Source: a virus | Length of the DNA stretch: 64,000 nt | Virus record (IMG/VR): IMGVR_UViG_3300029414_000238 | Direction: 5' to 3' (one strand) | Shown here: positions 1 through 64,000 of the stretch, piece after piece | Position numbering within the stretch: position 1 is the first letter of the stretch | How the letters are laid out: each line of letters opens with the position of its first letter | Program-made: the position numbers and the translations under genes | Notes under the pieces: model-generated | What the model saw: only the letters and a program-made list of their open reading frames with translations | The model's database searches: none | Told to the model about the DNA's origin: nothing

Positions 1-1060
1 GACATCATAATAAGCCTTGAAGGTCGCGTTGTTTCTGACAACGTTCCAAGCTGCATTTACAAGGGCATATCGTAAAACACGAGAGCCACGTTTGGACATC
101 CTTGTTGTCTTAGCCTGAAAGTTACCAGACTGATAAACAGAAGGATCCAGACCTGCAAAAGCAAGCAGCTTGTTTGGATTGGAGAAACGGTGAATATCAC
201 CTATTTCACCAAGAATCATTCCACCATTGATATAACCGATACCAGGAATGGTCATGATGACAGAATCGTTGAATTTCATGATATCCGTCATCTCAACTTC
301 AATCTTTTCTAATTGGCTATCCAGTAACTCGATTTGTTGAATGGTTTGAGTTATCTGAATAGATATAGCGCTGTCGTTGGCACCGACAGACTTCTGTGCG
401 AGAACTCTTAATTCTTTGGCCTGCTCTTTAGTAAAGTGTCCGTGCGAGTTCACTTTGAGCAGATTTGCCAGATGAGTCATATGCATGGAAGCAATCTCTT
501 TTGGAGAAGGTGCTTCTTTTAAAAGAGCATAGACAGCATTCTGATGCAGACCGGATTTGAAAAAGTATTGAATCTCCGGGAATACCTGATCAACATAGGT
601 TGTCAGTTGGATTTTCAATCGGGTGCGTTGCTTAATGGTTTTCTGCCGAAAGCGCCCCAAGGCCTTAAGATCCATCATATCAAGATCATAGAAACTGACG
701 AATCTGAGGTCATCCTGCATCATAAGAGTTTTAGCAATCACAAATGTGTCGACCTTATCTGTCTTCGTTTTGCGAATGTTGTTTTTACGCATCTGACAGG
801 TTTTGATGGGGTTCAACACACACACTTGGTAAAACTCAGCAACAAGGTATCGAACAAGGTTGTCACCGTAGTGTGCCGTTGACTCAAGACCGATGATGAT
901 GCTGTTCTTGTCGAATGATTCGAGCTTAGAGACCAGCAGTTGGAAGCCATCAGCGTCGTTTGTGAATTTGAACGGCTCAAGAATTATTTCACCGTTGGAA
1001 GAAATCGCAGCGGCGAAATGGTTGAGTTTGGCAATATCAATGCCTACATAAATTTTCATG
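1..1060 (-). mobile_element. IS110-family transposase, partial; the C-terminus runs off the window start
   Basis: The minus-strand reading frame from the ATG (revcomp at 1058-1060) translates as [20 protein letters not shown]... (DEDD N-terminal domain of IS110). Further on it reads ...[42 protein letters not shown]..., the typical IS110/IS116/IS902 C-terminal domain. No stop occurs before position 1, so the gene is absent from the ORF track. Confidence 0.85.
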
Positions 1061-1336
1061 AGGTTGTACCTCCCTTTCCTAAAGTCTGATACCATGATGT
1101 CCACCATCGATTATCATCGTAGACTTGATAGAAATAAGTACTCTGAGTGAAAAACACTCCGGCAACATCCAGCTGATAAACAATTCAGATAAAGGTAGCG
1201 GCAATACACTCCAGTTGAGTAGTCAAGCTACAGGAAAAAATCAAAAGTCCATAGTATCTGAATTGTATTGAACCACGATATTAAAAGAAAGGAAACGTGT
1301 GATAATTAACTTCCTAATTATCATACAAGATATAAT

Positions 1337-1555
1337 ATGTCAAAGAAAGCATCAGAAACACCGGAGGTGCCATCATATATCCCTCCGGCAAGTGAAAAGG
1401 AAAAGATTATAGAAAAGATCCGAAAAAAAGGAATTGAATGCAAACCGGATGGTACCGGGATTCCAATATTCTACACAAATGACCCGAAAGTAATGGATAT
1501 GATCCGAAAAGAGATCAATGAACGATTTTCGTTCGGGTTTCATATTCGTCCATAG
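1337..1555 (+). CDS. hypothetical small protein
   Basis: 72-aa ORF in an AT-rich context; no recognisable motifs. Confidence 0.3.
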   Translation: MSKKASETPEVPSYIPPASEKEKIIEKIRKKGIECKPDGTGIPIFYTNDPKVMDMIRKEINERFSFGFHIRP

Positions 1556-1635
1556 GGAAAATAATAGAAAATAAGATTATAGGAGAAATAGTACATGTCA
1601 AAGAAAAAAATATCAAAAAAGAAAATGTATTAAAG

Positions 1636-1926
1636 GTGTTATGGAATGAGTGTATAACATTCAAGGTGTTAATTTTTATCATAGCATATGTAGTGCTTGC
1701 GTTTATTAATATGCCATTTGAAAAATGGCTCTCGCTTTATTTCGAATGGGAAAAATTAAAGGATTATCAAGAAGTATTCATGGAGGAGATAACATTATTA
1801 GTAATTCTCCCTCTCATGGAGATAGCTGCTGTTGCATTAATTTGTTTTATTATCTATGAGTTTTTTTGCTCTGTCAGTAAGATGATTGCATCTGATGAAG
1901 TAATTTCGATTGAAAAGGAAGAATGA
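1636..1926 (+). CDS. small membrane protein, truncated or decayed paralog of the 22418-23064 gene
   Basis: WNECITFKVLIFIIAYVVLAFINMPFEKW matches WNECAVFKVVVCILAYVILGFINIPINRW of the 22418 gene. The upstream atgtcaaagaaaaaaatatcaaaaaagaaaatgtatTAA mirrors the MSKTKGISKKKDILKVF start of the paralog but is interrupted by a stop codon. Confidence 0.35.
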   Translation: MLWNECITFKVLIFIIAYVVLAFINMPFEKWLSLYFEWEKLKDYQEVFMEEITLLVILPLMEIAAVALICFIIYEFFCSVSKMIASDEVISIEKEE

Positions 1927-2485
1927 TACGAAAAGAACACCGCTATTAGGTCAGAAATAAATAGCAGAGGTTTGCAGATATAAGGAGGATCGGAATGTGT
2001 ACTTTAAAGGATAAGTTAGTGGAATGTGGAGCATGTGTAGCAGCTGTAATTCTTGTGTTGGCAGTTTGTTATGGACTAAGTTGGATTGTAATATGTGGAG
2101 TTATTAAGCTGATTACGATGTGTTTTGGATTAACATTTAAGTGATCCATTGCAACCGGTATTTGGTTAATAATTTGTATTTTGAAAAGTATTTTTAATGT
2201 AACTGTTAAGAAATAAATAGGAGAAATGAGCTATGACAATATTAAATTTTATCATTGAGTGTTGGAAGAATTCTTGCGACGAAAAAATCAAAAGGAATTA
2301 TGTTGAATCCCTTGCTAAAGTGGCGGTTTCAGTGGCCATCATTATTATATCTGTTTTATTATATTTGCACATATGAAATGTATAACGGAAATGTATATTT
2401 TGGGGGAGGAGGGGTAAGTACAAACATAATTTTTAAAAAAGTAGCGCAAAGAAAGAATTCACTAATGCAGAAGGGGCGTAACAAT

Positions 2486-4309
2486 ATGATCAACGGAGAA
2501 TTAGTTGTAGATAATTTTGCGGGCGGAGGAGGAGCTTCCACAGGAATTGAACTTGCTACCGGATACAGCGTAGACATAGCTATTAACCATGATCCGGAGG
2601 CCATTAAGATGCATAAAGTAAATCATCCCAATACAAAACACTATTGTGAAAACGTATGGGAGGTTGATCCAGTAAAAGCCTGCAAGGGGCACCCTGTCGG
2701 TCTTGCATGGTTTTCTCCGGACTGTAAGCATTTTTCCAAGGCCAAGGGGGGAAAACCGGTAGAAAAGAATATTCGCGGTCTTGCGTGGGTTGTGCTTAAA
2801 TGGGCGGCACTTGTCAGACCAAGAGTTATCATGCTTGAAAATGTGGAAGAATTTCAGACATGGGGACCATGTATTCCTATCAGGGATAAAGATACAGGAC
2901 GCGTTATTGTCAGCATGGTAGGAAGGCATGACAGAGAGAAGAACGAGCCGCGTACGAGGGTTGCAGATCCAGGAGAAGTTGTTCCTGCGGATCGCCAGAT
3001 ATTCCAACCAGATCCTAAAAGGAGCGGCCAGACATACAAAAAATGGAGAAAGCAGCTAGAAGCACTTGGATATGAGATAGATACAAAGGAACTTGTAGCA
3101 GCTGATTATGGCGCACCTACTATGAGAAAGAGATTCTTTATGATTGCACGGTGTGATGGCAAGCCGATTGTCTGGCCGGAACCAACACATGGACCGGCAG
3201 ACAGTGAAGCGGTTAAAGCAGGTCTTGCCAAACCTTATGTAGGAGCGTACACGCAATTGGATTTTTCCATGCCGTGTCCGAGTATATTCGATACATCTAA
3301 GGAAATCAAAGAGAAGTATGGAATACGCGCTGTACGTCCATTGGCGCAGAAAACAATGGATCGAATCGCAAGAGGATTAAAAAAGTTCGTATTAGACAAT
3401 CCGGAGCCGTTTATTATCCAATGCAATCATGGTGGAGAGCGTAGACAAAACGACATCAAAGAGCCTTTACCTACTATTACTGGAAAACACGGATATGGAA
3501 TTGTGGAACCTAAGATTGTTCCATATATGGGAACCAATACAACAAATCATCCAGGTGGAAATTGTAAAAATCCTATACATACAATTACAACAGGAAATCA
3601 ACAGTGCCTTATCAGCCCAACGCTGATTCAGTATCATTCCGAAACATCGAAGGATGAAGTCAGAGGCCAATCGATTGAAGATCCGATAATGACCGTGGAT
3701 GGTTCGAACCGATACGGATTGGTCACGTCGTTTCTACATAAATATTATGACGGAGGATACACTGGAGCTGGTGATACTGTCGAAAATCCGTTACCGACAG
3801 TAACATCCTGGGATCATAACAGTCTGTGTGCAGTTAATCTGATCCAAATGAATAATCATTGCGATGGAAGGGACGTGAAGGAGCCAATTCCAACAATCAC
3901 AGCAGGCGATGGTCATTTCGGAGAGGTTAGAGCATTTCTGATCAAGTATTATGGTCAGGGAACTGGACAGGATGTTAAGGAACCTTTGGATACGGTTACA
4001 TCAAGAGATCGATTTGGTTTAGTTACAATTAATGGTACCGACTATAAGATCGTGGATATCGGATTGAGGATGCTTGAACCGAAAGAACTGTATGGATGCC
4101 AGGGATTTCCAGATGATTACATCATAGACCGCGATTACACAGGGAAAAAATACCCACGGAGTGAGCAGGTACGCAGGTGTGGAAATGCTGTATGTCCTCC
4201 GATTCCGGCTGCTCTTGTAAAAGCAAATCTTCCGGAATTATGTGTGGCGAAGCGTACCGGCAATATGAAAATCCGGGAGGAACAGACCGGACAGCTTGGA
4301 TTTGCATAA
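2486..4309 (+). CDS. DNA (cytosine-5)-methyltransferase
   Basis: Motif I FAGGGGASTG, the motif IV region SPDCKHFSKAKGG, motif VI IMLENVEEF and motif X RRCGNAV are all present. The C-terminal half carries repeated (K)EP(L/I)PT(I/V)T modules typical of phage multispecific C5-MTases. The ORF-track start at 2255 is probably an artefactual extension; ATG 2486 follows a GGGG-rich RBS. Confidence 0.8.
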   Translation: MINGELVVDNFAGGGGASTGIELATGYSVDIAINHDPEAIKMHKVNHPNTKHYCENVWEVDPVKACKGHPVGLAWFSPDCKHFSKAKGGKPVEKNIRGLAWVVLKWAALVRPRVIMLENVEEFQTWGPCIPIRDKDTGRVIVSMVGRHDREKNEPRTRVADPGEVVPADRQIFQPDPKRSGQTYKKWRKQLEALGYEIDTKELVAADYGAPTMRKRFFMIARCDGKPIVWPEPTHGPADSEAVKAGLAKPYVGAYTQLDFSMPCPSIFDTSKEIKEKYGIRAVRPLAQKTMDRIARGLKKFVLDNPEPFIIQCNHGGERRQNDIKEPLPTITGKHGYGIVEPKIVPYMGTNTTNHPGGNCKNPIHTITTGNQQCLISPTLIQYHSETSKDEVRGQSIEDPIMTVDGSNRYGLVTSFLHKYYDGGYTGAGDTVENPLPTVTSWDHNSLCAVNLIQMNNHCDGRDVKEPIPTITAGDGHFGEVRAFLIKYYGQGTGQDVKEPLDTVTSRDRFGLVTINGTDYKIVDIGLRMLEPKELYGCQGFPDDYIIDRDYTGKKYPRSEQVRRCGNAVCPPIPAALVKANLPELCVAKRTGNMKIREEQTGQLGFA

Positions 4310-4449
4310 ATTGCATAAATTGCTATACTGTAAAAAGAAAATGTAAATATTGCTATCATTTGTATTTTTATAGACGTTCATATGCGCAATACATAATTCT
4401 TTTTGAAAAAGTAATGAGATGGTAACAAAGAAAAAAGGAGAGTGAAAGA

Positions 4450-4908
4450 GTGGTTCAAAATTTTGAGGCGTATGGAGTTGAAATTACGGTAGAGAAACCA
4501 ATTGCTGTATGCGTAGCGTGCTCATTTTGTGTAAACATAGATATGGCGGTGGATAAAAATGTTACTCATTTTTGTGAAATTCTTGGGAAAGAAATGACTA
4601 ATCAAGAAGCTGATAATAAACCTTGTTCAGAATGTCCAATTACATATAGAAATAAAGAGTCTTTAAATGAAAAGAAGGAGAAAGGAAAAATGTTGATAAT
4701 AAGTATTGTAATTTTATTTATGGGACTTGTATACATGGGGGCTATTGGAGTTGAAACTTTTTCACGCTCATTAATTTTTATTATGATTTCCATCGTTGAG
4801 CTTTTTCTTATCGTGTATGCGGACCGAAAAGATTTTGAAGAAAAAAGAAAACGTGATCATTCCATAACTCAATATGATCCGGATGAAGAAACAATAGAAG
4901 AGGATTAA
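4450..4908 (+). CDS. hypothetical membrane protein with N-terminal Cys cluster
   Basis: 152-aa ORF with CVACSFC...CSECP cysteines followed by two hydrophobic helices. Confidence 0.4.
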   Translation: MVQNFEAYGVEITVEKPIAVCVACSFCVNIDMAVDKNVTHFCEILGKEMTNQEADNKPCSECPITYRNKESLNEKKEKGKMLIISIVILFMGLVYMGAIGVETFSRSLIFIMISIVELFLIVYADRKDFEEKRKRDHSITQYDPDEETIEED

Positions 4909-4978
4909 AAAATGGGGGATGAAATTTGCTATTTGCATGCTTCAGAATAGGAAATTAAAAGGATAATGGAGAATAGAA

Positions 4979-5341
4979 ATGGGAGTTTTTCAAACAAAAG
5001 TATACAAGGAATGTTATCCATTTTCGAGAGAGGTTTTGTACAATACAGAAAAACGGAAATTAATAATTCATTTACTAGAATTCCGTAATCCGGATCTTGT
5101 TTATGGCTCAAAAAAGAAAGCAATGATAACTGGAAGAAAATTAAGGAAACAGGTTTTAGTTGCTGTTGACGAAGAATTAGATAAAATAGATGAAATTTAT
5201 ACATATATAGAAAATAGAGAGTATGCGAAAGTTGACGGTATTTATATGAATTGGCTTCTCAAATTCTACAAATCCAGGATACGATGTTTTTTGGGAATAG
5301 GATTATATATGCCATATCAATGCTTTCAGTTATTTGAATAA
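4979..5341 (+). CDS. hypothetical protein
   Basis: 120-aa ORF. Confidence 0.35.
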   Translation: MGVFQTKVYKECYPFSREVLYNTEKRKLIIHLLEFRNPDLVYGSKKKAMITGRKLRKQVLVAVDEELDKIDEIYTYIENREYAKVDGIYMNWLLKFYKSRIRCFLGIGLYMPYQCFQLFE

Positions 5342-5627
5342 AGGTGGTGATATAATTATGCATGAAATAGAAAACAAAATTTTAGAAGAATTGCTTGTTG
5401 CACCTTTGTGCATTGTTCAAGACCGGTATGGTGGATGTTATTCTGGAGCAGAATATCTGGCATTTAATATGGAACCGTATTTAGTAACAGAATTGGACGT
5501 AGATGCAGGTGATATGAGCTGTCGCGATTTTTGGGAATACGAAGCGAAAGAGTATATTATTGGAAAAGGAAATACTCCGTTAGAAGCACTATGCGATTTA
5601 CAAATTAAATTAACTTCAAAGAAGTGA
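5334..5627 (+). CDS. hypothetical protein
   Basis: 97-aa ORF overlapping the previous stop; looks operonic. Confidence 0.35.
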   Translation: MNKGGDIIMHEIENKILEELLVAPLCIVQDRYGGCYSGAEYLAFNMEPYLVTELDVDAGDMSCRDFWEYEAKEYIIGKGNTPLEALCDLQIKLTSKK

Positions 5628-5821
5628 TTGTGGCAGAAAGAACGGGTATAAAATGAAAAAGATTCCATGGCTTGTCTTATCTATCAATAACAGCAGAGTA
5701 CCACTTCCATATGATGCTCCGCATGGGAGTGGTAGTTCATAAAAAAGCTTCCATCAATGCTTTTGAAAAGCTATAATTATAACGTGTTATGGTCAAGCTT
5801 ATAATAAGGAGATGAATAAAT

Positions 5822-6037
5822 ATGTACGGTATATCAAGGAAAATCCATGAGAGATTCATAAATAGAAAGTCAAAGAAACACGATGAAAAATATACAGTCC
5901 CATTTCCTACGGACATTCCAAACCCAAATATCGTGGTTTTCGGTACTCATGGGAGTGGTAAATGTCGGATGCCTCTTCGCGTTAATGCTCAAATAAAAGA
6001 ACTGACTACATATGATGGACTGACAGAAAGGAGATAA
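5822..6037 (+). CDS. hypothetical small protein
   Basis: 71-aa ORF preceded by AGGAG. Confidence 0.3.
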   Translation: MYGISRKIHERFINRKSKKHDEKYTVPFPTDIPNPNIVVFGTHGSGKCRMPLRVNAQIKELTTYDGLTERR

Positions 6038-6039
6038 AT

Positions 6040-6384
6040 ATGGGAACTATTAGAAACAGATTGACGATTGTGAATGATTACAATTTTGATAGAATTACCA
6101 ACACAAGACAAAATGCGGTTGAATATTTTGGAAAAATCATGCGAGATGAATTTGACTTTCCGGATTATGATGTGAACACACAGATGATAAGTCCTATTTT
6201 GCCAAGTGTAGTAAACGGCATATACACCTTTGTTATTATGGGAGACTGCTCAAAAGACGGATGGGAATTATCTAACGATTTTAAAAAGTACAGAGACGAG
6301 TGGATTCGGAAAAATAAGGGTCTAAATATATTGGTTGCAGACTTTGGAGAGGGAGATGCAGAAGCATATATAAAAGAGTATTAA
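6040..6384 (+). CDS. hypothetical protein
   Basis: 114-aa ORF starting 3 nt after the previous stop. Confidence 0.4.
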   Translation: MGTIRNRLTIVNDYNFDRITNTRQNAVEYFGKIMRDEFDFPDYDVNTQMISPILPSVVNGIYTFVIMGDCSKDGWELSNDFKKYRDEWIRKNKGLNILVADFGEGDAEAYIKEY

Positions 6385-6595
6385 TGCCCGTTTACAGTCT
6401 ATAAAAGACATATTGTATCCAGAATTAAGCAAACAAGCCGTTTCTTCTCGCCTGTAGAAGGAAGGTTGAACTGGATGAAGATGTGACAGTAGACAACTGG
6501 AAGGCTCGTATAGATATTGATGAATTAGAAGCTACATATCGGGTCGCAGATTTATATACCGGTTCAATCGAAGCGTGATAGTTAATGTGTAAAGA

Positions 6596-6632
6596 AAGAG
6601 TCTTGGAATAAGGCTCTTTTTTTTATTTCAGA
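6596..6632 (+). terminator. rho-independent terminator
   Basis: Hairpin aagagtcttggaataaggctctt followed by a T-run. Confidence 0.5.
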
Positions 6633-6654
6633 AAAATTTTCAAGAAATTTCTGA

Positions 6655-6692
6655 TTTACTTTGACGATTTTTCAAAAGGCGCAATATGTGTA
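6655..6692 (+). promoter_or_regulatory. conserved promoter-like cassette, copy 1
   Basis: tttgacgatttttcaaaaggcgcaatatgtgtaatg. Copies occur at 6655, 9432, 13562, 14462, 17651, 17921, 41041 and 45471, with a weaker one at 35315. Confidence 0.55.
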
Positions 6693-6730
6693 ATGAAGAC
6701 GAAAATAAGACGATTTTGGAGGGAGAAAAA

Positions 6731-7060
6731 ATGAAAATTTACTTTGAGGATGGAAAACTTGTCAATATTAAGCAATTACCGATTGCGCCGGATTATGTGA
6801 TTGATGCTTCTGATGGAGTAACTGCCTGCATGGATATGCTGGATCGAATTTACTCGACTAATCGAGATGCAGTTGTATATACAAATTCAATTATTGCATT
6901 CAGTAACCGGTATGCATGGAATGAAGAGAAGAAAATTTCGGATGTTTATATCAGAGATGGAGAGGGTATGGAATTTACCAATATTGCGCTTCTGACAAAT
7001 AGACAACTTCGGGAGGGGCATAATCTCGCGAAGTTGTATCTTGGCGGTGAGTTCCGGTAG
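6731..7060 (+). CDS. hypothetical protein
   Basis: ORF 6686-7060; ATG 6731 follows GGAGGGAG and lies 40 nt downstream of the cassette. Confidence 0.45.
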   Translation: MKIYFEDGKLVNIKQLPIAPDYVIDASDGVTACMDMLDRIYSTNRDAVVYTNSIIAFSNRYAWNEEKKISDVYIRDGEGMEFTNIALLTNRQLREGHNLAKLYLGGEFR

Positions 7061-7454
7061 GAAAGAAAGGGAAAAATCATGGACAAAAGTGGAGTAATTA
7101 ACGGATAGACTTACGAGGAAACAAACCAGACTGCGAAAACTGCATGATTGTGGGAAAAAATATGTACAGATAGGATGTCCTACGACAGCTTATGGGATTT
7201 GTGTAGGCATACAAAAAGGAAATTGATGAATACTATGCGGTCGGAGTCCCAGAAGAGCGCCTGGAAAATGCAGAAAAGCAGAGAAAGGAAGAAAAACTTG
7301 AGCAAGAATCTAATTTGCATATGAGGGTATAGCAGATTCAAGATCGGTTGTATGTATTATTTTTGAAAGGGGTGATGCCTATTGAGAGTTAATTTTAAAG
7401 AGAGTACATAAATAGCAGTTTAAAAAATCATAAAGAATGTGAGGGAAAAAATAT

Positions 7455-9239
7455 ATGAGTGGTTTACCATTTGATCCTATTATTATTGCGGTTGTCGCGG
7501 TCGTTGTGATCCTTATCGGCATACTTGCCAGCGGGTATGTCAAAGCGCCGGCAGACAAGGCATACATCATTTCCGGACTTAAGAAAGTTCCGAAGGTGTT
7601 AATTGGCCGGGCAGGAATTAAGATTCCTTTTCTGGAAAGAAAAGACGAACTTCTGTTAAAGCAGATCGGTATTGATATTAAAACCGGAGGCTATGTTCCA
7701 ACGAAAGATTTCATCGGTGTTGATATTGATGCGATTGCAAAAATCCGTCTGATTTCCATGCAGGATGTAGGCAAAGAGAAAACCTATACCAGAACAATCG
7801 TTGATGAGATTGTTGACGGCAGCAATACAAAAGATGGAGATAAAGAATATTCAACTCATACAGAAACTGTTACAATCAAGATTACAGAAGATATGGCGCG
7901 TGCGGCAATGCGGAATTTCCTTAATATGAAAGAATCCAACATTGTTGAAGCTTTACAGGATTCTTTACAGGGAAATATGAGAGAAATCGTTGGTACGCAG
8001 ACATTGCGTGCTTTGTGCCAGGATCGTAAATCTTTTGGTGATGAGGTTCAGAGCAAAGCGCAGCCGGATATGAATGCCCTCGGTGTATGGATCGAGTCCT
8101 GCAATATTCAGCGTATTGAGGACGAACAGGATCTGATCAATGCTCTTGGTATGGATAACATGGCTGCTATCCAGAAGAGTGCAAGCATTGCAAAGGCAGA
8201 GGCTGACAAAGACGTTGCGATTGCACAGGCGAAGGCAGCAAGAGAAGCAAATGATGCAAAAGTCGCCGCTGATACGGAAATTGCTGAGAAGCAGAACGAG
8301 CTTGCAATCAAAAAGGCAGAATTACAGCAGCTCTCTGACACAAAGAAGGCGATTGCGGATGCTGCTTATAAGATTCAGGAACAGGAACAGCGTAAAGCGA
8401 TTGAGACAGCAAAAGTTAATGCAGATATTGCAGAGCAGGAAAGAACTGTTGAACTTCGCGAGAAGGAAGCACAGGTTGCAGAACAGACACTTAATGCGAC
8501 GGTAAAGAAGCAGGCGGATGCAGATAAGTACAGCAGACAGCAGGCTGCAGAAGCAAATCTGATTGAAAAATCCCGTCAGGCTGATGCAGAAAAATATCAG
8601 CAGGAGAAGGAAGCAGAAATCCAAAAGATTAAGGCAGAGGCCGATAAGGAAGCGAAGAAAAAAGAAGCAGAAGGTATTCTTGCAATCAAGAGATCAGAAG
8701 CAGAAGGTATCGCCGCTGTAGGTAAAGCAGAAGCTCAGGCAATCGAAGCAAAAGGTATTGCAGAAGCTCAAGCAATGGAGAAAAAAGCAGAAGCTTATTC
8801 AAAGTATAACAAGGCTGCTGTTGCAGAAATGACGATCAAAATGCTTCCAGAGCTTGCAGCCAAAGTTGCTGAGCCGCTTGGACAGATTGACAAAATCACA
8901 ATCATCGGAGGCGGCGATGGCAGCAATGGTATCGAACAGGTTGCCGGGAATGTTCCTGTTGTTATGGCGAAGGTCTTTGAGAGTGTCAAAGAAGCTACAG
9001 GGATAGATCTGACAAGTATTGTTAATGCTGAGTCTTACGATGCGAAGGTTAACCGCAATGTTAATTTAACCGGTATCAAAGATACGGTGGCAATTTCCGG
9101 CGGATCAAAGAGTGATACTGACGCAGATAAAACCGAGAATTCCGGCATCGATTCTGATTTATCAGGAGAAAATGCAGAGGTCATCCGTTCTTTGGCAGAA
9201 AATGCTAATCAGGAATCAGCTGACAGTAATCTGGACTAA
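7455..9239 (+). CDS. flotillin-like SPFH/band-7 protein
   Basis: N-terminal TM helix (IIIAVVAVVVILIGILASGYV), an SPFH region, then a long Ala/Glu/Lys-rich coiled coil (AKAEADKDVAIAQAKAAREANDAKVAAD...), as in FloT/YuaG. The internal overlapping ORFs 8108-8624 are frame artefacts of this repeat. Confidence 0.75.
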   Translation: MSGLPFDPIIIAVVAVVVILIGILASGYVKAPADKAYIISGLKKVPKVLIGRAGIKIPFLERKDELLLKQIGIDIKTGGYVPTKDFIGVDIDAIAKIRLISMQDVGKEKTYTRTIVDEIVDGSNTKDGDKEYSTHTETVTIKITEDMARAAMRNFLNMKESNIVEALQDSLQGNMREIVGTQTLRALCQDRKSFGDEVQSKAQPDMNALGVWIESCNIQRIEDEQDLINALGMDNMAAIQKSASIAKAEADKDVAIAQAKAAREANDAKVAADTEIAEKQNELAIKKAELQQLSDTKKAIADAAYKIQEQEQRKAIETAKVNADIAEQERTVELREKEAQVAEQTLNATVKKQADADKYSRQQAAEANLIEKSRQADAEKYQQEKEAEIQKIKAEADKEAKKKEAEGILAIKRSEAEGIAAVGKAEAQAIEAKGIAEAQAMEKKAEAYSKYNKAAVAEMTIKMLPELAAKVAEPLGQIDKITIIGGGDGSNGIEQVAGNVPVVMAKVFESVKEATGIDLTSIVNAESYDAKVNRNVNLTGIKDTVAISGGSKSDTDADKTENSGIDSDLSGENAEVIRSLAENANQESADSNLD

Positions 9240-9339
9240 CAGAATATGTAATTTAAGACATATACCGGGGTACTTGCGTATTCTGGTATATGTCTTTTTA
9301 TGCTTTTATGGTGAGAGTTTTATTTTTGATCATGGCGAA

Positions 9340-9432
9340 ACGATACCAAAGAAAGTCCGGTTTGCAGTGTACGAAAAATGCAACCACCGGTGCAGTTTTT
9401 ACTTCGAAAAGATCGGACTGGATATGGCGTAA
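9340..9432 (+). pseudogene. internally deleted remnant of an HNH endonuclease gene (paralog of 46757-47191)
   Basis: KKVRFAVYEKCNHRC (the HNH start) is fused directly to YFEKIGLD (the HNH C-terminus; compare QFYFEKIGINID at 47120). Confidence 0.5.
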
Positions 9433-9482
9433 GTTTTCAAAAAATCTTTGACGATTTTTCAAAAGGCGCAATATGTATAGTG
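9432..9482 (+). promoter_or_regulatory. conserved promoter-like cassette, copy 2
   Basis: aagttttcaaaaaatctttgacgatttttcaaaaggcgcaatatgtatagtg. Confidence 0.55.
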
Positions 9483-9619
9483 TAAAGGTCATAAACCGAG
9501 CTGCCAGGGTTACCGGCTGGCAGAAAATCCTTTCGAAAAATGTTTACGTTCCGGGAAATCCCCGGAAAGGATAGTGGGTACGCAGCGCAAGTTATTCCGG
9601 GTTCGACTCCCGGATATCC
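9483..9619 (+). ncRNA. structured tRNA-like RNA element, family A copy 1 (candidate 5' leader or sRNA)
   Basis: Three hairpins: ctgccag-ggttaccgg-ctggcag, ccggg-aaat-ccccgg, and a T-arm-like ccgggTTCGActcccgg closed by ggata/tatcc. The second copy at 14513-14646 shows compensatory changes. Confidence 0.4.
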
Positions 9620-9658
9620 TTTTTCAAAATTGCAGGAAAAATGTGGAGGAAAAGAGAA

Positions 9659-9963
9659 TGGATGAACTGATCAAGAAACTTCGGATGTATGCAGACACAT
9701 ACAAAAAAGAACCAGCCGGACGGGAAGTTGAAGGTACCGTGGAATTGCTCGAAAATTCTGCAGATGCTTTGCAGGAAGCAGGGGAGGCTGTTCAAAAATT
9801 AAAGCAGAGATTTGTGGATGGAATAGATGTCCATTACCAGGGACATGATGCCGACGATTACATTGAGTGTCCTTTCTGCGGATACGAGGTTGCAGCGATC
9901 GACGATTACTGTGAGCTGCGCCCAAATCATTGTCCGAAATGTGGAACAAAGCTGATATACTAG
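9659..9963 (+). CDS. hypothetical protein with C-terminal zinc ribbon
   Basis: ATG 9659 follows GGAGGAAAAGAGA. The C-terminus reads CPFCGYEV...CPKCGTKLIY. The ORF-track start at 9574 lies inside the structured leader. Confidence 0.45.
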
Positions 9964-10315
9964 ATATAGGAGGCTGGCATGAAAGAATTGAGGAAGTTGT
10001 GCATGCACCCATTGTGCGATGCAGAGCCAAAAATGCATACGATTTACGAATATATCGGAAAAGCCGGGACGAAAGGTACGACAGTTTTGTGGTTCCTTGA
10101 GATCCCAAAAAAGGAGCCAAAGTGTATGGGATCAGTGAGGAAGACCATGTTTCTCCGTATATGGAAGGCATGGCATTCCGGTATGCAGAATTCAAACCAT
10201 ACATGATTGATGAGATTTACAGCAATGGATTCGTTGTCTGCCACGAGTGTTAGGATGAGACAAAAATGCGTGTCCAATTAACAAGAAGGAATATGCGGTA
10301 AGTAATGGAGATATT

Positions 10316-10795
10316 GTGGATATAAATGCAGAATACCACAAAAGGGCATCAAATCTTGGCATGGAGAAGCAGAGGACTTACCTTCAGTATGAGATCTCCA
10401 AGCCAGATGCCATCAGAAAAGATCTTGAGACCGCAAAAAAGAGGCTGGAAAATGCAAAAGAAAGAAATTTTAAAACGTTGGATGAGTGGGAAGAAAAAAT
10501 TGAAGCTTATACGAAAGTGTTGGAAGATAGCAAAGTATCTTCCTTGTTTTACAATGATATTTCTAACGCCATTTCGGACGGAACAGCACAGTGCCGTATC
10601 TGTACCTTCGTTTGGCGGGGTAAATGGAAATATACGGAAAATATTTCCCTTGGAGTGTGCGTCGTGATCAAGCACATGGGGTACACCTACATTTTTGGCA
10701 CAAGTCCAGACAGCCAGTATTCTCCATGTTTTGCAGTATGGGAAAGCGAAGGAGAACCAGAGCTGGAAGAAGAAAACTACCTTATAGTCAAGTAA
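10316..10795 (+). CDS. hypothetical protein
   Basis: 159-aa ORF. Confidence 0.35.
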   Translation: MDINAEYHKRASNLGMEKQRTYLQYEISKPDAIRKDLETAKKRLENAKERNFKTLDEWEEKIEAYTKVLEDSKVSSLFYNDISNAISDGTAQCRICTFVWRGKWKYTENISLGVCVVIKHMGYTYIFGTSPDSQYSPCFAVWESEGEPELEEENYLIVK

Positions 10796-10847
10796 GAAAG
10801 AAGCCGGGGAATCCCGACTTTTCTGCTGCATTGTGTGTATATTTTAA

Positions 10848-10921
10848 CGCCGCCTGCGGGATTCGAACCCGCGGATAAAGAGTTCAAAGCTCCCTGCGTT
10901 AACCTTTTCGCCAAGGCGGAG
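10848..10921 (-). tRNA. tRNA-Gln (anticodon TTG)
   Basis: Revcomp gives D-arm GCG-AAAAGGTTAA-CGC, anticodon loop CTTTGAA and T-arm GCGGG-TTCGAAT-CCCGC. The anticodon stem carries GU pairs and CCA is not encoded. Confidence 0.4.
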
Positions 10922-10991
10922 CACACCCGGAAGGACTCGAACCCTCGTTACCGGTTTTGGAGACCAGTTTCTGTCCATCAGACAGGTGCAT
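10921..10991 (-). tRNA. tRNA-Trp (anticodon CCA)
   Basis: Anticodon stem-loop CTGGT-CTCCAAA-ACCGG, T-arm GAGGG-TTCGAGT-CCTTC and D-arm TCTG-ATGGA-CAGA. The acceptor stem contains wobble pairs. Confidence 0.45.
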
Positions 10992-10993
10992 AA

Positions 10994-11065
10994 CAGGCGA
11001 TAATGGAATCGAACCATTGTTTTCTGAGTCAGAATCAGATGTCTTACCATTGAACGAATCGCCCA
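10994..11065 (-). tRNA. tRNA-Gln (anticodon CTG)
   Basis: Anticodon stem-loop TCTGA-TTCTGAC-TCAGA, T-arm AATGG-TTCGATT-CCATT, acceptor GGGCGAT/ATCGCCT. Confidence 0.5.
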
Positions 11066-11066
11066 G

Positions 11067-11138
11067 TATCCCCAAAGGGACTCGAACCCTTAACCGACAG
11101 ATTAGAAATCTGTTGCTCTTTCCAATTGAGCTATGGGG
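11067..11138 (-). tRNA. tRNA-Arg (anticodon TCT)
   Basis: Acceptor ATCCCCA/TGGGGAT, D-arm GCTC-AATTGGAAA-GAGC, anticodon stem-loop ACAGA-TTTCTAA-TCTGT, T-arm AAGGG-TTCGAGT-CCCTT. Confidence 0.55.
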
Positions 11139-11145
11139 ATATATA

Positions 11146-11230
11146 GCGCAGACACCGGGGATCGAACCCGGACAGCGGGTGTGCCGCATGCCACATTAGC
11201 AGTGTGGAGGGGTACCATTTACCTTTATAT
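11146..11230 (-). tRNA. tRNA-Ser (anticodon GCT), long variable arm
   Basis: Acceptor GCAGACA/TGTCTGC, anticodon stem-loop CCACA-CTGCTAA-TGTGG, long variable arm, T-arm CCGGG-TTCGATC-CCCGG. The D-arm is atypical. Confidence 0.45.
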
Positions 11231-11239
11231 GTCTGCATA

Positions 11240-11313
11240 AGAGGCATCGGAGGGGATCGAACCCTCGCCTTCCGGGTTGCAGCCGGACGCCTTCGCCGTT
11301 TGGCTACGATGCC
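11240..11313 (-). tRNA. tRNA-Cys (anticodon GCA)
   Basis: Acceptor GGCATCG/CGATGCC, anticodon stem-loop TCCGG-CTGCAAC-CCGGA, T-arm GAGGG-TTCGATC-CCCTC. Confidence 0.6.
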
Positions 11314-11342
11314 ATATAATTCTTCCCGATAAGAGAAGATGA

Positions 11343-11429
11343 GCGCTGGGGCAGGGAGTCGAACCCTGATATCCTTTCGGAATGACGGTTTTCAGGACCG
11401 TTGCTTTACCAGTTGAGCCACCACAGCAA
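11343..11429 (-). tRNA. tRNA-Ser (anticodon TGA), long variable arm
   Basis: Anticodon stem-loop ACGGT-CCTGAAA-ACCGT, a variable-arm hairpin TCC-GAAA-GGA, T-arm CAGGG-TTCGACT-CCCTG. Position 33 is C, which is unusual, and the acceptor has one mismatch. Confidence 0.4.
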
Positions 11430-11672
11430 AAATAAAAGCATACACCTCTCAATCGAAAGATGTATGCTTTGCAATTCCAGGTATTTCCAATATTCTCCCG
11501 GAAATTTCCCTACAATGACCACATTTCTTTCAATTTGAGACAATATTTATTTGCACGACAACTACGCCAGATACATGACTGCGACTGACTCATACTTGCC
11601 TGTGAATATTGTCTCATTACTGCTGTAATCATTGATTTTCCCTTCCTTTCCTTGGTTTTCTTGAATATTTAG

Positions 11673-11749
11673 TGTGTCTGGTGGGACTTGAACCCGACGA
11701 CCCCACGATTAAAAGTCGCGTGCTCTGCCAACTGAGCTACAGACACATA
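11673..11749 (-). tRNA. tRNA-Lys (anticodon TTT)
   Basis: Acceptor GTGTCTG/CAGACAC, D-arm GCTC-AGTTGGCAG-AGC, anticodon loop CTTTTAA. The T-stem has an A.C mismatch. Confidence 0.55.
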
Positions 11750-11823
11750 AGCGGATCAGGAGGGAATCGAACCCTCATCTTCCGGTAGACAGCCGGATGT
11801 ACTAGCCGCTATACTACAGATCC
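11750..11823 (-). tRNA. tRNA, probably Asp (anticodon GTC)
   Basis: T-arm GAGGG-TTCGATT-CCCTC, anticodon stem-loop TCCGG-CTGTCTA-CCGGA. Position 37 is a pyrimidine and the acceptor has a U.U mismatch. Confidence 0.35.
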
Positions 11824-11827
11824 ATAA

Positions 11828-11900
11828 AGCTCCCGTCCGGCTTCGAACCGGAAACCTTCTGATTACAAGTCAGATGCACTACCAGTTGTGCTACAGGAGC
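11828..11900 (-). tRNA. tRNA-Thr (anticodon TGT)
   Basis: Acceptor GCTCCTG/CGGGAGC, D-arm GCAC-AACTGGTAG-TGC, anticodon stem-loop TCTGA-CTTGTAA-TCAGA, T-arm TCCGG-TTCGAAG-CCGGA. Confidence 0.55.
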
Positions 11901-11983
11901 AGGAACACTTCCGACGGGTGCTGCCCCGCTATCTCCGCCGTGACAGGGCGGTGACTCTGTTGTTTGTCCTCGGAAGTAAATAA

Positions 11984-12066
11984 GTGCGCCGGGGAGGACT
12001 CGAACCTCCGGTGTTTCTTTGTGGCTGATTTACAGTCAGCTGCTGTCGCCTCTGAGCCACCGACGC
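11984..12066 (-). tRNA. tRNA-Tyr (anticodon GTA), long variable arm
   Basis: Anticodon stem-loop GCTGA-CTGTAAA-TCAGC, long variable arm, T-arm GGAGG-TTCGAGT-CCTCC. Confidence 0.5.
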
Positions 12067-12071
12067 ATAAG

Positions 12072-12142
12072 CTGGTCCGGAGGGTCTCGAACCCTCAACG
12101 CCCCGGTTAACAGCCGGGTGCTCTACCATTGAGCTACGGATC
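12072..12142 (-). tRNA. tRNA-Asn (anticodon GTT)
   Basis: D-arm GCTC-AATGGTAG-AGC, anticodon stem-loop CCCGG-CTGTTAA-CCGGG, T-arm GAGGG-TTCGAGA-CCCTC. Confidence 0.5.
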
Positions 12143-12145
12143 AGA

Positions 12146-12216
12146 GCATGTGACGGGTCTCGAACCCGCCCGTCCTGCTTGGAAGGCAGGTGTGCCGCCA
12201 ACAACACTTCACATGC
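12146..12216 (-). tRNA. tRNA-Gly (anticodon TCC)
   Basis: Acceptor GCATGTG/CACATGC, anticodon stem-loop CCTGC-CTTCCAA-GCAGG, T-arm CGGG-TTCGAGA-CCCG. Confidence 0.5.
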
Positions 12217-12841
12217 ATGCGGATAAAAGAAGTGCCTGTTTTCTCTTATCCATTCAGTTTTTTTACCGCATCGCTGCGGAGTGGACAGGAGTGGTAACGA
12301 TCCACCCTGTAAGGATTTTCAGTCCTTCGCTAATCCATCTCAGCTACCTGTCCATGGCTTTTTCTGCAATAAAAAAGCCGCATCAAGAAATTTCCTCTTC
12401 TCTCTGCGGTCATCTGCGTTTTGCAATATTTCGGTTTTAAGTGCCTGGTTTAAAATCGAAATCGACCGCGGGAAGGTGTATCATAATAGTTCTGTCCCCA
12501 TGTTTTCCCGGATTTTGAGCATGAGAAACTAAACATATTGCTGAAATCGCCGTATGTTCTACAATCATTATTAAAATTTTTACTACTCATCATCTTTAAC
12601 ATGGTTTTCTTTTCCTTTCATTTTAATTAATGCTGGATAAACAAAAAGCCCGTCACTTAACTCAAAGCTACACATCCAAATAGCTCTGAGTTAAAAGACA
12701 GGCACTTCTTTTATCTCATGCACCTATCATATCATACTGATCGTGAAGTGTCAACAGGAAATTTAAAAAAGGTTATTTTCCTAAAGGTTATTTTTGGTTA
12801 TTTTGGTTATTTTTCAAAATAAAACAAAATAAAACAAATAA

Positions 12842-12870
12842 AAATCTCCGCCAAAATAGACGGAGATTTG
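12842..12870. terminator. bidirectional hairpin terminator
   Basis: aaatctccgcc-aaaataga-cggagattt flanked by A/T runs, lying 3' of minus-strand gene 12875-13495. Confidence 0.5.
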
Positions 12871-12874
12871 AAAA

Positions 12875-13495
12875 TTAACAGGTTAATTCGTAGTCGTACA
12901 GATCGAGCGGCGTTTTGTTTCCGCTGGACCACTCAAACTCTTCGTTGTCCCAAATGCTGCGGGCGTTGTTCAGATTGATCTCATCCGTCAATACCTTTTC
13001 TTCGATATTAATGAACCGTTCCAAAGATTCTTTGAAGCGGTTGATGACTTCCTCGGGATTCTTTGAATGCCAGCTGTATTCGTCGAAAAACCTTCCACTG
13101 GCGGTAATTGTTAATTTCTCGCCGTTATCCGACAATCCAGATAGTTCAAGTGTAACCATTCCCTCGGAAATATCGCTATAATATTCGCCTGGTTTGTTGG
13201 TATCGTTGATTTTGTTCCCTAGTTCTTCCGCTTTTTCCATCATGCCCCAAATTTCCCCTGGAAGCGTAAGGTAGTCTTCTGGATAGTATTCCACGGTTGG
13301 GTTGATTTCCTCTTGCAGGAGATCTTCAACAAAATTGTCTCCTTTAAAAATAGCAAAAGAGTCGACACCTCTTGCGGAAACCTCAACTTTCCCGCATTTG
13401 CATGGGAATATTTTAAAAAGTCTTCTATCTCGAGTGTCATAAGCTACTGAAAAAATGCCGCATTCTTTGCATTTAAAATTTCTTTGTGTTTTCAT
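12875..13495 (-). CDS. hypothetical protein with N-terminal Cys4 zinc ribbon
   Basis: 206-aa ORF with CKECG...CKCG at the N-terminus and the conserved minus-strand promoter element upstream. Confidence 0.5.
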   Translation of the reverse strand: MKTQRNFKCKECGIFSVAYDTRDRRLFKIFPCKCGKVEVSARGVDSFAIFKGDNFVEDLLQEEINPTVEYYPEDYLTLPGEIWGMMEKAEELGNKINDTNKPGEYYSDISEGMVTLELSGLSDNGEKLTITASGRFFDEYSWHSKNPEEVINRFKESLERFINIEEKVLTDEINLNNARSIWDNEEFEWSSGNKTPLDLYDYELTC

Positions 13496-13526
13496 GATTT
13501 TTCTCCCTTCATCAATGGTTTTATTT

Positions 13527-13552
13527 ACACTTTTAATATGAAATATTAAAAA
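13527..13552 (-). promoter_or_regulatory. conserved minus-strand promoter element (ATTTCATATTRAAAGTGTAAA family), copy 1
   Basis: On the minus strand: TTGAAA-N16-TATTAA, then atttcatattaaaagtgtaaa, about 35 nt upstream of ATG 13495. Related copies sit at 14428, 58346 and 58665. Confidence 0.45.
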
Positions 13553-13561
13553 TATTTCAAA

Positions 13562-13610
13562 AAATTTCCGGAAATTTTTGACGAAATTTCAAAAGGCGCA
13601 ATATATGTAA
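13562..13610 (+). promoter_or_regulatory. conserved promoter-like cassette, copy 3
   Basis: aaaaatttccggaaatttttgacgaaatttcaaaaggcgcaatatatgtaatg. Confidence 0.5.
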
Positions 13611-13632
13611 TGAAAGGAGGAGGAAATACAAA

Positions 13633-13965
13633 TTGAAATGTTTGACATGCAAGAAACACTGGTCGCAGGGAGGCCGCTGTTCAGAGAACGTGAGAAACTG
13701 CCTGCATTATGAGGAAGAACCAAGAGGAAAAATGGTCCGCACAGAACTGTCTTTTCGTATGGATGCAGAGGCGGAAACTCCGGTGGTCAGATTTGGAGAG
13801 AAAATACTGGTTTCCGATGGTTCAAAAGCGGTCGAGATGACTGTGGTCAAGATCAACTGGGTTAATCTTCGGGATATGCTCTGCAATGTATCCGCGGATT
13901 ATCATGAGAATGAGATGCCGCGATTTGAGAAAGAAAAGAAGTTCAAAGCATTACATGGAAAATAG
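13633..13965 (+). CDS. hypothetical protein
   Basis: 110-aa ORF; stop TAG 13963-13965 abuts the first CRISPR repeat. Confidence 0.4.
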   Translation: MKCLTCKKHWSQGGRCSENVRNCLHYEEEPRGKMVRTELSFRMDAEAETPVVRFGEKILVSDGSKAVEMTVVKINWVNLRDMLCNVSADYHENEMPRFEKEKKFKALHGK

Positions 13966-14071
13966 TTGCATTCCAGTGGAATGCATGGGGTGAAAGAAAT
14001 AGGCAAATCGCATGACAATTTCTGAAATTAAATTGTTGCGCTCCCGTGGAGGGGGGCGTATGGATTGAAAT
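13965..14071 (+). CRISPR. mini-array: degenerate repeat - 37-nt spacer - repeat (type I-C-like repeat family)
   Basis: gttgcattccagtggaatgcatggggtgaaag ... gttgcgctcccgtggaggggggcgtatggattgaaat. Confidence 0.6.
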
Positions 14072-14124
14072 GTGGAATCCTGTGATTGGCACATACTTGG
14101 GTGTAGTGCAGAAAAAGTGACCCA

Positions 14125-14400
14125 TTACAGATCACTTTCGATGAAAATTTGCTTTGCGATTTTTCCGATCACCCAATTTGGAATGTCGCTGCGGCATCCA
14201 GAATGGATTTCTCCGTTTTCAACAAAAAAGAATGCGGATTCTTCCGTTTTCATGCGGTCTAAAGCTTGCGCAGAAAAATATAAGGAATGGTGGAAGTCGC
14301 ATCTTTGTGCCTCCTCATATGTATGGACTTCCTCTATTTTCCCATCGATCAGGCTGACACAGCCGGACCAGAACTCTTTTCCTTCGAATATTGCTGCCAT
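14125..14400 (-). CDS. hypothetical protein
   Basis: 91-aa ORF with the conserved minus-strand promoter element upstream (14428-14452). Confidence 0.45.
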   Translation of the reverse strand: MAAIFEGKEFWSGCVSLIDGKIEEVHTYEEAQRCDFHHSLYFSAQALDRMKTEESAFFFVENGEIHSGCRSDIPNWVIGKIAKQIFIESDL

Positions 14401-14461
14401 GTTTTGCTCCTTTCAAAATACTTTCGTTTACACTTTCAATATGAAATGAAAATATTTCAAA

Positions 14462-14510
14462 ACATTTCCAAAAACTTTTGACGATTTTTTAAATGGCGCA
14501 ATATGTATCA
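14462..14510 (+). promoter_or_regulatory. conserved promoter-like cassette, copy 4
   Basis: aacatttccaaaaacttttgacgattttttaaatggcgcaatatgtatcatg. Confidence 0.55.
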
Positions 14511-14512
14511 TG

Positions 14513-14646
14513 TAAAGGTCATAAACCGAGCTGCCAGGGTTATCGGCTGGCAGAAATCTTTTCGATATTTGTTTACACTCCGGGGAAACCCGGAAGGGGT
14601 AGTGAGGACGCAGCGTGTGCTGTTTCCGGGTTCGATTCCCGGGTAT
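14513..14646 (+). ncRNA. structured tRNA-like RNA element, family A copy 2
   Basis: Same three-hairpin architecture as 9483-9619 with covarying stems (ccgggg-aaa-cccgg; ccgggTTCGAttcccgg). Confidence 0.4.
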
Positions 14647-14928
14647 CCCTTTTGACTGCCACATACGGTCTTCTCAAAATTCAGCCGTCTGCGGCCTGTG
14701 GAACTTTCCACTGGACCAAAATAACGATAACCGCCAGAATAACAGCAGCGTGCGTTGGCGTGAGAACTATCGGCGCACAGGGATTACTCCTTTCATATTT
14801 ATCTATCAAACCTTTCCGTACATCGTATGGAAAGGTTATGGGACAGCAGGTGCATAGACATGAACTATTCCGGGATCGTTTCCCGGATGTTCCATTTTTA
14901 AAACATTAAAACAAATCATAGGAGGGAA

Positions 14929-15657
14929 TTGATGATGGAGAAAGAAGTAGTATATGTTGCAGAACTGGATTCCGATGTTGATGATGTCGTTGCGGCACAT
15001 TACTTATTTAACGAGGGTGTGTTAAAGTGTGTAGTATGCGATCCATATCCAAGAACACCGGAGGGGTTGGCACGAAAGGGAAAGCTGGAAGCGCTTGGCA
15101 TCGATGTGGTTAAGAAAATGCCACCGGTTGCAAAATATGTGTTTGTTGGCGGCGCTCTTACGGCTGTTGCTGGCTATATCCGGATGCACCATGTCGACTG
15201 GCTGGTAATGAACGGAGGCTTTGTTGGAGCAAATATTGCGACCTTTGAACTGGATAAGTTCAAGGGGAAGAACACTGTCCGTACCTTCAATTTCAACTGC
15301 GATGTTGTGGCTGCAGATACGGTTTTGAAAACTGATGAGAAGCATATTTCTCATATTGTTCTTGTCGGAAAAAACGTCTGCCATGACGTCCGAAATACGA
15401 AAAATGGTCTCTGGAGTGGCGAGAAATACAAGAAATTGTTCGATGAGTACCGGGTTAAGGATGAGAAGCGTCAACACGACTTGCTTGCCTGCCATGAGGG
15501 GCTTGCATTTCTGCGGGGAACCAATGCGATCTGTGAGTATGAGATGGTAAGACCATACAACACAGGCTTGAATGGCAAGCTGACGCAGTGGGGTAGCACA
15601 AAAACCATGGAAACACCATATCGCGAAGTGCTTGCTGCTGTTGGCTACCAGAATTAA
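14929..15657 (+). CDS. hypothetical protein with a weak nucleoside-hydrolase-like N-terminal Asp cluster
   Basis: AELDSDVDDVVAAHY resembles the DXDXXXDD fingerprint but is one residue short. A long 5' leader of about 280 nt separates it from the cassette. Confidence 0.35.
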   Translation: MMMEKEVVYVAELDSDVDDVVAAHYLFNEGVLKCVVCDPYPRTPEGLARKGKLEALGIDVVKKMPPVAKYVFVGGALTAVAGYIRMHHVDWLVMNGGFVGANIATFELDKFKGKNTVRTFNFNCDVVAADTVLKTDEKHISHIVLVGKNVCHDVRNTKNGLWSGEKYKKLFDEYRVKDEKRQHDLLACHEGLAFLRGTNAICEYEMVRPYNTGLNGKLTQWGSTKTMETPYREVLAAVGYQN

Positions 15658-15659
15658 AA

Positions 15660-15765
15660 GCTGCATCATGTGCGGGGGTGTATGGATTGAAATGTCGGAG
15701 TATGGTGTAAGAATCATATATATTCCTACGTTGTGCTCCTCCCGGTTGGTGCACGGGTTGAAATA
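15660..15765 (+). CRISPR. mini-array: repeat - 36-nt spacer - degenerate repeat
   Basis: gctgcatcatgtgcgggggtgtatggattgaaat ... gttgtgctcctcccggttggtgcacgggttgaaat; it starts 3 nt after the stop of 14929-15657. Confidence 0.6.
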
Positions 15766-16462
15766 TAGTTCTAAAAATGGTTGGAAGACCTGTTTTTTGG
15801 TTACACCCATTGTCAGCTGTAAACCACAGTTAAGGCTTTCGGATGCGGTTAAAGTTTAAAAAGGCAACACCGCCAGATGGCTGTTCCTTTCGCGCCCTGA
15901 GATCAAGAAATCATTATGGGGCGGGCACTTACCAAATGAACTTGAAAGAAAGATCTACGTGGAATCCATGATCCACAGGACAAAGGATAATCCCATTGTC
16001 CTTTATGACTTTGATGACAGGTTTTACCAGTGCATGTACATGCTCCACTATGCGTGAAGATGGCACAGTCGCTGAAAGACGGTTCTTAAAACTCCCGGCA
16101 GAATACGACTCTCTGCAACATAAGATCGATCATATCAAACGTGCACGGCACCATGGTTCCAGACGTGTTTCAAACCTCTGGGCATATGCAGACGACGTCA
16201 ATAAAGACATTGTTGTAAAAACAGCCCAGTTTGTTACGGATACTGCCGTGCTGCATGTTAACAGCATGCAGTTGCGGTGTTATCACTGTGTCCTCAGTCA
16301 GCGAGTCCATACGGGAAAACAGGTATGGAAGCACGCGAATTTAGTCATGTGAGACTTCACGGCCGGCCGCCGAAAGGACGTACACTACAAAAGCCTTTTG
16401 CACCTGACTTTTCTGTGGTATACTGAAAATATAAAAGATATTTCAAGGAGAAGGCAGAGAAA

Positions 16463-17335
16463 ATGAGAAAAAGTGTGAAAGATTTTGGAAATTTTGTAAG
16501 AAAAGACAATTACCCGGAGCTTCCAGAAGAATTGAAAGAATTTAACTATTTTTTGAGTGATGGCGAGACGGGACATGTGATCATGGCTGTGCCTGAGCAC
16601 ACTTTGAATAAAGCAGAAGAAAATGTGGATGAACTGGATGATTACGAATGTCCAGTTCCAGTGGCATATGTTCTTAAGAATGGCTATCGGCTGTATAAGA
16701 ACCATGTAATATGCCAGGTTCCGTACGATGAGAAACTGGGGATGCGTATTCCGGAAGAATATTACGAACCGTCGATTATTTCTACAGATGCCGGGGAAGC
16801 AGAGAATCCGGTGTCCGGAGAGTTCCCTTATGAGAAAAGGAAATGCTATCCAGAATTTGCAAACCATGCAGAAGCTGTAGTTGCGGATATCGTTAAGGAT
16901 TACGTGCAGATCCGCGTATTTTTTAAAAATCCTACAGAAAACGAGATTGCACAGTTTTCTCCGGATGCCAGACTGAAAATTCGTTTTACGGAGATGGATG
17001 GAACCTGTCTGTTTACCGTTAAAGCTGGTGATTTGTCATGGATGGATGCACCATACCATGCAAAACTTGCAAAAGATTTGTCTGGATTCGACTTTACAGG
17101 TGAAAGTGAGATTCCGTTATATCTCCTCCTGATCGACTCATCGAATGGTGAGGTCAAAGCGGTTCGAAATGTCCAGTTGTCAGAAGAGTTTTCCAGCAAA
17201 TTGAGAAATCTGGTGGATCGTCAGGTCAACTCTGATTTTGATAAAAAGAAATATGCGGATATATTGTCCAACATTTATCTCCTTTTTTCATCGGATGAGC
17301 TGGCGGATGCCAGCACCATTAAGTGTCAGTGGTAG
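16463..17335 (+). CDS. hypothetical protein (290 aa)
   Basis: Good RBS AAGGAGAAGG; no recognisable Cas or nuclease motifs; lies immediately upstream of a four-repeat array. Confidence 0.5.
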   Translation: MRKSVKDFGNFVRKDNYPELPEELKEFNYFLSDGETGHVIMAVPEHTLNKAEENVDELDDYECPVPVAYVLKNGYRLYKNHVICQVPYDEKLGMRIPEEYYEPSIISTDAGEAENPVSGEFPYEKRKCYPEFANHAEAVVADIVKDYVQIRVFFKNPTENEIAQFSPDARLKIRFTEMDGTCLFTVKAGDLSWMDAPYHAKLAKDLSGFDFTGESEIPLYLLLIDSSNGEVKAVRNVQLSEEFSSKLRNLVDRQVNSDFDKKKYADILSNIYLLFSSDELADASTIKCQW

Positions 17336-17355
17336 GTAAGAAGATATACTTTACT

Positions 17356-17574
17356 GTTGCGCCCCATTGGGTGCATGGGTTGAAATCTTTATGACCTTCT
17401 GAAAAGTGAGGGCATCTTAGTTGCACCCCCGCAAGGGATGTATGGGTTGAAATTCAATAGAAACAGATGCATTCGAAGGCGTTACAAGTTGCACCCCGCG
17501 AGGGGTGTATGGGTTGAAATTGCAGAAAGCTCAGGATTGGAAGGTTGCATCCTATGGGATGCATGGATTGAAAC
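17356..17574 (+). CRISPR. CRISPR array, 4 repeats and 3 spacers, I-C-like repeats
   Basis: gttgcgccccattgggtgcatgggttgaaat / gttgcacccccgcaagggatgtatgggttgaaat / gttgcaccccgcgaggggtgtatgggttgaaat / gttgcatcctatgggatgcatggattgaaac. Confidence 0.75.
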
Positions 17575-17600
17575 GAACATATTTGTTATTATTTATTATT

Positions 17601-17650
17601 GAGATCAGAAAGGTCTGCAGTCAGTTAATCTGGCTGCAGATTTTTTTTTG
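17601..17650 (+). terminator. rho-independent terminator
   Basis: ggtctgcagtcagttaatctggctgcagatttttttttg. Confidence 0.7.
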
Positions 17651-17710
17651 CAATTTTTTAAAAATTTTCCAAAATCTTTTGACGATTTTTTAAAAGGCGC
17701 AATATACATA
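17651..17710 (+). promoter_or_regulatory. conserved promoter-like cassette, copy 5
   Basis: aaaaattttccaaaatcttttgacgattttttaaaaggcgcaatatacatattg. Confidence 0.55.
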
Positions 17711-17711
17711 T

Positions 17712-17920
17712 TGAAGGGATAAACAGGGGCTTACCGTTTGTTTCTTCAATAAGAGTTTTTCTCTTATATGCCTCCTTAAGTTTCCTGCGCTGCATTTACA
17801 GCATTTTGGCAGCGCAGGGGGAATCCACAGGACTGCATTTGACGTTGTGTGGCGGCCTGCTCATCCGGTTCAACCCCGGAGGATTCCCTTACCGCTTATT
17901 TTTGCGGAGACAAAAATTTT
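17712..17920 (+). ncRNA. candidate small RNA, family B, between two cassette copies
   Basis: No ORF is present. Starts aaacaggggcttaccg, as the cas-operon leader does (17981-, aaacaggggcttgccg). Contains a 10-bp perfect hairpin cctgcgctgc...gcagcgcagg and a T-loop-like ccGGTTCAAccCCgg, and ends in the terminator ccgcttatttttgcgg plus A/T run. Confidence 0.35.
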
Positions 17921-17975
17921 AAAAAATATTCAAAAATTCTTTGACGATTTTTTAAAAGGCGCAATATGTGTATTG
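17921..17975 (+). promoter_or_regulatory. conserved promoter-like cassette, copy 6 (candidate cas-operon promoter)
   Basis: aaaaatattcaaaaattctttgacgattttttaaaaggcgcaatatgtgtattg, 90 nt upstream of cas5c. Confidence 0.55.
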
Positions 17976-18020
17976 AAGGAATAAACAGGGGCTTGCCGCT
18001 GTTGATTACCAGAGTTAAAA

Positions 18021-18053
18021 GTTGTGCCCCTATGGGGTGCATGGGTAATAAGA
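18021..18053 (+). CRISPR. solo degenerate repeat-like hairpin in the cas5c 5' leader
   Basis: gttgtgcccctatggggtgcatgggtaataagag against the array repeat gttgcaccccgcgaggggtgtatgggttgaaat. Confidence 0.5.
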
Positions 18054-18060
18054 GAAAGGA

Positions 18061-18735
18061 ATGGAAAAAGAAAAAATGGGAGTGAAACTAAAAGTCTGGG
18101 GAGATTACGCATTGTTCACCAGACCAGAACTGAAAACTGAACGGTATACATACGATGTGATGACACCGTCGGCGGCTAGAGGAATTCTGGAATCTATCTA
18201 CTGGCATCCGGGACTTCGGTGGTATGTAGACAAGATTCATGTATTAAATCCGATTGCCACTACGAGCGTGAGAAGAAATGAACTTCTCAGTAAGATACCA
18301 AAGTCAAATATGCTGCAGGCATACAACGGCGGGGATGTGAAACTGTATAACTCGTCAAGAGACGATATTATCCAGAGGGCATCTGTTATTCTCCGGGATG
18401 TCTGCTATGTGATTGAGGCGCATTTTGAAATGACAGGGAAAGCGAGCCCAACAGACAGCCCGGCAAAGTTTATAAGTATCTTTAACAACAGGGCAAGAAA
18501 AGGGGCATGTTATTCGATGCCGTATTTTGGTGTAAGGGAATTCCCGGCACACTTTGAACTCTGCGAAGGAGATGAAAAGATCCCATCCTACTATGAAGGA
18601 CTTCCGGATAAAGATCTCGGGCTGATGCTTTATGATCTGGATTACTCCTGCGGTAGAGATATCCAGCCAATGTATTATCATGCGATTATGAAAAACGGCG
18701 TTATTGACGTTGGGAACAGTGAGGTGCTTCGATGA
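18061..18735 (+). CDS. cas5: Cas5c (Cas5d, type I-C)
   Basis: VWGDYALFTRPELKTERYTYDVMTPSAARGILESIYWHPGLRWYVDKIHVL is the Cas5d N-terminal signature; the gene overlaps cas8c by ATGA. Confidence 0.85.
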   Translation: MEKEKMGVKLKVWGDYALFTRPELKTERYTYDVMTPSAARGILESIYWHPGLRWYVDKIHVLNPIATTSVRRNELLSKIPKSNMLQAYNGGDVKLYNSSRDDIIQRASVILRDVCYVIEAHFEMTGKASPTDSPAKFISIFNNRARKGACYSMPYFGVREFPAHFELCEGDEKIPSYYEGLPDKDLGLMLYDLDYSCGRDIQPMYYHAIMKNGVIDVGNSEVLR

Positions 18736-20471
18736 TCCTTCAGTCACTTGTGAAATTATATGAAACACTTGCGGATCAGGGAAAAGTGTCCCGTCCTGGC
18801 TGGTGTAATGCAAAGGTATCCTATGCGGTGGTTTTAAACCATGATGGGACGATTAAAGATATTGTTTCCGTGAAACAGAAAGTGAAGAGAGGAAAGAAGA
18901 CTGTTGAAATTCCAATAATTATGCAGGTTCCAGAGATGGTCACCCGCGCTAACAACATTGCCTCCAGCTTTCTCTGCGAAAATGCAAAGTATCTCTTTGG
19001 GATTGACGAAAAGATGAGTTTGCGTACACTGGAATGTTTTAAGGCGGCAAAGAAAAAACATCTTGATATTCTTGATGTTGTGGATTCACCTGTAGCACAG
19101 ACGGTATGTAACTTTTTCCGTTCATGGGATCCGGAACAGGCGTTGGATCAACCGGCTGTTGCAAAACTTGCAGAAGAGTTTTATAAAGGCGGAAACCTCG
19201 TTTTTGAAGTAGATGGGGAATATGTGCATGATAATGAAGAAGTCCGCAGGGCATGGATGGATTACAGCAGTGTACCATATGAAATGGTAACTGGAAGATG
19301 CCTTATTACTGGAGAGGAAGCGGAGATTGCCCGCACGCACGGGAAAATCAAAGGAGTTCCGGGAGCACAGTCATCTGGCGCGTCGCTTGTATCATTTAAC
19401 GGAGCATCCCTTGAGTCTTATGAAAAAACACAGAGCTACAACGCGCCGATTAGCACCTATGCGGCGTATGCATATGTGACCGCGCTGAATTACTTGCTTT
19501 CTACGGACGGGTATCACAGCAAGGTAGGAGATTCCATGGTGGTTTTCTGGACAGATTCCGGGGATGTGGATGATGTGAGCAGACTGCGGAAGATGATGGG
19601 AAGCATCAATGAAAAGGATCACACCCCTACAGATACGGATGAAAAACTGTACGTCCTCTGCCTTGCACCAAATGCCGGGCGAATTGCAGTCCGGTTCTTC
19701 TATGAGGATGCGATCGGGGTAATCTGGGAAAACCTGTCCGAACATGCCAGTCGGATGAAGATTGTAAAACCAGTATTTGAGGATCAAGAATTTATCAATA
19801 TCTGGCAGATGCTCATGGAGACAGTCAACCAGAATCTTACAGATAAAATACCTGTCCCGCATATGTCAGCAATGACGTTACAGTCAGTCATTTCGGATAC
19901 ACCGTATCCGCAGAGTCTGTATGCAGGTGTGTTATCTCGTATCCGCGCGGAGCACAAAGGTGTTACTTACAGAAAAGCATCGATTATTAAAGCTTTTTTA
20001 ATAAAGAACTACAAATGGGAGGAAGGAAAAAATATGGAAGCATTAAATGAAGGCTGTAAGGATCGGGCATATATCCTTGGAAGACTGTTTGCGGTTATGG
20101 AAAAGGCACAGAAAGAAGCAGTTGGCAATATCAACCAGACAATTTGTGATAAGTTTTACAATTCCGCGTGCACAACACCAAGATCGATCTTTCCAGTACT
20201 GATCAGGCTATCTAACAGTCATTTAAGTAAGTTGAAACGGACAAAACCGGGGAGAGGATATTATTTTACAGCTAAAATGCAGGATTTAATGGATAAAATT
20301 CCGGTAACAGATGATGATCCGGGATTCCCGCGGCGTTTCTCATATGAGGATCAGGGTAAGTTTGCACTTGGTTATTATCATCAGATGCGGGCGGAATATA
20401 CAAGCAGTAAGTTAAAAGATAATGATTCAGAAGGTGATCAGACAAATGCAGAGAATATGGAGGAAAACTAA
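18732..20471 (+). CDS. cas8c: Cas8c (Csd1, type I-C large subunit)
   Basis: 579 aa; MILQSLVKLYETL is the typical Csd1 start; it lies between cas5 and cas7. Confidence 0.8.
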   Translation: MILQSLVKLYETLADQGKVSRPGWCNAKVSYAVVLNHDGTIKDIVSVKQKVKRGKKTVEIPIIMQVPEMVTRANNIASSFLCENAKYLFGIDEKMSLRTLECFKAAKKKHLDILDVVDSPVAQTVCNFFRSWDPEQALDQPAVAKLAEEFYKGGNLVFEVDGEYVHDNEEVRRAWMDYSSVPYEMVTGRCLITGEEAEIARTHGKIKGVPGAQSSGASLVSFNGASLESYEKTQSYNAPISTYAAYAYVTALNYLLSTDGYHSKVGDSMVVFWTDSGDVDDVSRLRKMMGSINEKDHTPTDTDEKLYVLCLAPNAGRIAVRFFYEDAIGVIWENLSEHASRMKIVKPVFEDQEFINIWQMLMETVNQNLTDKIPVPHMSAMTLQSVISDTPYPQSLYAGVLSRIRAEHKGVTYRKASIIKAFLIKNYKWEEGKNMEALNEGCKDRAYILGRLFAVMEKAQKEAVGNINQTICDKFYNSACTTPRSIFPVLIRLSNSHLSKLKRTKPGRGYYFTAKMQDLMDKIPVTDDDPGFPRRFSYEDQGKFALGYYHQMRAEYTSSKLKDNDSEGDQTNAENMEEN

Positions 20472-20472
20472 G

Positions 20473-21384
20473 ATGAGCACACCAATTAAGAACAGATATG
20501 ATTTCGTAGTATTATTCGACGTAGAGAATGGAAATCCGAACGGTGATCCGGATGCCGGAAATATGCCGAGAGTTGATCCAGAGACTGGCATCGGGCTTGT
20601 GACAGATGCCTGCATAAAGCGCAAGATCCGTAATTATGTGGAAACTGTAAAAGAAGATGCAGCCGGGTTCAAGATCTATATTAAAGAGGGGGTCCCGCTG
20701 AACCGGAGTGACCTTAAGGCAGTCGAAAGTCTTGGTATTGACGTCGGTGACGACAAAAATGCACTTGAAGATGTAAAGAAGCTGAAAAAGACAGATGAAG
20801 ATGTGGATCTTAAGCTCCGTGACTATATGTGTAGTAATTTCTATGATATCCGTACATTTGGTGCTGTCTTGACTACCTTTACAAAGGCGGCATTAAACTG
20901 TGGGCAGGTACGTGGCCCGGTACAGATTGGTTTTGCAAAAAGTATTGATCCTGTTTTCAGCCAGGATATTACTGTAACCAGAGTTGCAATCACAACGGAA
21001 AAGGATGCGGAAAAGAAAAATACAGAAATGGGAAGAAAGAGTATTATTCCTTATGGACTTTACCGTGTGGAGGGATATATTTCTGCTAATCTTGCCCGTA
21101 AGACCACCGGCTTTTCTGAAGACGATCTGGAACTGCTTTGGGAAGCAATCATTAACATGTTTGAGAATGACCATTCCGCAGCACGCGGGAAGATGGCAGT
21201 GCGTGAGCTCATCGTATTCAAGCATAACAGCGAGCTTGGCAATTGTCCATCGTACAAACTGTTTGAAACTGTTGATGTTAAGAAGAATGATGGTGTTGAG
21301 TTTCCTCGTAAATATTCCGATTATGCAGTGACTATTCATGAGGATGCGATTCCGGATGGCGTGACAATGACTCGCAAAATCTAA
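20473..21384 (+). CDS. cas7: Cas7c (Csd2, type I-C)
   Basis: MSTPIKNRYDFVVLFDVENGNPNGDPDAGNMPRVDPETGIGLVTDACIKRKIRNYV is the Csd2 signature. ATG 20473 sits 1 nt after the cas8c stop; the ORF-track start at 20422 is an artefactual extension. Confidence 0.85.
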   Translation: MSTPIKNRYDFVVLFDVENGNPNGDPDAGNMPRVDPETGIGLVTDACIKRKIRNYVETVKEDAAGFKIYIKEGVPLNRSDLKAVESLGIDVGDDKNALEDVKKLKKTDEDVDLKLRDYMCSNFYDIRTFGAVLTTFTKAALNCGQVRGPVQIGFAKSIDPVFSQDITVTRVAITTEKDAEKKNTEMGRKSIIPYGLYRVEGYISANLARKTTGFSEDDLELLWEAIINMFENDHSAARGKMAVRELIVFKHNSELGNCPSYKLFETVDVKKNDGVEFPRKYSDYAVTIHEDAIPDGVTMTRKI

Positions 21385-21634
21385 AAAGATTTCCAGAGAT
21401 TACAAGGCAACCCGCGTTTTGCGGGCTGCATCTGCTTGGGTTATGCCGAAATGTAGAATTCCGGTGCGAACTGAAAGCTTACATAGCTTCTCTGGGAGAC
21501 TCGCACCGGAAATGGAGGTATTAGTGTACAAAAAGAACACAAAACCCAACTGTATAAGGCCGTTTGAGAACAATTAATTAGAGGAATTGTTTATATTTTG
21601 GCGATCGGGAGAGTTGTTTCTGTTCACTTTTACA

Positions 21635-22346
21635 GCTACGCCCCATGGAGGGGCGTATGGATTGAAAATACCGCAACAATTAAAGGCAATGAAAATCTTG
21701 TACGCTACGCCCCATGGAGGGGCGTATGGATTGAAAATGATTGTTATTGTTTTTTATTCATGGAGAGGAAAGCTACGCCCCATGGAGGGGCGTATGGATT
21801 GAAAAGTAAGGTTTCGTCTCGAAGCCTTTATTCTGTTTTGCTGCGCCCCATGGAGGGGCGTATGGATTGAAATACCAAAATCTTTTGACATTCTTATAAA
21901 TGGTAACAGCTACGTCTTATGGGGTACGTATGGATTGAAATCATAATAATTGTAGAGATCTCAATACAAAATAAAGCTGCGTCTCATGGAATACGTATGG
22001 ATTGAAATGAAAAGGCGAGTTTGCGAAAGCAGATATTGGAATGTTGCGTCTCGTGGAGTACGTATGGATTGAAATTCCAACTTTAACTACATAACTATCC
22101 TGATAAACTTGCTGCACCCCATGGAGAGTGTATGGATTGAAATTTAAAAAATCATGGATAACATCTGCGATAAGACGTTGCACCTCGCTAGGGGTGTATG
22201 GGTTGAAATTTCCATAATCGGTAGCCAATTATTATCATTAGGTGTTGCACCCCATAGAGGGTGTATGGATTGAAATTATATAAAAATGATGAATATGTAA
22301 AAAAAATAAAAGAGTTACGCTCCATGGAGTGCGTATGGCTTGAAAC
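21635..22346 (+). CRISPR. CRISPR array, 11 repeats of 33 nt and 10 spacers of 33-37 nt, type I-C repeat family
   Basis: The first four leader-proximal repeats are identical (gctacgccccatggaggggcgtatggattgaaa); later repeats diverge progressively (..gtcttatggggtac.., ..gcaccccatagagggtg..). The period is 66-70 nt and the last repeat ends GAAAC. ORFs 21587-21870 and 21941-22228 are artefacts of the repeats. Confidence 0.9.
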
Positions 22347-22417
22347 CTCTTATTTTTTTAAAGATATCACAATTACGCCCAAAGTGGGCTTACGTAAATT
22401 TAAAGGAGAAAAGTACA

Positions 22418-23064
22418 TGTCAAAAACAAAAGGAATATCAAAAAAGAAAGATATATTAAAGGTATTTTGGAATGAGTGTGCAGTATTTAAGGTAGTTGTT
22501 TGTATTCTTGCGTATGTGATACTCGGCTTTATCAATATACCAATTAACAGGTGGCTTACATTTCATGTACCTAAATGGTTAGATGGGAAACTACATGATA
22601 TAACAGGATCATTTTTTGTTCTTCCTATCCTTGAAGTATTAGCGGTCACTTTAATTTATCTTATCGCTAATGGATGCTTTTATTTCATCAGCAAGATGAT
22701 CGCGTACAGGAATTACTGTTACATTCCGCTTACGGAAGATGAAATTAAAGGAAAGAAATTTAAGAATGCAAATGAGTATTTTTCCTATGTCCTCAATGTC
22801 CTTTCCTATGGTTTTAAGAATGAAAAAGAAAATCTCCAGGTTAGTGATGATGATCTTCGAGAAATGCTTATAACTTGTCTGATTGTATTCCCTGATAATG
22901 GGACAATATTTCAGATAAAACCAGAAACTGCGTGGAATGTTTCAGACGACATCCTTTTCTCCGAAGCCGTTGAATTGAATTGCGGAAAAGCAGAAATAAT
23001 TGATAAGCATGTTGTATTGTCTGGTGATAATAGAAACGGCAAAAGAGAAGAATATACAGTGTGA
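22418..23064 (+). CDS. membrane protein (paralog of 1636-1926)
   Basis: MSKTKGISKKKDILKVFWNECAV... The ORF-track start at 22261 runs through CRISPR repeats; ATG 22418 follows AAAGGAGAAAAG. Confidence 0.5.
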
Positions 23065-23115
23065 AAGTTGATAGGTCCTCATTCGAATTTTTTATCAAAT
23101 TATGGAGGAATGGCA

Positions 23116-23640
23116 ATGGAAACAATAAGAGATTACGAAGCAATGGTATACGTACTTGAACATAACCGGAAAAGTGCCGGAACAGGTGAAAATATCAGTT
23201 GGAAGAAAATATCATATGAAAAGTTAAGTAAAGAGATGAAAAGCTATACCGGACGGATTAAGCGTATGCTTGGAGAACTTATATTAAACGGACGGATAGA
23301 GATTAAAACAGAACGTCCTTTTGTTTACCGTGTTCTTATTAAATCCGTGTTTACAGAAGAAGAATTTAAGGAATACCAGGATACCCGTCTTCTTGGAAAA
23401 TTCCATGACTCATTATCAAAATTAACTGATACTGTGGAAACTGCTTCCGAAACAGTACAAGCTGTTTGGCGTCCAAGTGAAGCTATGCAGAAACGCCAGA
23501 CGGGTGCGGGGAATACGTTTGTGTATAGCAAAGGGAATTCTTTAAGCGTGCATGAGAGTTTTGAACGGTCAAAACAGAACCGGGAATACCGGCCGGCAGG
23601 AGAAAAGGCAGGAAAGAGAAAAGCTGTAACGATATGGTAA
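23116..23640 (+). CDS. hypothetical protein
   Basis: ATG 23116 follows GGAGGAATGGCA; 174 aa. Confidence 0.45.
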   Translation: METIRDYEAMVYVLEHNRKSAGTGENISWKKISYEKLSKEMKSYTGRIKRMLGELILNGRIEIKTERPFVYRVLIKSVFTEEEFKEYQDTRLLGKFHDSLSKLTDTVETASETVQAVWRPSEAMQKRQTGAGNTFVYSKGNSLSVHESFERSKQNREYRPAGEKAGKRKAVTIW

Positions 23641-23668
23641 TTAAAAAGTAGGAAGGAAGTGAAGCGGA

Positions 23669-24133
23669 ATGTATGGTCTTATTATTAAGAAAAAATGGTT
23701 GGATTTAATCATGAGCGGGCAGAAGACTCTGGAGATCCGCGGAAGCAGGACTTCCCATGCAGGAGAAGAGATTGCGCTTCTCGAAAGCGGATCACAGAAG
23801 ATCCGTGGTTTTTGTACGATTAAAGAAGTAACGGCCTTGGATAAAGGAAAATGGGAAGCACACAGGGATCGCCATTGCGTGGATGTGCCGTGGGAAAATC
23901 TTATTAAACGATATAAGACGCCATATGCGTGGCACTTATCTTCAATCACACCAACGGAGGAACTTACATATGAGCATCCAAAGGGTGCCGTGATCTGGGT
24001 TAACCTGGATCATGTTCCTGTATTTAAAAAAATGAACAATAAAGGAAGAAATTGTCATGAACAAATCAAGGGAACCAGCTTGCACAAATATTTCATCTCG
24101 GGAGGGTTCTATGGAAAATATCATAACTTATAA
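23669..24133 (+). CDS. ASCH/PUA-like domain protein
   Basis: MYGLIIKKKWLDLIMSGQKTLEIRGSRT matches the ASCH N-terminal pattern (K..W...I..G.KT.E.R). Confidence 0.45.
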   Translation: MYGLIIKKKWLDLIMSGQKTLEIRGSRTSHAGEEIALLESGSQKIRGFCTIKEVTALDKGKWEAHRDRHCVDVPWENLIKRYKTPYAWHLSSITPTEELTYEHPKGAVIWVNLDHVPVFKKMNNKGRNCHEQIKGTSLHKYFISGGFYGKYHNL

Positions 24134-24515
24134 AACGACAAACTTATTTTCAACACCAGATCTGGTTTCTCTTTTCACATCTGTTGGATGGGTTAATGAA
24201 AGTGCAGAATATCCTAATCGATTGGAAAATGCAATGTATCATTCAGATATTGTTTTTAGCGCATGGGACGGAGATAAGCTTGTTGGTTTATTAAGTACCA
24301 TAAGTGATACAATGCATGTTTATATAACATATCTTCTAGTCGATCCATCTTATCAAAATAGAAAGATAGGTACTAAATTGTTAAATATGTTTGAAAAACA
24401 TTATGTTAATTACAAAAAAGAACTTAAAACGGAGAAAGCATCAGATTATTATAAACGCTTTGGGTGGCATTCGGATTCTGTGGGGATGGTTAAGAATGAT
24501 CTTCCCCCTTTATGA
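24108..24515 (+). CDS. GNAT family N-acetyltransferase
   Basis: LVGLLSTISDTMHVYITYLLVDPSYQNRKIGTKLLNMFEKHY is the acetyl-CoA-binding motif A region. The start is ambiguous between 24057 and 24108. Confidence 0.55.
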   Translation, partial: SMENIITYKTTNLFSTPDLVSLFTSVGWVNESAEYPNRLENAMYHSDIVFSAWDGDKLVGLLSTISDTMHVYITYLLVDPSYQNRKIGTKLLNMFEKHYVNYKKELKTEKASDYYKRFGWHSDSVGMVKNDLPPL

Positions 24516-24670
24516 TTATTGATTCTTAACAAATGCACCAATTGCGAAGTAGAAGGAGACGCAAATGTCATATATGAGTGAGTGGATTTATTCCGAAGAA
24601 GATGCATATTTTATTATTTTAGCAGTTGCTGATATTGTAACAGGGATTTCAACACTTGGAGGTTTTAACC

Positions 24671-25096
24671 ATGAATAACGTTGTATTGATAATTATAGCT
24701 ATTGCCACAACATTTGTAATTGATAAAGTATTTGATGATGTTCTAAGTCCTGCTGCAAAGTTTATTGTGACATTGTTGACGATATTGTTTTTCGTTTTTA
24801 TTTATGTTTTTGGACAGTATGCAGCGGGTTCTGCCACTGCTGAACTACACAAATTTGTAGAACAACTTGATACGGAACAGCAGAATCAGGTAGTTGAGAC
24901 AGAAAAACAAGCTAATCCAAAAAAGCAAACAAGAAAAGAGCAGGAAGAGAAATTACATAAACTTGCCGCATCTGGTAAAGCGAAGATTGTAATAGATGGT
25001 GAACCGACAAGTGATGAGTTTGATATTGATGGCATTAAATTAAAAGATTATGATATCAAATTTAAGAATGGAAAAGTCTATTTGATATCAAAATAG
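24671..25096 (+). CDS. membrane protein with a C-terminal KxKNGKVYLISK tail (shared with 35029-35250)
   Basis: N-terminal TM helices; the tail DIDGIKLKDYDIKFKNGKVYLISK matches DINGINLDKYNIKIKEGKIYLIDK. Confidence 0.45.
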   Translation: MNNVVLIIIAIATTFVIDKVFDDVLSPAAKFIVTLLTILFFVFIYVFGQYAAGSATAELHKFVEQLDTEQQNQVVETEKQANPKKQTRKEQEEKLHKLAASGKAKIVIDGEPTSDEFDIDGIKLKDYDIKFKNGKVYLISK

Positions 25097-25333
25097 GAAG
25101 CTATTACTATGTATTTCATTACTCTTATCTAAGTTTTGTTAGAATTAAAGAGGTTTGTCATGCTTATTGTTTTGAGCGTCATTATAGTATTTATGGGTAA
25201 TTCAGAATGGGTATCCTGCAAGAATTGTAATAGAAAAATCTGAGGCTATTAATTCATTATTCTTTCCTAAAAATACAGAAGCCAAAGATTAGATTATTCT
25301 TGCAAAAATGCATTTAAGGAGGAACAAATTTTA

Positions 25334-25822
25334 ATGAATACGTTGGAAAATTTAGAAATGGTATTGTTTGACTTTGATGATACGCTGTGTATACATAGTC
25401 ATCGCTCAGATTCTTATGAGGAACTGATGGAATATTTGTCATATATTCATTCAGGTGAAACATTTCCAAAATCATGGAATAAATCAAAACCGAATTTGCA
25501 GTTAAAGAAATTCATGGATTATCTTGCTTATAAGAATATCCCTATGGGTTTAATTAGCGGAGTGCGTGATTGTAAGACTGCGGAAAGAAAGATCAAATGG
25601 GTTAAAGAAAATTACGGTTACTTACTGGAAAATTACTGTGTATCCAGTCAGGAACAGAAGATTATTGAACTTAAGGTCCTTGCAAAGGTTAACAGGCTTC
25701 ATGAAAACCAGATTGCTATTATCGACGATTTATATCCCAATCTTGAAAAAGCAGAAAGTGAAGGTTTCGTTGCTCTTTCCCCAATGCAGGTTGTCAATTT
25801 ATTTAATGAAATATCTAAATAG
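25334..25822 (+). CDS. HAD-superfamily hydrolase-like protein
   Basis: Motif I VLFDFDDTL; paralog of the N-terminal half of 26012-27007. Confidence 0.5.
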   Translation: MNTLENLEMVLFDFDDTLCIHSHRSDSYEELMEYLSYIHSGETFPKSWNKSKPNLQLKKFMDYLAYKNIPMGLISGVRDCKTAERKIKWVKENYGYLLENYCVSSQEQKIIELKVLAKVNRLHENQIAIIDDLYPNLEKAESEGFVALSPMQVVNLFNEISK

Positions 25823-26011
25823 AGACCTACTGATACTGCCGAGATTGCACAAGATTACGATTTTCCATTGCAGGATATGTGAGAGATAATTTGTTGAATT
25901 AGAGGTGATTATATTGGATTTATTTGGAAGAGATTTATGGACCCAAGCAGATGAAGATTTTTTAGGTAGAAAGTGTTATTTGTTGCAAAGTACGGTTGGA
26001 AGGGGATTTTA

Positions 26012-27007
26012 ATGAATAAGTTGGAAAATTTAAAAATGGTGCTGTTTGACTTTGATGATACATTGGCTGTGCATAGTCAAGGACATCGCATAAGCGATCA
26101 TCTGATGAAATATATGATAAACGTGCATTCTGGAAGTAAAGAATTATGGAATACCTCGAAACCGAATTTACAATTAAAGAAATTCATGGATTATCTCGCC
26201 TGTAAGAACATTTCTATGGGATTGATTAGTGGAGTACATGATTGTAAAGCCGCGGAAAGAAAAATCGAATGGGTCAAAGAAAACTATGGGTATTCATTAG
26301 AGAATTATTGTGTATCCAGTCAAGAACAGAAGATGATTGAATTATCAACCATTGCAGAGGTTAATGGATTTCATGAAAGCCAGATTGCTCTTGTTGATGA
26401 CTACTATGAAAATCTCGGAAATGCTGAAAAAATGGGATTTACAACATTTTCTCCTATGGAAATTGTTAATTTGGTTAATTGCTTTCAAAATACAGATTTG
26501 GAAAAAATGTTGATCAGCCCTGATCCTGGGTGGGGGATAAATTTACGAAATAAATACATATTCTGGGATATAGACGGCACTTTAGCGGAATACCGGTTTA
26601 ACGGGCATGTTTCAGATCCGGAAGGTACTGATAACGGTATGAGTTTAAAAGAAATTGAGGATGGGGTTTTTCTCAAGAGAAAACCATCTTATCATATGCA
26701 GATGGTATTGTCTACATGTGGCGCGAAGCAGAACATTGTAATGGGGCACTGCCAGGTACAGAAAAAAATGGATGATAAACAGCTCTGGCTGGACAAGTAT
26801 TATCCAAGTATCACAGAACGTTTACTTGTGTCGGAAGATAAATCGAAAGCAGATACCATTTTGCAATACTGTAAGGATCATGATATTAGCTTGCAAGATG
26901 TGGTATTTGTTGATGACACGATTCCATTTCTCCGCGAAGCAGAGCGAAAAGGGATTAAATCATTTCATATCAGCAGTTTTTTGGATTGGGATTTCGAAAG
27001 GAGGTAA
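26012..27007 (+). CDS. tandem HAD-like two-domain protein
   Basis: An N-terminal domain with VLFDFDDTL (about 70% identical to 25334) and a second domain with IFWDIDGTLAEY. Confidence 0.5.
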   Translation: MNKLENLKMVLFDFDDTLAVHSQGHRISDHLMKYMINVHSGSKELWNTSKPNLQLKKFMDYLACKNISMGLISGVHDCKAAERKIEWVKENYGYSLENYCVSSQEQKMIELSTIAEVNGFHESQIALVDDYYENLGNAEKMGFTTFSPMEIVNLVNCFQNTDLEKMLISPDPGWGINLRNKYIFWDIDGTLAEYRFNGHVSDPEGTDNGMSLKEIEDGVFLKRKPSYHMQMVLSTCGAKQNIVMGHCQVQKKMDDKQLWLDKYYPSITERLLVSEDKSKADTILQYCKDHDISLQDVVFVDDTIPFLREAERKGIKSFHISSFLDWDFERR

Positions 27008-27011
27008 CATA

Positions 27012-28079
27012 ATGGATTTATGTATTGACTACAACTTGTTGTTTGCAGAATTAAAGAAACATGGTTTCTGCCTTGGTTTTTCAACAATTGAGAATGTTGC
27101 GCTTTCAAAGGATCAGGTGGATTACTGGCATCGTGGCAATTTCATTTGTTGTGTAAAATCAAAGGGATTAATTGCAACTTATGTATGCTTTATTACTGGT
27201 GATGAATTGAAAGATGAATTCTCTACTTATAAGAGTGTTCATGAGTATTTGAATTTCACAGATACTATAGAAGCTCAGCGGAGACCATCAATCATTAAAG
27301 CATTTGAAAACGTTTTATTTGCCAGTTATTCTGATGCAGTTGCTAAATATAATCAGATGCTTGCTGTTTTTCCAAAATTTACACCAGCATTTAAAGAATT
27401 GTTTGCAGAAGAAATGGATGCTCTTGCAGTATCTAATACGTCAATTCAGGTTAAACCTGATTTGTCTAAAATTTATATAAATAAAGAGCATGAATATTGT
27501 TACATCTCAGCTGTTACACCGGATAGTGTTTGTGTTAACCGGCTCACCGCTGTATCTTTTGAAAAAGAGCTGGATTATCGTGAATTGCAGCAATACACTG
27601 CCGTTCCAGAAGTTTTTGACGAATTACGTTCACTTCTGTTAACAGTATTACACGGTCTTTCTTCTGTTATCAAGATAAATAATCTGCCTGAAGATAACAG
27701 TGTTTCTTTGAAATATTATAATGAAACCGATGAATTCCGTGATACAAGATATACTGCAGTTGGTCAAAATTTCGAATTGATACTTATCAATATGCTTGGT
27801 GCTTCCTGTTATTTGAGTGATAAGTCTCGTACACATGATTCAGATAATAAGTGTCACGCATACGATATTGCTGATGTTTTTTCAGCAAATGCTAAAGCCA
27901 AACGTATTCATGATTTTCTTGTAAAACTCATGAAAGAGTTTGCGCCTATTTTAGCAGGTGACCTGGCATTGCGGAAGCAGCTTTTCGATTATTTGTATAC
28001 ACTTGAGGATGGTGATAATTCCGTTAATGCGCAGCAACCAGGGTTGCCAGATAATACGGATTCTTTGCCTCATAAATAG
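27012..28079 (+). CDS. hypothetical protein (355 aa)
   Basis: ATG 27012 follows GAAAGGAGG; the ORF-track start at 26772 is an overlapping-frame artefact. Confidence 0.45.
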   Translation: MDLCIDYNLLFAELKKHGFCLGFSTIENVALSKDQVDYWHRGNFICCVKSKGLIATYVCFITGDELKDEFSTYKSVHEYLNFTDTIEAQRRPSIIKAFENVLFASYSDAVAKYNQMLAVFPKFTPAFKELFAEEMDALAVSNTSIQVKPDLSKIYINKEHEYCYISAVTPDSVCVNRLTAVSFEKELDYRELQQYTAVPEVFDELRSLLLTVLHGLSSVIKINNLPEDNSVSLKYYNETDEFRDTRYTAVGQNFELILINMLGASCYLSDKSRTHDSDNKCHAYDIADVFSANAKAKRIHDFLVKLMKEFAPILAGDLALRKQLFDYLYTLEDGDNSVNAQQPGLPDNTDSLPHK

Positions 28080-28107
28080 GAAGAAAAAGGAGGAAAATAA
28101 TTGCGAT

Positions 28108-28890
28108 ATGTATACTAAAATATATGCTATTTTTACGACAGTGGTTAAATATTTTATTCTGGCGTGTGGTATATCCTTATTACTATTTTTCTTTTATGAT
28201 AATGAATTAGAACCAACAAAAGACAATATTAAATGTGTAGTTAGCATAATATATATGAATTTATTAACTGCAGTAGTAATTACATATTTATTTAAAAAAT
28301 TAATTGGTAGTATTAAGGAAGACGTTGTAAATGCAAAGCCGTATGGAAAAGCGCAAATAGGAAATAAAGAAAAAACGTATGAGAATATAAGAGAAATGAT
28401 TACTGTTCACGAAGCAGGTCATGCAGTAATGTCTTATTTAAAAAATGCAGATACAATTATTGTGAATGCTTCTCTTTGCGAACCCAATGTAGTATCGGGA
28501 TATGATAGCGTAGTAAATGCAGAAGTTGTGAAAAGCATGATACTTATTAAATACGCAGGAGCAATAGCAGAAGAATTAATATTTGGACATTATGATGCAG
28601 GTTCTTTTCTCGGATCTAATTCAGATTTTAAAAATGCGACGGAATTAATTAAGGGCTACATTACTATGATTGATCCAGAACGGAGCAAAACACTATTAGA
28701 TGACGAACTGAAAGATCAACTTATAGATATATCAAAAACTTTTTATCAAGAATGCAAAGAATTACTTAGCTGTAATATAAAATTAGTTGAACATTTATCT
28801 AATGTATTGACATACAAAGAAAGATTAACCACAGAAGAAGTACTTGAGATAATAAATGCTTTCAAGGAGAGCAAAGAAATAAATACTTAA
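28108..28890 (+). CDS. membrane-anchored FtsH-like M41 zinc metallopeptidase domain protein, lacking an AAA domain
   Basis: Two N-terminal TM helices; HEAGHAVMSY (the HExxH zinc site of FtsH proteases) and AGAIAEELIFGHYDAGSFLGSNSDFKNATELIKGYITM, which matches the FtsH GGRAAEE..FG..TTGA.ND...AT..AR pattern. Confidence 0.6.
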   Translation: MYTKIYAIFTTVVKYFILACGISLLLFFFYDNELEPTKDNIKCVVSIIYMNLLTAVVITYLFKKLIGSIKEDVVNAKPYGKAQIGNKEKTYENIREMITVHEAGHAVMSYLKNADTIIVNASLCEPNVVSGYDSVVNAEVVKSMILIKYAGAIAEELIFGHYDAGSFLGSNSDFKNATELIKGYITMIDPERSKTLLDDELKDQLIDISKTFYQECKELLSCNIKLVEHLSNVLTYKERLTTEEVLEIINAFKESKEINT

Positions 28891-29443
28891 ATTTTTATCA
28901 TTTCCGGATGTCACGATTATCTGCAATGATTGCCACGGCAGAGGCTTTGCGGTTGTTGCAGAGAGTATTCGTGAACTGTCCGACAATATAAAGCAGCTGA
29001 TTGAACAGAACAATAAGGATTGAAGATGATATCCTGTATTTAATGTCAAAGTGAAAGGAGAATTGTATATGGTTGTTATTATTGGAGCAATAATTGTTTT
29101 TTGCCTTTTCATGGGAGTTATTCTTATAATTTCCGGATGTCACGATTATAACGAAGCAAACAGAGGAATGGAGATTGGCATTGGTATTTCTCTTATCCTC
29201 GCCCCAATTGTTGTTACGTTGACATATCTGGCTTTTGGAGGTGTGTTGTAATTTCTTGCGGAGCAGAGCAGAGGAAGGCTCACCGGGCTCATGACCTGGG
29301 TGTCGGATGTTCGATTCCTTTCTCCGCAATTAATTTTAAAAAAGGGAGGTTATAACATGTTCTAACTGATTAAAAAACATAAACAAGCATTCGTTCAAAA
29401 GAAAGATTCGTATGTGAAAAAAGGATGGGAGGAAAAGAAAATC

Positions 29444-30409
29444 ATGGGAATGGATGTAAACATGCTTGCCTGCGTGCGGGCACTTGCAGAAAACAGAATA
29501 CAGGATGCGAAGAAATACGCGGTCTGCTGTTGTGCCAATGACAATACGAAGAAAAATGAGAGCCAAGTCAGAAGATGTAAAAATCTTCTGCTCAACGGTC
29601 CAAATATGATCGAGCTGCCAGCAAATCTTAACGGGCTCCTACGTATGGAAGATGTGTCCAGCTTTCATGCCGAGCGGTACTACCTTGGGAAAACCCAGTG
29701 GGATCTTTTTGAAAAGATTAAACGTGGTGTGGCGGTCACGCTTAAATTAATGGAGTATGGGATTCCCTACAAAAACAGCACCCTCATATACGGCGTGCCC
29801 GGCACTGGGAAAACGGAGTTTGCCAGATATGTGGCGTATTCCCTGGGTATTCCTTATGCATATATTAATTTTTCCTTCCTGATCGACTCATTCATGGGGA
29901 ATACATCGAAGAATATCCAGCGTGTGTTCGATTTCTGCAAAGGGCAGAAATGTGTCCTGATGCTTGATGAGATCGACTGTATCGGATTAAAGCGCGGCAT
30001 AGGAGGAAATGGGGGACCAGATGGGGAAATATCAAGAACGACCATTTCTCTTATGCAGGCATTGGACGATCTGACAGACGGGCAGATCATCATTGCTGCC
30101 ACGAACCGGTACGACCTGCTTGATCCCGCTTTGTCCAGACGGTTCCAGAACCATGTGGAATTCCGTCCATTCAATTTTGAAGAAAACAGGGAGATGATGG
30201 AAAAATTCCTGGCGGCAGTGGACGAGTCTTTGCTGAGTGTTATGGAAATTGTAACGTATGCAAGAGAAAACCATACGCAGGCAGAGGTAACCGGGCATCT
30301 CATTGAAGTACTGACGCGCAAGGTATCGCAGGAAGTGGATGTGGAAGCGGCGCTGGAAGCACAAAAAAGTGGGAATGGAAGAACAGATGACTGGGAAAAG
30401 CTTTTCTAA
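29444..30409 (+). CDS. AAA+ ATPase (FtsH/CDC48-like ATPase module)
   Basis: Walker A GVPGTGKT, Walker B VLMLDEID and second region of homology IIIAATNRYDLLDPALSRRF. Confidence 0.75.
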   Translation: MGMDVNMLACVRALAENRIQDAKKYAVCCCANDNTKKNESQVRRCKNLLLNGPNMIELPANLNGLLRMEDVSSFHAERYYLGKTQWDLFEKIKRGVAVTLKLMEYGIPYKNSTLIYGVPGTGKTEFARYVAYSLGIPYAYINFSFLIDSFMGNTSKNIQRVFDFCKGQKCVLMLDEIDCIGLKRGIGGNGGPDGEISRTTISLMQALDDLTDGQIIIAATNRYDLLDPALSRRFQNHVEFRPFNFEENREMMEKFLAAVDESLLSVMEIVTYARENHTQAEVTGHLIEVLTRKVSQEVDVEAALEAQKSGNGRTDDWEKLF

Positions 30410-30438
30410 CCGGTATTAATGGCAATAAGGAGGAAAAT

Positions 30439-31363
30439 CATGGACAATCAGATTAACATTAAATATATGTTCACTGTGATCGGTGGAGGCTGGGAGCGTG
30501 TATCGAGGGCGTATTTTATTGCTGATGATAGGGTTTATTTTTTAAATAAGTTTTCACCAGATGATTTAAAAATGTTGGAGAATCATTTTGATGATATCAC
30601 AGCTACACTTGCTTCCGTGAATTTTGATACAACCGGGCTGGATTTTGTGAATCATGGCACGAATGTAGGGTTTGATATGCCGACAATTACCATGTACCGG
30701 TATGAGGATGGGAAATACAAAAAATTGTGGTCAGAAGGGGATTATCGAAATTCAGAAGCTGTCGATACAATCCAGAGCATTTTTCAGGATTCCGGCTACC
30801 TGGCAAAAGGGGGAAACCCGGTCTGCAAATACCGCTACTTCATGAGTGGGATGTTTTACCCGACTGACGGAAACGAATACGAGATCAATATTCCATCTCC
30901 AGTGATACATGACTCTGAAGAAGAAGCTATGGCTGATGGAAACTTTGGTTACCGCTTTATACAGATAGATAGATCGGTTGGACCGGTAATCGTTATATTT
31001 GAAAATGAAAATTTCAAAGTCACAACTGATGAAAAAGGTCAGTCCTGTTTAGAACAATGGGTTGAAGGGAAAATCGTCGGTACTTATACGTTTGAACAAT
31101 TCAAAAAATCGGGCGGATACATTCGAATGCTTAAACCGGAATGCAAAGGGAGAGGTTTCATTGATGGAAATACCGATTTTGTTCCAACGGAGAAAACGTT
31201 TGCGGACATATTCCCGGATATTCAGCCGCAAAAGCTTTATTACATTGATAACGAAGCATATTGGATTGGTGAATTAAAGAGAAATAAGGAAGAAACTCCG
31301 GATGGAAAGCCGAAGCTGTATACCGGGGATATTAACGAGCTGATCAAGAAGTTCCAAAAGTAA
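30439..31363 (+). CDS. hypothetical protein with shared C-terminal tail PDGKPKLYTGDINELIKKFQK
   Basis: 307 aa; the final 22 aa are nearly identical to the C-terminus of 45016-45402. Confidence 0.45.
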
Positions 31364-31434
31364 TCAGATCCGCAAAGTTGCCTCATGCCGGGGCAGTTTC
31401 TTATCGTCAAATACGGATACACAGAGGTTTAAAT

Positions 31435-32175
31435 ATGTTGGAAAAATACAGTTATGAATTGTGGAATGGAAATTGTCTGGAATTAATGAAATCTATTCCT
31501 GATAAATCAATAGATATGATTTTATGTGATCTGCCATATGGGACAACTAAGTGCAAATGGGATATCGTAATACCATTTAAACCAATGTGGGATCAATATA
31601 GTCGTATTGCAAAAGATAATGCTGCAATCGTATTGTTTGGACAGGAGCCATTTTCTTCTTTATTAAGGGTAAGCAATATCAGCGATTACAAGTATGATAT
31701 TTACTGGGAAAAAGAGCGGTTAACAAATATTAATCAGGTTAAACGGAGAGTTGGGAAAACTGTAGAGACAATATCTGTATTTTATAAAAAACAATGTACA
31801 TATAATCCTCAAATGATTAAGTATGAAGGAAAACTAAGGAAAAACAGGGTAAAAAATGGTAAACTCGGAAAACTTACAGATGAAAATGAAAAAAAAGTAA
31901 TTGAATATAATGATACTGGGTGGCGTTACCCTACGCAAGTTTGGAAATTTCAGAGGGATTGCCTAACTTCAAATTTGCATCCAACTCAAAAACCATTGCT
32001 TTTATGTGAAACGCTTGTCAAAACATTCTCTAATGAAGGTGATATTGTCCTGGATAATTGTATGGGGTCTGGAACAGTTGGTGTAGCATGCAAACTTCTA
32101 AATCGTAAATTTATTGGTATAGAACTTGAAGAGAACTATTTCAAAATTGCAAAGGAAAGGATTAGCCAAAATTGA
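31435..32175 (+). CDS. DNA methyltransferase (N4-cytosine or N6-adenine class, beta-type motif order)
   Basis: Motif IV DLPYG, then the QKP region, then motif I DNCMGSGT. Confidence 0.7.
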   Translation: MLEKYSYELWNGNCLELMKSIPDKSIDMILCDLPYGTTKCKWDIVIPFKPMWDQYSRIAKDNAAIVLFGQEPFSSLLRVSNISDYKYDIYWEKERLTNINQVKRRVGKTVETISVFYKKQCTYNPQMIKYEGKLRKNRVKNGKLGKLTDENEKKVIEYNDTGWRYPTQVWKFQRDCLTSNLHPTQKPLLLCETLVKTFSNEGDIVLDNCMGSGTVGVACKLLNRKFIGIELEENYFKIAKERISQN

Positions 32176-33992
32176 GAAAAGGACAGATTAAATTACTGGA
32201 AAAAGCAGAAAAAGAAGGATTTACAGAAGAACAGCTGGCTGTATTACGTGGTAATCAGATGTTATACACTTTAGATTATTATTACTTTTTGCTGAAGCGT
32301 GGTGTTTCTGCTTCTGTAATTAATGCAATCATCAAAGCTGGTGAAGGATGGGGAATGCATTCGTTTGGATTCCAGTTGATGGAATGTGGTTATTCATTGG
32401 AGGATATCCTTACATATATTGAGAAAAGCAAAAAGCTGTTACTTAATCATAATTATTTTTACGAAGAGATCATGACAGGGAAAAGTAAAAATGAAACTGA
32501 TGTGTCTTTGCGTAAAAGCTATGCAGAAACACTTATACAGATTCCCGAATTATTGAGTTGCCATGATCAATATATTACAAGGGCTGTCGAATTTGCAATC
32601 AATTCACGAATTTCAGTGAAAGATTTTATTGAGGAATTTTTCCCAAAGGAAGAGGATAGCTGGAAGGTCTTTAGAAACGGAAATTATAAAGATAGCCAGT
32701 ATACCGCTTTACTTTCGTTTTGGCGTAACCATATTCCACATTTATCAGACTTGTTATTGCCCAATGACAACAGTTTGTTTTACGAGCAGAAAGAAGTAGC
32801 TTTGGAAGATCAGATGAAACTTTTTATGGAAGCATGGAAAGCCCTTAACCATGTAACAGGGAAAGAACATTTCATTAAAATAAAAGACTGCCCCATGTAC
32901 TACAGGAGTATTGACATTAATAAGTCAGCAGTTAATATTTATCTGGCTTCGTCTTCTTATACAAATATTAACAAAGGCGAATTCCATTTTGATGTACCGG
33001 AAGTATCTATGAAACTGGTCATTTTCCATTCCGGTGGATATTACTATAAGGGTTTCAAAGACCGGCTGTTCCCGCTTTCCTTAAAGAAATTAAGTTCCAT
33101 ATGGAATGATTATGGAAATCTTGGAAAACAGGTGGTTACATTCATCCTTGGACATGCAATGGAAAAATTAAATGCCATGGTCATGAAGGATATCCTGCGG
33201 ACATTTGAAAAAGATAATTTTATGCTGCTTCCAATCAGACTTATCGACTGCCGGGATTCGTATAATTACAATCATCTGCTTCAAAAGAGGTGGGTTGCTG
33301 CGGATAAGATCAACTGGAACAGAACAGACGTCAACCTTGCTTACCTCGTAATTAAAAGTCTTCCGTACCTGGGACGTGAAAGCGATAAAAAACGATTATT
33401 ACAGACAAAAGATACATCCCTGCTTGATGTGGTGGATTCTTCCTTCTGGAAGAGGAGATGGAACAACAAATGTATTTCCACTTTCCTCGGATGCTTTATT
33501 GCAGGCGGTATCAGTGATGTGCCTGAAGACGGCGATCTGGATAATGTCAGAATCACAGCAGATGATTACATAAAAATGGCACACGAGATGCACCAAAAGG
33601 TTAAGCTTGGGTTCCATAGCTGGAAGAAACTTAAGGATGCGCATGACAAAATATCAAAGAAATACAAAAATCAACTTCACCGGGTGCATGTTCCAAAGAA
33701 CAGCAAGTTCAACCATCTGAGGGAACTGCTCCCGGAATCCTATGAATGGATCCGTACAGGCAGCCGTCTCCGCATGGAAGGTATTGAGATGGGACACTGT
33801 GTGAATTCTTACTGGCAATACATAAACCAGGATACCTGTGCCATATATTCCTTTACAGCAGGAGAAAAACGCTACACTGCAGAATTCCGTGTTGGCAGTA
33901 ACGGGAAATATACGGTCCGGCAGATCCAGTCAAAGTATGACAGGGGATGTCCGGCTTCTGTCCGGAAACAGGTGGGTAAGTTGATTTCCTAA
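32172..33992 (+). CDS. large hypothetical protein (606 aa), possibly PcfJ-like
   Basis: Overlaps the MTase stop. The C-terminal GIEMGHCVNSYWQ region is reminiscent of PcfJ-like plasmid proteins; this identification is weak. Confidence 0.4.
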   Translation: MRKGQIKLLEKAEKEGFTEEQLAVLRGNQMLYTLDYYYFLLKRGVSASVINAIIKAGEGWGMHSFGFQLMECGYSLEDILTYIEKSKKLLLNHNYFYEEIMTGKSKNETDVSLRKSYAETLIQIPELLSCHDQYITRAVEFAINSRISVKDFIEEFFPKEEDSWKVFRNGNYKDSQYTALLSFWRNHIPHLSDLLLPNDNSLFYEQKEVALEDQMKLFMEAWKALNHVTGKEHFIKIKDCPMYYRSIDINKSAVNIYLASSSYTNINKGEFHFDVPEVSMKLVIFHSGGYYYKGFKDRLFPLSLKKLSSIWNDYGNLGKQVVTFILGHAMEKLNAMVMKDILRTFEKDNFMLLPIRLIDCRDSYNYNHLLQKRWVAADKINWNRTDVNLAYLVIKSLPYLGRESDKKRLLQTKDTSLLDVVDSSFWKRRWNNKCISTFLGCFIAGGISDVPEDGDLDNVRITADDYIKMAHEMHQKVKLGFHSWKKLKDAHDKISKKYKNQLHRVHVPKNSKFNHLRELLPESYEWIRTGSRLRMEGIEMGHCVNSYWQYINQDTCAIYSFTAGEKRYTAEFRVGSNGKYTVRQIQSKYDRGCPASVRKQVGKLIS

Positions 33993-34091
33993 TCGGTACC
34001 GGAAACAAAACTGCCGTAAGGAAAACATGACATGCGGATTTTTATGTCATCCTTTAAATGCGGAATAAGATCGGAGATTCGATAATAAATC

Positions 34092-34283
34092 ATGGGTTTT
34101 AAATTTGAAGAAAAAAACGTCAGCTTAAAATGCACTGAGTGCGGTCAGGATTACGAAGATACGCAGATAATTGTGAATGGTGTTCCGAGCTGCAAATTCC
34201 ACATATGTCCGGAATGTCAAAGAAAGTTTGAGAAAGTTTTTGGAAAGATCAACGAAGTTAATAAGAAAGGTGATAGGAAATGA
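34092..34283 (+). CDS. small zinc-ribbon protein
   Basis: CTECG...CPECQ; a decayed paralog with an internal stop sits at 41805-41960. Confidence 0.4.
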   Translation: MGFKFEEKNVSLKCTECGQDYEDTQIIVNGVPSCKFHICPECQRKFEKVFGKINEVNKKGDRK

Positions 34284-34686
34284 GTACATTTTTTTTGATT
34301 TTTGGAATTATTATTGTAGTTGTTGGAGTAATTATCGCAATATTCGGCGGGGTTAAAAGGGATGGTGTAATGTATTATGCCGAATACTATGACGGTATGC
34401 AAGCACCATTTACAGTTTGCAAGTGGTGTAATGATTTTCAAATATTAGAAGAGTTATTAAAAATACTTCTGATATTTTATATCATTTATATTAACAATAT
34501 TGTGAGTCAAACACCTAAACTGAAAGCTTAGAGACAAATACCAACAGAAAGCAATCAAAGAGCGTGAGAAAGTTAACGACGTGTATGTAATAAATAAGAA
34601 TTAGATGAAGAAATTACCAAAATTGTTTAAAGAAAAAAGTCCAAAAATCAATAGTTTGGGGCTTGAAATTATAAGAGGAAGAAAAT

Positions 34687-34992
34687 ATGGACAATAGAAA
34701 AAAGAAGCCGGAAAAGAAAAAACTTCCGGAAGTCTTGGCATTAAAAACTGTACGAGGAGGTTTAGGTGACTGTGCGGGGAACGAGATGCTATACAGAGGG
34801 ATTCGGTGCGGAGAACCCTTGATCTGTACAGATCCGAAAGGAAAGCTTTACAGTATGACTTATAAGATGGCCAAAGAGCATAACTACATTGTGCGTGAGC
34901 TTAATCTTAACCAACCTATATTGTCTGACGGCTGTGATTTCATGAAGCGTAATACCTCAAAGGGAATAAAAAGAAAGAGAGCTGAAAAGTAG
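34687..34992 (+). CDS. hypothetical protein
   Basis: 101-aa basic ORF. Confidence 0.35.
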   Translation: MDNRKKKPEKKKLPEVLALKTVRGGLGDCAGNEMLYRGIRCGEPLICTDPKGKLYSMTYKMAKEHNYIVRELNLNQPILSDGCDFMKRNTSKGIKRKRAEK

Positions 34993-35028
34993 GTTGTAAT
35001 AAGAATGCTGCTACGATTATGAGGTATT

Positions 35029-35250
35029 ATGATTGTATTATTAGGCATTGGTATGATCATAGGACGGAATGAAAAATCGCCTTATGAAATACAGGAAGAA
35101 CTTGAATCAGAAGCTATTGAAAACTATGATAATGGTTCGGAAGTTTATATCAATGGCAAGAAAAACAATGATATAGATATTAACGGTATTAATCTTGATA
35201 AATACAATATTAAAATCAAGGAAGGAAAAATTTACCTGATTGATAAATAA
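35029..35250 (+). CDS. small membrane protein with KIKEGKIYLIDK tail
   Basis: Shares its C-terminal tail with 24671-25096; a terminator follows at 35258-35300. Confidence 0.4.
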   Translation: MIVLLGIGMIIGRNEKSPYEIQEELESEAIENYDNGSEVYINGKKNNDIDINGINLDKYNIKIKEGKIYLIDK

Positions 35251-35452
35251 GCAGCCAAAACACAGTTCCATATTCATGATATAGGACTGTGTTTTTTTTG
35301 TAAGAAAATAAATAAAATTTTAAATTTCCTTTGACGAATTTTGAGATGGATAAATATATATACTGAAGATAAAAATTGCCATACAGGAGACAGAACACAT
35401 AGAATTTTCTGTCATCCTTTAAATATCAGAAAATTAAAGGAGAACAATTTCC

Positions 35453-36889
35453 ATGAAAGAAAAATTTTTCCACCAGCTTCTTTCCATGTTTGGGGTAACA
35501 CCGGAATATCCGGAAACACTTATCCCGTCCGTAGAGGATACCGCGAGAATTTTAAAAATAAACCCGGAAATATATAAGAGATTTGAGAATGCCTATCAGA
35601 CTTCAGATGCTATAGGTATTCCCGGCTATCCCGTAAATGCAAAACAGGCTGCCAGAGAAAAAGAGGGAGTGGATACATCTGCTCCGGATCTTTCCTCTCT
35701 TATGAACAGAATCGTTAGAGAGTTGGAAAACGATACTTTTATCTGGCAGTACACGGATGGAACTGTTTCCCCATTCAGTATCAACATGCCGGAAATACCG
35801 GAACCTGTAACAGTGGAAGAGTTAAACATGGTTCCACGGGAATACCGCCCACAGCTTGCCGGGAATGTCGTCTGCAGGGGCTGGAATGACCATGCTGGAC
35901 GGCAGGCTGCATACTGGTATAACCTTGCAGTCACTGAAAAATCAGAAAAGAAAAGGGAAGAAGCTTATTCCATGTTCCGGAAAAGTCTGGATATCCTTAA
36001 CCCTGATCTTGTTACATACAAAATGATGGGGATGAATGTCAATTCCATGGGTTACTGGCTTCCAAAGATGGTGAATGCCATAAAGGAAGACGGCTTCTTT
36101 AAAATTCCAGACACAACAATCATTAAAATCCCGCTTCCTCTGTTACAGCTCACATTTCTGGAATACAGCGACATTAACCGTACAACCCTTGATATCGTTG
36201 ATGATTACTGCAGGAAGGTTTTTTCGTTGGACGAGACAAAGGAATACTTCATTAAAACCGGAGTTTTTTCATCCAAATATGATTTCAGAAATGCCCGTGT
36301 AAGTGGGGCAAAGGAAGTTCGTGAACTTGGCGAATACCTGCTGTATATCCATGGATTTTCAAGGGTTGTTGGTGGCCCAACATCCTATGGTGCTGCCACA
36401 ACTAACGAGTGGGTGGTTCGTGACTTTATTCCAGACACAGAGAATAACCCAACGATCTACCATGGTCTGCCGCTCCATACGGAATACCGGGTATTTGTGG
36501 ATTTTAATGCTACGGATCCCTTTGAGCAGGTGCTTGGTATCAGTCCATATTGGGAACCAAAAACCATGAAAAATCATTTCAAGCCTCTTGCAGAAGGTTG
36601 CAGGGGAATGGATCCGGATGCATACCATGACTACTGCACGTATTCCGTTGCCGAGGAAAAACTGATGAAGAGGTACGAAGAAAACAAGGAGAGGGTTCTG
36701 GATCATGTTTTGAATATCGTCCGCTGCAATGAACAGATGCACGGACAGTGGTCCATGGATATTATGCAGAATGGAAATGATTTCTGGTTTATCGACATGG
36801 CAACAGCAAGTGAATCTGCATTAAAAGAATGTATTCCGAAAGGAAAATTAAAAAAGATGAAAGAAAACTGGATTCCGGAGATCAGATAG
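35453..36889 (+). CDS. hypothetical protein (478 aa)
   Basis: Long ORF downstream of a weak cassette copy (35315-35360). Confidence 0.45.
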   Translation: MKEKFFHQLLSMFGVTPEYPETLIPSVEDTARILKINPEIYKRFENAYQTSDAIGIPGYPVNAKQAAREKEGVDTSAPDLSSLMNRIVRELENDTFIWQYTDGTVSPFSINMPEIPEPVTVEELNMVPREYRPQLAGNVVCRGWNDHAGRQAAYWYNLAVTEKSEKKREEAYSMFRKSLDILNPDLVTYKMMGMNVNSMGYWLPKMVNAIKEDGFFKIPDTTIIKIPLPLLQLTFLEYSDINRTTLDIVDDYCRKVFSLDETKEYFIKTGVFSSKYDFRNARVSGAKEVRELGEYLLYIHGFSRVVGGPTSYGAATTNEWVVRDFIPDTENNPTIYHGLPLHTEYRVFVDFNATDPFEQVLGISPYWEPKTMKNHFKPLAEGCRGMDPDAYHDYCTYSVAEEKLMKRYEENKERVLDHVLNIVRCNEQMHGQWSMDIMQNGNDFWFIDMATASESALKECIPKGKLKKMKENWIPEIR

Positions 36890-36898
36890 GGGGGAACT

Positions 36899-37585
36899 AT
36901 GAAAATTATTTATTCTAAATATACATTTGAAGAAGTCCACAATACAAGAAGAAAATGGTTATCTGATGAACCTGGTACATCGCGTGAAAAAATAAAAATT
37001 GTATTACGATCCTTTCCATTTTTAGTTTATTTTTTATTTTGTGAGTATATCCTTCTCATTAACATATTTGATTATTCACAGCCGCTGGCTTATAGAAATG
37101 TTATGAGGAAAATAATGAACCTTGATATTTATAAAAGCGCAGGGGTTTATAAGAGGCTTTCAATCGATATACTATCGTACGTATGCTATATGAGCGCTAT
37201 TGGCATTGCATTATGTCTAATAGCGATACTAATTCGCAAAATATATAAAAATATTGTATGCAGGATTATACCAATCAGTACGCCATGTATAGATAGAAAT
37301 AAGAAAAATCGATACGGGTATGATAAAACAATTGATATTGAAAAATTACTTGAAAGACAGAAAATGTTAAAAGAATTTATCAGTGATCATAATGCTACAT
37401 TTACTCTAACAGGGAACGTGTTAAAAGTGACAATTTGTGAAGATGGATATTGCGAAGAAAAGTCTTTCCAGTTATCAGAGACAGAAGCAGAAAACATTCG
37501 GGAAAATGGGACATTTGATTTTTCTTATCTTGATGAAGAATGGGAAAAAATAATGTCGTACATACGAGGAGAAGAGAAAATATGA
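36899..37585 (+). CDS. hypothetical membrane protein
   Basis: 228 aa with two TM segments. Confidence 0.4.
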   Translation: MKIIYSKYTFEEVHNTRRKWLSDEPGTSREKIKIVLRSFPFLVYFLFCEYILLINIFDYSQPLAYRNVMRKIMNLDIYKSAGVYKRLSIDILSYVCYMSAIGIALCLIAILIRKIYKNIVCRIIPISTPCIDRNKKNRYGYDKTIDIEKLLERQKMLKEFISDHNATFTLTGNVLKVTICEDGYCEEKSFQLSETEAENIRENGTFDFSYLDEEWEKIMSYIRGEEKI

Positions 37586-38160
37586 ACAGTGAAATATTTA
37601 GAGTAGGTCAAACCTACAGTTTCATGGGTTACGATTGGACGGCCTGTGATCTTGTTAATGATGGTAAAACCCTTGTGATTCAGTCCCATGGTGTAACCCA
37701 TGGGGAATGGCCGGGTTTTGTAATGCCGCAGTTCGGCAACGGGAATTTTTATGCAGCAGATATTGATGGCGAGGATATTAGTGCCTACGATGACAAGATG
37801 CAGACACTCTACGATGCCATCAAGGATGCTGAGGATTCATCCGCTTCCTATGGTAAGGGATTGTTTCTTATTAGCAAAGAAAAAGCCAATTTTACGAAAT
37901 GTGGAGAACCTGGTTCCAAAAATTACTGGCAGGCACTGAAGACAGCAGCGGAAAACGCCCGTTCGTTCTGGGCTACCTACTGCGCGTGGCTTGGTACTGT
38001 CGACGACAGCCACAATGCGTGGTATGTTCACTCGAATGGCTACGTCTATAGCTACGGCAATCAGAGCAGCGACTTTGTTGTCGCGCCGGCTTTCAATCTC
38101 GACTTGTCCAAAGTTGAGGTTGTTGAAAATCAAATTGTCAAAATAAGGTTAGAAAGGTGA
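37582..38160 (+). CDS. hypothetical protein, tandem paralog 1
   Basis: GYDWTACDLVNDGKTLVIQSHGVTHGEWPGFVMPQFGNGNFYAADIDGEDISAYDDKMQTLYDAIK is about 85% identical to the next gene. Confidence 0.5.
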   Translation: MNSEIFRVGQTYSFMGYDWTACDLVNDGKTLVIQSHGVTHGEWPGFVMPQFGNGNFYAADIDGEDISAYDDKMQTLYDAIKDAEDSSASYGKGLFLISKEKANFTKCGEPGSKNYWQALKTAAENARSFWATYCAWLGTVDDSHNAWYVHSNGYVYSYGNQSSDFVVAPAFNLDLSKVEVVENQIVKIRLER

Positions 38161-38165
38161 AAAAT

Positions 38166-38783
38166 ATGAATAGTCAAATTACAAAAAATAACAATGTTTT
38201 AGAACTCGGAAAAACATACCAATTTGCCGGTTATAAATGGACAGCCTGTGAACTGATCAATAAAGGTAAAACTCTTGTGATCCAGTCTCATGGTGTAACC
38301 CATGGCGCATGGCCGGGATATGTAATGCCGCAGTTCGGCAACGGGAATTTTTATGCAGCAGATATTGATGGCGAGGATATTAGTGCCTACGATGACAAGA
38401 TGCAGACACTCTACGATGCCATCAAGGAGGCTGAGGATTCATCCGCTCCCTATAGTAAGGGATTGTTTCTTATTAGCAAAGAAAAAGCCGGTTTTACGGA
38501 ATGGCGTGAACCCGGCTCTGGAAATTACTGGCAGGCTTTGAAAGAGGCTGCGATGAATTATCAGTCGTTCGGGGCTGCCGACGGCATCGCGTCGCTCGGT
38601 ACTGTCAACGGCAGCAACAACGCGTGGTATGTCTACTCGGATGGCTACGTCTACAACGACGAAAATCAGGACTACGACTTTGTTGTCGCGCCCGCTTTTA
38701 ATCTCGATTTATCCAAAATAGAGATTGTTGGGGACGAGATTATCATTATGCATAAAGAAAATTTTAAAGATGAAGAAAAATAA
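38166..38783 (+). CDS. hypothetical protein, tandem paralog 2
   Basis: GYKWTACELINKGKTLVIQSHGVTHGAWPGYVMPQFGNGNFYAADIDGEDISAYDDKMQTLYDAIK. Confidence 0.5.
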   Translation: MNSQITKNNNVLELGKTYQFAGYKWTACELINKGKTLVIQSHGVTHGAWPGYVMPQFGNGNFYAADIDGEDISAYDDKMQTLYDAIKEAEDSSAPYSKGLFLISKEKAGFTEWREPGSGNYWQALKEAAMNYQSFGAADGIASLGTVNGSNNAWYVYSDGYVYNDENQDYDFVVAPAFNLDLSKIEIVGDEIIIMHKENFKDEEK

Positions 38784-38819
38784 TATAATGAATTACGTTT
38801 TAAATTTATGGCGAAAAAT

Positions 38820-38837
38820 CCACAGGCTTGCCTGTGG
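38820..38837. repeat. 18-bp perfect palindromic hairpin CCACAGGCTTGCCTGTGG, left copy
   Basis: An identical copy sits at 40769-40786; the pair brackets the TnpB-like gene and neither is followed by a U-tract. Confidence 0.6.
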
Positions 38838-38928
38838 GATGAAAGCTACATTTTTCACTTACTTGTTTCAACAGTTGGACACATAAGTGAAACTACAGTG
38901 ATCAAATACATTGAGGAGCAGAAAATAC

Positions 38929-40539
38929 ATGGATGCTGACGAGTACAAAAAACTTCTGAAAAAATTTCATAAACTTTCTGACCGGCATATCCTGGTCGCT
39001 GAGGCGGATATGTCCTATCCTGATGTGCAGAAGGTTGTAAATCTCTCCGACAGGATCCGCAAAGCCGGCAATGAGCTTGTAGGTGTCATGAAAAAGAATT
39101 ACGAACAGCTCATGCGTACCAAAAAGTACCGCAAGCTGCTTCAGCTGTATGGCTCCACTGAGGACAAAAACAAACGCAAAACATATGCCGGACAGCTCAA
39201 CGGAATGCAGGAACAGTACAACGTCACATGGGATTTCTGCCGGGTTTCAATGATACCCATTGGCAAGAAGTACGGCATTGATGCCATATTTGCCCTCGCA
39301 AAAGCCGAGGACGTGTGGCGAGGCGTTGAAAAATGCCTTTGCGGGAATGGAAAAACGCTTCATTTCTCCAAATATGGGGACCTGCCATGCATCAGGGCGA
39401 AGCAGATCAACCGCGGCATTCCGATGTCCGTAAAAAACAATGAACTGCAGTTTAAGCTGGGGAAATTAGTTTTCGGGATACAGGTCAAAGACCGGTTCCA
39501 GACAGACGAAGTCAATGCCGTCCTGGATTACCTTGCACAGCCGGAAGTCATAGACAACAAGGCAGTAAAGACTCTTCAGGATGAAGCGTGCTGTATCAGC
39601 ACGTACCGGCCTTGCTACGCAACGCTCGTACCGAAATTCATCCGTTGGAAATACAGGGTATACCTGCATCTCGTCATCGAAGGAAAGGCAAAACCGAAGT
39701 ACGACAGTTCCGGCAATCCACGGCATAAATACGGCAGGGGCGTCATTGGCGCTGATATCGGCATGCAGACGGTAGTCTATACTTCCGATACAGAGACAGG
39801 ACTTAAAAACTTATCGGAAAGAGGCAACAGCATACAGAAATCCGAACGTCTGGAAAGACTGTATTACCGCGCCATGGACAGGAGCAGACGCGCTACTAAT
39901 CCACAGAACTATAATGATAATGGTACTGTTAAAAAGGGTAAAAAGACTTGGAATTATTCCAATCACTATAAAAAACTGAAGGCAAAACATGCAGAACTCT
40001 GCCGCATAAATGCAATCAACAGGCAGCTTGCCATAAATGAGGATGCAAACCACCTGCGGAGCCTTGGAGATATATTTGTCACGGAACCAAAAAATGCAGC
40101 CAGACTCATGAAACGGGCAAAAGAGACAACTGTTAATGACAAAGGCAAGATCAACAGAAAGAAACGTTTTGGAAAGTCGATAAAGAACCGGTGCCCGGGC
40201 GGTTTCCAGGCTGCCGTGGAAAACAAGTTCAAAACATCCGGCGGTACATACATAGAGGTACCCAATCATTACAGGGCAAGCCAGTATGACCACACGGCAG
40301 ATGATTACATAAAAAAGAAGCTGTCCGACAGGATGTATAAACTTACAGACGGGACACTGGTACAAAGGGACTGGTACTCTTCATTCCTGTTGTACTGCTA
40401 CAATTACAAAACTAATGATATAGATAAAAAGAAATGCGTGGCAGAGTTTAAAAAATGCTACAGCATGGAAAAGGAATTAATTGAATGGATCAAAAAACAT
40501 AAGATCAAAGTGCTGAACAGCGGAATTAAAACCGCTTGA
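38929..40539 (+). CDS. TnpB-like RuvC-fold protein (IS200/IS605 OrfB / Cas12-ancestor family) with degenerate zinc finger
   Basis: RuvC-I-like GVIGADIGMQTVVYTSD, a candidate RuvC-II E in IFVTEPKNAARLMKR, and KSIKNRCPGGFQAAVENKFKTSGGTYIEVPNHYRASQ aligning with the TnpB KSISDAGWGEFVRQLEYKA...VVKVDPFFPSSQ block. LSDRMYKLTDGTLVQRDWYSSFLL aligns with the l.lsdR.f.C..CG...dRDhNAAiNIl (RuvC-III) block, but the Cys pairs are replaced. The WED-like segment GIPMSVKNNELQFKLGKLVFGIQVKDRF matches TnpB G.P.FKsk...l..kiG.vk. GAGGAG RBS before ATG 38929. Confidence 0.55.
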   Translation: MDADEYKKLLKKFHKLSDRHILVAEADMSYPDVQKVVNLSDRIRKAGNELVGVMKKNYEQLMRTKKYRKLLQLYGSTEDKNKRKTYAGQLNGMQEQYNVTWDFCRVSMIPIGKKYGIDAIFALAKAEDVWRGVEKCLCGNGKTLHFSKYGDLPCIRAKQINRGIPMSVKNNELQFKLGKLVFGIQVKDRFQTDEVNAVLDYLAQPEVIDNKAVKTLQDEACCISTYRPCYATLVPKFIRWKYRVYLHLVIEGKAKPKYDSSGNPRHKYGRGVIGADIGMQTVVYTSDTETGLKNLSERGNSIQKSERLERLYYRAMDRSRRATNPQNYNDNGTVKKGKKTWNYSNHYKKLKAKHAELCRINAINRQLAINEDANHLRSLGDIFVTEPKNAARLMKRAKETTVNDKGKINRKKRFGKSIKNRCPGGFQAAVENKFKTSGGTYIEVPNHYRASQYDHTADDYIKKKLSDRMYKLTDGTLVQRDWYSSFLLYCYNYKTNDIDKKKCVAEFKKCYSMEKELIEWIKKHKIKVLNSGIKTA

Positions 40540-40624
40540 CTATATGTTCGTAGGGAGACTGACTATGCTTCCTTGTCGCCAGACAGAAATTTACTGAAAA
40601 ACAACTAGCTTTCTTTACATAATA

Positions 40625-40652
40625 ATGTGGCCGTAGGGCTGCATGGTAATAA
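40625..40652 (+). repeat. CRISPR-repeat-like hairpin downstream of the TnpB-like gene
   Basis: gtggccgtagggctgcatggtaataaag against the cas5c-leader pseudo-repeat gtgcccctatggggtgcatgggtaataagag; both share a hairpin plus tgcatgg(g)taataa(g)ag. Confidence 0.35.
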
Positions 40653-40768
40653 AGTCCTTGCTTAAAACAGACTATACCTGTATTCCAAAGCCTATGACAA
40701 TTGAACCGCTAAAGTCCGATTGTATACGAATGGTGTACGATTACAGGCAAAACTTGAGAGCAAGAACC

Positions 40769-40786
40769 CCACAGGCTTGCCTGTGG
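40769..40786. repeat. 18-bp perfect palindromic hairpin CCACAGGCTTGCCTGTGG, right copy
   Basis: Identical to the copy at 38820-38837. Confidence 0.6.
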
Positions 40787-40929
40787 AAGTAGTCAGTTAT
40801 GCCGTATTAAACGATTGTCCTCCTGGAACAACGACATATTTTTTTGTTGAAAAAATGTTCAGAAGAAAAATCAAATGAGAATATTAGAGATAACATTCTT
40901 AAATCAAGTAACACTTATAGTTTCATGGA

Positions 40930-41035
40930 GAGATAGGTTAACTACTCCTGACAATGCAGGAGACTTTTTCTTAGATATTTTATTAAATAAATGACCGATA
41001 GCCTTGTGTTTTTTACACAGGGCTATTTTTTTCTA
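40930..41035 (+). terminator. two tandem rho-independent terminators
   Basis: ctcctgacaatgcaggag+cttttt and atagccttgtg...cacagggctat+ttttttt. Confidence 0.55.
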
Positions 41036-41040
41036 ATTTC

Positions 41041-41105
41041 GCAAAAATTTTTAAAAACTTTTCAAGATTTCTTTGACGATTTTTCAAATGACGCAATATC
41101 TATAG
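41041..41105 (+). promoter_or_regulatory. conserved promoter-like cassette, copy 7
   Basis: aaaaatttttaaaaacttttcaagatttctttgacgatttttcaaatgacgcaatatctatagtg. Confidence 0.5.
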
Positions 41106-41142
41106 TGTAAGGATAAAAATGCGAAGTACAAGGAGGAAAAAT

Positions 41143-41775
41143 ATGGGAAAATTAAAGAAAATTGTTGTATCAGCACTGATTGTCGGCATGTTGTGCGCAT
41201 GTACCGGGTGCGGGTTGTTTGATAGTGAGGTTAATGAGTTGAACGGAACGATAAAAGGAAATACCTATAATATTTCCTTTTATTCCAATGAAGGAGAGAA
41301 ATTCATGGAAATGTCCGGTCAGAAGATTGACATGAATTCGAATACTGTTGAAGAACCTACATATACGGATAGCGGGTGGGGATATACCCAGACTCTTTCC
41401 AGTGTAGTCACAATTACTGTAGATGGCAAGGAAGTTGAAAGTTGTGGAACTACAATGTTGTTTGCAGAAAATGGCCTGTCGCCGGATGTTGATTTTACAC
41501 AGCCGGATAAAATTAACAGTAAGACGGATGGGAAGCTGTCTGATAATACTATCATTGCCAAGACGGTAAATAAATATAAAAACTATTTTGGAAAGTCTAG
41601 GATTGTAGTCATTCAATCACAGCTTGGAGATCCAATCTGCGCATATTCCGGGGATGAAGTGTATTGGAAAGTGTGCAAGGACCTACCAAAGACAACAAAA
41701 CTGATGGTTGATGGAAAGGCGTTGTATATCCACCGTGCGAATTTCCAGATCATCGACAAAGCACTTCTTAAATAA
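41143..41775 (+). CDS. lipoprotein
   Basis: Signal peptide with lipobox MLCACTGCG. Confidence 0.55.
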   Translation: MGKLKKIVVSALIVGMLCACTGCGLFDSEVNELNGTIKGNTYNISFYSNEGEKFMEMSGQKIDMNSNTVEEPTYTDSGWGYTQTLSSVVTITVDGKEVESCGTTMLFAENGLSPDVDFTQPDKINSKTDGKLSDNTIIAKTVNKYKNYFGKSRIVVIQSQLGDPICAYSGDEVYWKVCKDLPKTTKLMVDGKALYIHRANFQIIDKALLK

Positions 41776-41979
41776 CGGGAGAAAAATAATGGAAATTCAT
41801 AAAAGAAACGTTGTGATCAAATGTCATGAGTGAGGTCGGGATTACGAAGATACGCAGATAATTGTGAATGGTATTCCGTGCTGCAAATTTCATGTATGTC
41901 CGGAATGTAAAAGAAAATTAGTTGAGGCAGTTTTTGGGAACCACGGAAATAACATAAAATAACATAAGGAAGTGAATGT

Positions 41980-42735
41980 ATGAAAAAAATAATAAAGCGT
42001 ATGCTTCAGGCAAAAACAAAAGAAGAACTTTTGACATGCGAGGTAGATCTGCAGATTCAATACAATCATCTTTCAGAAGAATTGTTGGAGGATGGTGCGA
42101 TAAGTGAAAAGGATTACGAGGGAATTTTGACGTTTTACCGTTCCTCTCGAGAATTGTTGGTGGATATTAATGAGAAAGCAGAAAATTTACAAAAAAAATT
42201 TCCGAGAGCCATTGAGATTTTACAGCTTGCGATTTTGTACTATTCCCGAGAAATTCTGCATTTGTTGTATTCGGGATATTGGGATAATCTGCTTGTGATG
42301 AAGGGTAAGAAAAAAGAACGGTTTGTTAATCTGGTTGAAGAACTTGAAAAAAGCCAGATGGGATTATTCCTTGGTCTGTGGCAGTGCTTTTCTTTTACAA
42401 TCATCGGTATTGGGGATTACAAAAAGAGGTCAGAAAGCCGGAATCGCAAAAGGTGGACTGAATATTGTACTGTATTAGAGTTGGATCAGCCAGAGGAAAT
42501 TACTATTTATAACAATGATTATGAAGAGCTTTTGAATCATTCTTTAACTTCCTTTGGTGGAAGCCTGTTTTCGCAAATTGTAGACAGGTGTCTCGGGCAA
42601 TACATTGCTTATTTTACAAAGATCGAATACATACTCAATTATCAGCCGATTTTCGTAGGTGCGGCATTTACATTGTTAAAAATTATAGCAGAAGAAAAGA
42701 GAAAATCGCAGAAAACGGAGGTGCAAAAGATGTAA
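41980..42735 (+). CDS. hypothetical protein (251 aa)
   Basis: ORF with RBS GGAAGTGAATGT. Confidence 0.45.
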   Translation: MKKIIKRMLQAKTKEELLTCEVDLQIQYNHLSEELLEDGAISEKDYEGILTFYRSSRELLVDINEKAENLQKKFPRAIEILQLAILYYSREILHLLYSGYWDNLLVMKGKKKERFVNLVEELEKSQMGLFLGLWQCFSFTIIGIGDYKKRSESRNRKRWTEYCTVLELDQPEEITIYNNDYEELLNHSLTSFGGSLFSQIVDRCLGQYIAYFTKIEYILNYQPIFVGAAFTLLKIIAEEKRKSQKTEVQKM

Positions 42736-42916
42736 AGTAAGGTCAGAAAATTAAAATAGATTAATGCGGCGGTAAAGATTGCAGCAATCATTGTAATTTT
42801 TTTGTTTCTCTGATTGTTTTTGGAATCGGATTTGCAGATTTGTCATTTTACACAAAAATCGGGGGGAAGACAGCATTGGTACAATCTATCTCTATTTGTC
42901 CATCATCGTGACAAAT

Positions 42917-43020
42917 GTTGCACTCCCGCGGAGGGGGTGCATGGATTGAAATCGACTTTCAAAACGGTAATTGGATTTTACTACGCTGCGTCCCCGCGAG
43001 GGGCGCATGGATAAAGAAAC
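42917..43020 (+). CRISPR. mini-array: repeat - 32-nt spacer - degenerate repeat, in the 5' leader of gene 43039
   Basis: gttgcactcccgcggagggggtgcatggattgaaat ... gctgcgtccccgcgaggggcgcatggataaagaaac. Confidence 0.6.
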
Positions 43021-43038
43021 AGGGAAAGGGAGGGAACG

Positions 43039-43438
43039 TATGAGTATATTACAAAATGTTGTCGATGAGTATACAAAAGATTACCATCCGACGGAGAAGC
43101 AATTGGATACGGTGGACGAACTTTATACAAACAATAGGGAATTGGATGTTGGTAAGTATTACGGTGATGCCTCAATGGTTATCGGTGGAGCAAGAGGAGA
43201 TATAGCTGCAATGGAAACGATCGCAGGTGTTTGCGCCCGCCTTTGTACAAAACCAGAGGAGGATATGACGGCGGCTCCGCAGATTGCGGCAGGTGTGCAT
43301 GCCCGCTGGCCTGACGAGCAAATGGTTCTTTCAAAGGCGGACAGCGGGATGTCGTTTGCTACAAAAATGGATGTTGTTCGGACGTGTTTTAACGAGAATG
43401 ACGTGCAGGTTGTGATTGATCCGAAGAGGGAGGTTTGA
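43039..43438 (+). CDS. hypothetical protein
   Basis: ATG 43039 follows AGGGAGGGAACGT; the ORF-track start at 42971 runs through the second CRISPR repeat. Confidence 0.45.
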
Positions 43439-43442
43439 AAAA

Positions 43443-43979
43443 ATGAGAAAAAATAAGATTCTTGGAAGAGTAGCAGCGTGCGTAGCTGCAGGCGTGCTTG
43501 TACTTTCAAGTTGCACAGCTTGTGGCGTCAATATATACAGTACTATGGATGACAAAATTGATCTTGTGATTGAAGGGGAGAAGAACATTGCGCAAATTTC
43601 ATCCATTGTCGGATCACCGGTGGCATCATTGACTTCAAAAGATAATGTATTGGTAGTCAGGTATAAAAATGGCGCATCTTACACATCTGGAATAAAACGT
43701 GACGGATGTAAGCTGATTTTTACAAATAAGGTTACAAATACAAGCAATGTCCTTTCAGATCAGCAAGTTAAGGACGTCATCTGTTACTCATTTGAAGACT
43801 ATATGGATAACCAGGATGTGCAAAAAGTAGTAGATGAGATCTGCCATGCGTATAAAGAGGACATGCTTTACAACGGTTCGTTTAAAGACGAGGGCATAAA
43901 ATACGATGTATTGTTTGTTACGAGTGATCGAGGTGAAGAGTTGAGGGACGTTACCCTGCAGATAACTGCAAAACATTAA
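43443..43979 (+). CDS. lipoprotein
   Basis: MRKNKILGRVAACVAAGVLVLSSCTACG lipobox. Confidence 0.55.
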   Translation: MRKNKILGRVAACVAAGVLVLSSCTACGVNIYSTMDDKIDLVIEGEKNIAQISSIVGSPVASLTSKDNVLVVRYKNGASYTSGIKRDGCKLIFTNKVTNTSNVLSDQQVKDVICYSFEDYMDNQDVQKVVDEICHAYKEDMLYNGSFKDEGIKYDVLFVTSDRGEELRDVTLQITAKH

Positions 43980-43999
43980 CAATAGGAAGGAGAAAATTA

Positions 44000-44767
44000 T
44001 TGAAGAAGAGAATAGTAGTTTCGGTGATTGAAATTCTGCTGGCATGTCTGGTTATTGTTGCAATGCTTTTTGGTACTTTTTATGTCAGTCGGAAAATTGA
44101 TCAAAGATTTTTTACAGGTAAGTCCTACATATATTTGTATCCAGAAGAAGATAACACACCTATTTCTGTTAGTCTTTCTGATGATACGGTGTATGCGTCA
44201 GAAGATCCTTATCCAACATTCAGTCATGAAAGCACATGGAATGTCAAGGGAGACCATGATGGTTTTATTGAGTGTAATGGAGAATATTATAACAAATTGG
44301 GACGAAAAGTGGAGGGATTTGATTGGAAATGGGATTTCCGTAAGGGATACTGTGTTTCAAAGGAAGAAACATATTCGTTTATATATAAATCATTGAAACA
44401 GCTTGGCGTGAATGATTTTGAGGCAAGGGAATTCCTACATGACTTACCATGGATGGATCGTTCTCCATATAATGTTATTTCGTTTCAGTCAGATATATAT
44501 CAGGACCATGTGAAGCTGAAAACGGAACCGGAGTCTGATACCGTGAACCGTATATTTATGGTTTGGTATCCGTCAAAAAAGAAAATTAATATTGAACCTC
44601 AGAAGCTTGCTACTTTGAAAAGAAAAGATTTTGATGTTCTTGAACTAGGTTATACGGAAACGGAAAAATGGATGTGCGTTTTTTCAAAGGAAGATCGATT
44701 TTATCCAAGACCGTTTTTGTCTTTTCATCCTGAAATAAGAAAAATAATGGATAATATCAGGAAATAG
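44000..44767 (+). CDS. membrane-anchored hypothetical protein (TTG start)
   Basis: AGGAAGGAGAAAATTA-TTGAAGAAGAGAATA; the same start module occurs at 45016. Confidence 0.45.
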   Translation: MKKRIVVSVIEILLACLVIVAMLFGTFYVSRKIDQRFFTGKSYIYLYPEEDNTPISVSLSDDTVYASEDPYPTFSHESTWNVKGDHDGFIECNGEYYNKLGRKVEGFDWKWDFRKGYCVSKEETYSFIYKSLKQLGVNDFEAREFLHDLPWMDRSPYNVISFQSDIYQDHVKLKTEPESDTVNRIFMVWYPSKKKINIEPQKLATLKRKDFDVLELGYTETEKWMCVFSKEDRFYPRPFLSFHPEIRKIMDNIRK

Positions 44768-44792
44768 ACGATTTTAGGAGAAAAATTGATTT

Positions 44793-44993
44793 ATGGGATC
44801 AAAGGATTTTATTTTTTATTATTACATAGTTTGCGGAATATTATTTATGGTATATGGATTCGTGTTGATTGGCGGTTTTCTTAAAATGAAAAGCAACGAT
44901 ACTGGTGTGCCTTATCTAATAGTAGGTATTGTTGAAATTTTTTTAGGTATTTTATTGATGTTTTTGTTGTGGAAAACAAAATTTGCTTATTAA
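44793..44993 (+). CDS. small membrane protein
   Basis: 66 aa with two TM helices. Confidence 0.35.
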   Translation: MGSKDFIFYYYIVCGILFMVYGFVLIGGFLKMKSNDTGVPYLIVGIVEIFLGILLMFLLWKTKFAY

Positions 44994-45015
44994 AAAAGTG
45001 ATGGAGGAAAGATTA

Positions 45016-45402
45016 TTGAAGAAGAGAATAGGAATGCTTACAGTAATTGGATGTATTTTTTTTAGTGGAATGTTTGTCGGTGGATGCAGAATGCCGGATA
45101 CGGTTAAAGGAACATTGTCGTCAGATGGAACTATCTATGATGTTGAGTCGTACAAGTTGAGTGGAGACGTTACGTTTCTTCCAATTTCTGTACAGAAGAT
45201 TGATAACCACAGTGCAGAGTCGACTGTGATTACAGAATTTGTTAATATCAAGGATAAGACGGTGTGGATGCAGTCGTACAAAGGATATTATCGGGCAGAC
45301 AGTGGTGTTGGGCAGAGCATGGTTCAAGAACTTGATCCGGATGGAAAACCGAAGCTGTACTCTGGGGATATTAACGAACTGATCAAAAAATTTCAGAAAT
45401 AA
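45016..45402 (+). CDS. lipoprotein with shared C-terminal tail DPDGKPKLYSGDINELIKKFQK (TTG start)
   Basis: GGAGGAAAGATTA-TTGAAGAAGAGAATAGGAATG, lipobox FVGGC, and a tail identical in pattern to that of 30439-31363. A terminator follows at 45415-45445. Confidence 0.45.
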   Translation: MKKRIGMLTVIGCIFFSGMFVGGCRMPDTVKGTLSSDGTIYDVESYKLSGDVTFLPISVQKIDNHSAESTVITEFVNIKDKTVWMQSYKGYYRADSGVGQSMVQELDPDGKPKLYSGDINELIKKFQK

Positions 45403-45470
45403 TAAGGTTACTTTATAAAACTGCCTCGTTTTGGGGCAGTTTTTGTTTAAAATTTAAAAAATGAAAGAAA

Positions 45471-45518
45471 ATACAGATTTGACTTTGACGATTTTATAAA
45501 TGGCGCAATATGTATAGT
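45471..45518 (+). promoter_or_regulatory. conserved promoter-like cassette, copy 8
   Basis: aaatacagatttgactttgacgattttataaatggcgcaatatgtatagtg. Confidence 0.5.
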
Positions 45519-45605
45519 GAATGGAGAAATAGGGGTTCTCTTAAATCTTAACTTAGCCAATTCAAGGCTTAAAAAACATTACAATAACAGAAACGGAGGA
45601 AAAAT

Positions 45606-46329
45606 TATGAAGAAAAGAACAAAATTAGTAGGATTGATCCTTTTGGCAGCACTTTTGACGGCCACTTTTTCTGGGTGTTCCTATGAAGAGGAATATGTTC
45701 CAGTAGATACACAGACTGATGTTTTACAAAATACCGAAAACAGCAATGGCACTGTAAGTATTCCAAACTTAACGCAGATTCTTCCTGTAAATGGAGAAGA
45801 TTTCTCATTGATATGTAAGTATGATACGGGAAAGTATTCTTTGAAAAACTGGCATGTAACGGATACAAAGTCGATCAACATGAATGTGCATACCAAAAAT
45901 TTGCCGGATGGGTATGATGTCATGGTGGAGCATATGCATGCAGACATCTCACTTGTAAGCACATCTCCGCAGATTAACGGTATTACACAAGATTCCATGG
46001 ATAATTCTTTCCACGGAAACACCCAGGACGGTTTTGTAATTGATAATAAAACAAGCTATTACCGGACTTTCGCAATAGAAGGATACACGGATCAGTTTTA
46101 CCAGTTATGGGGGTGTGCATTCGGAGATTTCGGAACTCTAAGCAGTACTTATAAACGTTTGACAGAACTCAATATTATTAAAGTTGGGACATATGCTGAA
46201 CGCTTATCAGTTGTTTATGATCTTGCCATCAAGGCTCCAGGCGATAAGAAATACCATTCCACTTCTGTAAAGAGTGAGATTTTAATCCCCGTCAGCCAGA
46301 ATGTCAAAACAAGAACCGTGGAATATTAG
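45606..46329 (+). CDS. lipoprotein
   Basis: ATG 45606 follows ACGGAGGAAAAATT; lipobox LLTATFSGCSYEE. Confidence 0.55.
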
Positions 46330-46340
46330 GAGGTCAGGTC

Positions 46341-46622
46341 TTGAGGATTTATATAAAGAATAAAAATAACTTTGGAGATTTTCTGATTCTTATTTTTGTC
46401 ATCATTTTTCTAATCTTGTCAATTATTCTTTCTATTGTATATGGTATAGATGCCCTTATAGCTATTACTGCACTTTTAACAATATGTTTTTGCGGAATAA
46501 TTGCCGTTATGCTTATCATTTTTGCAATTTATGGCATGGTTATTCTTATAAAAAATACATTCGGGATAAAATTTGACAGGTCAGAGGGGAAAGATAAAAA
46601 TGGGAAAAAGAAGAAAAAATAA
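46341..46622 (+). CDS. small membrane protein (TTG start)
   Basis: RBS TAGGAGGTCAGGTC; two TM helices. Confidence 0.35.
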   Translation: MRIYIKNKNNFGDFLILIFVIIFLILSIILSIVYGIDALIAITALLTICFCGIIAVMLIIFAIYGMVILIKNTFGIKFDRSEGKDKNGKKKKK

Positions 46623-46756
46623 GGAAATTCCAAAATACGCAAATCGAACAGGGTGGACCCAGCCGGTATATGCCTGTCCGACATGCGGGGCGCGTTTGAT
46701 CAGTCCTGATACCTGTATTGAATGCGGCCAGCGAATTCGATGGACGGATCCAAAAA

Positions 46757-47191
46757 ATGAAGGATGGTGAAATAATGTCAGCACATAAAAAGATACCCAA
46801 GAAAATCCGGCTTCTGGTGTATGAAAAATGCAACCACCGGTGTGCATACTGTGGATGTGAGCTGGAATACAAGGATATGCAGGTGGATCATGTAAAGTCT
46901 GTTTTTGCCAATACCGATGTCAGCCATACAATGACAGAAGAGGAAATGTATTCGGAAAAGAACTTTCTTCCGGCATGCCGGCAGTGTAACTTTTATAAGT
47001 CATGTGGTAACCTGGAGTCTTTCCGGGAAGCATTAACAAGCACACTAATGAGAAATCTGCAGAAAACATTTCAGTATCGTCTGGCAATTAAGTATGGACT
47101 CATACAGGAACATATTGAGCCGGTGCAATTTTATTTTGAAAAAATTGGCATTAACATAGATGCCTCAGATTGCGGTCAAAAGGAGGAATAA
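46757..47191 (+). CDS. HNH endonuclease (McrA-like)
   Basis: KIRLLVYEKCNHRCAYCGCELEYKDMQVDHVKSV...ENFLPACRQCNFYK is an HNH ββα-metal motif with Cys4 zinc knuckles. Confidence 0.7.
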   Translation: MKDGEIMSAHKKIPKKIRLLVYEKCNHRCAYCGCELEYKDMQVDHVKSVFANTDVSHTMTEEEMYSEKNFLPACRQCNFYKSCGNLESFREALTSTLMRNLQKTFQYRLAIKYGLIQEHIEPVQFYFEKIGINIDASDCGQKEE

Positions 47192-47196
47192 CATGG
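47039..47196 (+). repeat. direct repeat copy 1 (3' end of the HNH gene plus RBS and next start), about 95% identical to 47693-47870
   Basis: ctttccgggaagcattaacaagcacactaatgagaaatctgcag...aaaaggaggaataacATGgaaga. Confidence 0.65.
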
Positions 47197-47692
47197 AAGA
47201 TAGATATTTATTGCGGTCAGAAATTGGAAATGAAATTTAACTTTCTTTGGTGTGGAAGAGAATTAACTAAAGAAAATTTTGGTGGAGTTTTTAATGATAA
47301 GTCAGATACGAAAGAGAGGATAAATTATGAAAAATAGTATCAATAATTGGTTCAAAAAGAATACTAAAGAAGAAGAAAAAATATTTAGACAAGGGTTACT
47401 TGCTTTTTTAATATTTATTATTGTAGTGATACTCTTAAAAGTATTTAGATTGGGAATTTTTTATGGGTAAAGGGAGAGAACAATGAAAGTAATAACTGCA
47501 AGCACAATTGGAAATCTTATCTCAGCACACATAGAAGGGGATGAGAAAAAATTTCTCGCATATGCAAATTTTATTGCAGATGCATATGACGAAGCAGGAG
47601 AAGAGCGTAGTGCTAGAATTATTAGAAAAAGGATAGACGGTACATATAAAAATGAACCACAAGTTACTTTGGATTAGAACGATAAACTGACA

Positions 47693-47870
47693 CTTTCCGG
47701 GAAGCATTAACAAGCACACTAATGAGAAATCTGCAGAAAACATTTCAGTATCGTTTGGCAATTAAGTATGGACTCATACAGGAACATATTGAACCGGTTA
47801 AATTTTATTTTGAAAAAATTGGAATTAACATAGATGCCTCAGATTGCGGTCAAAAGGAGGAACAACATGG
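47693..47870 (+). repeat. direct repeat copy 2 (orphan HNH 3' end fused to the YopX gene start)
   Basis: ctttccgggaagcattaacaagcacactaatgagaaatctgcag...aaaaggaggaacaacATGgaaaa. Confidence 0.65.
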
Positions 47871-48301
47871 AAAATAGATACTTATTCCGTGGCAAGCGGA
47901 TCGACAATGGTGAATGGGTGGAAGGATATCTGTCATACCCATTTTGCACGAAAAAGGGCAACGAAAGTTATTATTTCTACGCAAAGGATAGTTTGGGTTT
48001 CTTCTGTCGTTGTGTTGTAGATGCATCTACTATCTGCCGGTGCACAGGATGTGAGGACATGAACGGTAAGCTTATTTTTGAGAATGATATTCTACACAAT
48101 GGAAATTATTTTGTTGTTAAATGGAATGCACCTTGTGCAAGATTTGACATTGTATTAAATAATTCACATAACATTCCAATAGGAAAATGGGAACCAATGA
48201 TTTGTGATTGGGAAACCAATGATTTTAAGGAATATAGAAAATCCGTTGATTATGAAGTTATCGGCAACATCTTTGACAACCCGGAATTATTGGAGGTGTA
48301 G
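47867..48301 (+). CDS. YopX-family phage protein
   Basis: MENRYLFRGKRIDNGEWVEGYL is the characteristic YopX N-terminus (KFRAW....GEWVYGYL). Confidence 0.55.
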   Translation: MENRYLFRGKRIDNGEWVEGYLSYPFCTKKGNESYYFYAKDSLGFFCRCVVDASTICRCTGCEDMNGKLIFENDILHNGNYFVVKWNAPCARFDIVLNNSHNIPIGKWEPMICDWETNDFKEYRKSVDYEVIGNIFDNPELLEV

Positions 48302-48611
48302 GCATGATTAAAGGAAGAAAAGTATATGATCCGCTGACAAAAACATGGAGCACCGGATATTGGATTATGGATAATAAGGGTAATTATTATCCTGTGTGGT
48401 CGGAAAGGAATAGCCATGACGATTGATGAAGCAATTATCATCATGATTGTTCTAGGAATTATTTTAGTTGTTAATTCATTTAAACTTAAAGATGATGAGG
48501 ATGATTGGTGGGTTGGTCTAATAGGCGGTATTGTCGTATTTTTTTTGGGTGTTTTAACGATGATATTGGCATACAAATATCCGTCAATAATTCATTTATT
48601 GGAGGTGTAGG

Positions 48612-48930
48612 CATGATTAAAGGAAGAAAAGTATATGAGGCGGCTGTGGAACGAAACAATGAAAAAACTCGGATAATTGATGGAGTTACAGAGTGTTGCG
48701 GATATTATGTTGGACCAGGTGTGTTTCAAGTGGAACTGTTAAATCCTGCCCTATTTGCGGAAGGAAAATTGAAAGGAGCAATGAAGAATGAGATTATATG
48801 CGGTAAATGCGGATGTGCTGGTCCGTATGTAAAAATTAAAGAATTTCCTAACAAGATGGACGCGCAGGGAAAAGCAAAGGAAACATGGAACAGGAGGGTA
48901 AATGATGGGAAGATTGATTTATGCAGATGA
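48612..48930 (+). CDS. small Cys-rich protein (Lar-like zinc-finger restriction-alleviation family?)
   Basis: CCGYYVG...CGKCGCAGPYVK; starts with the MIKGRKVY module shared by 48304 and 49245. Confidence 0.35.
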
Positions 48931-49225
48931 TGTAATATCATTGCTTGCCAATCATCATTTTGATGACAGCAAGGAAAATACGAAGATACTGAACGGCAGG
49001 GGTTGCTTCTGCGGTTGCCAATCAGTGAAGATGCACCAGTGTATTCCATCGAGTATTGTTGCGGGAAAAACAAAAGTAATCGGTCTGGAATGTGTTTTAG
49101 AGGATTTTGCGAGAATTGTAGTGATAAGGCGTACTACATACGTGAAAGCGTTGCTAAACAATGCAGCATTTGCGAAATTATTAAATCAGTATTCTTTACT
49201 CGTGAGGAAACAGAAACTAAGCTGA
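48902..49225 (+). CDS. hypothetical protein, MMGRLIYADDVISLLANHHFDDSKENT family
   Basis: The first 27 aa are near-identical to the 49414 gene. Confidence 0.4.
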   Translation: MMGRLIYADDVISLLANHHFDDSKENTKILNGRGCFCGCQSVKMHQCIPSSIVAGKTKVIGLECVLEDFARIVVIRRTTYVKALLNNAAFAKLLNQYSLLVRKQKLS

Positions 49226-49413
49226 AAGAAATGGAGGAAAATCAATGATTAAAGGAAAGAAAGTAGTAATAAACGACAAATACTATGTGTCAGAGAAAAA
49301 TAAAGGCAAGATTTTTGAAGTTACAAGTGAGCCGTATAGTGTATGCGGAACCGTAGTTGTAAAGCTGAAAGGCTTAAGCGGCTGTTATGCGTTGGATGGA
49401 TTAGATGAGGTGA

Positions 49414-49710
49414 ATGATGGGAAGACTGATTGATGCAGATGATGTAATATCATTGCTTGCCAATCATCATTTTGATGACAGCAAGGAAAATACTGATTTG
49501 TTGATACACGATTTATGCAAGGAAGTAAAGAGTGTTCCAACCGCCTACGATGTGGATGCAGTTGTGGATAAATTAAAGCAGCGAAGCAAAGAATATAATT
49601 CTGGCGTTAGGCTTCATGGGAAACCAGAAGAAATGATTACCACTGAAGCAATCGAGATTGTTAAAAGCGGTGGCGGTGGTGTAGATGCAATTAGATCTGT
49701 CGGCAATTGA
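49414..49710 (+). CDS. hypothetical protein, MMGRLIDADDVISLLANHHFDDSKENT family
   Basis: Paralog of 48902. Confidence 0.4.
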   Translation: MMGRLIDADDVISLLANHHFDDSKENTDLLIHDLCKEVKSVPTAYDVDAVVDKLKQRSKEYNSGVRLHGKPEEMITTEAIEIVKSGGGGVDAIRSVGN

Positions 49711-50052
49711 GAATAGAAAACAGTTGGTGACTATGAGAGAAATCATACCGATCAATATCATGAATGTCCTTATTCCGACAAAGACGATGTAGACGATTGT
49801 ATGGATTATTTTATGGGTGAATGCCAGAACACATGCAGTTTCTGCCCTATGGAAGACAAATATGGAGTGATCTGGTAAATTACTTGTTGAGGGGAAAATA
49901 AGAATTTATTTTAAAAGGGAAAGAAGAAAAAATTATGGATCAAAATACTAAAGTGGTAGTTTCAGCAGCTATTATTGTTTACTTTATTTTCCGTATATTC
50001 CAATTCTTTCATATGAGATAGTGATACAGGTTGTAAAGGAGTGGTGATAAAG

Positions 50053-50712
50053 ATGGCAATAAAAGCGATTTTATTCAATACAGAGATGGTCAGGGCAATT
50101 CTGGAAGGTAGAAAGAGTTGCGCCAGAAGAATTGTGAAACCGCAACAGCTCATAGGGATGTTGCCGGATAAATGTAAAAATGGAGCACCTGAAAAATTCT
50201 TGAAAGAAAAGAAACTCATGTTCAAACCATATTGCGATATGACAGATATAGAACTGATAAATACTGCATACAAAGCTCCATATCAGCCGGGCGATATTCT
50301 TTATGTCCGGGAAACATGGAAAAAGGCGCCGAACGGATACTATTACTACGAAGATTGGCAAAGGAATGACATTGCCGATGTTACAAAGTGGAAACCATCC
50401 ATCCGCATGCCGAAAGAAGCAGCGCGTATCTGGCTGAAGGTTACGAATGTGAGAGTGGAGCATTTACAGGAGATAACCGATGAGCAAGCAAAACGTGAAG
50501 GCATACAGTATGATGAATGTCCAACAGGATTTACCTGGAAGCAAGAAACAGATATGCATAATTGCTACACAACTCCAATAGGAGCTATGCAAGCATTATG
50601 GAATTCCACCATCAAAAAATCCGACCTTGACGGCTACGGTTGGGATGCAAATCCGTGGGTGTGGACTATCGAATTTGAGCGGTGTGAGAAACCGGAAGAA
50701 ATTAGTGGTTAG
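50053..50712 (+). CDS. ASCH/DUF3850-like phage protein
   Basis: MAIKAILFNTEMVRAILEGRKSCARRIVKP matches the K.ILF.TEMV.AIL.GRKT.TRR pattern common in phage ASCH-like proteins. Confidence 0.45.
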   Translation: MAIKAILFNTEMVRAILEGRKSCARRIVKPQQLIGMLPDKCKNGAPEKFLKEKKLMFKPYCDMTDIELINTAYKAPYQPGDILYVRETWKKAPNGYYYYEDWQRNDIADVTKWKPSIRMPKEAARIWLKVTNVRVEHLQEITDEQAKREGIQYDECPTGFTWKQETDMHNCYTTPIGAMQALWNSTIKKSDLDGYGWDANPWVWTIEFERCEKPEEISG

Positions 50713-50723
50713 CGAGGCGAAAA

Positions 50724-51416
50724 ATGGTAAATAAAGAAGAAACCAAAAAAATAAAAGCACAAAACCTTCGATACAAGAAACCTATAGCAAAGAATTTGAA
50801 TCTTGATGCAATAACGCAAGACTTGTGGAACATGCAGGAAGTGTGCGAAGAAATTCGTTGGTATACGGATTCCGAAGACGGAGGAGACAGCCTTATAAAT
50901 GCGCTATCTGGTGATGAAGATGAAGCTTATGAATTCAAAATGGCTTTCGCAGACCTATGTGCAGAATGTGAAAGAATGCTTGAAGACCTACAGGAAGAAT
51001 GGGTGCCGGAATGCTTTGATATATTCTTTGTGGCTGTAGGTGCTGGAGATTTGCTTGGGTGGGATTCCTACGAGGGAGATTATTTTGGAATATCCTCTTA
51101 CGAATCAAACCTGGCAGAAAAAGACTCTAAGGGAAAATTAAAACGCATGACAAAAGATGAATTAATAGATGCGTCTAGGCAATGTTTCATAGTGTATCAA
51201 GCATACATAGGACTTCGTAATCGTTATGATAGTCTGAAAGCGGCTATAGACATTCTTAGAGATCAGAATACCGGTGTACTTCAAACGGTAAAGGAAATCG
51301 AAAAGCTTTATGATGCCGCGCAGAAAAAACAGGGCAATTATGCCGAATACAGTAAAGAGTGGGAAGAATTTGACAGATATGCAGATGCGATGCCACAAGA
51401 AGCGTGGATAGCATAG
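50724..51416 (+). CDS. hypothetical protein
   Basis: 230-aa acidic ORF. Confidence 0.4.
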   Translation: MVNKEETKKIKAQNLRYKKPIAKNLNLDAITQDLWNMQEVCEEIRWYTDSEDGGDSLINALSGDEDEAYEFKMAFADLCAECERMLEDLQEEWVPECFDIFFVAVGAGDLLGWDSYEGDYFGISSYESNLAEKDSKGKLKRMTKDELIDASRQCFIVYQAYIGLRNRYDSLKAAIDILRDQNTGVLQTVKEIEKLYDAAQKKQGNYAEYSKEWEEFDRYADAMPQEAWIA

Positions 51417-52296
51417 GTCTGAAATTTTGGAGGTGGAAAATGCCTAAAGCAGTATTGATTATGGATATGCCGGAATCGTGCGATATGTGTGATTTTGCAG
51501 ACGATACACAGCCACCAAGGTATGGAGAGCGAACGTTGTATTGCAATGCTCCAGGTATTGGAGATGATGTGACAGATTATATTGCGTGCAGACCAGATTG
51601 GTGTCCGCTCCGGGAACTGCCATAGAAACAGTAAGTGAATATGCAAATCTTGTCTGGAAAATTGCAGGTTGGAATGTGTGCCTGGATGAAATCTTAAAGT
51701 GAATGGGAGTAGAATTGTATGAATAAACGAATTGCGAAAAAGAAATATAAGAAAGCTGTTGAGATCATAAAAAATCCTAAAGCACATGGATTAGCTTCAG
51801 TAATGATTATCAACCAAGCTTGTGTTGATACAAATGGGCAGCCGTGTGATCCGAGGGAAAAACCGGATTCAAGGATAATTCGCCTTAAACGTCCAAAGAT
51901 CATCTATATTCGCGATTGCAAAACCGATAAGGAAAAGTGGAAGTGGTGATTGAAGGAAGTGTGTTTCCGCCTATGACAAACGAAAGGATTTTGATTATGA
52001 AACGTATTTTATTTTGTATATCACTAAGGTTTATTATGGCGTCTTTTTTTGTCCATGTAACTTTATCAGAGCCGGTAGTTAAATTCTTTATGAAATTTTC
52101 AAATAATATAGAGGAAGTGGCTTGGTTCCTTATAGTATGGTTTTTAATAGTGGAATGGTTTTTTACTCTGGTTGTAACAACAGATTTGGCAAGTTTGTTT
52201 TTCAAAAACGATTCTGAAAACAATGAACCGAAGTATCAGGCAAGTGGAAAGAAGTTACCCCAGAACAAGATGTCTGGGAAAAGCAAATAGACATCG

Positions 52297-52821
52297 TTGC
52301 CTATTATGGCACTTAATTTTGTAATCCATGACAAAATTGATAACGAAGAAATTGCTGGATTATGGATATCCTCACAGAAGAAAGCGTCGTCGATACTATC
52401 TTGGAAGCAAGTTGTTTTGCAAATTAAAGAAGGTATACTTAATCTAACCGGCATTCCTCAAATCCATATCAGAAATAAATTAGAGCAAAAACTAATTGAT
52501 TTCATATTAACAGAATTCAACGCTATAAAATTACTAAAATTTCAGTGTAGCTGCAACACCTACATCGCAGTTATCCTAACAGACTTTAGGTGTTGCAATA
52601 ATTTTAAAAAAAATGGAGATACAGAAATGAAATATGATAATATTAAATACCATCTAATCAATACTATCAATGAAGTAACTAAAGAAATTAATTCTTTAGA
52701 TGAATTTTCTCAAAATCAAATATTCAATGAAGATATCATTCCAGATGAGCCAACTTTATTATTTTTAAATAATAGCTACTATTGTTTAAACGAATTACTC
52801 TTAAGCCTTAATAACCTATGA
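52297..52821 (+). CDS. hypothetical protein
   Basis: 174-aa ORF. Confidence 0.35.
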   Translation: MPIMALNFVIHDKIDNEEIAGLWISSQKKASSILSWKQVVLQIKEGILNLTGIPQIHIRNKLEQKLIDFILTEFNAIKLLKFQCSCNTYIAVILTDFRCCNNFKKNGDTEMKYDNIKYHLINTINEVTKEINSLDEFSQNQIFNEDIIPDEPTLLFLNNSYYCLNELLLSLNNL

Positions 52822-53404
52822 TTTTTTTGTGATACCTGGCGTATGGATCTTTCTATTCACCAAAATAATAAAATTTAGGATGCCAATCGGGAATCCTCTG
52901 CTATTCAAATATGCTATTTTTTTCAGTTCTTTTCATTGCATTCCATTCCTGCTTATTGGTTTATGCCATCAGTCACGAAACGAGAAGAAAAAAGTATCCG
53001 TGCCACCGGTATATGTCAGGGAGCCGACTTTGGACGAAGTAAGGGAAAAGATAAATGATGTGATTGGTTTTACGAGAGTTCAGTTTACTTATTTAATTTA
53101 AAACGATATCTAAAAGGAAGATTCTAAAATGTCATACAGGACTTACATCAACAATACGCAGGTGTTTGGTAATAACGAATGTTACCCAGAATGGATCAAG
53201 TACGTTGAAAGCAAGGGTATTACAGTCGGTGAAGACGGAGATTATGAGGGAGAACTTGACGATTTCATGGAAGCTCTGGATGTCGTCGAGTCGATCTTCA
53301 AATAGAGAAGATTTTGAAACAGAGAATATAATTTGGAGAAGTCTGAATGCGGTAACCTGTGAAAAATGCAAAGAACTAGGGAGTAAGAAAGGATAAAATG
53401 AATA

Positions 53405-54007
53405 ATGAAAATATTTGAAAGAATTAAAAGAAAATATACAAATGGAGATCCATCTTCTGAAGAAAAAACGGGAATACAGAAGAAAAGAATACCATATGGT
53501 TACACATTTTACCCGGTGTTGTGGAATGGGGGGAAATATGCAGTTAATCTCTTATTGGGAGCATATGGGTATATGTATGTTTATGCATATATTTACGAAT
53601 ACAGAGAAAAAAAGAGCTTTTTGAAAGGACACAACGGAAAATTTCTGTTCAATGCAGGAGAAATAAGCATGCAAGATGTTGCGCCATCAGATATTCCCCC
53701 GGATCTTAATTCTGAAAAGGCACTTTCTTTGCTTTACCCGAATATCATCATGGAAGCCTTTGCTATATATGGGGCAGATCTGCATAACCGGTCCTGGCTG
53801 AATGAAGAAGAAAAGAAAGCTGCTGAATGGGATGGGGTTATAGATGCCGTTCAAGATTCTTCCAGCAGACGAGAAAGGTTAGAAAAACGACTCATATATT
53901 TAAAGGATTATTTACAAAAGTACGATGGTGTGAGTGAACAGATTTATAATAGTTTTAGCAAAGAAATTACAGAAATAGAAGAAGAACTGGGGAAGCTTGG
54001 AGGTTGA
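53405..54007 (+). CDS. hypothetical protein
   Basis: 200-aa ORF. Confidence 0.4.
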   Translation: MKIFERIKRKYTNGDPSSEEKTGIQKKRIPYGYTFYPVLWNGGKYAVNLLLGAYGYMYVYAYIYEYREKKSFLKGHNGKFLFNAGEISMQDVAPSDIPPDLNSEKALSLLYPNIIMEAFAIYGADLHNRSWLNEEEKKAAEWDGVIDAVQDSSSRRERLEKRLIYLKDYLQKYDGVSEQIYNSFSKEITEIEEELGKLGG

Positions 54008-54105
54008 TACATATCCGCAACTTTTTAGGGTGTTTCGTTATTTCTTAGCTGATAAGATATTTTGGAGACATAAGATTTACGTTTGATAAAAAGGAGAGAA
54101 GTGAT

Positions 54106-54849
54106 ATGTTTAACAATTACGTGGAAATGCTTAAGAAGGCAACGGAAGCAATGACAAGTTTGCACCACACAGAGGCAGGCCCTGCGGAGTACTTCAGCGC
54201 AGTAGGATATGAATTTGCGGTAATAGGACTTGGGATTCTTTGGTTAGCCATTATTGTTGCTGTTATTGCAATTCCCATAGTGATTACTAAATGGGTATTA
54301 AATGGAAAATTTGCAACCAGAAAATGGAAAAAATTTTGCAGCATATGGAAAGATGCAAAAGCTATTATTAAACAGAGAAATGATTTGGAAGTTGATTTTC
54401 GCTTTTCGATATTACACGATGTGAATGATGTTGTTAATACAATCTTTTCGTTTTATCAGCAGCACTGTGGAAAGGATCGGGTAAAACCGTTTATAGACGC
54501 TGCTGCTAAACTTTCAGCAAAAAAACTTTGGAAATACATACAGTTTGAAGATCTAACAAATCTGTACTCTAAGAGTTGGGAAAAGAGTGGTGTTTTTATA
54601 GATAAAAAAGATAAAATAAATATTTTTATGACGGGTTTAGGAGTAGAAAAACCAGATGATCATGATTATGATTTAATCGTAAATTCCGATTATATTGATT
54701 TGAAAGAAGATGCAAAAAAAATATTTACAGATGTAGGTGAATATAAAAAAGAGAAAAAGATAAACCATATTATGACCAATGTGTATTTGATCTTGTTATA
54801 TGCAGTATATGCAATATTTCTGATTCCTTTAATTTTGATTTTCATTTAA
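54106..54849 (+). CDS. hypothetical membrane protein
   Basis: 247 aa with TM helices at the N- and C-termini. Confidence 0.4.
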   Translation: MFNNYVEMLKKATEAMTSLHHTEAGPAEYFSAVGYEFAVIGLGILWLAIIVAVIAIPIVITKWVLNGKFATRKWKKFCSIWKDAKAIIKQRNDLEVDFRFSILHDVNDVVNTIFSFYQQHCGKDRVKPFIDAAAKLSAKKLWKYIQFEDLTNLYSKSWEKSGVFIDKKDKINIFMTGLGVEKPDDHDYDLIVNSDYIDLKEDAKKIFTDVGEYKKEKKINHIMTNVYLILLYAVYAIFLIPLILIFI

Positions 54850-54852
54850 GAT

Positions 54853-55635
54853 TTGCAAATTGGAGAGTACAATACTGTTTTTAAGGAGAGATTTATGTTA
54901 GTAAAACTTGTACCAGGATTAGAAAAATATGCTATGGATTCATCAAACGTAACGCTTTTACTTCTTGTAGTATTTGCGTCAATTGTTATCAAGGATATTT
55001 TTGAGCAGAAAAAACTGTTGAAGGAGTATGAGGCTTTTTGGATATACCCTATTATAAGTGTTATATTGTTGATTGGCATTGCTCTAAGTCCGGATATAAC
55101 ATCAGATTTATTTATGATACTTGAACTTCTCTGTAGTGTAAAGATGGGGGCGCTCCAATACGAGCTGAATAAGAAATCAAGGAACAGAATGGGGTCATGT
55201 GCGATTTATATACTCATATTGCCGGATAATACGGTAATTGTTGAAAAACCCATGTATGAAAATGAAATGCAGTTGTCAGGATGTATATTTTATAATCCAG
55301 AATCCAAGAAATATGAAACTTATGGGACTGTATCGGATAAAACACTTGCAAAAGTCAGAAATAATGAACCCGATCTATATAAAAAGATAGTCAATAATGA
55401 GCCGGTCAATGCGCAGGATTATCCTTTATCATGTGTATGGGAAAGTAATATCCCAAAGGAACATGATGAGCTGCTGCAATACATAATCGAAGAGTGTGTT
55501 TATCTGTATTCAGATCAGCTTATAGAGTTTGGAGAGTACATGGATAAAGAGACAAATATTATTTTCCAACTTTACGGGAAAAGAAATGATGCAGTCAGCA
55601 TAACACTTAATGAGTATTTTCAGCATTACCGATAA
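54853..55635 (+). CDS. hypothetical membrane protein
   Basis: 260-aa ORF. Confidence 0.4.
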   Translation: MQIGEYNTVFKERFMLVKLVPGLEKYAMDSSNVTLLLLVVFASIVIKDIFEQKKLLKEYEAFWIYPIISVILLIGIALSPDITSDLFMILELLCSVKMGALQYELNKKSRNRMGSCAIYILILPDNTVIVEKPMYENEMQLSGCIFYNPESKKYETYGTVSDKTLAKVRNNEPDLYKKIVNNEPVNAQDYPLSCVWESNIPKEHDELLQYIIEECVYLYSDQLIEFGEYMDKETNIIFQLYGKRNDAVSITLNEYFQHYR

Positions 55636-55699
55636 ATGAAATTATAGACAAGATTAAGGCAGAGTTGAATAAACAGTCCTCAGAGAAAGACACATAGGT

Positions 55700-56296
55700 T
55701 ATAAAATAAATTGGAATATATCTGCCGTTGGGCGGGGCTTGTGAAACCGAGAGTGATCATGTTGGAAAACGTAGAAGAATTTAAAACATGGGGACCATTG
55801 AACCGGCGGCATCATCCAATTAAGGCAAAACAGGATAAGACATTTGAGCGGTTTGTGCAACAACTTCGGGAGCTTGGCTATGAAGTGGAGCTCCGTGAGC
55901 TGATTGCTGCCGATTATGGTGCGCCGACTATGCGCAAACGATTCTTTATGATCGCGCGGTGTGACGGCAAGCCGATTGTATGACCAGAGCCAACACACGG
56001 ACCGGCAGACAAGTGAAGAGGTAAAAGCCGGACTGTTAAAACCATACGTTGGAACATACACACAGATTGATTTCAGCCGGCCGTGTCCTTCGATTTTTGA
56101 TACATCAGAGGAGATCAAAGAAAAGTACGGCATCCGGGCAGTACGTCCGTTGGCTCCGAAAACAATGGATCGGATCGCAAGAGGTTTGAAAAAGTTTGTA
56201 CTCGACAATCCGGAACCATTTATCATTCGGTGTAACCACGGCGGCGAGCGCAGACCGAACGATATCCGGGAACCAATACAACAAATCAAATGTTAA
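55700..56296 (+). pseudogene. C5-cytosine MTase paralog, N-terminal fragment, truncated and frameshifted
   Basis: VKPRVIMLENVEEFKTWGP...APTMRKRFFMIARCDGKPIV, then an in-frame TGA (55975-55977); the homology (PEPTHGPAD..., KPYVGTYTQIDFS..., IRCNHGGERR) continues in another frame. Motifs I to IV are missing. Confidence 0.7.
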
Positions 56297-56322
56297 ATGC
56301 CTCACAAAAAAGGAGAAAAAAT

Positions 56323-56742
56323 ATGTTAGAAATGATCGAAAAAGTTATTAGAGATGGAGGAAATCTGCATATTGAACCTGCATTATACGGAGGAGATATC
56401 TTTGTCTGCATTGATTTCCCGTGTTATTTTGGTTTAAACAATGCAACTGAGTTGTCAGACGCTACTATTGTTTACGAAGGAACAGAACTAAAAGACACCA
56501 TTGTCGACATCTGCTCACCTGGAGATATACGTGCGATAGCAGTTGAAGATTTTTTAACGGATTATGCAGTCAAAGATCCGGCTTTGTTGGTTGCAAGAGC
56601 AGAAAATTTACAGACGGCATTAAACCATCTCGAAGAGCGTCTGGCAGAATGGTACCATCTGACAGACGCTCAACAGAAAACAATACTGCTCTCTTTTGCA
56701 GCGGAACGGAAAAAATACCTCGAAAATGTAGTACAATATTGA
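56323..56742 (+). CDS. hypothetical protein encoded by the insertion that splits the MTase pseudogene
   Basis: RBS AAAAGGAGAAAAAAT before ATG 56323; 139 aa. Confidence 0.45.
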   Translation: MLEMIEKVIRDGGNLHIEPALYGGDIFVCIDFPCYFGLNNATELSDATIVYEGTELKDTIVDICSPGDIRAIAVEDFLTDYAVKDPALLVARAENLQTALNHLEERLAEWYHLTDAQQKTILLSFAAERKKYLENVVQY

Positions 56743-56995
56743 AAACTATCATGACTTAAAGGGAAATACCCTATACCCACCCACCATCACAAGAAAGGAT
56801 TTTTTATGAGACAAAATAGATTGACAAAACAGAAGATTCTTTTGTTTACCTTGATGTTTGCAATGGCCGTAGAATATATTCCGCAGCCCTCTTCTGCAAC
56901 AAACTCCACGACCATCGTGACATCTGAGGCTAAAGAAAAATTTTCATTATCGGATGTCCCGAAGTACAAAGACCAGGCGGTTGCCAGGGCTTTCC

Positions 56996-57193
56996 AGATG
57001 ATTACATCATAGACCACGATTACACAGGAAAAAATACCCAAGAAGCGAGCAGGTACGCAGGTGTGGAAATGCTGTATGTCCTCCGATTCCGGCTGCTCTT
57101 GTAAAAGCAAATCTTCCGGAATTATGCGTAGCGAAACGCACTGGGAATATGAAAATTCGTGAGGAACAGACCGGGCAGCTTAGGTTTGCTTAA
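56996..57193 (+). pseudogene. C-terminal fragment of the same MTase paralog (motif X GNAV region)
   Basis: About 93% nucleotide identity to 4100-4309 (ccagatgattacatcatagacc...gtaaaagcaaatcttccggaattatg). Confidence 0.7.
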
Positions 57194-57304
57194 ATTTTGG
57201 AAAATGATGGTAGGAAATTTAAAGAGCATGATTAAAAATGAATAGAAGAAAAGCCAAAAAGTGAAAGAATAACACCTATCTTTTATGTAGTAAGTATATT
57301 TACA

Positions 57305-57396
57305 GTTGCATCCCTTATGGGATGTATGGGTTGAAATGCAATCAGGCTGCGGATGCTACCGGCTTGTTGCGCTTTATGAGGCGCATGGATGGAAAT
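57305..57396 (+). CRISPR. mini-array: repeat - 28-nt spacer - degenerate repeat
   Basis: gttgcatcccttatgggatgtatgggttgaaat ... gttgcgctttatgaggcgcatggatggaaat. Confidence 0.6.
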
Positions 57397-57472
57397 TGCA
57401 GAAAAAAAGTGGGAAAAGACAGACAGTAAAAAAAGAGCTGCAGATTTTTGCAGCTCTTTTGCGTGTCCGCGG

Positions 57473-58315
57473 TTAAGCGTACATTTTCTCCATGATTTTT
57501 CTGATATTTTCCTTCTTCTTCCCGGATACTCCAGGGAGTCCGGTCATCAGGAAATCAAACATCTCATCCTGACAGCCGCCTGTGGAATAGAGCATGTATC
57601 CAACCAGTTCCTCTTCTTTTGCGGTTTCGAGGAATTTCTGGAGGGCAAGTGCACCTGCATTTTCTCCAGTTTCCGCTTCTGCTTCAAGTACATACTCGTT
57701 GCAGGAGCCATACCAGTTGATGTAAAGCCGGACGAAAGTATCTGGTGTTTGATACAAGAGGACTTCCATCTGGCTGATCGCCTCCTGGCAGGTAATATTA
57801 CGTCCAGAGTCAGTGTCAGCGAAAAAGTACCAGTTTCCGCGATATTTGAATTCGTTAGTGGAGAGGTCGTAACCTTGGATAAGCTTTTGGCCTTTCCTTG
57901 GTCCATCAAGATACCCGGACCCATCTGGGAACTTGTGCCAGATGCAGTTCGGGAAAATCTCAGATACAGAGTCTGTTGCCCTCATATCTTCCGGAATTTC
58001 CTCTGGATCCATATGGCGGAATACCAGCACCTTAAGATCTCCCAGCTCGAATTCGTCATACGAACTGCACCTGGAATCGGAGCGGGTGTTGAAGATGAGA
58101 AAACTCAGCTTGTCAAGCAGCTCCTTGTTTGATAGGTTGTATCCGAGAGCTTTCGCTCCCTGAAAGTTCATGTAACCGGAAACTTTTTCCTTTCGGTCAT
58201 GTGACAGCAGCTCAAGCGGGATCGCACCGGATGCCTCACTGTTGTCAATTCTGATTAAAAGATCCTCGTTTACTTCCTTTTCCTGGAGGATAATATCATA
58301 TCTTGCGTATTTCAT
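57473..58315 (-). CDS. hypothetical protein (280 aa)
   Basis: Minus-strand ORF with the conserved ATTTCATATTGAAGATGTAAA promoter element upstream (58346-58372) and a bidirectional terminator at 57425-57460. Confidence 0.5.
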   Translation of the reverse strand: MKYARYDIILQEKEVNEDLLIRIDNSEASGAIPLELLSHDRKEKVSGYMNFQGAKALGYNLSNKELLDKLSFLIFNTRSDSRCSSYDEFELGDLKVLVFRHMDPEEIPEDMRATDSVSEIFPNCIWHKFPDGSGYLDGPRKGQKLIQGYDLSTNEFKYRGNWYFFADTDSGRNITCQEAISQMEVLLYQTPDTFVRLYINWYGSCNEYVLEAEAETGENAGALALQKFLETAKEEELVGYMLYSTGGCQDEMFDFLMTGLPGVSGKKKENIRKIMEKMYA

Positions 58316-58435
58316 GGTTTTTCTCCTTTCGATGTTTAAAAAATCGGTTTACATCTTCAATATGAAATAAAAAAAAGACACGGACAAAGCCGCGCCATGA
58401 GTTGATTTTGTATGTGTGATGGATTTTTATCCGGA

Positions 58436-58633
58436 TTACCTGGTGGTGCCAGATTGGGAAACTTTTTGCACTTCTTCGAATGTCACGCTTGGGAAAGATG
58501 CAAAACAGGTTGTTGGCAGAGCGTTATTAATCTCCACGACTTTAAGAAGTTTCCCGTCTTGTTCGACCACGGAACCAATTTTGAATTCCTCTTTTAATTC
58601 TTCAACAGATGCCATATATTCTTTCGTAATCAT
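58436..58633 (-). CDS. hypothetical small protein
   Basis: 65 aa with the conserved minus-strand promoter element at 58665-58690. Confidence 0.4.
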   Translation of the reverse strand: MITKEYMASVEELKEEFKIGSVVEQDGKLLKVVEINNALPTTCFASFPSVTFEEVQKVSQSGTTR

Positions 58634-58828
58634 GCATTTTCTCCTTCAGTTCAGATATGTTTTTATTTACATCTTTAATATGGAACAAAAAAAGACACGG
58701 CCTGAGCTGCGCCCTTTTTGTCACCGAAAACTAAGCTGGAAGCTGCCGCGTCTTCGCGTGCAGATCAGTTAGCGATGGATGCCTGATCGGGCGACCCGGT
58801 ATTGGGAATGTAGCCACGCGGTTGCGCA

Positions 58829-59023
58829 TCAGGTGTTGTGGTATCCAATGGTGCTTCGCCTCTGTTTACCAGCTCCTGCCTCAGCTTCCACGAAAACACA
58901 TCCGGGAACCGGATGCCCGCAGTTCATTGTATCTTCAGTCAGCGAGTCCATGCCCCAGAAAAACAGGCATGGAAGCACGCGGTCTCGGCCGTGTGAGGCT
59001 TCATTGCCATCCATATCAAACAT
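58829..59023 (-). CDS. hypothetical small protein; a decayed antisense-homologous copy lies at 16286-16350
   Basis: RBS AAAATGGAGGAAAATTT before ATG; 64 aa. About 80 nt are homologous to 16286-16365, where the reading frame is broken. Confidence 0.3.
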   Translation of the reverse strand: MFDMDGNEASHGRDRVLPCLFFWGMDSLTEDTMNCGHPVPGCVFVEAEAGAGKQRRSTIGYHNT

Positions 59024-59329
59024 AAATTTTCCTCCATTTTCTCATAAAAATTACAGATCCTCGGTTTTTTGTTGTGCGCCGCACGGCTTCTTTCATAGTT
59101 TCCTGTGCGGGAAATTGTACAGAATGGAAGCGCGGGTTGTACGATTTTTGAAGCCGTCTGGAGCGGGGCACGGGGCGCGTATCCTGTTTTTCTTACTTTC
59201 CGCCCCATTTTCCTATGGGTTTCTGCTCCGCTGCCTGCCATACTTTTTGCCTCCGCTCTTTACCCTGTTTCCTGCTTTGTGCGGCTGGTGGTACTGTTTT
59301 GTGGTACTGTTTCCAAAAAAAACGCAGTT

Positions 59330-61030
59330 CCGTCCCAGAAAGTGATACTACTTTGCGTGATGACTTTGTTTCGAGGTGATACTATTTCCAAAAATTCTGT
59401 AGAAAATCCAGTAAAACATAAGGGCACCCGCGGAAATCGGCCGTCACAAAAAACTAAGCTGGAAGCTGCCGCGTCTTCGCGTGCAGATCAATTAGAAACC
59501 AGCTTCCGTACAGAAAGAAACCCTTCTGCCAAGAAAACAACGCAGAATTTTCCAATACCAGCTTTCCAAAGCCCCAGAAGAGTACAGCAGGAGAGCAGCC
59601 TTTCGGTGGAAAATAGTATCAGTAAAGCAGGCCGGAGTAAAGAAAAACAACAAAAATGGTATCACCAGAAGAACAGAAAATAGTATCACCTCAAAAATAG
59701 TTTCAGTAAACCAGCTCCCACATACCGATAAGGAAATATCCGGATAAAGACAGATTGCTGCTGATACTATTTCCCGTACAGATACTTGCTGCGCATGGAT
59801 ATCGCCTGATACTAGCCTGATACTATTTTCCATATCCGTCCCCGCACATTTCCCCCACACCTGCTGATACTATTTTCACCGCACGGATATCGCCTGATAC
59901 TTTTTTTTTAGTGATACTATTTTAAACACATAGAATTCGAGTGGTTTAGGCAAATACTGTAAGGACTAGGGCAGAAGCACAGAAAATACAAGAAAACCGG
60001 GTGATACTACTATTCCTTTATAAATCCGTCCAAATAGTATCACCTTTGTGGTATTGGATAGTATCACCTTATTGGTACTATATAGTATCACCCGTATGAT
60101 ACTTAACAAAAGGAAAACATACAGATCCTGCCGCTTTCGTATCAACTTGCTGATATTAAATAGTATCACCTTATTGATACTAAGCAGTATCACCTTTATG
60201 GTATTCTTTTCTTTCCCATTTTTCTCCCTGGTTCCACGCAAGCCTGTGAAATAAGTATAGGAAGCGGCAGACAGGGGAGGGTGGGAGTATTTTTTATGTT
60301 CAAAAGTATCACCTTACTGATACTAAACAGTATCACCTTTATGGTACTGAATACAGAAACGACCGTGGCAATCCATTTTAGTATCATCTTGTTGGTACTA
60401 TGTAGTATCACCTTGCTGATACAAATCTTACCGCAAGAACGCGAGAAAGCAGGAATAACAGGACAAAACAGGGATACACCTTGAACATAAGGGGAGGGGA
60501 TGGGAAGTAAAAAGAAAACAAAAGTATCACCTTGGTGGTACGGTGTAGTATCACCTTACTGATATGATACATGGTAGAGGACAGAGAAAACGTGTGGGGT
60601 ACGTGGGAGAGACAAGGAAGAAGCAGGGTATCCCGGCGGTCATCTGGTGCTTTTATTCCGGGCAGAGCCGGCCTGACCGCTTTATGAAACTACAGACACT
60701 GATGCTTTGCGGCGCATATACAGTACAAATGTGCTTGTGTGGCGCCGCAGAAGGGTGAATGCGGGAAGAAAAAGGGAAAGGTAAGAAAGAATACCGTAAA
60801 AGTTCATAAGGACGTGCAAGAATACAGCACGGACAAAACGTGTGGGGCGCGAGAACTCAAGAACGCAAGAATTCAAGAAATAGTATCACCAAGGTGGTAT
60901 CACTTAGTATCAGTAAGGTGATACCGGTACTGGTACTGGAAATACAGGAGGAAGATCAGGGATGGTACTGGGAACTACCTTGGAATGTGTAAAATAGTAT
61001 CACCAAGGTGGTATGTTTCCGTGGCGCGAT
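59330..61030. repeat. iteron field: more than 20 copies of AGTATCACC / GGTGATACT, mostly in pairs spaced about 25 bp apart
   Basis: For example tagtatcaccttattggtactatatagtatcacc (60054, 60079); 60161/60186; 60306/60331; 60522/60546; 60880; 60995. Inverted copies gtgatactat sit at 59338, 59375, 59765, 59815, 59868, 59902 and 60000. Confidence 0.75.
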
Positions 61031-61633
61031 ACAGAGCGTACAGAGTGTGAGTACAGCACAAGGGAACAACGCGAGAATGCAAGAAAAGAATTCGGGCAAG
61101 GAACCTGTAGTGTGGGTAGCAGATGTGAGGTGTGAGGGCGTGGATTGCAGGCAGAATACAAGAACGCAAGAATGCAAGAAATGTGCTAAAGTGGAGGAAA
61201 TACTTTATTTGTACGGTGCGAAAATGTATAGAGGTGGGGAAAAAGATGGATATATAGGGGGAAAGTGGAGGATGTTTCCGTAAACTTCTTAATGCGTGGA
61301 GTGGTGTGGGCGCGGACTTATGTACGGTGGTTTTATAACTGAGCGCGGGTAAGTGGACTGTGGTGCAGTGTGAGGTTAGCGCGGACTTATTGTGCAGGAA
61401 GTACTGGGCGGAGCGCGGGCAGGGTGAATACAAGAGTGCAAGAGCGTTAAAACATGAAAACGTGAAAGCGCAAGAAAAGCTTCGTGGAAGAAAAAAGGGG
61501 ATAAATGTGGGGTGAGATATGAGAAAGGAAGGATGATGTGGAAACAGGGTTCCGTGGAGCAGATGGCAGATGAGAGGTGTGAGTAGAGGATTGGGAGGAA
61601 AGCAAGAAAGCGAGAAAACAAGAAAGTACTGGG

Positions 61634-61690
61634 GGCAAAGTGCTATAGCACCTAATACTTTGCCAAAGTCCTGTCGCAAACTTTTTTTTA
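61634..61690 (+). promoter_or_regulatory. palindromic hairpin plus T-run immediately upstream of the MobV gene (candidate oriT or terminator)
   Basis: ggcaaagtgctatagcacctaatactttgcc contains the perfect palindrome AGTGCTATAGCACT and is followed by ctttttttta. Confidence 0.35.
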
Positions 61691-61731
61691 TTTCATATTG
61701 TGGTTGCAGGGGTAAGGAAGGAGAATAAAAT

Positions 61732-62787
61732 ATGTCTTCAGTTAACTGGGGCGGCAATCACGGAAGTGCAAAATGCAGCAAAAAAGATCATATCCGCGGA
61801 GTAAATCTTTTAAAGCATTGTGATCAGACGTTCCGAGCTGATCCAACAAAGCAGCACAGCAATATCGAGATTGATCCGTCAAAGTCATATCAGAACCAAA
61901 ACTTCACAGGAATGTCATGGAAGGAATCAAGGGAAAAATGGGAAAAACGTCTTGTGGAACTAGATAGAACAACAAATACAAACAAAAGGGATGACCGGGT
62001 TGAAATGACAAGTCTGGAAATGCCGGTACCGCTTGGAATGACAAATGAAAAAGCAAAGGAGTTGTTTCAAGATTTTTACGATATGTGCCGGGAAAAATTC
62101 GGGGATGAGAATATCATCAGCGCAACAAGCCACTTTGATGAGATCGCTCCTTACACGGATGCGAAAGACGGAATGATTAAAGTATCCAGACCTCACATTC
62201 ACATTCAGGTTGTTCCGGAGGTAAATGGAAAATTAAGCAACAAGGATTTCTCTTCCCTGACCAATATCCTGAAAATGAACCAGGCAGTTGAAAAGCTGTG
62301 CAACGAAAAGTACCACGTAAGATTTAACACAGGGGAAACCCCAAGGCGGCAGAGTACGGAACATCTGAAAAAGAATTCCCGGTATGCAGAGAAGCTTACA
62401 AAGGAAGTAAACCAGAGACAGGAATATATGAAAAATATAATCCTTGATGACGGACGGACCGCGGAAGATGATTTTATGGATGGCGGTGATGGATCGGTTG
62501 TAAATGAGGAAAAGAATAAAATTCCAGAAGAGTTGGTGAAGCAGAGAGATGATGCTTACAGAGAGAAAAATGAACAGGGAAAAATTCTTAAGCAGATGCA
62601 GGAGGAGAATGAAAGATTAAAACGGGAAATCAAGGAACGTGACTACAAAAGGAAATGCATCGAAAAAGGGATTGAGTTGCAGAAAAACGGGGAATCGATA
62701 CGTGAAGAATTGCATTCACTTTTAAGTAATCTTGAGGAAACAGGACGGGAGGAACTTGATTTTACGGAAGATCTTGACAGATCCTGA
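61732..62787 (+). CDS. MobV-family (Mob_Pre / plasmid recombination enzyme) relaxase
   Basis: N-terminal GGNHGSAKCSKKDH..R and the HxDE...PHxHxxVVP motif (SHFDEIAPYTD...SRPHIHIQVVPEVNGKLS) match pMV158 MobM (VHLDESTPHMHMGVVPFENGKLS). The C-terminus is a coiled coil. Confidence 0.7.
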   Translation: MSSVNWGGNHGSAKCSKKDHIRGVNLLKHCDQTFRADPTKQHSNIEIDPSKSYQNQNFTGMSWKESREKWEKRLVELDRTTNTNKRDDRVEMTSLEMPVPLGMTNEKAKELFQDFYDMCREKFGDENIISATSHFDEIAPYTDAKDGMIKVSRPHIHIQVVPEVNGKLSNKDFSSLTNILKMNQAVEKLCNEKYHVRFNTGETPRRQSTEHLKKNSRYAEKLTKEVNQRQEYMKNIILDDGRTAEDDFMDGGDGSVVNEEKNKIPEELVKQRDDAYREKNEQGKILKQMQEENERLKREIKERDYKRKCIEKGIELQKNGESIREELHSLLSNLEETGREELDFTEDLDRS

Positions 62788-62872
62788 TGTGGCAGACTGG
62801 TCAAGCGGAAGAAATAATAATACATATTGTTGTTATCCGGATATCCGGAGGAAATTACAGGAGGAATGACAG

Positions 62873-64000
62873 ATGGAAGAAGCAAACAAAGTGGTGAACA
62901 ACACAATAAAAACTCTTGATCCAATGGCAAGCGTGATTGTCGGGACAGTTACAGGATCAGTCGATACACTTTTAAGACATTTAACAATGGTGCAGAAGTT
63001 ATCTATGCTTTTGCAGGAAGCAGAGATGGCAAACAAAGACCTGCTGGATAAACTGGCGAAACAGAGCATGGATGTGGAAACGTTCAAACAGGACAAGCAG
63101 GATGAGATTCAGAGGGAGACAGGGCTGTCCGTTGTAGAAGCGGAAGATCTTGCAATTAAAGAAGCCGATAAATACTGGGTTGAGAAATATGGTGACTCGA
63201 TTGGATTCGTACAATTAGACAACAGGGACTGCTTCAATTTTGAAAGGGAAATGGCGGCAGGTCATATGCCATTTGTCATGATGCCGGTCCATGCACAGGA
63301 TTACACTTCGATCTATATGGTATCCGGCGACAACATGGAACAGATCATGGATATCGCAGCAAAATTTGAAAGCCAGTCCTTATTCATGGATGCAGACAAA
63401 GCAAATGATCTTATGAATGACAGCTTTGTCCGTCAGATGGAAAATCTTTCTTATCCGCAGATGCAACAGGTCCAGCTTATTCTCGCAGAAAAAGGAATTG
63501 CTTCCCGGATCAGGGAAGACCCGAACAAGAACCTTTTCCTTGTGTCAGAAAAAGATATTGGTTCTCCGGAAAAAGAAAAAATCTTCAATGAAGCGGTCGG
63601 GGTTGTAGCTTTGCAGAAGACAACAAAGCTTTACAAAGCGATGGAGCAGGTTCAGGCTGTCAATATGAAAGCATTCGAACCGATTAGCCGGATCATGGAC
63701 GGCGAAAAAGTAAAAGGCATTACGATTTATGACTCCGCACATCCGGAAAATTATATTGTCCTCAGAACGGGAGGAGCGATCGTATATAAGAATCAGGAGA
63801 TTGAAAAAGAACTGAATTTTGCAAATCCGGAATGTGTCAAAGAGCTGCAGGATACATTCCATTTCTATGTCTGTCCCGCTTCGACAGAAGGAAGAATACA
63901 GGAATTTTCATTAAGAGAACTTGCAAAGCCGTATGTATCTTTATCTATAATTGAGCAGATGAACGGGATCCAGAAAGACTACATGGAACATCTTTTTGAA
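62873..64000 (+). CDS. hypothetical protein, partial; runs off the window end
   Basis: RBS GGAGGAATGACAG before ATG 62873; the reading frame is open to position 64000. Confidence 0.45.
   Translation, partial: MEEANKVVNNTIKTLDPMASVIVGTVTGSVDTLLRHLTMVQKLSMLLQEAEMANKDLLDKLAKQSMDVETFKQDKQDEIQRETGLSVVEAEDLAIKEADKYWVEKYGDSIGFVQLDNRDCFNFEREMAAGHMPFVMMPVHAQDYTSIYMVSGDNMEQIMDIAAKFESQSLFMDADKANDLMNDSFVRQMENLSYPQMQQVQLILAEKGIASRIREDPNKNLFLVSEKDIGSPEKEKIFNEAVGVVALQKTTKLYKAMEQVQAVNMKAFEPISRIMDGEKVKGITIYDSAHPENYIVLRTGGAIVYKNQEIEKELNFANPECVKELQDTFHFYVCPASTEGRIQEFSLRELAKPYVSLSIIEQMNGIQKDYMEHLFE

What the first reader, a model, noticed from the sequence alone, without database searches (positions are those of the whole stretch)
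6655..45518. A conserved promoter-like cassette of about 50 bp repeated at least eight times in front of unrelated cargo genes
AAAATTTYCAAAAAWCTTTGACGATTTTTYAAAAGGCGCAATATGTATAGTG occurs at 6655, 9432, 13562, 14462, 17651, 17921, 41041 and 45471, with a weaker copy at 35315, always in the plus orientation and 30-450 nt upstream of a start codon. It contains a TTGACG -35-like hexamer, an A/T-rich UP-like region, and an invariant AAAGGCGCAATATGT block longer than a simple -10. This points to a dedicated sigma factor or regulator site shared by cargo genes and the cas operon: a regulon-like or integron-like expression module.
Basis: seen in the sequence. Interest (0 to 1): 0.7.

Follow-up and report, generated by a model that had tools for sequence, protein, structure and literature searches.

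The report
Shared promoter module of a giant gut element
A conserved stretch of about 75 bp, repeated nine times in this window, is most likely the standard transcription-start module of a very large, very common plasmid-like element of human-gut Lachnospiraceae (Roseburia); it is real and tightly conserved, but it is a new example of a known kind of thing, and what reads it is still unknown.

Summary
There are nine copies, eight strong and one weak, all on the + strand. No further copy was found on either strand. The 37-nt cores are about 85% alike, while the flanks are at background (27-28%).

Each copy starts a transcription unit. It lies after a terminator or a divergent gene. It lies 20-416 nt before an RBS-preceded start codon, or directly before a structured RNA. 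One copy precedes cas5-cas8c-cas7.

The motif matches more than 108 stretches of human-gut metagenome contigs, but only 4 stretches among 185,579 species genomes. It was not found in the viral, phage or plasmid collections. In relatives it precedes a helicase, TnpB-like genes, parA, an exonuclease, CRISPR arrays and solitary repeats. So it serves the whole element, not only cargo.

The anatomy is A-tracts, an invariant TTGACG, a variable gap, ATGGCGCAATAT and a conserved TG. It does not fit a canonical sigma-70 promoter. The element's tRNA-array promoter does fit.

No sigma factor, regulator or integrase was found. The MITE, integron, single-strand-promoter and Cascade-target readings were tested and not supported.

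One CRISPR spacer of the element matches (33/34, TTC PAM) a cassette-like promoter in the Roseburia faecis chromosome.

Verdict: a private promoter family, probably with an unidentified regulator.

The parts
6632..6705 (+). Cassette copy 1 (core 6659-6695). It follows a hairpin plus T-run. It drives a 109-aa ORFan that starts at 6731, then the SPFH/flotillin gene 7455-9239.
   Evidence: Pfam
9431..9492 (+). Cassette copy 2 (core 9446-9482). It lies after terminator 9255-9296. It drives the structured leader 9481-9630, then three small ORFs (9658-9963, 9979-10206, 10316-10795).
13550..13619 (+). Cassette copy 3 (core 13576-13612). It is divergent from the minus-strand gene 12875-13495. It drives the 110-aa ORF 13633-13965, which is followed at once by a mini-CRISPR (repeats 13962-13996 and 14036-14071).
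14449..14521 (+). Cassette copy 4 (core 14476-14512). It is divergent from the minus-strand gene 14125-14400. It drives leader 14511-14660 and the nucleoside-hydrolase-like ORF 14929-15657, which is followed by repeats at 15659-15693 and 15730-15764.
17652..17725 (+). Cassette copy 5 (core 17677-17713). It lies after the 4-repeat array 17352-17575 and a hairpin plus T-run. It drives a structured RNA of about 190 nt (17712-17900) with no ORF.
17914..17986 (+). Cassette copy 6 (core 17939-17975). This is the promoter of the cas operon. Its leader carries a degenerate CRISPR repeat (18022-18052) just before cas5.
18061..21384 (+). Type I-C Cascade genes cas5 (18061-18735), cas8c (18732-20471) and cas7 (20422-21384). 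No cas3, cas1, cas2 or cas4 was found in the window or its 10-kb flanks.
   Evidence: Pfam E = 2.5e-38, 6e-165 and 1e-107
35310..35371 (+). Cassette copy 7, the weak one (core 35329-35365; GGATAAATAT in place of GGCGCAATAT). It lies after a hairpin plus T-run and drives the 478-aa ORF 35453-36889.
   Evidence: (E = 2.8e-8)
41044..41118 (+). Cassette copy 8 (core 41071-41107). It lies directly after terminator 40997-41027. It drives the DUF5052 gene (start 41143) and ORF 41980-42735, followed by a mini-CRISPR at 42918-43019.
45475..45529 (+). Cassette copy 9 (core 45483-45519). It lies after hairpin 45420-45440 plus a T-run and drives the 240-aa ORF 45607-46329.
21874..21907 (+). Spacer 4 of the main array (21635-22345). 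It is itself a cassette homologue. It matches 15/15 nt of the copy at 17669-17683 (PAM TTT). It matches 33/34 nt, with a TTC PAM, a cassette-like promoter in the Roseburia faecis chromosome and in metagenome contigs.
12726..12754 (-). Canonical sigma-70-type promoter (TTGACA, 17 nt, TG-TATGAT; 11 of 12) upstream of the 13-tRNA array 10847-12353. It serves as an internal contrast to the cassette.

Best explanation
The cassette is the standard promoter module of a very large (contigs up to about 355-376 kb), very prevalent plasmid-like element of gut Lachnospiraceae. Proteins of the element are labelled Roseburia faecis or Anaerobutyricum hallii by their sources.

Anatomy, numbered from the C of CTTTGACG:
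- Phased A/T tracts, AAAA at -16..-13 and TTT(C)C at -10..-6, which look like an UP element.
- An invariant TTGACG at 3-8, the -35.
- A freely variable gap at about 10-15.
- A conserved block A-ATGGCGCAATAT at 16-29, whose invariant AATAT most likely carries the -10 contacts.
- A semi-conserved T-R-T-R-N-T at 31-36.
- A conserved T36-G37 and A39, where transcription most likely starts.

Shown: each copy opens a new transcription unit on the gene strand. The module is conserved independently of what follows it.

Inferred: host RNA polymerase uses TTGACG plus the AATAT region. The extra conserved GC-rich block, a partial palindrome AT-GCGC-AT, is read by an additional unidentified factor, either a repressor or activator or an unusual sigma specificity. 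If so, the element's units, including its Cascade genes, CRISPR arrays and leader RNAs, form one co-regulated set.
For: Real and non-random.

Promoter context:
- A hairpin plus T-run or a called terminator lies directly upstream of copies 6659, 9446, 17677, 35329, 41071 and 45483.
- Copies 13576 and 14476 have a divergent gene upstream.
- RBS-preceded starts lie 20-416 nt downstream.
- Of 69 non-redundant instances from other contigs, 56 have an RBS plus ORF downstream, at a median of about 50 nt.

Conservation: the logo of the 69 instances, and of the 22 that do not match the search pattern, keeps TTTGACGA, ATGGC-CAATAT, T31, T33, T36, G37 and A39, while positions 10-15 vary freely.

Start near G37:
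- In copy 13576 the RBS begins 3-4 nt after G37.
- In both cassette-driven RNA families the 5' helix begins at T36/G37; in family 2 that hairpin carries compensatory changes.

Element-wide use:
- Cassettes also lie outside the window's variable block, at L117 2565 and 5182 and at L114 15889, 17861 and 20440.
- They precede a Suv3-like helicase, TnpB-like genes, an SMC-like gene, RNase T and ParA.
- They serve as CRISPR leader promoters in L034, L072 and L001.

Distribution: more than 108 metagenome stretches, against 4 stretches in 185,579 species genomes and 0 in IMG/VR.

Host machinery favoured: a near-consensus copy (3 core mismatches, GGCGCAATAT intact) lies in the R. faecis JCM 17581 chromosome next to ABC-transporter genes, in an assembly with no other match.
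Against: The geometry is not canonical.
- TTGACG is 15 nt from CAATAT, 16 nt from AATATR (no T at -7), 18 nt from TATRTR (no T at -7) and 22 nt from the TATANT-like hexamer.
- The tool's sigma-70 scan calls none of the nine copies, yet it calls the tRNA-array promoter of the same element at 11 of 12.

No transcription start has been mapped. No cognate regulator was found. The palindrome in the block is imperfect: 4 of 5 pairs over AT-GCGC-AT, and 5 of 7 when extended to 16-29. The logo is partly biased, because loci were collected with a pattern that fixes 20 positions.
Confidence: 0.6

Rival explanations
1. The cassette is a promoter for a dedicated alternative sigma factor, or for an RNA polymerase of the element's own. 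TTGACG plus GGCGCAATAT would be the two recognition blocks of a non-housekeeping sigma, encoded in the roughly 250 kb of the element not seen here or by the host.
For: The block is longer and more invariant than a -10, and its spacing from TTGACG is not canonical. The same element has an ordinary sigma-70-type promoter for its tRNA array, so two promoter classes coexist. The total conserved information is far above that of a plain promoter: about 47 bits in the core in the subset of 22, which is a biased estimate.
Against: No Pfam sigma domain was found in any window ORF scanned. None was annotated in the 10-kb flanks. No beta-prime NADFDGD motif was found. A near-consensus copy lies in an R. 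faecis chromosome whose assembly shows no sign of the element. Only about 84 kb of one element of 300 kb or more was inspected.
Confidence: 0.2
2. The conserved block is a Cascade target. The element's type I-C Cascade, for which no cas3 was found nearby, would be guided by crRNA-like RNAs from the solitary repeats and mini-arrays that follow the cargo genes. It would bind PAM-flanked sites in the cassettes and repress them, as in the CRISIS/crlRNA systems of bioRxiv 10.1101/2024.12.27.630466.
For: The layout matches that paper: promoter, then gene(s), then a repeat unit directly after the gene, near cas5c. A TTC or TTT lies at -10..-7 upstream of the -35, and another at 13-15. Spacer c4 matches 15 contiguous nt over the -35 of the copy at 17669-17683. 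It also matches 33/34, with a TTC PAM, a cassette-like promoter in R. faecis.
Against: None of the 13 pseudo-spacers next to the mini-arrays or solitary repeats matches a PAM-flanked site in any cassette above the shuffled null: 13 hits with at least 12 of 15 matches, against 4-24 in the shuffles. Only c4 among 85 unique spacers in all held loci resembles the cassette. The PAM-proximal positions after the second TTC, and positions 14-15 themselves, vary. The c4 match to the element's own copy has a TTT PAM and a mismatch at position 1.
Confidence: 0.07
3. The repeat is the end of a small mobile element (MITE or IS), or a site-specific recombination site such as an integron attC or attI. In that case its promoter-like look would be incidental.
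For: Units led by cassettes are gained and lost between related elements, and some breakpoints lie just upstream of a cassette. In L035 the break is at window 6577. In L060 homology resumes at 17933. The two adjacent copies at 17652 and 17914 are 87% identical direct repeats.
Against: All nine copies, and all flank copies, are in one orientation, always that of the downstream gene. There are no terminal inverted repeats and no paired copies bounding a unit. Folding as single-stranded DNA shows no consistent hairpin (z = 0.58, -1.52, -0.86, -1.13, 0.51, -2.75). No integrase or transposase lies next to the copies. Conservation stops at about -27 and +49, with unrelated flanks on both sides.
Confidence: 0.04
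4. It is a single-strand (Frpo-like) promoter of a conjugative leading region, active as a hairpin in the entering strand.
For: The neighbourhood looks like a leading or anti-defence region. It holds orphan C5 and N6/N4 methylases, LPD1, SNF2/DEAD helicase, Lar-like and PcfJ-like genes, and a Mob_Pre-like gene, all on one strand.
Against: The single strand has no stable or conserved secondary structure. The module is about 75 bp with ordinary double-strand promoter features. It also drives parA and CRISPR arrays elsewhere.
Confidence: 0.02

Closest known systems
Conserved promoter families of large phages, such as the early promoters of T4, T5 and SPO1 (from general knowledge)
   Same: There are many copies in one genome, all co-oriented with the genes. 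They carry an A-rich upstream element and a -35-like hexamer, are conserved well beyond the two hexamers, and each opens a short operon of ORFan genes.
   Different: No phage hallmark genes were found, and there was no match in IMG/VR or INPHARED. The -10 geometry is not canonical, and a GC-rich block fills the spacer. The same module also drives partition, cas and CRISPR units.
Global regulons of plasmids: KorA/KorB operators of IncP-1 and omega-repressor heptads of inc18 plasmids (from general knowledge)
   Same: One short sequence recurs in many promoters of a single plasmid, overlaps the core promoter, and ties backbone and accessory genes into one circuit.
   Different: No cognate repressor was found here. 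The conserved block is only a partial palindrome and is not iterated. The whole promoter is conserved, not only an operator.
CRISPR leader promoters and promoter-driven solitary repeat units (Racr: PMC10651486; crlRNA/CRISIS: bioRxiv 10.1101/2024.12.27.630466)
   Same: In relatives the cassette lies 30-90 nt upstream of the first type I-C repeat of arrays and solitary repeats (L001, L034, L072). In the window, repeat units directly follow cargo genes, as in acr-racr operons and CRISIS modules.
   Different: Most copies drive ordinary genes. The pseudo-spacers do not target their own promoters. The window's main array has no cassette in its leader.
Integron cassette arrays
   Same: Arrays of unrelated, same-strand accessory genes with recurring short sequence elements between them.
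   Different: There is no integrase and no attC or attI. Every unit carries its own promoter, whereas integron cassettes depend on a single Pc.

Membership tests
Sigma-70 / sigma-A type promoter | A -35 hexamer close to TTGACA | tested here: met
   TTGACG in 9 of 9 window copies. In 69 non-redundant instances T, T, G, A and C are in all 69 and G is in 68. It is also kept in all but one (L104: TTGACA) of the 22 instances not selected by the exact pattern.
Sigma-70 / sigma-A type promoter | A -10 hexamer close to TATAAT (A at position 2, T at position 6), 16-18 bp after the -35 | tested here: not met
   The consensus scan calls none of the nine copies. The candidates are CAATAT at 15 nt, AATATR at 16 nt, TATRTR at 18 nt and TATANT at 22 nt.
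Sigma-70 / sigma-A type promoter | Placed at the head of a transcription unit, co-oriented with it | tested here: met
   Terminators or divergent genes lie upstream, and an RBS plus ORF or a structured RNA lies downstream.
Sigma-70 / sigma-A type promoter | A mapped transcription start and dependence on the holoenzyme | not testable with these tools
   Needs 5' end mapping or in vitro transcription.
Plasmid global regulon (operator shared by many promoters) | The same operator-like sequence in many promoters of one replicon | tested here: met
   9 copies in the window, plus 5 in the 10-kb flanks of the same element.
Plasmid global regulon (operator shared by many promoters) | A cognate DNA-binding regulator encoded by the replicon | tested here: inconclusive
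   None was found in the window, its flanks or the related loci. More than two thirds of the element was not inspected, and most proteins are ORFans.
Integron | A tyrosine-recombinase integrase with attI, and attC sites at cassette ends | tested here: not met
   No integrase domain was found in any scanned ORF. No attC-like imperfect inverted repeats were seen. The 3' ends of four units carry CRISPR repeats instead.
Integron | Promoterless cassettes expressed from one common Pc | tested here: not met
   Each unit has its own copy of the cassette.
MITE / IS terminal repeat | Terminal inverted repeats, target-site duplication, and insertion in either orientation | tested here: not met
   Only one orientation is seen, with no inverted partner and no hairpin.
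CRISIS / crlRNA-controlled promoter (type I-C) | A solitary repeat unit directly after the controlled genes, with Cascade genes present | tested here: met
   Repeats start at the stop codon of 13633-13965, 2 nt after 14929-15657, about 180 nt after 41980-42735 and 17 nt after 16463-17335. The Cascade genes are at 18061-21384.
CRISIS / crlRNA-controlled promoter (type I-C) | A pseudo-spacer complementary (about 16 bp, with positions 6 and 12 free) to a TTC/TTA-flanked site at the promoter of those genes | tested here: not met
   No pseudo-spacer scores above the shuffled controls. Only array spacer c4 resembles a cassette.
Frpo-type single-strand promoter | A long stable hairpin in the transferred strand that mimics a duplex promoter | tested here: not met
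   z-scores of 0.58 to -1.52 for five copies. The sixth, at -2.75, is explained by the upstream terminator hairpin.

The most novel reading that the evidence does not exclude
The cassette may be the address label of a private transcription programme of a giant Roseburia-associated plasmid-like element. An element-specific factor (a sigma factor, an appropriator or a global repressor) would read ATGGCGCAATAT. The element's type I-C Cascade, for which no cas3 was found nearby, would exploit the same label: spacer c4 would direct it, with a TTC PAM and a 33/34 match, onto the -35 region of a cassette-type promoter in the host or a rival genome. That would silence the promoter rather than cut it. 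A weaker 15-nt match would place Cascade on the cassette upstream of its own cas operon. Promoter identity and CRISPR targeting would then be coupled in one mobile element.
Probability: 0.15. Interest if true: 0.75.

Novelty: new member of a known kind. Interest (0 to 1): 0.45.

Why it matters
The element is among the most widespread unannotated DNA in the human gut. One of its proteins is recorded on at least 1000 contigs, and the exact Mob_Pre-like protein appears in 906 blocks of the collection. Almost all of its genes are ORFans. A single promoter module that is easy to recognise gives three practical things:
- a way to delimit its transcription units and to find its non-coding RNAs, two structured tRNA-like leader families having been found this way;
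- a handle for identifying the factor that controls the whole element;
- a ready-made native promoter for genetic tools in Roseburia and other Lachnospiraceae, which are hard to engineer.

The promoter-matching CRISPR spacer also offers a testable case of promoter targeting by a mobile-element Cascade with no cas3 nearby.

Tried and rejected
1. Near and distant DNA searches of annotated phages and plasmids, with the first 25 kb of the window and with one cassette, found nothing useful.
2. Rfam at gathering thresholds over the whole window, and at E <= 1 over 9300-18200, gave only tRNAs and chance hits. Neither the cassette nor its leaders belongs to a known RNA family.
3. Searches for a sigma factor, RNA polymerase or regulator used Pfam on about 95 window ORFs, phmmer with RpoD and RpoE on 4,479 ORFs, a beta-prime motif search, and a pooled Pfam scan of 150 proteins from related loci. 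None turned up. The pooled scan shows only its top 25 families, so it is a weak negative.
4. Self-targeting in the CRISIS manner by the pseudo-spacers was not above the shuffled null.
5. Spacers matching the cassette in other loci: only c4.
6. Three spacers searched exactly in IMG/VR gave no match.
7. A sigma-54, sigma-28/SigD, SigH, MerR-type long-spacer, FNR/CRP-like, NrdR-box or Spo0A-box reading of the motif was compared by eye with consensus sequences recalled from memory. None fits in spacing or in the conserved positions. These are leads that were dropped, not formal tests.
8. PHROGs on ten large ORFs gave no phage structural or replication hallmark.
9. A literature search for a described giant Lachnospiraceae or Roseburia element or promoter found nothing relevant.

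Full report
**1. The observation**

The 15-mer AAAGGCGCAATATGT, with up to two mismatches, occurs seven times, all on the + strand. The expectation is 0.22, and no shuffle out of 100 reaches seven.

A fuzzy search with the 37-nt core CTTTGACGATTTTTCAAAAGGCGCAATATGTATAGTG finds nine copies, all on +. They start at 6659, 9446, 13576, 14476, 17677, 17939, 41071 and 45483 (0-6 mismatches) and at 35329 (9 mismatches).

A profile HMM built later from 69 non-redundant copies in other contigs recovers exactly these nine and nothing else on either strand.

The copies are 0.84 identical in the core and 0.68 over -30..+49. They are 0.27-0.28 identical in the 100 nt on either side. So this is a discrete module of about 75-80 bp.

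The 'invariant' block shows a few substitutions.

**2. What each copy sits in front of**

Six copies follow a hairpin plus T-run, or a terminator called by the tool. The copies at 13576 and 14476 abut divergent minus-strand genes.

Downstream, eight copies have an RBS-preceded start codon 20-416 nt after core position 37. The gene products found were these:
- a 109-aa ORFan, followed by an SPFH/flotillin protein;
- three small proteins, one with a zinc ribbon;
- a 110-aa ORFan;
- a protein weakly similar to nucleoside hydrolases;
- Cas5, Cas8c and Cas7 of type I-C;
- a 478-aa ORFan;
- a DUF5052 protein;
- a 240-aa ORFan.

The copy at 17677 has no ORF. It is followed by a structured RNA of about 190 nt and then the cas promoter copy.

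The two long gaps, at 9446 and 14476, are filled by a shared structured leader.

**3. The element**

The window has almost all genes on +. It carries a 13-tRNA array on the minus strand and orphan C5 and N6/N4 methylases. It also has PcfJ-like, Lar-like, YopX, HNH and TnpB-like genes, and a Mob_Pre-like gene behind ten 24-bp iterons. Most proteins have no family.

Exact copies of its proteins lie on hundreds of metagenome contigs, up to 355-376 kb long. The SPFH protein is labelled by NCBI as coming from a Roseburia faecis MAG and from Anaerobutyricum hallii.

The flanks add LPD1, an SNF2/DEAD helicase, RecJ, an AAA ATPase, HNH, PilZ and DUF4317.

There is no close DNA match in annotated phages or plasmids, and no match in IMG/VR. 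I read it as a giant plasmid-like element. Phage versus plasmid is not settled.

Window positions 4.3-57.0 kb form a variable block bounded by 219-bp direct repeats. The block is missing from one relative. Cassettes also occur outside it.

**4. Distribution of the cassette**

The search pattern was TTGACGNNNTTNNNAANGGCGCAATAT. Its results were:
- no match in IMG/VR;
- four stretches in one-genome-per-species GTDB: one in the R. faecis JCM 17581 chromosome and three on one contig of an uncultured Lachnospiraceae;

In the held loci I counted 178 instances, 101 unique and 69 non-redundant.

Of the 69 non-redundant instances, 56 have an RBS plus ORF downstream, and 9 have a type I-C repeat within 300 nt.

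The downstream genes include a Suv3-like helicase, two TnpB-like proteins, an SMC-like ATPase, RNase T, ParA, and secreted or membrane ORFans.

So the module is the general promoter of the element, for backbone and accessory genes alike. It is occasionally present in host chromosomes.

**5. Anatomy**

Positions are numbered from the C of CTTTGACG. The logo shows:
- AAAA at -16..-13 and TTT/TTC plus CC at -10..-6;
- cTTTGACGATTTT at 1-13;
- a variable stretch at about 14-15, which widens to 10-15 in the less biased subset;
- AAAtGGCGCAATAT at 16-29, with AATAT invariant;
- R30, T31, R32, T33, R34, N35, T36, G37, W38 and A39, then an A/G-rich start.

The subset of 22 instances that do not match the search pattern keeps the same blocks.

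The tool's sigma-70 scan calls none of the copies. It does call the tRNA-array promoter of the same element, TTGACA-17-TG-TATGAT.

Relative to TTGACG, the candidate -10 hexamers are CAATAT at 15 nt, AATATR at 16 nt, TATRTR at 18 nt and TATANT at 22 nt.

Three indirect hints place the start near G37:
- T36-G37 fits the usual pyrimidine-purine start context. This is general knowledge, not a test.
- The RBS of copy 13576 begins 3-4 nt after G37.
- The 5' helices of both cassette-driven RNA families begin at T36/G37. In family 2 that hairpin carries compensatory changes.

These hints favour the AATAT region as the -10 and argue against the 22-nt hexamer.

The GC-rich part, AT-GCGC-AT, is a partial palindrome, and its reader is unknown.

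**6. Who reads it**

No sigma, RNA polymerase or DNA-binding domain was found in the window ORFs or in the flanks. None was found in 942 kb of cassette-bearing loci.

The copy in the R. faecis JCM 17581 chromosome is near-consensus: 3 mismatches in the 37-nt core, with GGCGCAATAT intact. It lies next to an ABC-transporter gene, in an assembly with no other match. If that copy is functional, host machinery suffices.

My best reading is that host RNA polymerase reads the cassette together with an unidentified extra factor. A dedicated sigma factor remains a serious rival.

**7. The CRISPR connection**

The element carries cas5-cas8c-cas7, with no cas3 and no adaptation genes in the 84 kb inspected. 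Its repeats are:
- an 11-repeat array with heterogeneous repeats (21635-22345);
- a 4-repeat array (17352-17575);
- a degenerate repeat in the cas5 leader;
- mini-arrays directly after cargo genes at 13962, 15659 and 42918, and one at 57303.

This is the layout of acr-racr operons (PMC10651486) and of type I-C CRISIS modules (bioRxiv 10.1101/2024.12.27.630466).

I tested the CRISIS prediction, which is that a pseudo-spacer pairs with a PAM-flanked site at its own promoter. Matches were no better than with shuffled spacers.

One array spacer, c4, is a cassette homologue. It matches 15/15 nt over the -35 of the copy at 17669-17683, with a TTT PAM. It matches 33/34 nt, with a TTC PAM, a diverged cassette in the R. 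faecis chromosome. That target lies about 230 nt downstream of a true cassette plus solitary repeat, and it precedes a small hydrophobic ORF.

Among 85 unique spacers in the held loci, only c4 resembles the cassette. Cascade binding therefore cannot explain the cassette's conservation. The c4 target is still an interesting special case.

**8. Other rivals**

A MITE or recombination site is not supported. There is one orientation only, no inverted repeats, no recombinase, and no consistent single-strand hairpin.

Cassette-led units are nevertheless gained and lost between relatives, and some breakpoints lie next to cassettes.

The integron reading fails on its defining features. The Frpo-like single-strand promoter reading fails on structure.

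**9. Verdict**

This is a real, strongly conserved, element-wide promoter module. It is a new member of a known kind: the private promoter family or regulon of a large mobile element.

It has two unusual traits. The geometry is not canonical and includes a conserved GC-rich block. The module also heads the cas operon, CRISPR arrays or solitary repeats, and tRNA-like leader RNAs.

The factor that reads the block and the exact start site remain to be determined by experiment.

Noticed in passing
window 4094-4312 and 56979-57196 (also 3089-3470 vs 55897-56279): Direct repeats of partial C5-methylase gene copies bound a 52-kb block that holds the tRNA array, the CRISPR-Cas genes and all nine cassettes. 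Relative L113 joins 4312 directly to 56979, so the whole block is absent there.
   Followed up: partly
window 9481-9630 and 14511-14660; also L009, L060, L115, L117, L118: A structured leader RNA shared by two cassettes. Its conserved 5' domain has a UGUAAAG/UGUUUAC closing helix and a CUGCCAG-GGUUACCGG-CUGGCAG hairpin. Its 3' part is a tRNA-like three-way junction: an acceptor-like stem with 4 compensatory pairs, a GNRA hairpin and a GGGUUCGAnUCCCGG T-arm, followed by a U-run. One variant (L115) has a different 3' hairpin. There is no Rfam match. It may be a riboswitch-like attenuator or a processing signal.
   Followed up: partly
window 17712-17900; homologues in L015, L022, L016, L005, L110: A second cassette-driven RNA of about 190-200 nt. 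It has a 5' hairpin and an internal CCUCCUUA, like the 3' end of 16S rRNA. It also has a long helix and a 3' tRNA-like domain (GGGGGAAUCC ... UCCGGUUCAACCCCGGAGGAUUCCC). The alignment of five sequences shows 18 pairs with compensatory changes. In relatives it precedes an ORF or a CRISPR array.
   Followed up: partly
window 21874-21907; L001 7813-7846; L075 10423-10456: An array spacer matches 33/34, with a TTC PAM, the -35 region of a cassette-like promoter in the Roseburia faecis chromosome. That promoter lies downstream of a cassette plus a solitary type I-C repeat, and upstream of a small hydrophobic ORF (MITYSTLFEFCKLIVAIISL...).
   Followed up: partly
window 13962-14071, 15659-15764, 17352-17575, 42918-43019, 57303-57395: Mini-CRISPR arrays of two to four type I-C-like repeats, all on +. 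Most lie directly after a protein-coding gene. The repeat variants differ between arrays and even within the main array (21635-22345).
   Followed up: partly
window 18022-18052; L009 and L060 equivalents: A degenerate CRISPR repeat hairpin lies in the 5' leader of cas5. Relatives at 88-94% protein identity keep it with a different stem sequence. It may be a site for Cas5 binding or cleavage that autoregulates the operon.
   Followed up: no
window 10847-12353 (-) and 29256-29330 (+): An array of 13 tRNA genes on the minus strand, with a canonical promoter at 12754-12726, plus a lone tRNA-Met on the + strand.
   Followed up: no
window 60032-60912: At least ten copies of a 24-bp iteron, GTATCACCTTnnTGGTAC, often in adjacent pairs. 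They lie upstream of the Mob_Pre-like gene 61732-62787. This is a candidate origin, oriT or centromere.
   Followed up: no
window 25328-26429, 37610-38745, 47019-47889, 48278-49493: Tandem paralogous gene pairs at 78-96% DNA identity, a sign of recent local duplication of ORFan genes.
   Followed up: no
window 13520-13575 and 14420-14475 (minus strand): The two divergent minus-strand genes share a conserved 5' region (TTTACACTTTYAATATGAAAT on +). They also share a canonical-looking TTGAAA-16/18-TATTAA promoter that overlaps the A/T-rich upstream part of the cassette.
   Followed up: no
L003, L010, L012, L018, L024, L026, L054, L057, L076, L091, L097, L098: The most frequent metagenome instance of the cassette is followed by a decayed repeat-like hairpin (CATGTACTCCATCCGAAGGGTACGAAAGAAAC) and then a 368-aa membrane protein. 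This suggests that a cassette plus solitary repeat is an old combination.
   Followed up: no

Follow-up and report, generated by a model that had tools for sequence, protein, structure and literature searches.

The window, by which we mean the whole 64,000-nt stretch of DNA analysed, carries two copies of an undescribed non-coding RNA family, which we call family A. Each copy measures about 146 nt, lies directly behind a promoter-like cassette, and joins a conserved 5′ domain to a 3′ module with tRNA-like geometry; the same plan recurs in unrelated leaders. Based on sequence comparison, we tentatively favour the explanation that family A is a cassette-driven non-coding RNA or leader, whose tRNA mimic would act as an end-forming or processing signal for RNases P and Z.

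The two copies are 83% identical across 143 nt (BLASTN, E about 1e-35). Their likeness runs from the TTGACG of the cassette (9448/14478) to the U run (9624/14653), with none beyond. The initial annotation had placed two diverged copies of about 135 nt and about 80% identity at 9483–9619 and 14513–14646, immediately downstream of the cassette. Both were found there, each starting a few bases past the cassette, but the bounds required correction, as the element begins a few bases earlier and ends with the U run. The three hairpins described at the time were all recovered (Table 1), the T-arm being closed by AAGGATA/TATCCTT in copy 1 and AGGGGTA/TATCCCT in copy 2.

The cassette is 27–35 nt long and occurs eight times in the window, always on the plus strand. 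Some occurrences lie after terminator-like hairpins, and four lead straight into a ribosome-binding site (RBS) and an ORF. A simple sigma-70 scan does not call it as a promoter; we infer that it is the promoter of the family A RNA.

Table 1. Positions of the family A copies and associated features in the window.
Feature	Position	Strand	Remarks
Cassette starts	6661, 9448, 13578, 14478, 17679, 17941, 41073, 45485	+	near-identical sequence
Copy 1 cassette	9448–9482	+	TTGACGATTTTTCAAAAGGCGCAATATGTATAGTG; one of the eight
Copy 2 cassette	14478–14512	+	one of the eight
Family A, copy 1	9480–9626	+	
Family A, copy 2	14510–14655	+	
Hairpin 1, CTGCCAG-N9-CTGGCAG	9501–9523 (copy 1), 14531–14553 (copy 2)	+	present in both copies
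GC hairpin 2	9550–9566 (copy 1), 14579–14594 (copy 2)	+	present in both copies; copy 1, TCCGGG AAATC CCCGGA, abuts tRNA-like module; 93% of cells paired
T-arm	9596–9614 (copy 1), 14625–14643 (copy 2)	+	present in both copies
Copy 1 conserved 5′ domain	9480–9549	+	5′ helix, hairpin 1, then linker ...TGTTTAC
Copy 1 5′ helix	AAAGG 9484–9488 with CCTTT 9529–9533	+	encloses hairpin 1
Copy 1 tRNA-like module and U run	9567–9624	+	without tRNA or tmRNA call
Copy 1 acceptor-like stem	9567–9573 with 9615–9621	+	part of tRNA-like module
Copy 1 GG loop; stub hairpin	9574–9581; 9582–9595	+	part of tRNA-like module; stub with GCAA loop
Copy 1 T-arm loop and T run	T run up to 9624	+	part of tRNA-like module; loop TTCGACT
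Copy 2 5′ domain	14510–14594	+	5′ helix 14514–14518 with 14558–14562; hairpins 1 and 2
Copy 2 tRNA-like module and U run	14595–14653	+	acceptor-like stem 14595–14601 with 14644–14650; T-loop TTCGATT
Zinc-ribbon-like protein gene	9658–9963	+	101 aa; downstream of copy 1
Conserved non-coding extension of copy-2 transcript	14656–14810	+	84–88% identical in L035, L048, L049, L047, L037
mod3, second hairpin and tRNA-like module	14811–14899	+	sequence-unrelated; model R1 match E = 7e-5; module scan match 14839–14894 (inner 7 bp of 8-bp stem)
mod3 parts	hairpin 14811–14837, module 14838–14895	+	8-bp acceptor-like stem ATGGGACA/TGTTCCAT
Family B cassette-driven RNA	17706–17900	+	5′ hairpin, CCUCCUUAA motif, GC hairpin, tRNA-like module
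Family B tRNA-like module	17819–17888	+	8-bp acceptor-like stem, T-loop TTCAACC

Taken alone, the two copies provide weak structural evidence, because they contain a single genuinely compensatory pair, located in the closing stem (A-U to G-C), alongside four one-sided, wobble-compatible changes, and because their folding energies are no better than those of shuffled sequences (z = −1.1 and −1.4). The structure is convincing once 15 distinct full-length homologues, from gut-metagenome contigs of the same element lineage, are included. Across these, 97.8% of the cells are paired, compared with at most 57% in slid controls. Double changes occur at five pairs, a number equalled in only 1 of 500 shuffles; for percentage paired and for covariation score, every shuffle fell short of the observed value. 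Four of the seven pairs in the acceptor-like stem show double changes, in at least two lineages, and the 5′ helix AAAGG/CCTTT is 100% paired with a double change at one of five pairs. The earlier claim that compensatory changes preserve pairing is thus borne out across the homologues but thin between the two copies. Covariation across the family also supports the proposal of an RNA-level rather than protein-coding function, as do RNA lengths of 146–150 nt whose differences are not multiples of 3. These lengths likewise exclude ORF 14493–14909, a gene-caller prediction across copy 2.

All 15 homologues sit behind the cassette, and the module begins 90–94 nt past it. The 5′ part (about 75–85 nt) is almost invariant, while the 3′ 55 nt or so form the tRNA-like module. 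Conservation reaches 88–93% in the 5′ domain, against about 78% in the neighbouring gene; the linker stands at 55%. Hairpin 1 is invariant in sequence and, because it never varies, gives no covariation evidence for RNA pairing. Its perfect inverted repeat could instead be conserved as DNA, as a repressor operator just past the promoter or as a site for the Cas3-less type I-C Cascade of the element, and a mini-array spacer (17387–17420) shares 11 nt with the antisense strand of the RNA's 5′ end. We consider this very unlikely, however: the non-palindromic flanks are conserved equally, the AAAGG/CCUUU helix shows a compensatory change, and the repeat was noticed only in the two RNA copies. In addition, the match begins at position 2 of the spacer, is flanked by TCG and not by the type I-C PAM TTC, and has a chance probability of about 0.05 by our own estimate.

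In the 3′ module, a 7-bp acceptor-like stem encloses a loop containing GG, a stub with a GNRA cap where a tRNA would have its anticodon arm, and a T-arm; UUU follows the module. The GGATA/TATCC closure belongs to this acceptor-like stem, contrary to the initial annotation, which saw no acceptor pairing. With a 6-bp T-stem and a 7-nt T-loop, the acceptor-plus-T stack measures 13 bp, compared with the canonical 12. Between the acceptor-like stem and the T-stem lie only 23–24 nt, which fold as the GG loop and a stub of 3–5 bp with a 4-nt loop; an anticodon arm (5-bp stem, 7-nt loop) and a D-stem are absent from both copies. The module encodes no CCA, as is the case for the element's own tRNA genes. 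In family A, T-loop positions 1, 3, and 5 are invariably U, C, and A, whereas positions 2 and 4 are variable; most members have C at position 2, in place of the universal U55 of tRNAs. Because these three positions are invariant, GG is present in the D-like loop of every member, and helix lengths are fixed, the tRNA mimicry looks selected rather than incidental.

By ARAGORN and Rfam, the element belongs to none of the tRNA-related classes considered (tRNA, tmRNA, Y RNA, T-box). At gathering score, Rfam recovers the true tRNAs alone, as does ARAGORN, and, as had been expected, neither copy gives a tRNA, tmRNA, or T-box match at that score. In E-value mode, the sole tRNA-clan match is tRNA-Sec for copy 2 (16.5 bits, E = 1). 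A tmRNA, for which Rfam gives no match at relaxed thresholds either, is further excluded by a locally closed acceptor-like stem, not formed from the RNA termini, and by the lack of a tag ORF. For a T-box, there is no Rfam match even at E up to 10, and the downstream genes are unrelated to aminoacylation. The best relaxed Rfam match, the Deinococcus Y RNA (RF01053), reaches 18–19 bits (E 0.5–0.8) against a gathering score of 80 and, in both copies, is limited to model positions 43–85 of 126, the tRNA-like part; we therefore rejected a Y RNA identity. The mascRNA family gives a single match of 14 bits (E = 3.6).

The two copies flank an array of 13–14 tRNA genes, and the T-arm CCGGGTTCGAYTCCCGG recurs almost unchanged in an uncalled tRNA-Ser-like gene at 11148–11236. 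Furthermore, one homologous lineage (L035b/L050) is clearly decaying. These features would suit functionless remnants, either decayed tRNA pseudogenes or tRNA-derived att-site scars, but this origin is scarcely plausible given the covariation that maintains the acceptor-like stem, the fixed position behind the cassette, a 5′ domain more conserved than the adjacent gene, RNAs 99–100% identical across hundreds of assemblies, and independent sequence families with the same plan. The core of the initial annotation, a structured, tRNA-like, non-coding RNA after a repeated cassette that is no fragment of a known tRNA or tmRNA, is upheld by covariation, ARAGORN, and Rfam.

The coding strand of the window contains four non-tRNA modules, against 0.18 expected from shuffles. 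Families B, C, and D and mod3 are sequence-unrelated, cassette-driven leaders of the same element that each end in a tRNA-like module, with a GC hairpin 0–2 nt upstream, a 13-bp acceptor-plus-T stack, and then UU or UUU. mod3 has the T-loop ATCGTTT and a T run just ahead of the RBS of a gene at about 14932; its orthologues in L048 and L037 have a canonical TTCGAGT loop. Family B, which the initial annotation described as a different structured RNA after the 17651 cassette, indeed differs in sequence but follows the same plan, with a tRNA-like module at its end. The next cassette, and no gene, lies downstream of it. Rfam yields no match for the family B RNA or for the extension of the copy-2 transcript.

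Within the predicted transcript, the tRNA-like fold lies between the cassette and the downstream RBS, which is 30–60 nt past the RNA in most contexts. Modules precede the zinc-ribbon gene, a helicase, a membrane protein, a nucleoside-hydrolase-like gene, another cassette (family A in L049/L047), or nothing. The U run is reduced to CCCUUUCAA in several homologues, and L049, L035a, and L047 have only 2–3 unpaired U. Read-through past the module must occur, because several members have too short a U run for canonical termination and because the RBS of the zinc-ribbon gene, 31–34 nt past the U run, leaves no room for another cassette.

We hypothesized that the roughly 146-nt RNA, transcribed from the element's standard cassette, consists of two functional parts. 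The 5′ module (a terminal helix around the 7-bp hairpin, a conserved single-stranded linker, and the GC hairpin) would be the payload or sensor, a reading suggested by its almost invariant sequence. In the 3′ module, the acceptor-like stem would stack on the T-stem, and the GG loop could form a tRNA elbow. We infer that two host enzymes of tRNA maturation would act here, RNase P cutting where the 5′ strand of the acceptor-like stem begins and RNase Z just past the unpaired U behind that stem, while part of transcription may stop at the short U run. Cleavage would part the 5′ RNA from the downstream mRNA and free it with a new 3′ end guarded by the GC hairpin next to it.

This processing role is consistent with the conserved, covarying 15-member family at a fixed position behind the cassette, with the hairpin-plus-module plan of B, C, D, and mod3, with the need for read-through, and with the strong conservation of the 5′ domain; a generic role also suits the varied downstream contexts. 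The element's tRNAs are of the precursor type without encoded CCA, in which RNase Z cuts after the discriminator (PMC8549757). Several details fit less well, including the 13-bp stack, the C at T-loop position 2, and a cleavage site not ideal for RNase P, with A-U at +1 and A at −1 within a stable hairpin. In L038/L045, a small hairpin replaces the tRNA-like part, which is therefore dispensable for whatever the 5′ domain does. Extended to all cassettes, the mimics could be universal punctuation, with host RNase P/Z cutting each cassette-driven primary transcript at its hairpin-plus-tRNA-like module into small RNAs (A, B, C, D) and leader-less mRNAs, and the mini-tRNAs set free could gain CCA and serve some function themselves; we regard this broader version as possible, if somewhat unlikely.

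UUU follows every module and was not seen after the element's real tRNAs, which points at least partly to termination. A lenient terminator scan also flags both T-arms with their T-rich tails, although the stem abutting the U run closes a branched structure. The RNA could accordingly be a cis-acting transcription attenuator, in which the 5′ domain responds to a protein, an RNA, or a ligand, transcription terminates at the acceptor-like stem and U run, and UCCUUUC (9528–9534) can instead form an antiterminator with that stem's 5′ strand, GAAAGGA. Its promoter-proximal position, the four-segment layout AAAGG / UCCUUUC / GAAGGGA / UCCCUUU, and the proximity of the RBS agree with this. The alternative pairing, which would disrupt the acceptor-like stem and is sterically possible, is chosen in the minimum-free-energy folds of several members and is 93–96% pairable. 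However, the alternative helices lack double changes, while those present back the acceptor 5′/3′ strands and AAAGG/CCUUU. Moreover, the terminator would be branched and tRNA-shaped, with few unpaired U in some members, and would need no T-loop or GG conservation; the functions of the downstream genes are unrelated, and in two contexts a cassette, not a gene, comes next. We judge attenuation doubtful.

Another cassette follows family B in the window and family A in L049/L047. Such contexts would also suit a stand-alone, trans-acting small RNA, whose conserved single-stranded stretches pair with targets or whose module, much as the tRNA-like domain does in bacterial Y RNAs such as YrlA, engages a host or defence factor that binds tRNA, as a decoy or sponge. 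The extreme 5′ sequence conservation, the tRNA array, which suggests conflict over tRNAs, and a weak likeness, extending over the GCAA-capped stub and the T-arm after it, to the tRNA-like part of the Deinococcus Y RNA point in the same direction. On the other hand, the approximately 25 complementarities of 11 nt (about 8 expected by chance, by our own estimate) are largely A/T-rich or tRNA T-arm words and reveal no specific target. A Pfam scan of the 20 larger ORFs of the window matched no TROVE/Ro60 protein, and a decoy for anticodon nucleases is impossible because the module has no anticodon arm. Since the zinc-ribbon gene also relies on read-through of the RNA, we consider a trans-acting role quite improbable, and retain the processing signal as the preferred explanation.

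The carrier is a giant plasmid- or phage-like element of roughly 300 kb that is very common in human gut bacteria and occurs in thousands of human-gut assemblies. For the neighbouring protein, the index gives 2192 blocks of the collection, with contigs as long as about 355 kb. At the sensitivity used, the element was absent from PLSDB, INPHARED, IMG/VR, and the GTDB representative genomes. Should the modules prove to be RNase P/Z sites, they would offer a simple, testable case of a mobile element borrowing host tRNA maturation to shape its transcriptome, and would supply natural RNA-processing parts for use in Firmicutes. We regard the invariant 5′ domain as a candidate new regulatory RNA.

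Among known systems, the module resembles tRNA and the tRNA-like domain of tmRNA in its 7-bp acceptor-type stem, T-stem with a 7-nt loop, T-loop U...A pair, C3, and GG loop. It differs from tRNA in lacking an anticodon arm and D-stem, in having C for U55 in most members, and in its 13-bp stack, and from tmRNA in lacking a tag ORF and in an acceptor-like stem not made by the RNA termini. The Deinococcus Y RNA and YrlA share with it, in the same order, a GG-containing loop, a short stub with a GNRA-type cap, and a canonical T-arm. Unlike Y RNAs, family A has no long Ro-binding stem from its 5′ and 3′ ends, and its topology is not permuted, the acceptor-like stem being closed locally.

Leader RNAs, including riboswitch and attenuator leaders and the antitermination put RNAs of phage HK022, are hairpin-containing and promoter-proximal. 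Family A likewise has two diverged copies per genome directly past related predicted promoters, with a conserved hairpin-containing 5′ domain ahead of a terminator-like element. It shows no sequence or Rfam kinship to these leaders, however, and what stands in for the “terminator” has the shape of a tRNA and a short U run behind it.

Eukaryotic nuclei, organelles, and some viruses are known to use tRNA mimics as handles for processing, and in bacterial Y RNAs such mimics are domains that bind protein. In MALAT1–mascRNA and plant mitochondrial t-elements, a tRNA look-alike within a transcript acts as a processing or end-forming signal. To our knowledge, sequence-unrelated tRNA-like modules with abutting hairpins, placed behind copies of one promoter cassette, have not been described in a bacterial mobile element. 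PMC1920247 describes t-elements as contributing to mRNA 5′ and 3′ end formation. As in MALAT1/MEN-beta mascRNA and the t-elements, the look-alike of family A lacks a normal anticodon arm and lies inside a longer transcript, with a potentially 3′-end-protecting structure directly upstream, and the module is generic to several transcripts. Those systems are eukaryotic or organellar, whereas the family A module resides on a bacterial extrachromosomal element; unlike them, the modules here are promoter-proximal (90–130 nt past the cassette), with a 13-bp stack and a U run behind. If true, the punctuation reading would provide a bacterial counterpart of MALAT1–mascRNA and of mitochondrial tRNA punctuation.

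The structured repeats described in the initial annotation are present on the plus strand of the window as two copies of a candidate non-coding RNA, here called family A. The copies are 83% identical over 143 nt (BLASTN, E ~1e-35), and their similarity starts upstream, in the cassette TTGACGATTTTTCAAAAGGCGCAATAT(GTATNNTG), and stops at the T run. This promoter-like cassette is followed directly by an RBS and an ORF in four of its eight occurrences, by family A in two and by family B, another RNA, in two. It is probably the standard promoter of the element; its spacing does not match a simple sigma-70 -35/-10 pattern. The relatives L012 and L028 encode a Sigma70_r2 protein. Base-pairing is kept between the two copies, as had been claimed, but the changes amount to one compensatory pair and four one-sided ones, and the folding energies (z = -1.1 and -1.4) are not better than those of shuffles. 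The structural evidence from the two copies alone is thin.

A covariance model built from both copies, as the initial annotation had proposed, recovered 15 distinct full-length members (125-175 bits) and a variant, L038/L045, in which the 3' part is replaced (102 bits). A 21-mer taken from the 5' part found 21 loci in metagenome contigs, and look-ups of the exact zinc-ribbon protein (101 aa) encoded downstream of copy 1 led to near-identical loci with RNA that is 99-100% identical. Three chance matches in genome contigs were all turned down by the covariance model. Viral contigs gave one chance match to an 18-mer, in a coding region, and none to the cassette, while a BLASTN search with the RNA had one short match in phages, due to chance, and none in plasmids.

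The first ~75 nt of the 5' domain are almost invariant, including the parts outside the search word. In copy-1-type relatives, identity to the window copy is 88-93% in the 5' domain, 81-83% in the 3' domain, ~78% in the adjacent gene and 55% in the linker. Paired cells make up 97.8% across the 15 distinct sequences, compared with at most 57% in slid controls. The initial annotation had stated that acceptor pairing is lacking; the tRNA-like module in fact contains an acceptor-like stem that covaries, with four of its seven pairs doubly changed in two or more lineages. One double change is present in the 5' helix, hairpin 1 is invariant, and the T-stem shows wobble changes only. Within the module, the GG of the loop is constant, the stub has 3-5 bp and usually a GNRA loop as its cap, and the tail is UUU. 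In the T-loop, U1, C3 and A5 are invariant, position 2 is U or C, and position 4 is G, A or C. The RNAalifold helix P1 (GUAAA/UUUAC) has no double change, though it is compatible with the data, and a small GGU...ACC hairpin was rejected, being broken in L042a, L035b and L007. That family A acts as a four-segment attenuator is rather doubtful: an antiterminator-type alternative fold is possible, but it is without covariation support and was set aside.

Features of the window, with coordinates in the whole stretch
Feature	Coordinates	Strand	Description
Family A, copy 1	9480-9626	+	
Family A, copy 2	14510-14655	+	
5'-terminal helix AAAGG/CCUUU, copy 1	9484-9488 with 9529-9533	+	hairpin 1 lies inside it
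Hairpin 1, copy 1, CUGCCAG-N9-CUGGCAG	9501-9523	+	
Linker		+	after hairpin 1; conserved, single-stranded
Hairpin 2 (GC), copy 1	9550-9566	+	directly adjoins tRNA-like module
tRNA-like module, copy 1	9567-9621	+	7-bp acceptor-like stem, GG loop, stub, 6-bp T-stem, 7-nt loop
Non-coding stretch	14656-14810		between copy-2 module and mod3
mod3	14839-14894	+	190 nt after copy 2, just before RBS of next gene
Family B end module	17819-17888	coding	
Cassette TTGACGATTTTTCAAAAGGCGCAATAT(GTATAGTG)	6661, 9448, 13578, 14478, 17679, 17941, 41073, 45485	+ only	8 copies, 27-35 nt; A/T-rich upstream part; co-oriented with genes
tRNA array	10847-12353	-	between the two family A copies
tRNA-like gene	11148-11236	-	89 nt, in gap of tRNA array
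CRISPR arrays	13964-14071, 15660-15764, 17354-17574, 21635-22351, 42920-43019, 57305-57396		many mini-arrays and 2 longer arrays
Degenerate CRISPR repeat (GTTGTGCCCCTATGGGGTGCATGGGTAATAAG)	18024-18052		leader just upstream of cas5
cas5, cas8c, cas7 (type I-C)	18061-21384		no adjacent cas3, cas1, cas2 or cas4
Degenerate promoter cassette (CCAAAATCTTTTGACATTCTTATAAATGG)	21874-21908		main-array 'spacer' between two repeat types
Iteron-like repeats (AGTATCACCTTNNTGGTAC)	60032-60912		~10 repeats, 24-nt spacing in pairs
Mob_Pre relaxase gene	61732-62787		downstream of iteron-like repeats
Duplications	37610-38745, 25470-26429, 47019-47889, 3089-4312 vs 55897-57196		tandem/dispersed, 150-300 nt, 75-95% identity

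Applied to the whole window, ARAGORN and Rfam at its gathering score called 14 tRNAs (13 of them in the array) and no family A. Together with Rfam in E-value mode on 9400-9700, 14430-14730, 14640-14940 and 17690-18070, this search gave true tRNAs and chance-level matches only; as had been anticipated, family A had no tRNA, tmRNA or T-box match, except tRNA-Sec at E = 1. At relaxed thresholds, each copy resembles most closely the tRNA-like part of the Deinococcus Y RNA model, with 18-19 bits (E 0.5-0.8) where the gathering score is 80. That family A is a functionless tRNA remnant is highly improbable. Protein coding through a 138-aa ORF (14493-14909), predicted by gene callers over copy 2 in assemblies, was rejected because the homologous RNAs differ in length (146, 147, 148 and 150 nt) in frame-breaking ways. 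The tRNA-like gene in the array, probably a tRNA-Ser(GCU), is called by neither ARAGORN nor Rfam. Its acceptor is GCAGACA/TGTCTGC, its T-arm CCGGG TTCGATC CCCGG and its anticodon loop CUGCUAA, and the variable arm is long. L035 has an orthologue at 5097-5185, and L037 has at 8515-8588 a similar gene, tRNA-Glu(UUC)-like, that also goes uncalled.

Family B had been set apart as a different RNA. Its sequence is indeed unrelated to that of family A, but it follows the same plan, with a tRNA-like module at its end. Scanning the window for a T-arm with U-N-C-N-A and a 7-bp acceptor stem yields four non-tRNA modules on the coding strand (both family A copies, mod3 and the family B end), against 0.18 in block-wise dinucleotide shuffles. 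Two more families come from related contigs: C (L036, L040) and D (L037, L048). Common to these sequence-unrelated families are a GC hairpin 0-2 nt before the acceptor-like stem and an acceptor-plus-T stack of 13 bp (7+6 or 8+5), followed by UU or UUU. The distance from a cassette to the module is 90-132 nt in families A, B and C and 334-382 nt for mod3; no cassette was found in the 420 nt upstream of family D. In a search that covered the modules of the window, no Rfam family matched.

Families B and C (17706-17900; L036:4640-4885; L040:4005-4250) also agree in what precedes the tRNA-like module: first a 5' hairpin that begins with GAAGGG, next another hairpin, then a conserved ACCUCCUUAA motif similar to the anti-Shine-Dalgarno end of 16S rRNA, and lastly a long GC hairpin. 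L043 has no family B, so elements that are otherwise near-identical differ in carrying it. Several diverged relatives share the non-coding stretch before mod3 at 84-88% identity; it includes stems such as GUGCG...CGCAC and has no Rfam match.

What lies downstream of family A varies among copies: the zinc-ribbon gene, a ResIII/DEAD helicase or a membrane protein; a long non-coding extension, itself conserved, that leads to mod3 and a nucleoside-hydrolase-like gene; another cassette; or nothing at all, in one lineage that is decaying. With its RBS 31-34 nt behind the U run, the zinc-ribbon gene must rely on read-through for its expression. We rejected family A as the leader of this gene. Among diverged homologues of its protein, only the relatives at 81-87% identity (L030, L031) keep the RNA, and it is absent upstream of an 83%-identity homologue (L027) and of those at 53-66% (L012-L023, L028, L029); family A is therefore not tied to the zinc-ribbon gene. 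A trans-acting sRNA or a tRNA-mimic decoy is an unlikely reading.

A DNA-level operator or Cascade site is very unlikely. The one link to CRISPR is a spacer match of 11 nt that lacks a proper PAM. In the first spacer of a mini-array (17387-17420), positions 2-12 are antisense to AAGGTCATAAA at the 5' end of both copies (9485-9495, 14515-14525). The flank is TCG rather than the type I-C PAM TTC. The chance probability is estimated at ~0.05, and the match is taken to be probably due to chance.

We take the carrier to be a giant extrachromosomal element, plasmid- or phage-like, of human-gut Firmicutes. The zinc-ribbon protein is indexed in 2192 blocks of public assemblies, on contigs of up to ~355 kb and none above 1 Mb, and the neighbouring gene has a distant relative among the annotations of an Agathobacter MAG. 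No counterpart of the window was found in PLSDB, INPHARED, IMG/VR or GTDB representative genomes at the sensitivity used, nor in plasmid searches with a 7-kb stretch (BLASTN) and the relaxase (tblastn). PHROGs and Pfam scans, which did not settle phage versus plasmid, identified the Mob_Pre relaxase, a PcfJ-like protein, an SPFH/flotillin protein, a C5 methylase and the Cascade genes cas5, cas8c and cas7. The iteron-like repeats adjoining the relaxase gene likely form an origin of replication or transfer, and the duplications indicate putative paralogous gene pairs. The mini-arrays, often two repeats and one spacer, and the two longer arrays carry heterogeneous type I-C-like repeats, lie scattered among genes and resemble CreA/CreR-like or solitary-repeat regulators. 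The degenerate repeat upstream of cas5 suggests possible autoregulation by Cas5d or Cascade, and the cassette within the main array probably serves the second array as its promoter.

Tentatively, we favor a reading in which the tRNA mimic serves host RNase P/Z as a generic signal for end formation or processing, perhaps with weak termination at the U run. The cut would release the hairpin-terminated 5' RNA and part it from the mRNA, and the adjoining hairpin would shield the 3' end so formed. Several features argue for this: a plain terminator would have no use for conserved tRNA-elbow positions, the 5' domains before the module and the genes after it are unrelated from one occurrence to the next, and U runs are poor in several members. 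The element's own tRNA genes lack CCA and therefore depend on RNase Z, an enzyme that cuts after the discriminator (PMC8549757). Against it stand the 13-bp length of the stack, an A-U first pair whose -1 neighbour is structured, the C that most members have at T-loop position 2, the replaceability of the module (L038/L045), and the UUU that follows modules but not real tRNAs.

Family A and its sister RNA families are undescribed, and their carrier element is very common. As a kind of element, tRNA-like structural modules are known from other systems, and the logic that we ascribe to family A is the same as that of MALAT1-mascRNA and the t-element.

Follow-up and report, generated by a model that had tools for sequence, protein, structure and literature searches.

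A solitary degenerate type I-C repeat in the cas operon leader of a plasmid-like mobile element, and its possible role in feedback by Cas5c or Cascade

Autogenous translational repression by RNA mimicry is found in ribosomal protein operons and with the MS2 coat protein and T4 RegA, where a weaker copy of the target lies near the protein's own ribosome-binding site (RBS) and repression starts once the primary target is saturated. We know of no Cas protein that acts by this route. A form of repeat-derived autoregulation is provided by tracr-L, which guides the effector to promoter DNA. For type I-C systems, degenerate creA/CreR-like mini-CRISPRs have been noted (10.1101/2023.03.10.532045; PMC10120712). 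Cas5c recognises the base of the repeat stem, the cut site and the 3' overhang, and after cleavage it holds the handle and seeds the assembly of Cascade (PMC5965381, PMC8524198). In the account of the Myxococcus xanthus dev operon drawn on here, DevT, DevR and DevS (Cas5-like) strongly repress their own operon, with in-frame deletions raising the transcript about 10-fold (10.1101/2023.07.26.550624).

We identified a type I-C cas5c-cas8c-cas7 operon by Pfam and NCBIfam in the window, that is, in the whole stretch of 64,000 nucleotides that was analysed. No cas3, cas1, cas2 or cas4 was seen among the annotated open reading frames (ORFs) of the window. The operon comprises the following genes.

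18076-18735, + strand: cas5c, 219 aa (Pfam Cas_Cas5d, 2.5e-38; NCBIfam cas_Cas5d, 8.6e-52; PDB 7kha_A, 3.8e-65)
18732-20471, + strand: cas8c (Csd1) (Pfam Cas_Csd1, 6.1e-165; NCBIfam, 9.3e-120)
20473-21384, + strand: cas7 (Csd2), 303 aa in public-assembly gene calls (Pfam Cas_Cas7, 1e-107)

The alignment of Cas5c to the D. vulgaris protein covers residues 2-211 of 219, and the element's Cas5c has retained every residue that never varies among homologues from complete bacterial I-C systems, which we count in favour of a competent enzyme. The window appears to belong to a large mobile element of plasmid type, frequent in gut metagenomes; its plasmid-like marks are a Mob_Pre relaxase (61732-62787), a PcfJ-like protein, iteron-like 24-nt repeats (about 60032-60912) and a cluster of 13 tRNA genes. 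A gene for a DNA methyltransferase is also present. The identical Cas5c protein occurs in 847 blocks of a public assembly index, on contigs of up to 321 kb. Megablast of 17300-22400 against phage and plasmid collections gave zero matches, and a search of IMG/VR by Cas5c peptide patterns returned two distant loci only, both without the leader. The element was not found among GTDB species representatives, in which the top Cas5c is 66% identical; the nearest bacterial Cas5c (~66% identical) is from Lachnospiraceae.

The best explanation of the leader is that it consists of an element-specific promoter cassette, a 5' stem-loop, a 30-nt gene-end relic and a solitary sense-strand I-C repeat. As part of this explanation we tentatively take 17914-18075 to be the promoter and 5' untranslated region (UTR) of the cas5c-cas8c-cas7 operon. 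The features of this region are as follows.

17914-17969, + strand: promoter-like cassette copy 6 (Pcas), a putative promoter with an A/T-rich upstream part
17974-17977, + strand: predicted transcription start of the cas operon, 7-10 nt after CAATAT
17980-18007, + strand: 5'-proximal leader stem-loop, from minimum-free-energy and centroid folds
17991-18020, + strand: gene-end relic, 26/30 nt (87%) identical to 15630-15659
18021-18052, + strand: solitary type I-C pseudo-repeat GTTGTGCCCCTATGGGGTGCATGGGTAATAAG, from covariance model and fold
18054-18075, + strand: purine-rich Shine-Dalgarno region GAAAGGAATGGA with an A-tract whose length varies between strains

The core of Pcas, TTGACGATTTTTTAAAAGGCGCAATAT at 17941-17967, is formed by TTGACG (17941-17946), a 15-nt spacer and an invariant CAATAT (17962-17967). 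Eight copies of the cassette pattern TTGACGATTTTTyAAAwGGCGCAATAT are present in the window, all on the + strand and with at most two mismatches each, whereas none is expected by chance (100 shuffles); the shared promoter-like cassette that the initial annotation had placed before the cas operon is thus real. Four of the copies have an RBS and an ORF within 25-95 nt, and conserved or structured leaders follow the others. The same pattern retrieved nothing from IMG/VR. A generic sigma-70 scan did not call the cassette, because the gap between TTGACG and CAATAT is 15 nt and sigma-70 hexamers lie 16-18 nt apart. Its repetition (eight copies) and its position suggest that the cassette acts as a promoter. 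In copy 3 the Shine-Dalgarno begins just 9 nt past CAATAT, so that the start must fall inside that gap. By analogy with this spacing, the cas transcript probably begins near 17974-17977, a few bases upstream of the 'aaacagggg' at which it had been placed before.

The conserved start codon of cas5c is most likely ATG 18076. The A-tract between ATG 18061 and ATG 18076 is of variable length among strains, which breaks the conservation of a frame opened at 18061, and ATG 18061 was rejected as the start for this reason. Gene calls within the 90% cluster give 219, 224, 245, 246 or 254 aa, and the leader is the sole source of these differences. With the start so corrected, the cassette core ends 108 nt before cas5c and not 90 nt before it, as had been stated, and the end of the hairpin, with its predicted cut site, lies 34 nt upstream of ATG 18076. 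The RBS and AUG are unpaired in the predicted leader folds, and an added protein could therefore plausibly block the ribosome site.

Some two dozen I-C repeats, without exception on the + strand, are present in the window; they form a single array of four, a block of 11 and four mini-arrays of two repeats each. We built a covariance model (R1) from 20 of these other repeats, leaving the pseudo-repeat out. Across the 20 true repeats 89% of stem cells are paired and 17 cells are changed on both sides, which none of 500 shuffles equalled; the stem base (T-A/G-Y/C-G), ATGG and GAAA are invariant. For 18021-18049 model R1 gives 19.9 bits, with an E of 0.011 over the two strands of the 64 kb. Besides the training repeats and two identical array repeats, only a degenerate repeat at 42985 scores higher, and the remaining unrelated matches in the window reach at most 12 bits. 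The predicted fold at 18023-18041 has an 8-bp stem and a 3-nt loop (TAT), with the pairs T-A, G-C, U.G and five more, followed by ATGG. The pseudo-repeat thereby has the conserved stem base and cut-site bases of an I-C repeat, and the initial annotation was right to report a degenerate I-C repeat hairpin before the cas5c RBS. At the gathering threshold Rfam finds tRNAs only, and for 17560-18100 it gives only chance-level matches at E values up to 5. We rejected a terminator or riboswitch reading of the pseudo-repeat, since the stem is not followed by a U-run and the folds leave the RBS free of pairing.

Transferring the position from published work (PMC8524198), we predict that Cas5c would cut between 18041 and 18042. 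The 11-nt handle at 18042-18052 is then TGGGTAATAAG, against the canonical TGGRTTGAAAT (UGGRUUGAAAU in RNA). Positions 1-5 are canonical, and positions 6, 7, 8 and 11 are changed, some of them invariant in the true repeats; with its distal bases (6-11) degenerate, this is not a canonical 11-nt handle. The distal handle is also read by Cas5c, and its alteration at invariant positions may mean that recognition is lost. The pseudo-repeat is solitary and lies outside any array, the nearest repeats being at 17544-17574 (446 nt upstream) and at 21635, and no second match to model R1 was found in 17575-21600. It starts 54 nt past the cassette core. Because the hairpin has the sense orientation and follows the promoter-like cassette, it would lie in the cas5c-cas8c-cas7 leader, which fits the earlier view that it is part of the cas mRNA.

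In the lineage with Cas5c at least 90% identical, only two leader alleles were found; the next relatives are ~66% identical. The window-type allele is that of L003-L012, L109-L112, L119, L120, L122 and L123, and the second, L13-type allele that of L013, L014, L103-L108, L113-L115 and L121. Cas5c is 95% identical between strains with the one and the other. The cassette and cas5c are near-identical between the alleles, whereas the intervening 70-odd nt are for the most part different. The parts nevertheless follow one order in both alleles (5' stem-loop, linker, repeat-like hairpin, TGGRTRATRAG and GAAAGGAATGG), and in both the last three of these are sited 30-34 nt before the AUG. The 5' stem-loop of the L13 allele differs from that of the window, yet it occupies the same place.

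Comparison of the L13 hairpin (GTTGCATCTTCGGATGTA) with that of the window (GTTGTGCCCCTATGGGGTGCA) revealed one double-sided change (C-G to U-A) and three one-sided changes that preserve pairing. The L13 stem is also symmetrically shortened by 2 bp, leaving a UUCG loop, and still pairs. The repeat model scores the L13 allele at 17.1 and 13.4 bits, and the ATGGRT proximal to the cut site is present in both alleles. The covariation rests on one comparison, and it need not reflect selection, since exchange with array repeats could also have produced it. Among 36 distinct array repeats from the sampled strains there is no exact match to either hairpin, which makes a very recent array copy unlikely. 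The degenerate-handle pattern common to both alleles suggests that their handle regions derive from a common ancestor. Within alleles, about 7 leader sites outside the A-tract are variable by our count and none of them falls in the hairpin, an outcome expected by chance in ~25% of cases and hence too common to be informative; disruptive SNPs do occur in the linker and in the 5' hairpins (L113, L115). A metagenome pattern scan (hairpin flanks with a free 60-90-nt gap) returned five contigs, none with a third allele.

We scanned 85 bacterial I-C loci with the model and searched the 300 nt upstream of their cas5c genes for a hairpin plus TGGRT. By these two scans, none of the 85 loci has an RBS-adjacent repeat-like sense element. 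Many have a weak antisense match to the model upstream of cas5c. In the 14 of these that were read, the antisense unit has one shared layout, with a -10-like box, GTCAGGnnnnCCTGTGGATTGAAAT (a short stem plus canonical handle), a spacer-like segment of ~20-30 nt and a terminator; in L015 and L018, the loci with gene calls, it lies directly after cas3. This bacterial unit has the form of a creA/CreR-like degenerate mini-CRISPR. The mobile element lacks such a unit and has the sense pseudo-repeat instead. The anatomy of the pseudo-repeat, its family resemblance, its retention across the two alleles and its absence from the bacterial relatives are direct observations.

Another degenerate repeat of the window precedes a different gene.

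42985-43018, + strand: second degenerate-handle repeat (TGGATAAAGAA), abutting an RBS; 25.4 bits with model R1

It is the last repeat of a mini-array (42917-43018) and lies within the 5' UTR of ORF 43040-43438, with its predicted cut site 32 nt before the ATG. Its sequence is identical in three other contigs. The order of degenerate-handle repeat, RBS and ORF is as in the cas leader, which we count in favour of mimicry. This second repeat differs in that it is already required as a crRNA 3' hairpin.

We tentatively propose that the pseudo-repeat is a weak crRNA mimic that gives Cas5c or Cascade feedback on its own mRNA. This gives specific form to the feedback idea of the initial annotation, which the present observations make somewhat more plausible. 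As a weak mimic of pre-crRNA, it would be recognised by free Cas5c. Cas5c might then cut between 18041 and 18042, so that the triphosphate end and the 5' stem-loop are lost and an mRNA with a 5'-OH is left. Alternatively, it might stay on the pseudo-handle and nucleate Cas7 across the next ~24 nt, from 18053 to about 18078, a stretch that holds the Shine-Dalgarno and the AUG. By either or both of these routes, cas expression would drop once Cas proteins exceed the real crRNA precursors, and would recover when the many arrays of the element titrate the Cas proteins. An intact stem, cut site and proximal handle combined with a spoiled distal handle is the expected look of a weak competitor of pre-crRNA. 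Counted against mimicry are that terminal repeats usually have degenerate 3' ends, for which no regulatory explanation is needed, and that the gene-end relic beside the pseudo-repeat marks the repeat as a recombination passenger. We infer the transcription start, the binding and cleavage by Cas5c and the effect on expression, and it is because each functional step is of this kind that we hold feedback to be no better than a tentative reading. If the mimic model holds, a handle repaired to TGGGTTGAAAT should give stronger repression.

The surroundings of the leader bear on its origin and on other possible modes of regulation. They include the following features.

17615-17649, + strand: intrinsic terminator-like hairpin CTGCAGTCAG/CTGGCTGCAG with a T9 run, closing the upstream 4-repeat array unit
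17652-17736, + strand: promoter cassette copy 5, a duplicate of the cas cassette, 87% identical to 17914-17998
17716-17915, + strand: structured ~190-nt RNA, putatively transcribed from cassette 5
21874-21908, + strand: cassette-like array spacer, a candidate CreR-like guide, whose positions 2-16 equal 17669-17683 in cassette 5

The terminator-like hairpin was read from the sequence and is conserved in both strain types; a simple terminator scan did not detect it. Cassette 5 sits 262 bp upstream of Pcas in the window, and the duplication takes in the ~20 first transcript nucleotides, AAACAGGGGCTTACCG. The RNA at 17716-17915 folds at -72.3 kcal/mol (z -3.9), with none of 200 shuffles as stable, and Rfam gives no credible match for it; it is missing from L13-type strains and from strain L122.

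The gene-end relic derives from the 3' end of a paralogue of the nucleoside-hydrolase-like gene 14929-15657, which has a sub-threshold Pfam IU_nuc_hydro match. The relic reads LAAVDYQS and the intact gene LAAVGYQN, each followed by a stop. Positions 15630-15659 are the last codons and stop of this gene, and the mini-array repeat at 15660 comes directly after. The match of the relic to a gene end that precedes a repeat shows that the pseudo-repeat came as a 'gene end plus repeat' module, and hence that the leader element arrived by recombination.

Such an origin is also the starting point of a neutral explanation, in which the module was joined to cas5c by recombination, the cassette was placed upstream later and no Cas regulation passes through the hairpin. 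The hairpin would then persist through recency or gene conversion by array repeats, and would be at most a generic 5' UTR structure. The 87% identity of the 30 nt before the hairpin to a gene end abutting a repeat is what this explanation expects. It is likewise in keeping with the recombination of the cassettes (L122 has a cassette 5/6 hybrid and L13-type strains lack cassette 5), with a distal handle as degenerate as those of terminal repeats (42985 in the window; L013 3306) and with there being just two known alleles. We regard it as only slightly less probable than mimicry. Against it count that the stems of both alleles are perfect despite the pairing-preserving changes and the symmetric shortening while their neighbours take disruptive SNPs, that the want of any identical sequence among the 36 array repeats speaks against recent conversion, and that the ATGGRT by the cut site is retained in both alleles. 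Autoregulation might instead operate on DNA in the style of CreR, with the crRNA of spacer 21874-21908 guiding Cascade to the UP/-35 part of cassette promoters, cassette 5 among them, and the pseudo-repeat uninvolved. By our own reading this spacer matches cassette 5 at 25/35 positions, with a 5' flank TTT that is a functional alternative I-C PAM (PMC5602111), and partial complementarity to the cas promoter typifies CreR/mini-array guides (PMC10120712; 10.1101/2023.03.10.532045). The spacer is also found in L119; in L122 the half of the cassette that it matches is joined to the cas leader and thus forms the cas promoter, and L013, which lacks cassette 5, also lacks the spacer in the array read. 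Of the two, the spacer is thus closer to the CreR pattern than the hairpin. Against Pcas of the window itself (copy 6) the spacer matches poorly, though, with mismatches at spacer positions 1, 3, 9 and 10 in our alignment, and position 1 is mismatched even against cassette 5. The PAM is TTT where TTC is preferred, and the spacer could equally target cassette variants of competing elements or be a decayed cassette copy. We consider control of this kind unlikely. It is compatible with mimicry by the pseudo-repeat, the two not being exclusive.

The remaining alternatives assign the hairpin a function in trans. Once released from an abundant transcript, it might act as a decoy in the manner of the RNA anti-CRISPRs (Racrs) that sequesters the Cas5c or Cas7 of a host I-C system and so shields the element. 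A solitary repeat on a mobile element directly after a promoter-like cassette is the described layout of solitary repeat units (SRUs) and Racrs, a type I-C RacrIC1 is known (PMC10651486), and the closest Cas5c relatives are in Lachnospiraceae with I-C systems, several of them with cas3 upstream of cas5c. This is very unlikely here: the hairpin sits in the element's own cas leader, whereas the published description of SRUs sets them apart from cas genes (PMC10651486), and the ~two dozen full repeats of the element would be far better decoys. Its stem base and junction CATGG are moreover those of the element's own repeats, whereas the units of the bacterial relatives have GTGGATTGAAAT. More improbable still is that a leader fragment serves as a crRNA-like guide with a 5' end set by transcription initiation. 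The length would suit, as about 17975 to 18041 makes 67 nt, that of a mature I-C crRNA, and the predicted start is 46 nt (window) or 45 nt (L13) from the pseudo-repeat, which equals 11 + 34/35. By our own reading, TGTATTGAAGG at 17969-17979 matches the canonical handle at 8/11 positions, and its L13 counterpart at 9/11. These handle-like bases, however, overlap the promoter downstream element and would lie mostly upstream of the start, and similar bases occur in cassettes that no repeat follows; on the same grounds TGTATTGAAGG was rejected as an upstream pseudo-repeat. A search of the window for PAM-flanked self-targets of a leader 'spacer', whether before or after the pseudo-repeat, found none; BLAST of the leader segments returned nothing beyond the duplicate cassette and the homologous gene end, both without TTC flanks. 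The gene end, the sole match to the proposed guide, has 3 seed mismatches.

The proposal that the pseudo-repeat is a weak mimic read by Cas5c or Cascade has several implications if true. Such a mimic, in the sense orientation within the mRNA leader, would open a post-transcriptional path to autoregulation for which the processing nuclease alone suffices. In a wider form, which we think rather unlikely, Cas5c alone or with Cas7 reads a weakened repeat copy in its own 5' UTR as an RNA-level counterpart of CreR, synthesis of the effector tracks the pool of Cas protein that is not loaded with crRNA, and the same device also couples other operons, as at 42985. A degenerate-handle repeat before an RBS would then place such operons under Cas5c, and no earlier natural example of mRNA control by a Cas protein through repeat mimicry in cis would be known. 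A mimic in the leader would also suggest that mobile elements with effector-only Cascade modules organise mixed crRNA-mRNA transcripts by means of Cas5c sites. Engineered Csy4/Cas6 sites serve the same purpose in synthetic biology, and the matter is hence of practical interest. If the hairpin is a relic, it illustrates the assembly of mobile-element cas operons out of promoter cassettes and 'gene end plus repeat' modules.

Among described systems, CreR/CreA (10.1101/2023.03.10.532045; PMC10120712) is likewise repeat-derived, lies inside the cas locus and adjoins the effector genes. It shares the proposed logic, by which expression is tuned by free effector and crRNA load is thus sensed, and the 3' side of the repeat is degenerate, as is typical of CreR-type elements. 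CreR is, however, a separate small RNA of pseudo-repeat, pseudo-spacer and pseudo-repeat that guides the effector to PAM-adjacent promoter DNA, whereas the leader has a single sense-strand repeat within the mRNA, and any effect would be on RNA. The leader thus lacks two repeat-like units around a spacer-like segment, and it lacks a promoter-complementary, PAM-adjacent spacer, a part that is in some measure supplied by spacer 21874-21908.

SRUs/Racrs, including RacrIC1 (PMC10651486), resemble the leader in being a single repeat on a mobile element, located after a promoter (a putative one here) and co-transcribed with a protein-coding gene. Racrs mimic host repeats, lie away from cas genes and inhibit the host system (PMC10651486), whereas the pseudo-repeat mimics the element's own repeats, has a degenerate handle and lies in the element's own cas leader, 34 nt upstream of its cas5c. 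The degenerate terminal repeats of arrays have in common with it an intact hairpin and a decayed handle, with the TGGRTAA pattern of 42985 and L013 3306. The pseudo-repeat differs from these in lying outside an array, with no repeat one spacer length upstream; the upstream repeat is 446 nt away, past a terminator and two cassettes.

The dev operon, compared by its description and from unrelated organisms, is similar in that Cascade-type proteins including a Cas5 homologue regulate their own operon; it differs in that the account drawn on here describes the regulation as transcriptional, with no cis element or leader pseudo-repeat. With autogenous RNA mimicry the likeness is one of mechanism only, and the proposed regulator, Cas5c, differs in being also an endonuclease. 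The pseudo-repeat is best filed among the repeat-derived elements of cas loci, as a new form that is solitary, on the sense strand, degenerate in its handle and located in the 5' UTR of an effector operon.

The repeats of the window (positions below) are unusually heterogeneous, and across 21909-22346 the stem differs in nearly every one. The stem changes compensate each other, and both the base of the stem and the handle, the 11-nt crRNA 5' end after the predicted Cas5c cut, are invariant. Given this heterogeneity, the recurrence of one window spacer in the differently arranged array of the related strain L013, and the fact that we saw no adaptation genes in the window, the evidence suggests that its guides are fixed, not adaptive.

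13965-14071, repeat region
15660-15764, repeat region
17356-17574, repeat region
21635-22346, repeat region
21874-21908, cassette-resembling 'spacer' between a 4-repeat array and a 7-repeat array
42917-43018, repeat region
42917-43045, mini-array within the 5' UTR of ORF 43040-43438, made up of one repeat, a 32-nt spacer and a second repeat with a degenerate handle
57305-57396, repeat region

The spacer at 21874-21908 is identical at 15 of 15 positions to 17669-17683, part of the promoter-like cassette (TTGACG-N15-CAATAT) that occurs in eight copies. Over its whole length it matches the cassette at 25 of 35 positions by our reading, with TTT as the flank. Strain L119 keeps this spacer, and in strain L122 the cas leader is fused to the cassette half that it matches. 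The spacer could be a guide against the cassette promoters, similar to the crRNA-like regulatory RNA CreR. Alternatively, it could be a spacer directed at competing relatives. Two other spacers, 17521-17543 (23 nt) and 57338-57365 (28 nt), are unusually short compared with 33-35 nt, and short spacers are characteristic of regulatory crRNA-like RNAs. TGCAGAAA begins both spacer 17521-17543 and the sequence 3' of repeat 57366.

In the mini-array at 42917-43045 the predicted cut site of the second repeat lies 32 nt upstream of the AUG, an arrangement shared with the cas leader. Three further contigs carry the identical sequence. Two protein genes, 13633-13965 and 14929-15657 (stop codons 13963-13965 and 15655-15657), stop right where a mini-array's first repeat begins or extend into that repeat. 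From this arrangement, their mRNA and crRNA would be made on one transcript and then parted by Cas5c.

The stretch of ~190 nt located 3' of cassette copy 5 (17716-17915) is predicted to fold far more stably than shuffled versions of itself (none of 200 reaches its stability; z -3.9), and an Rfam search of it returned no credible match. It is missing in L122 and in strains with the second (L13-type) cas leader allele. Conserved leaders of ~105 nt, structured in appearance, follow three other cassette copies:

9422-9526, leader after copy 2
14452-14556, leader after copy 4
41047-41151, leader after copy 7

The leaders behind copies 2 and 4 are 87% identical to one another, and that behind copy 7 shows a weaker likeness. 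Strains also vary in the length and sequence of the purine tract at 18064-18075, from the Shine-Dalgarno region to the cas5c start, which contains an A-run of 5 or 6 nt, or GA or GAAGA in its place. The spacing from Shine-Dalgarno to AUG thereby shifts by up to 4 nt, and this length variation may tune cas5c translation.

Approximately 10 iteron-like repeats of 24 nt each (AGTATCACCTTnnTGGTACT) occupy 60032-60912 and adjoin a Mob_Pre relaxase gene (61732-62787), likely forming a replication and mobilisation region, which suggests that the element is a plasmid, not a phage. Thirteen tRNA genes are clustered at 10848-12353 (minus strand), with another at 29257-29329 (plus strand), a set unusual on a plasmid-like element.

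Many bacterial Lachnospiraceae I-C loci (scanned: L015, L018-L019 and L021-L102) carry a weak antisense match to the repeat model upstream of cas5c, directly 3' of cas3 where genes were called. Examples are:

L024 1872-1905, minus strand, antisense unit
L015 3790-3830, antisense unit

In the 14 loci read in detail and in L015, the unit consists of a promoter-like box followed by GTCAGGnnnnCCTGTGGATTGAAAT, then a spacer-like segment of ~20-30 nt and finally a terminator. Such a unit is probably a regulator similar to CreR/creA, the crRNA-like RNA of degenerate mini-CRISPRs in cas loci that guides the effector to promoter DNA.
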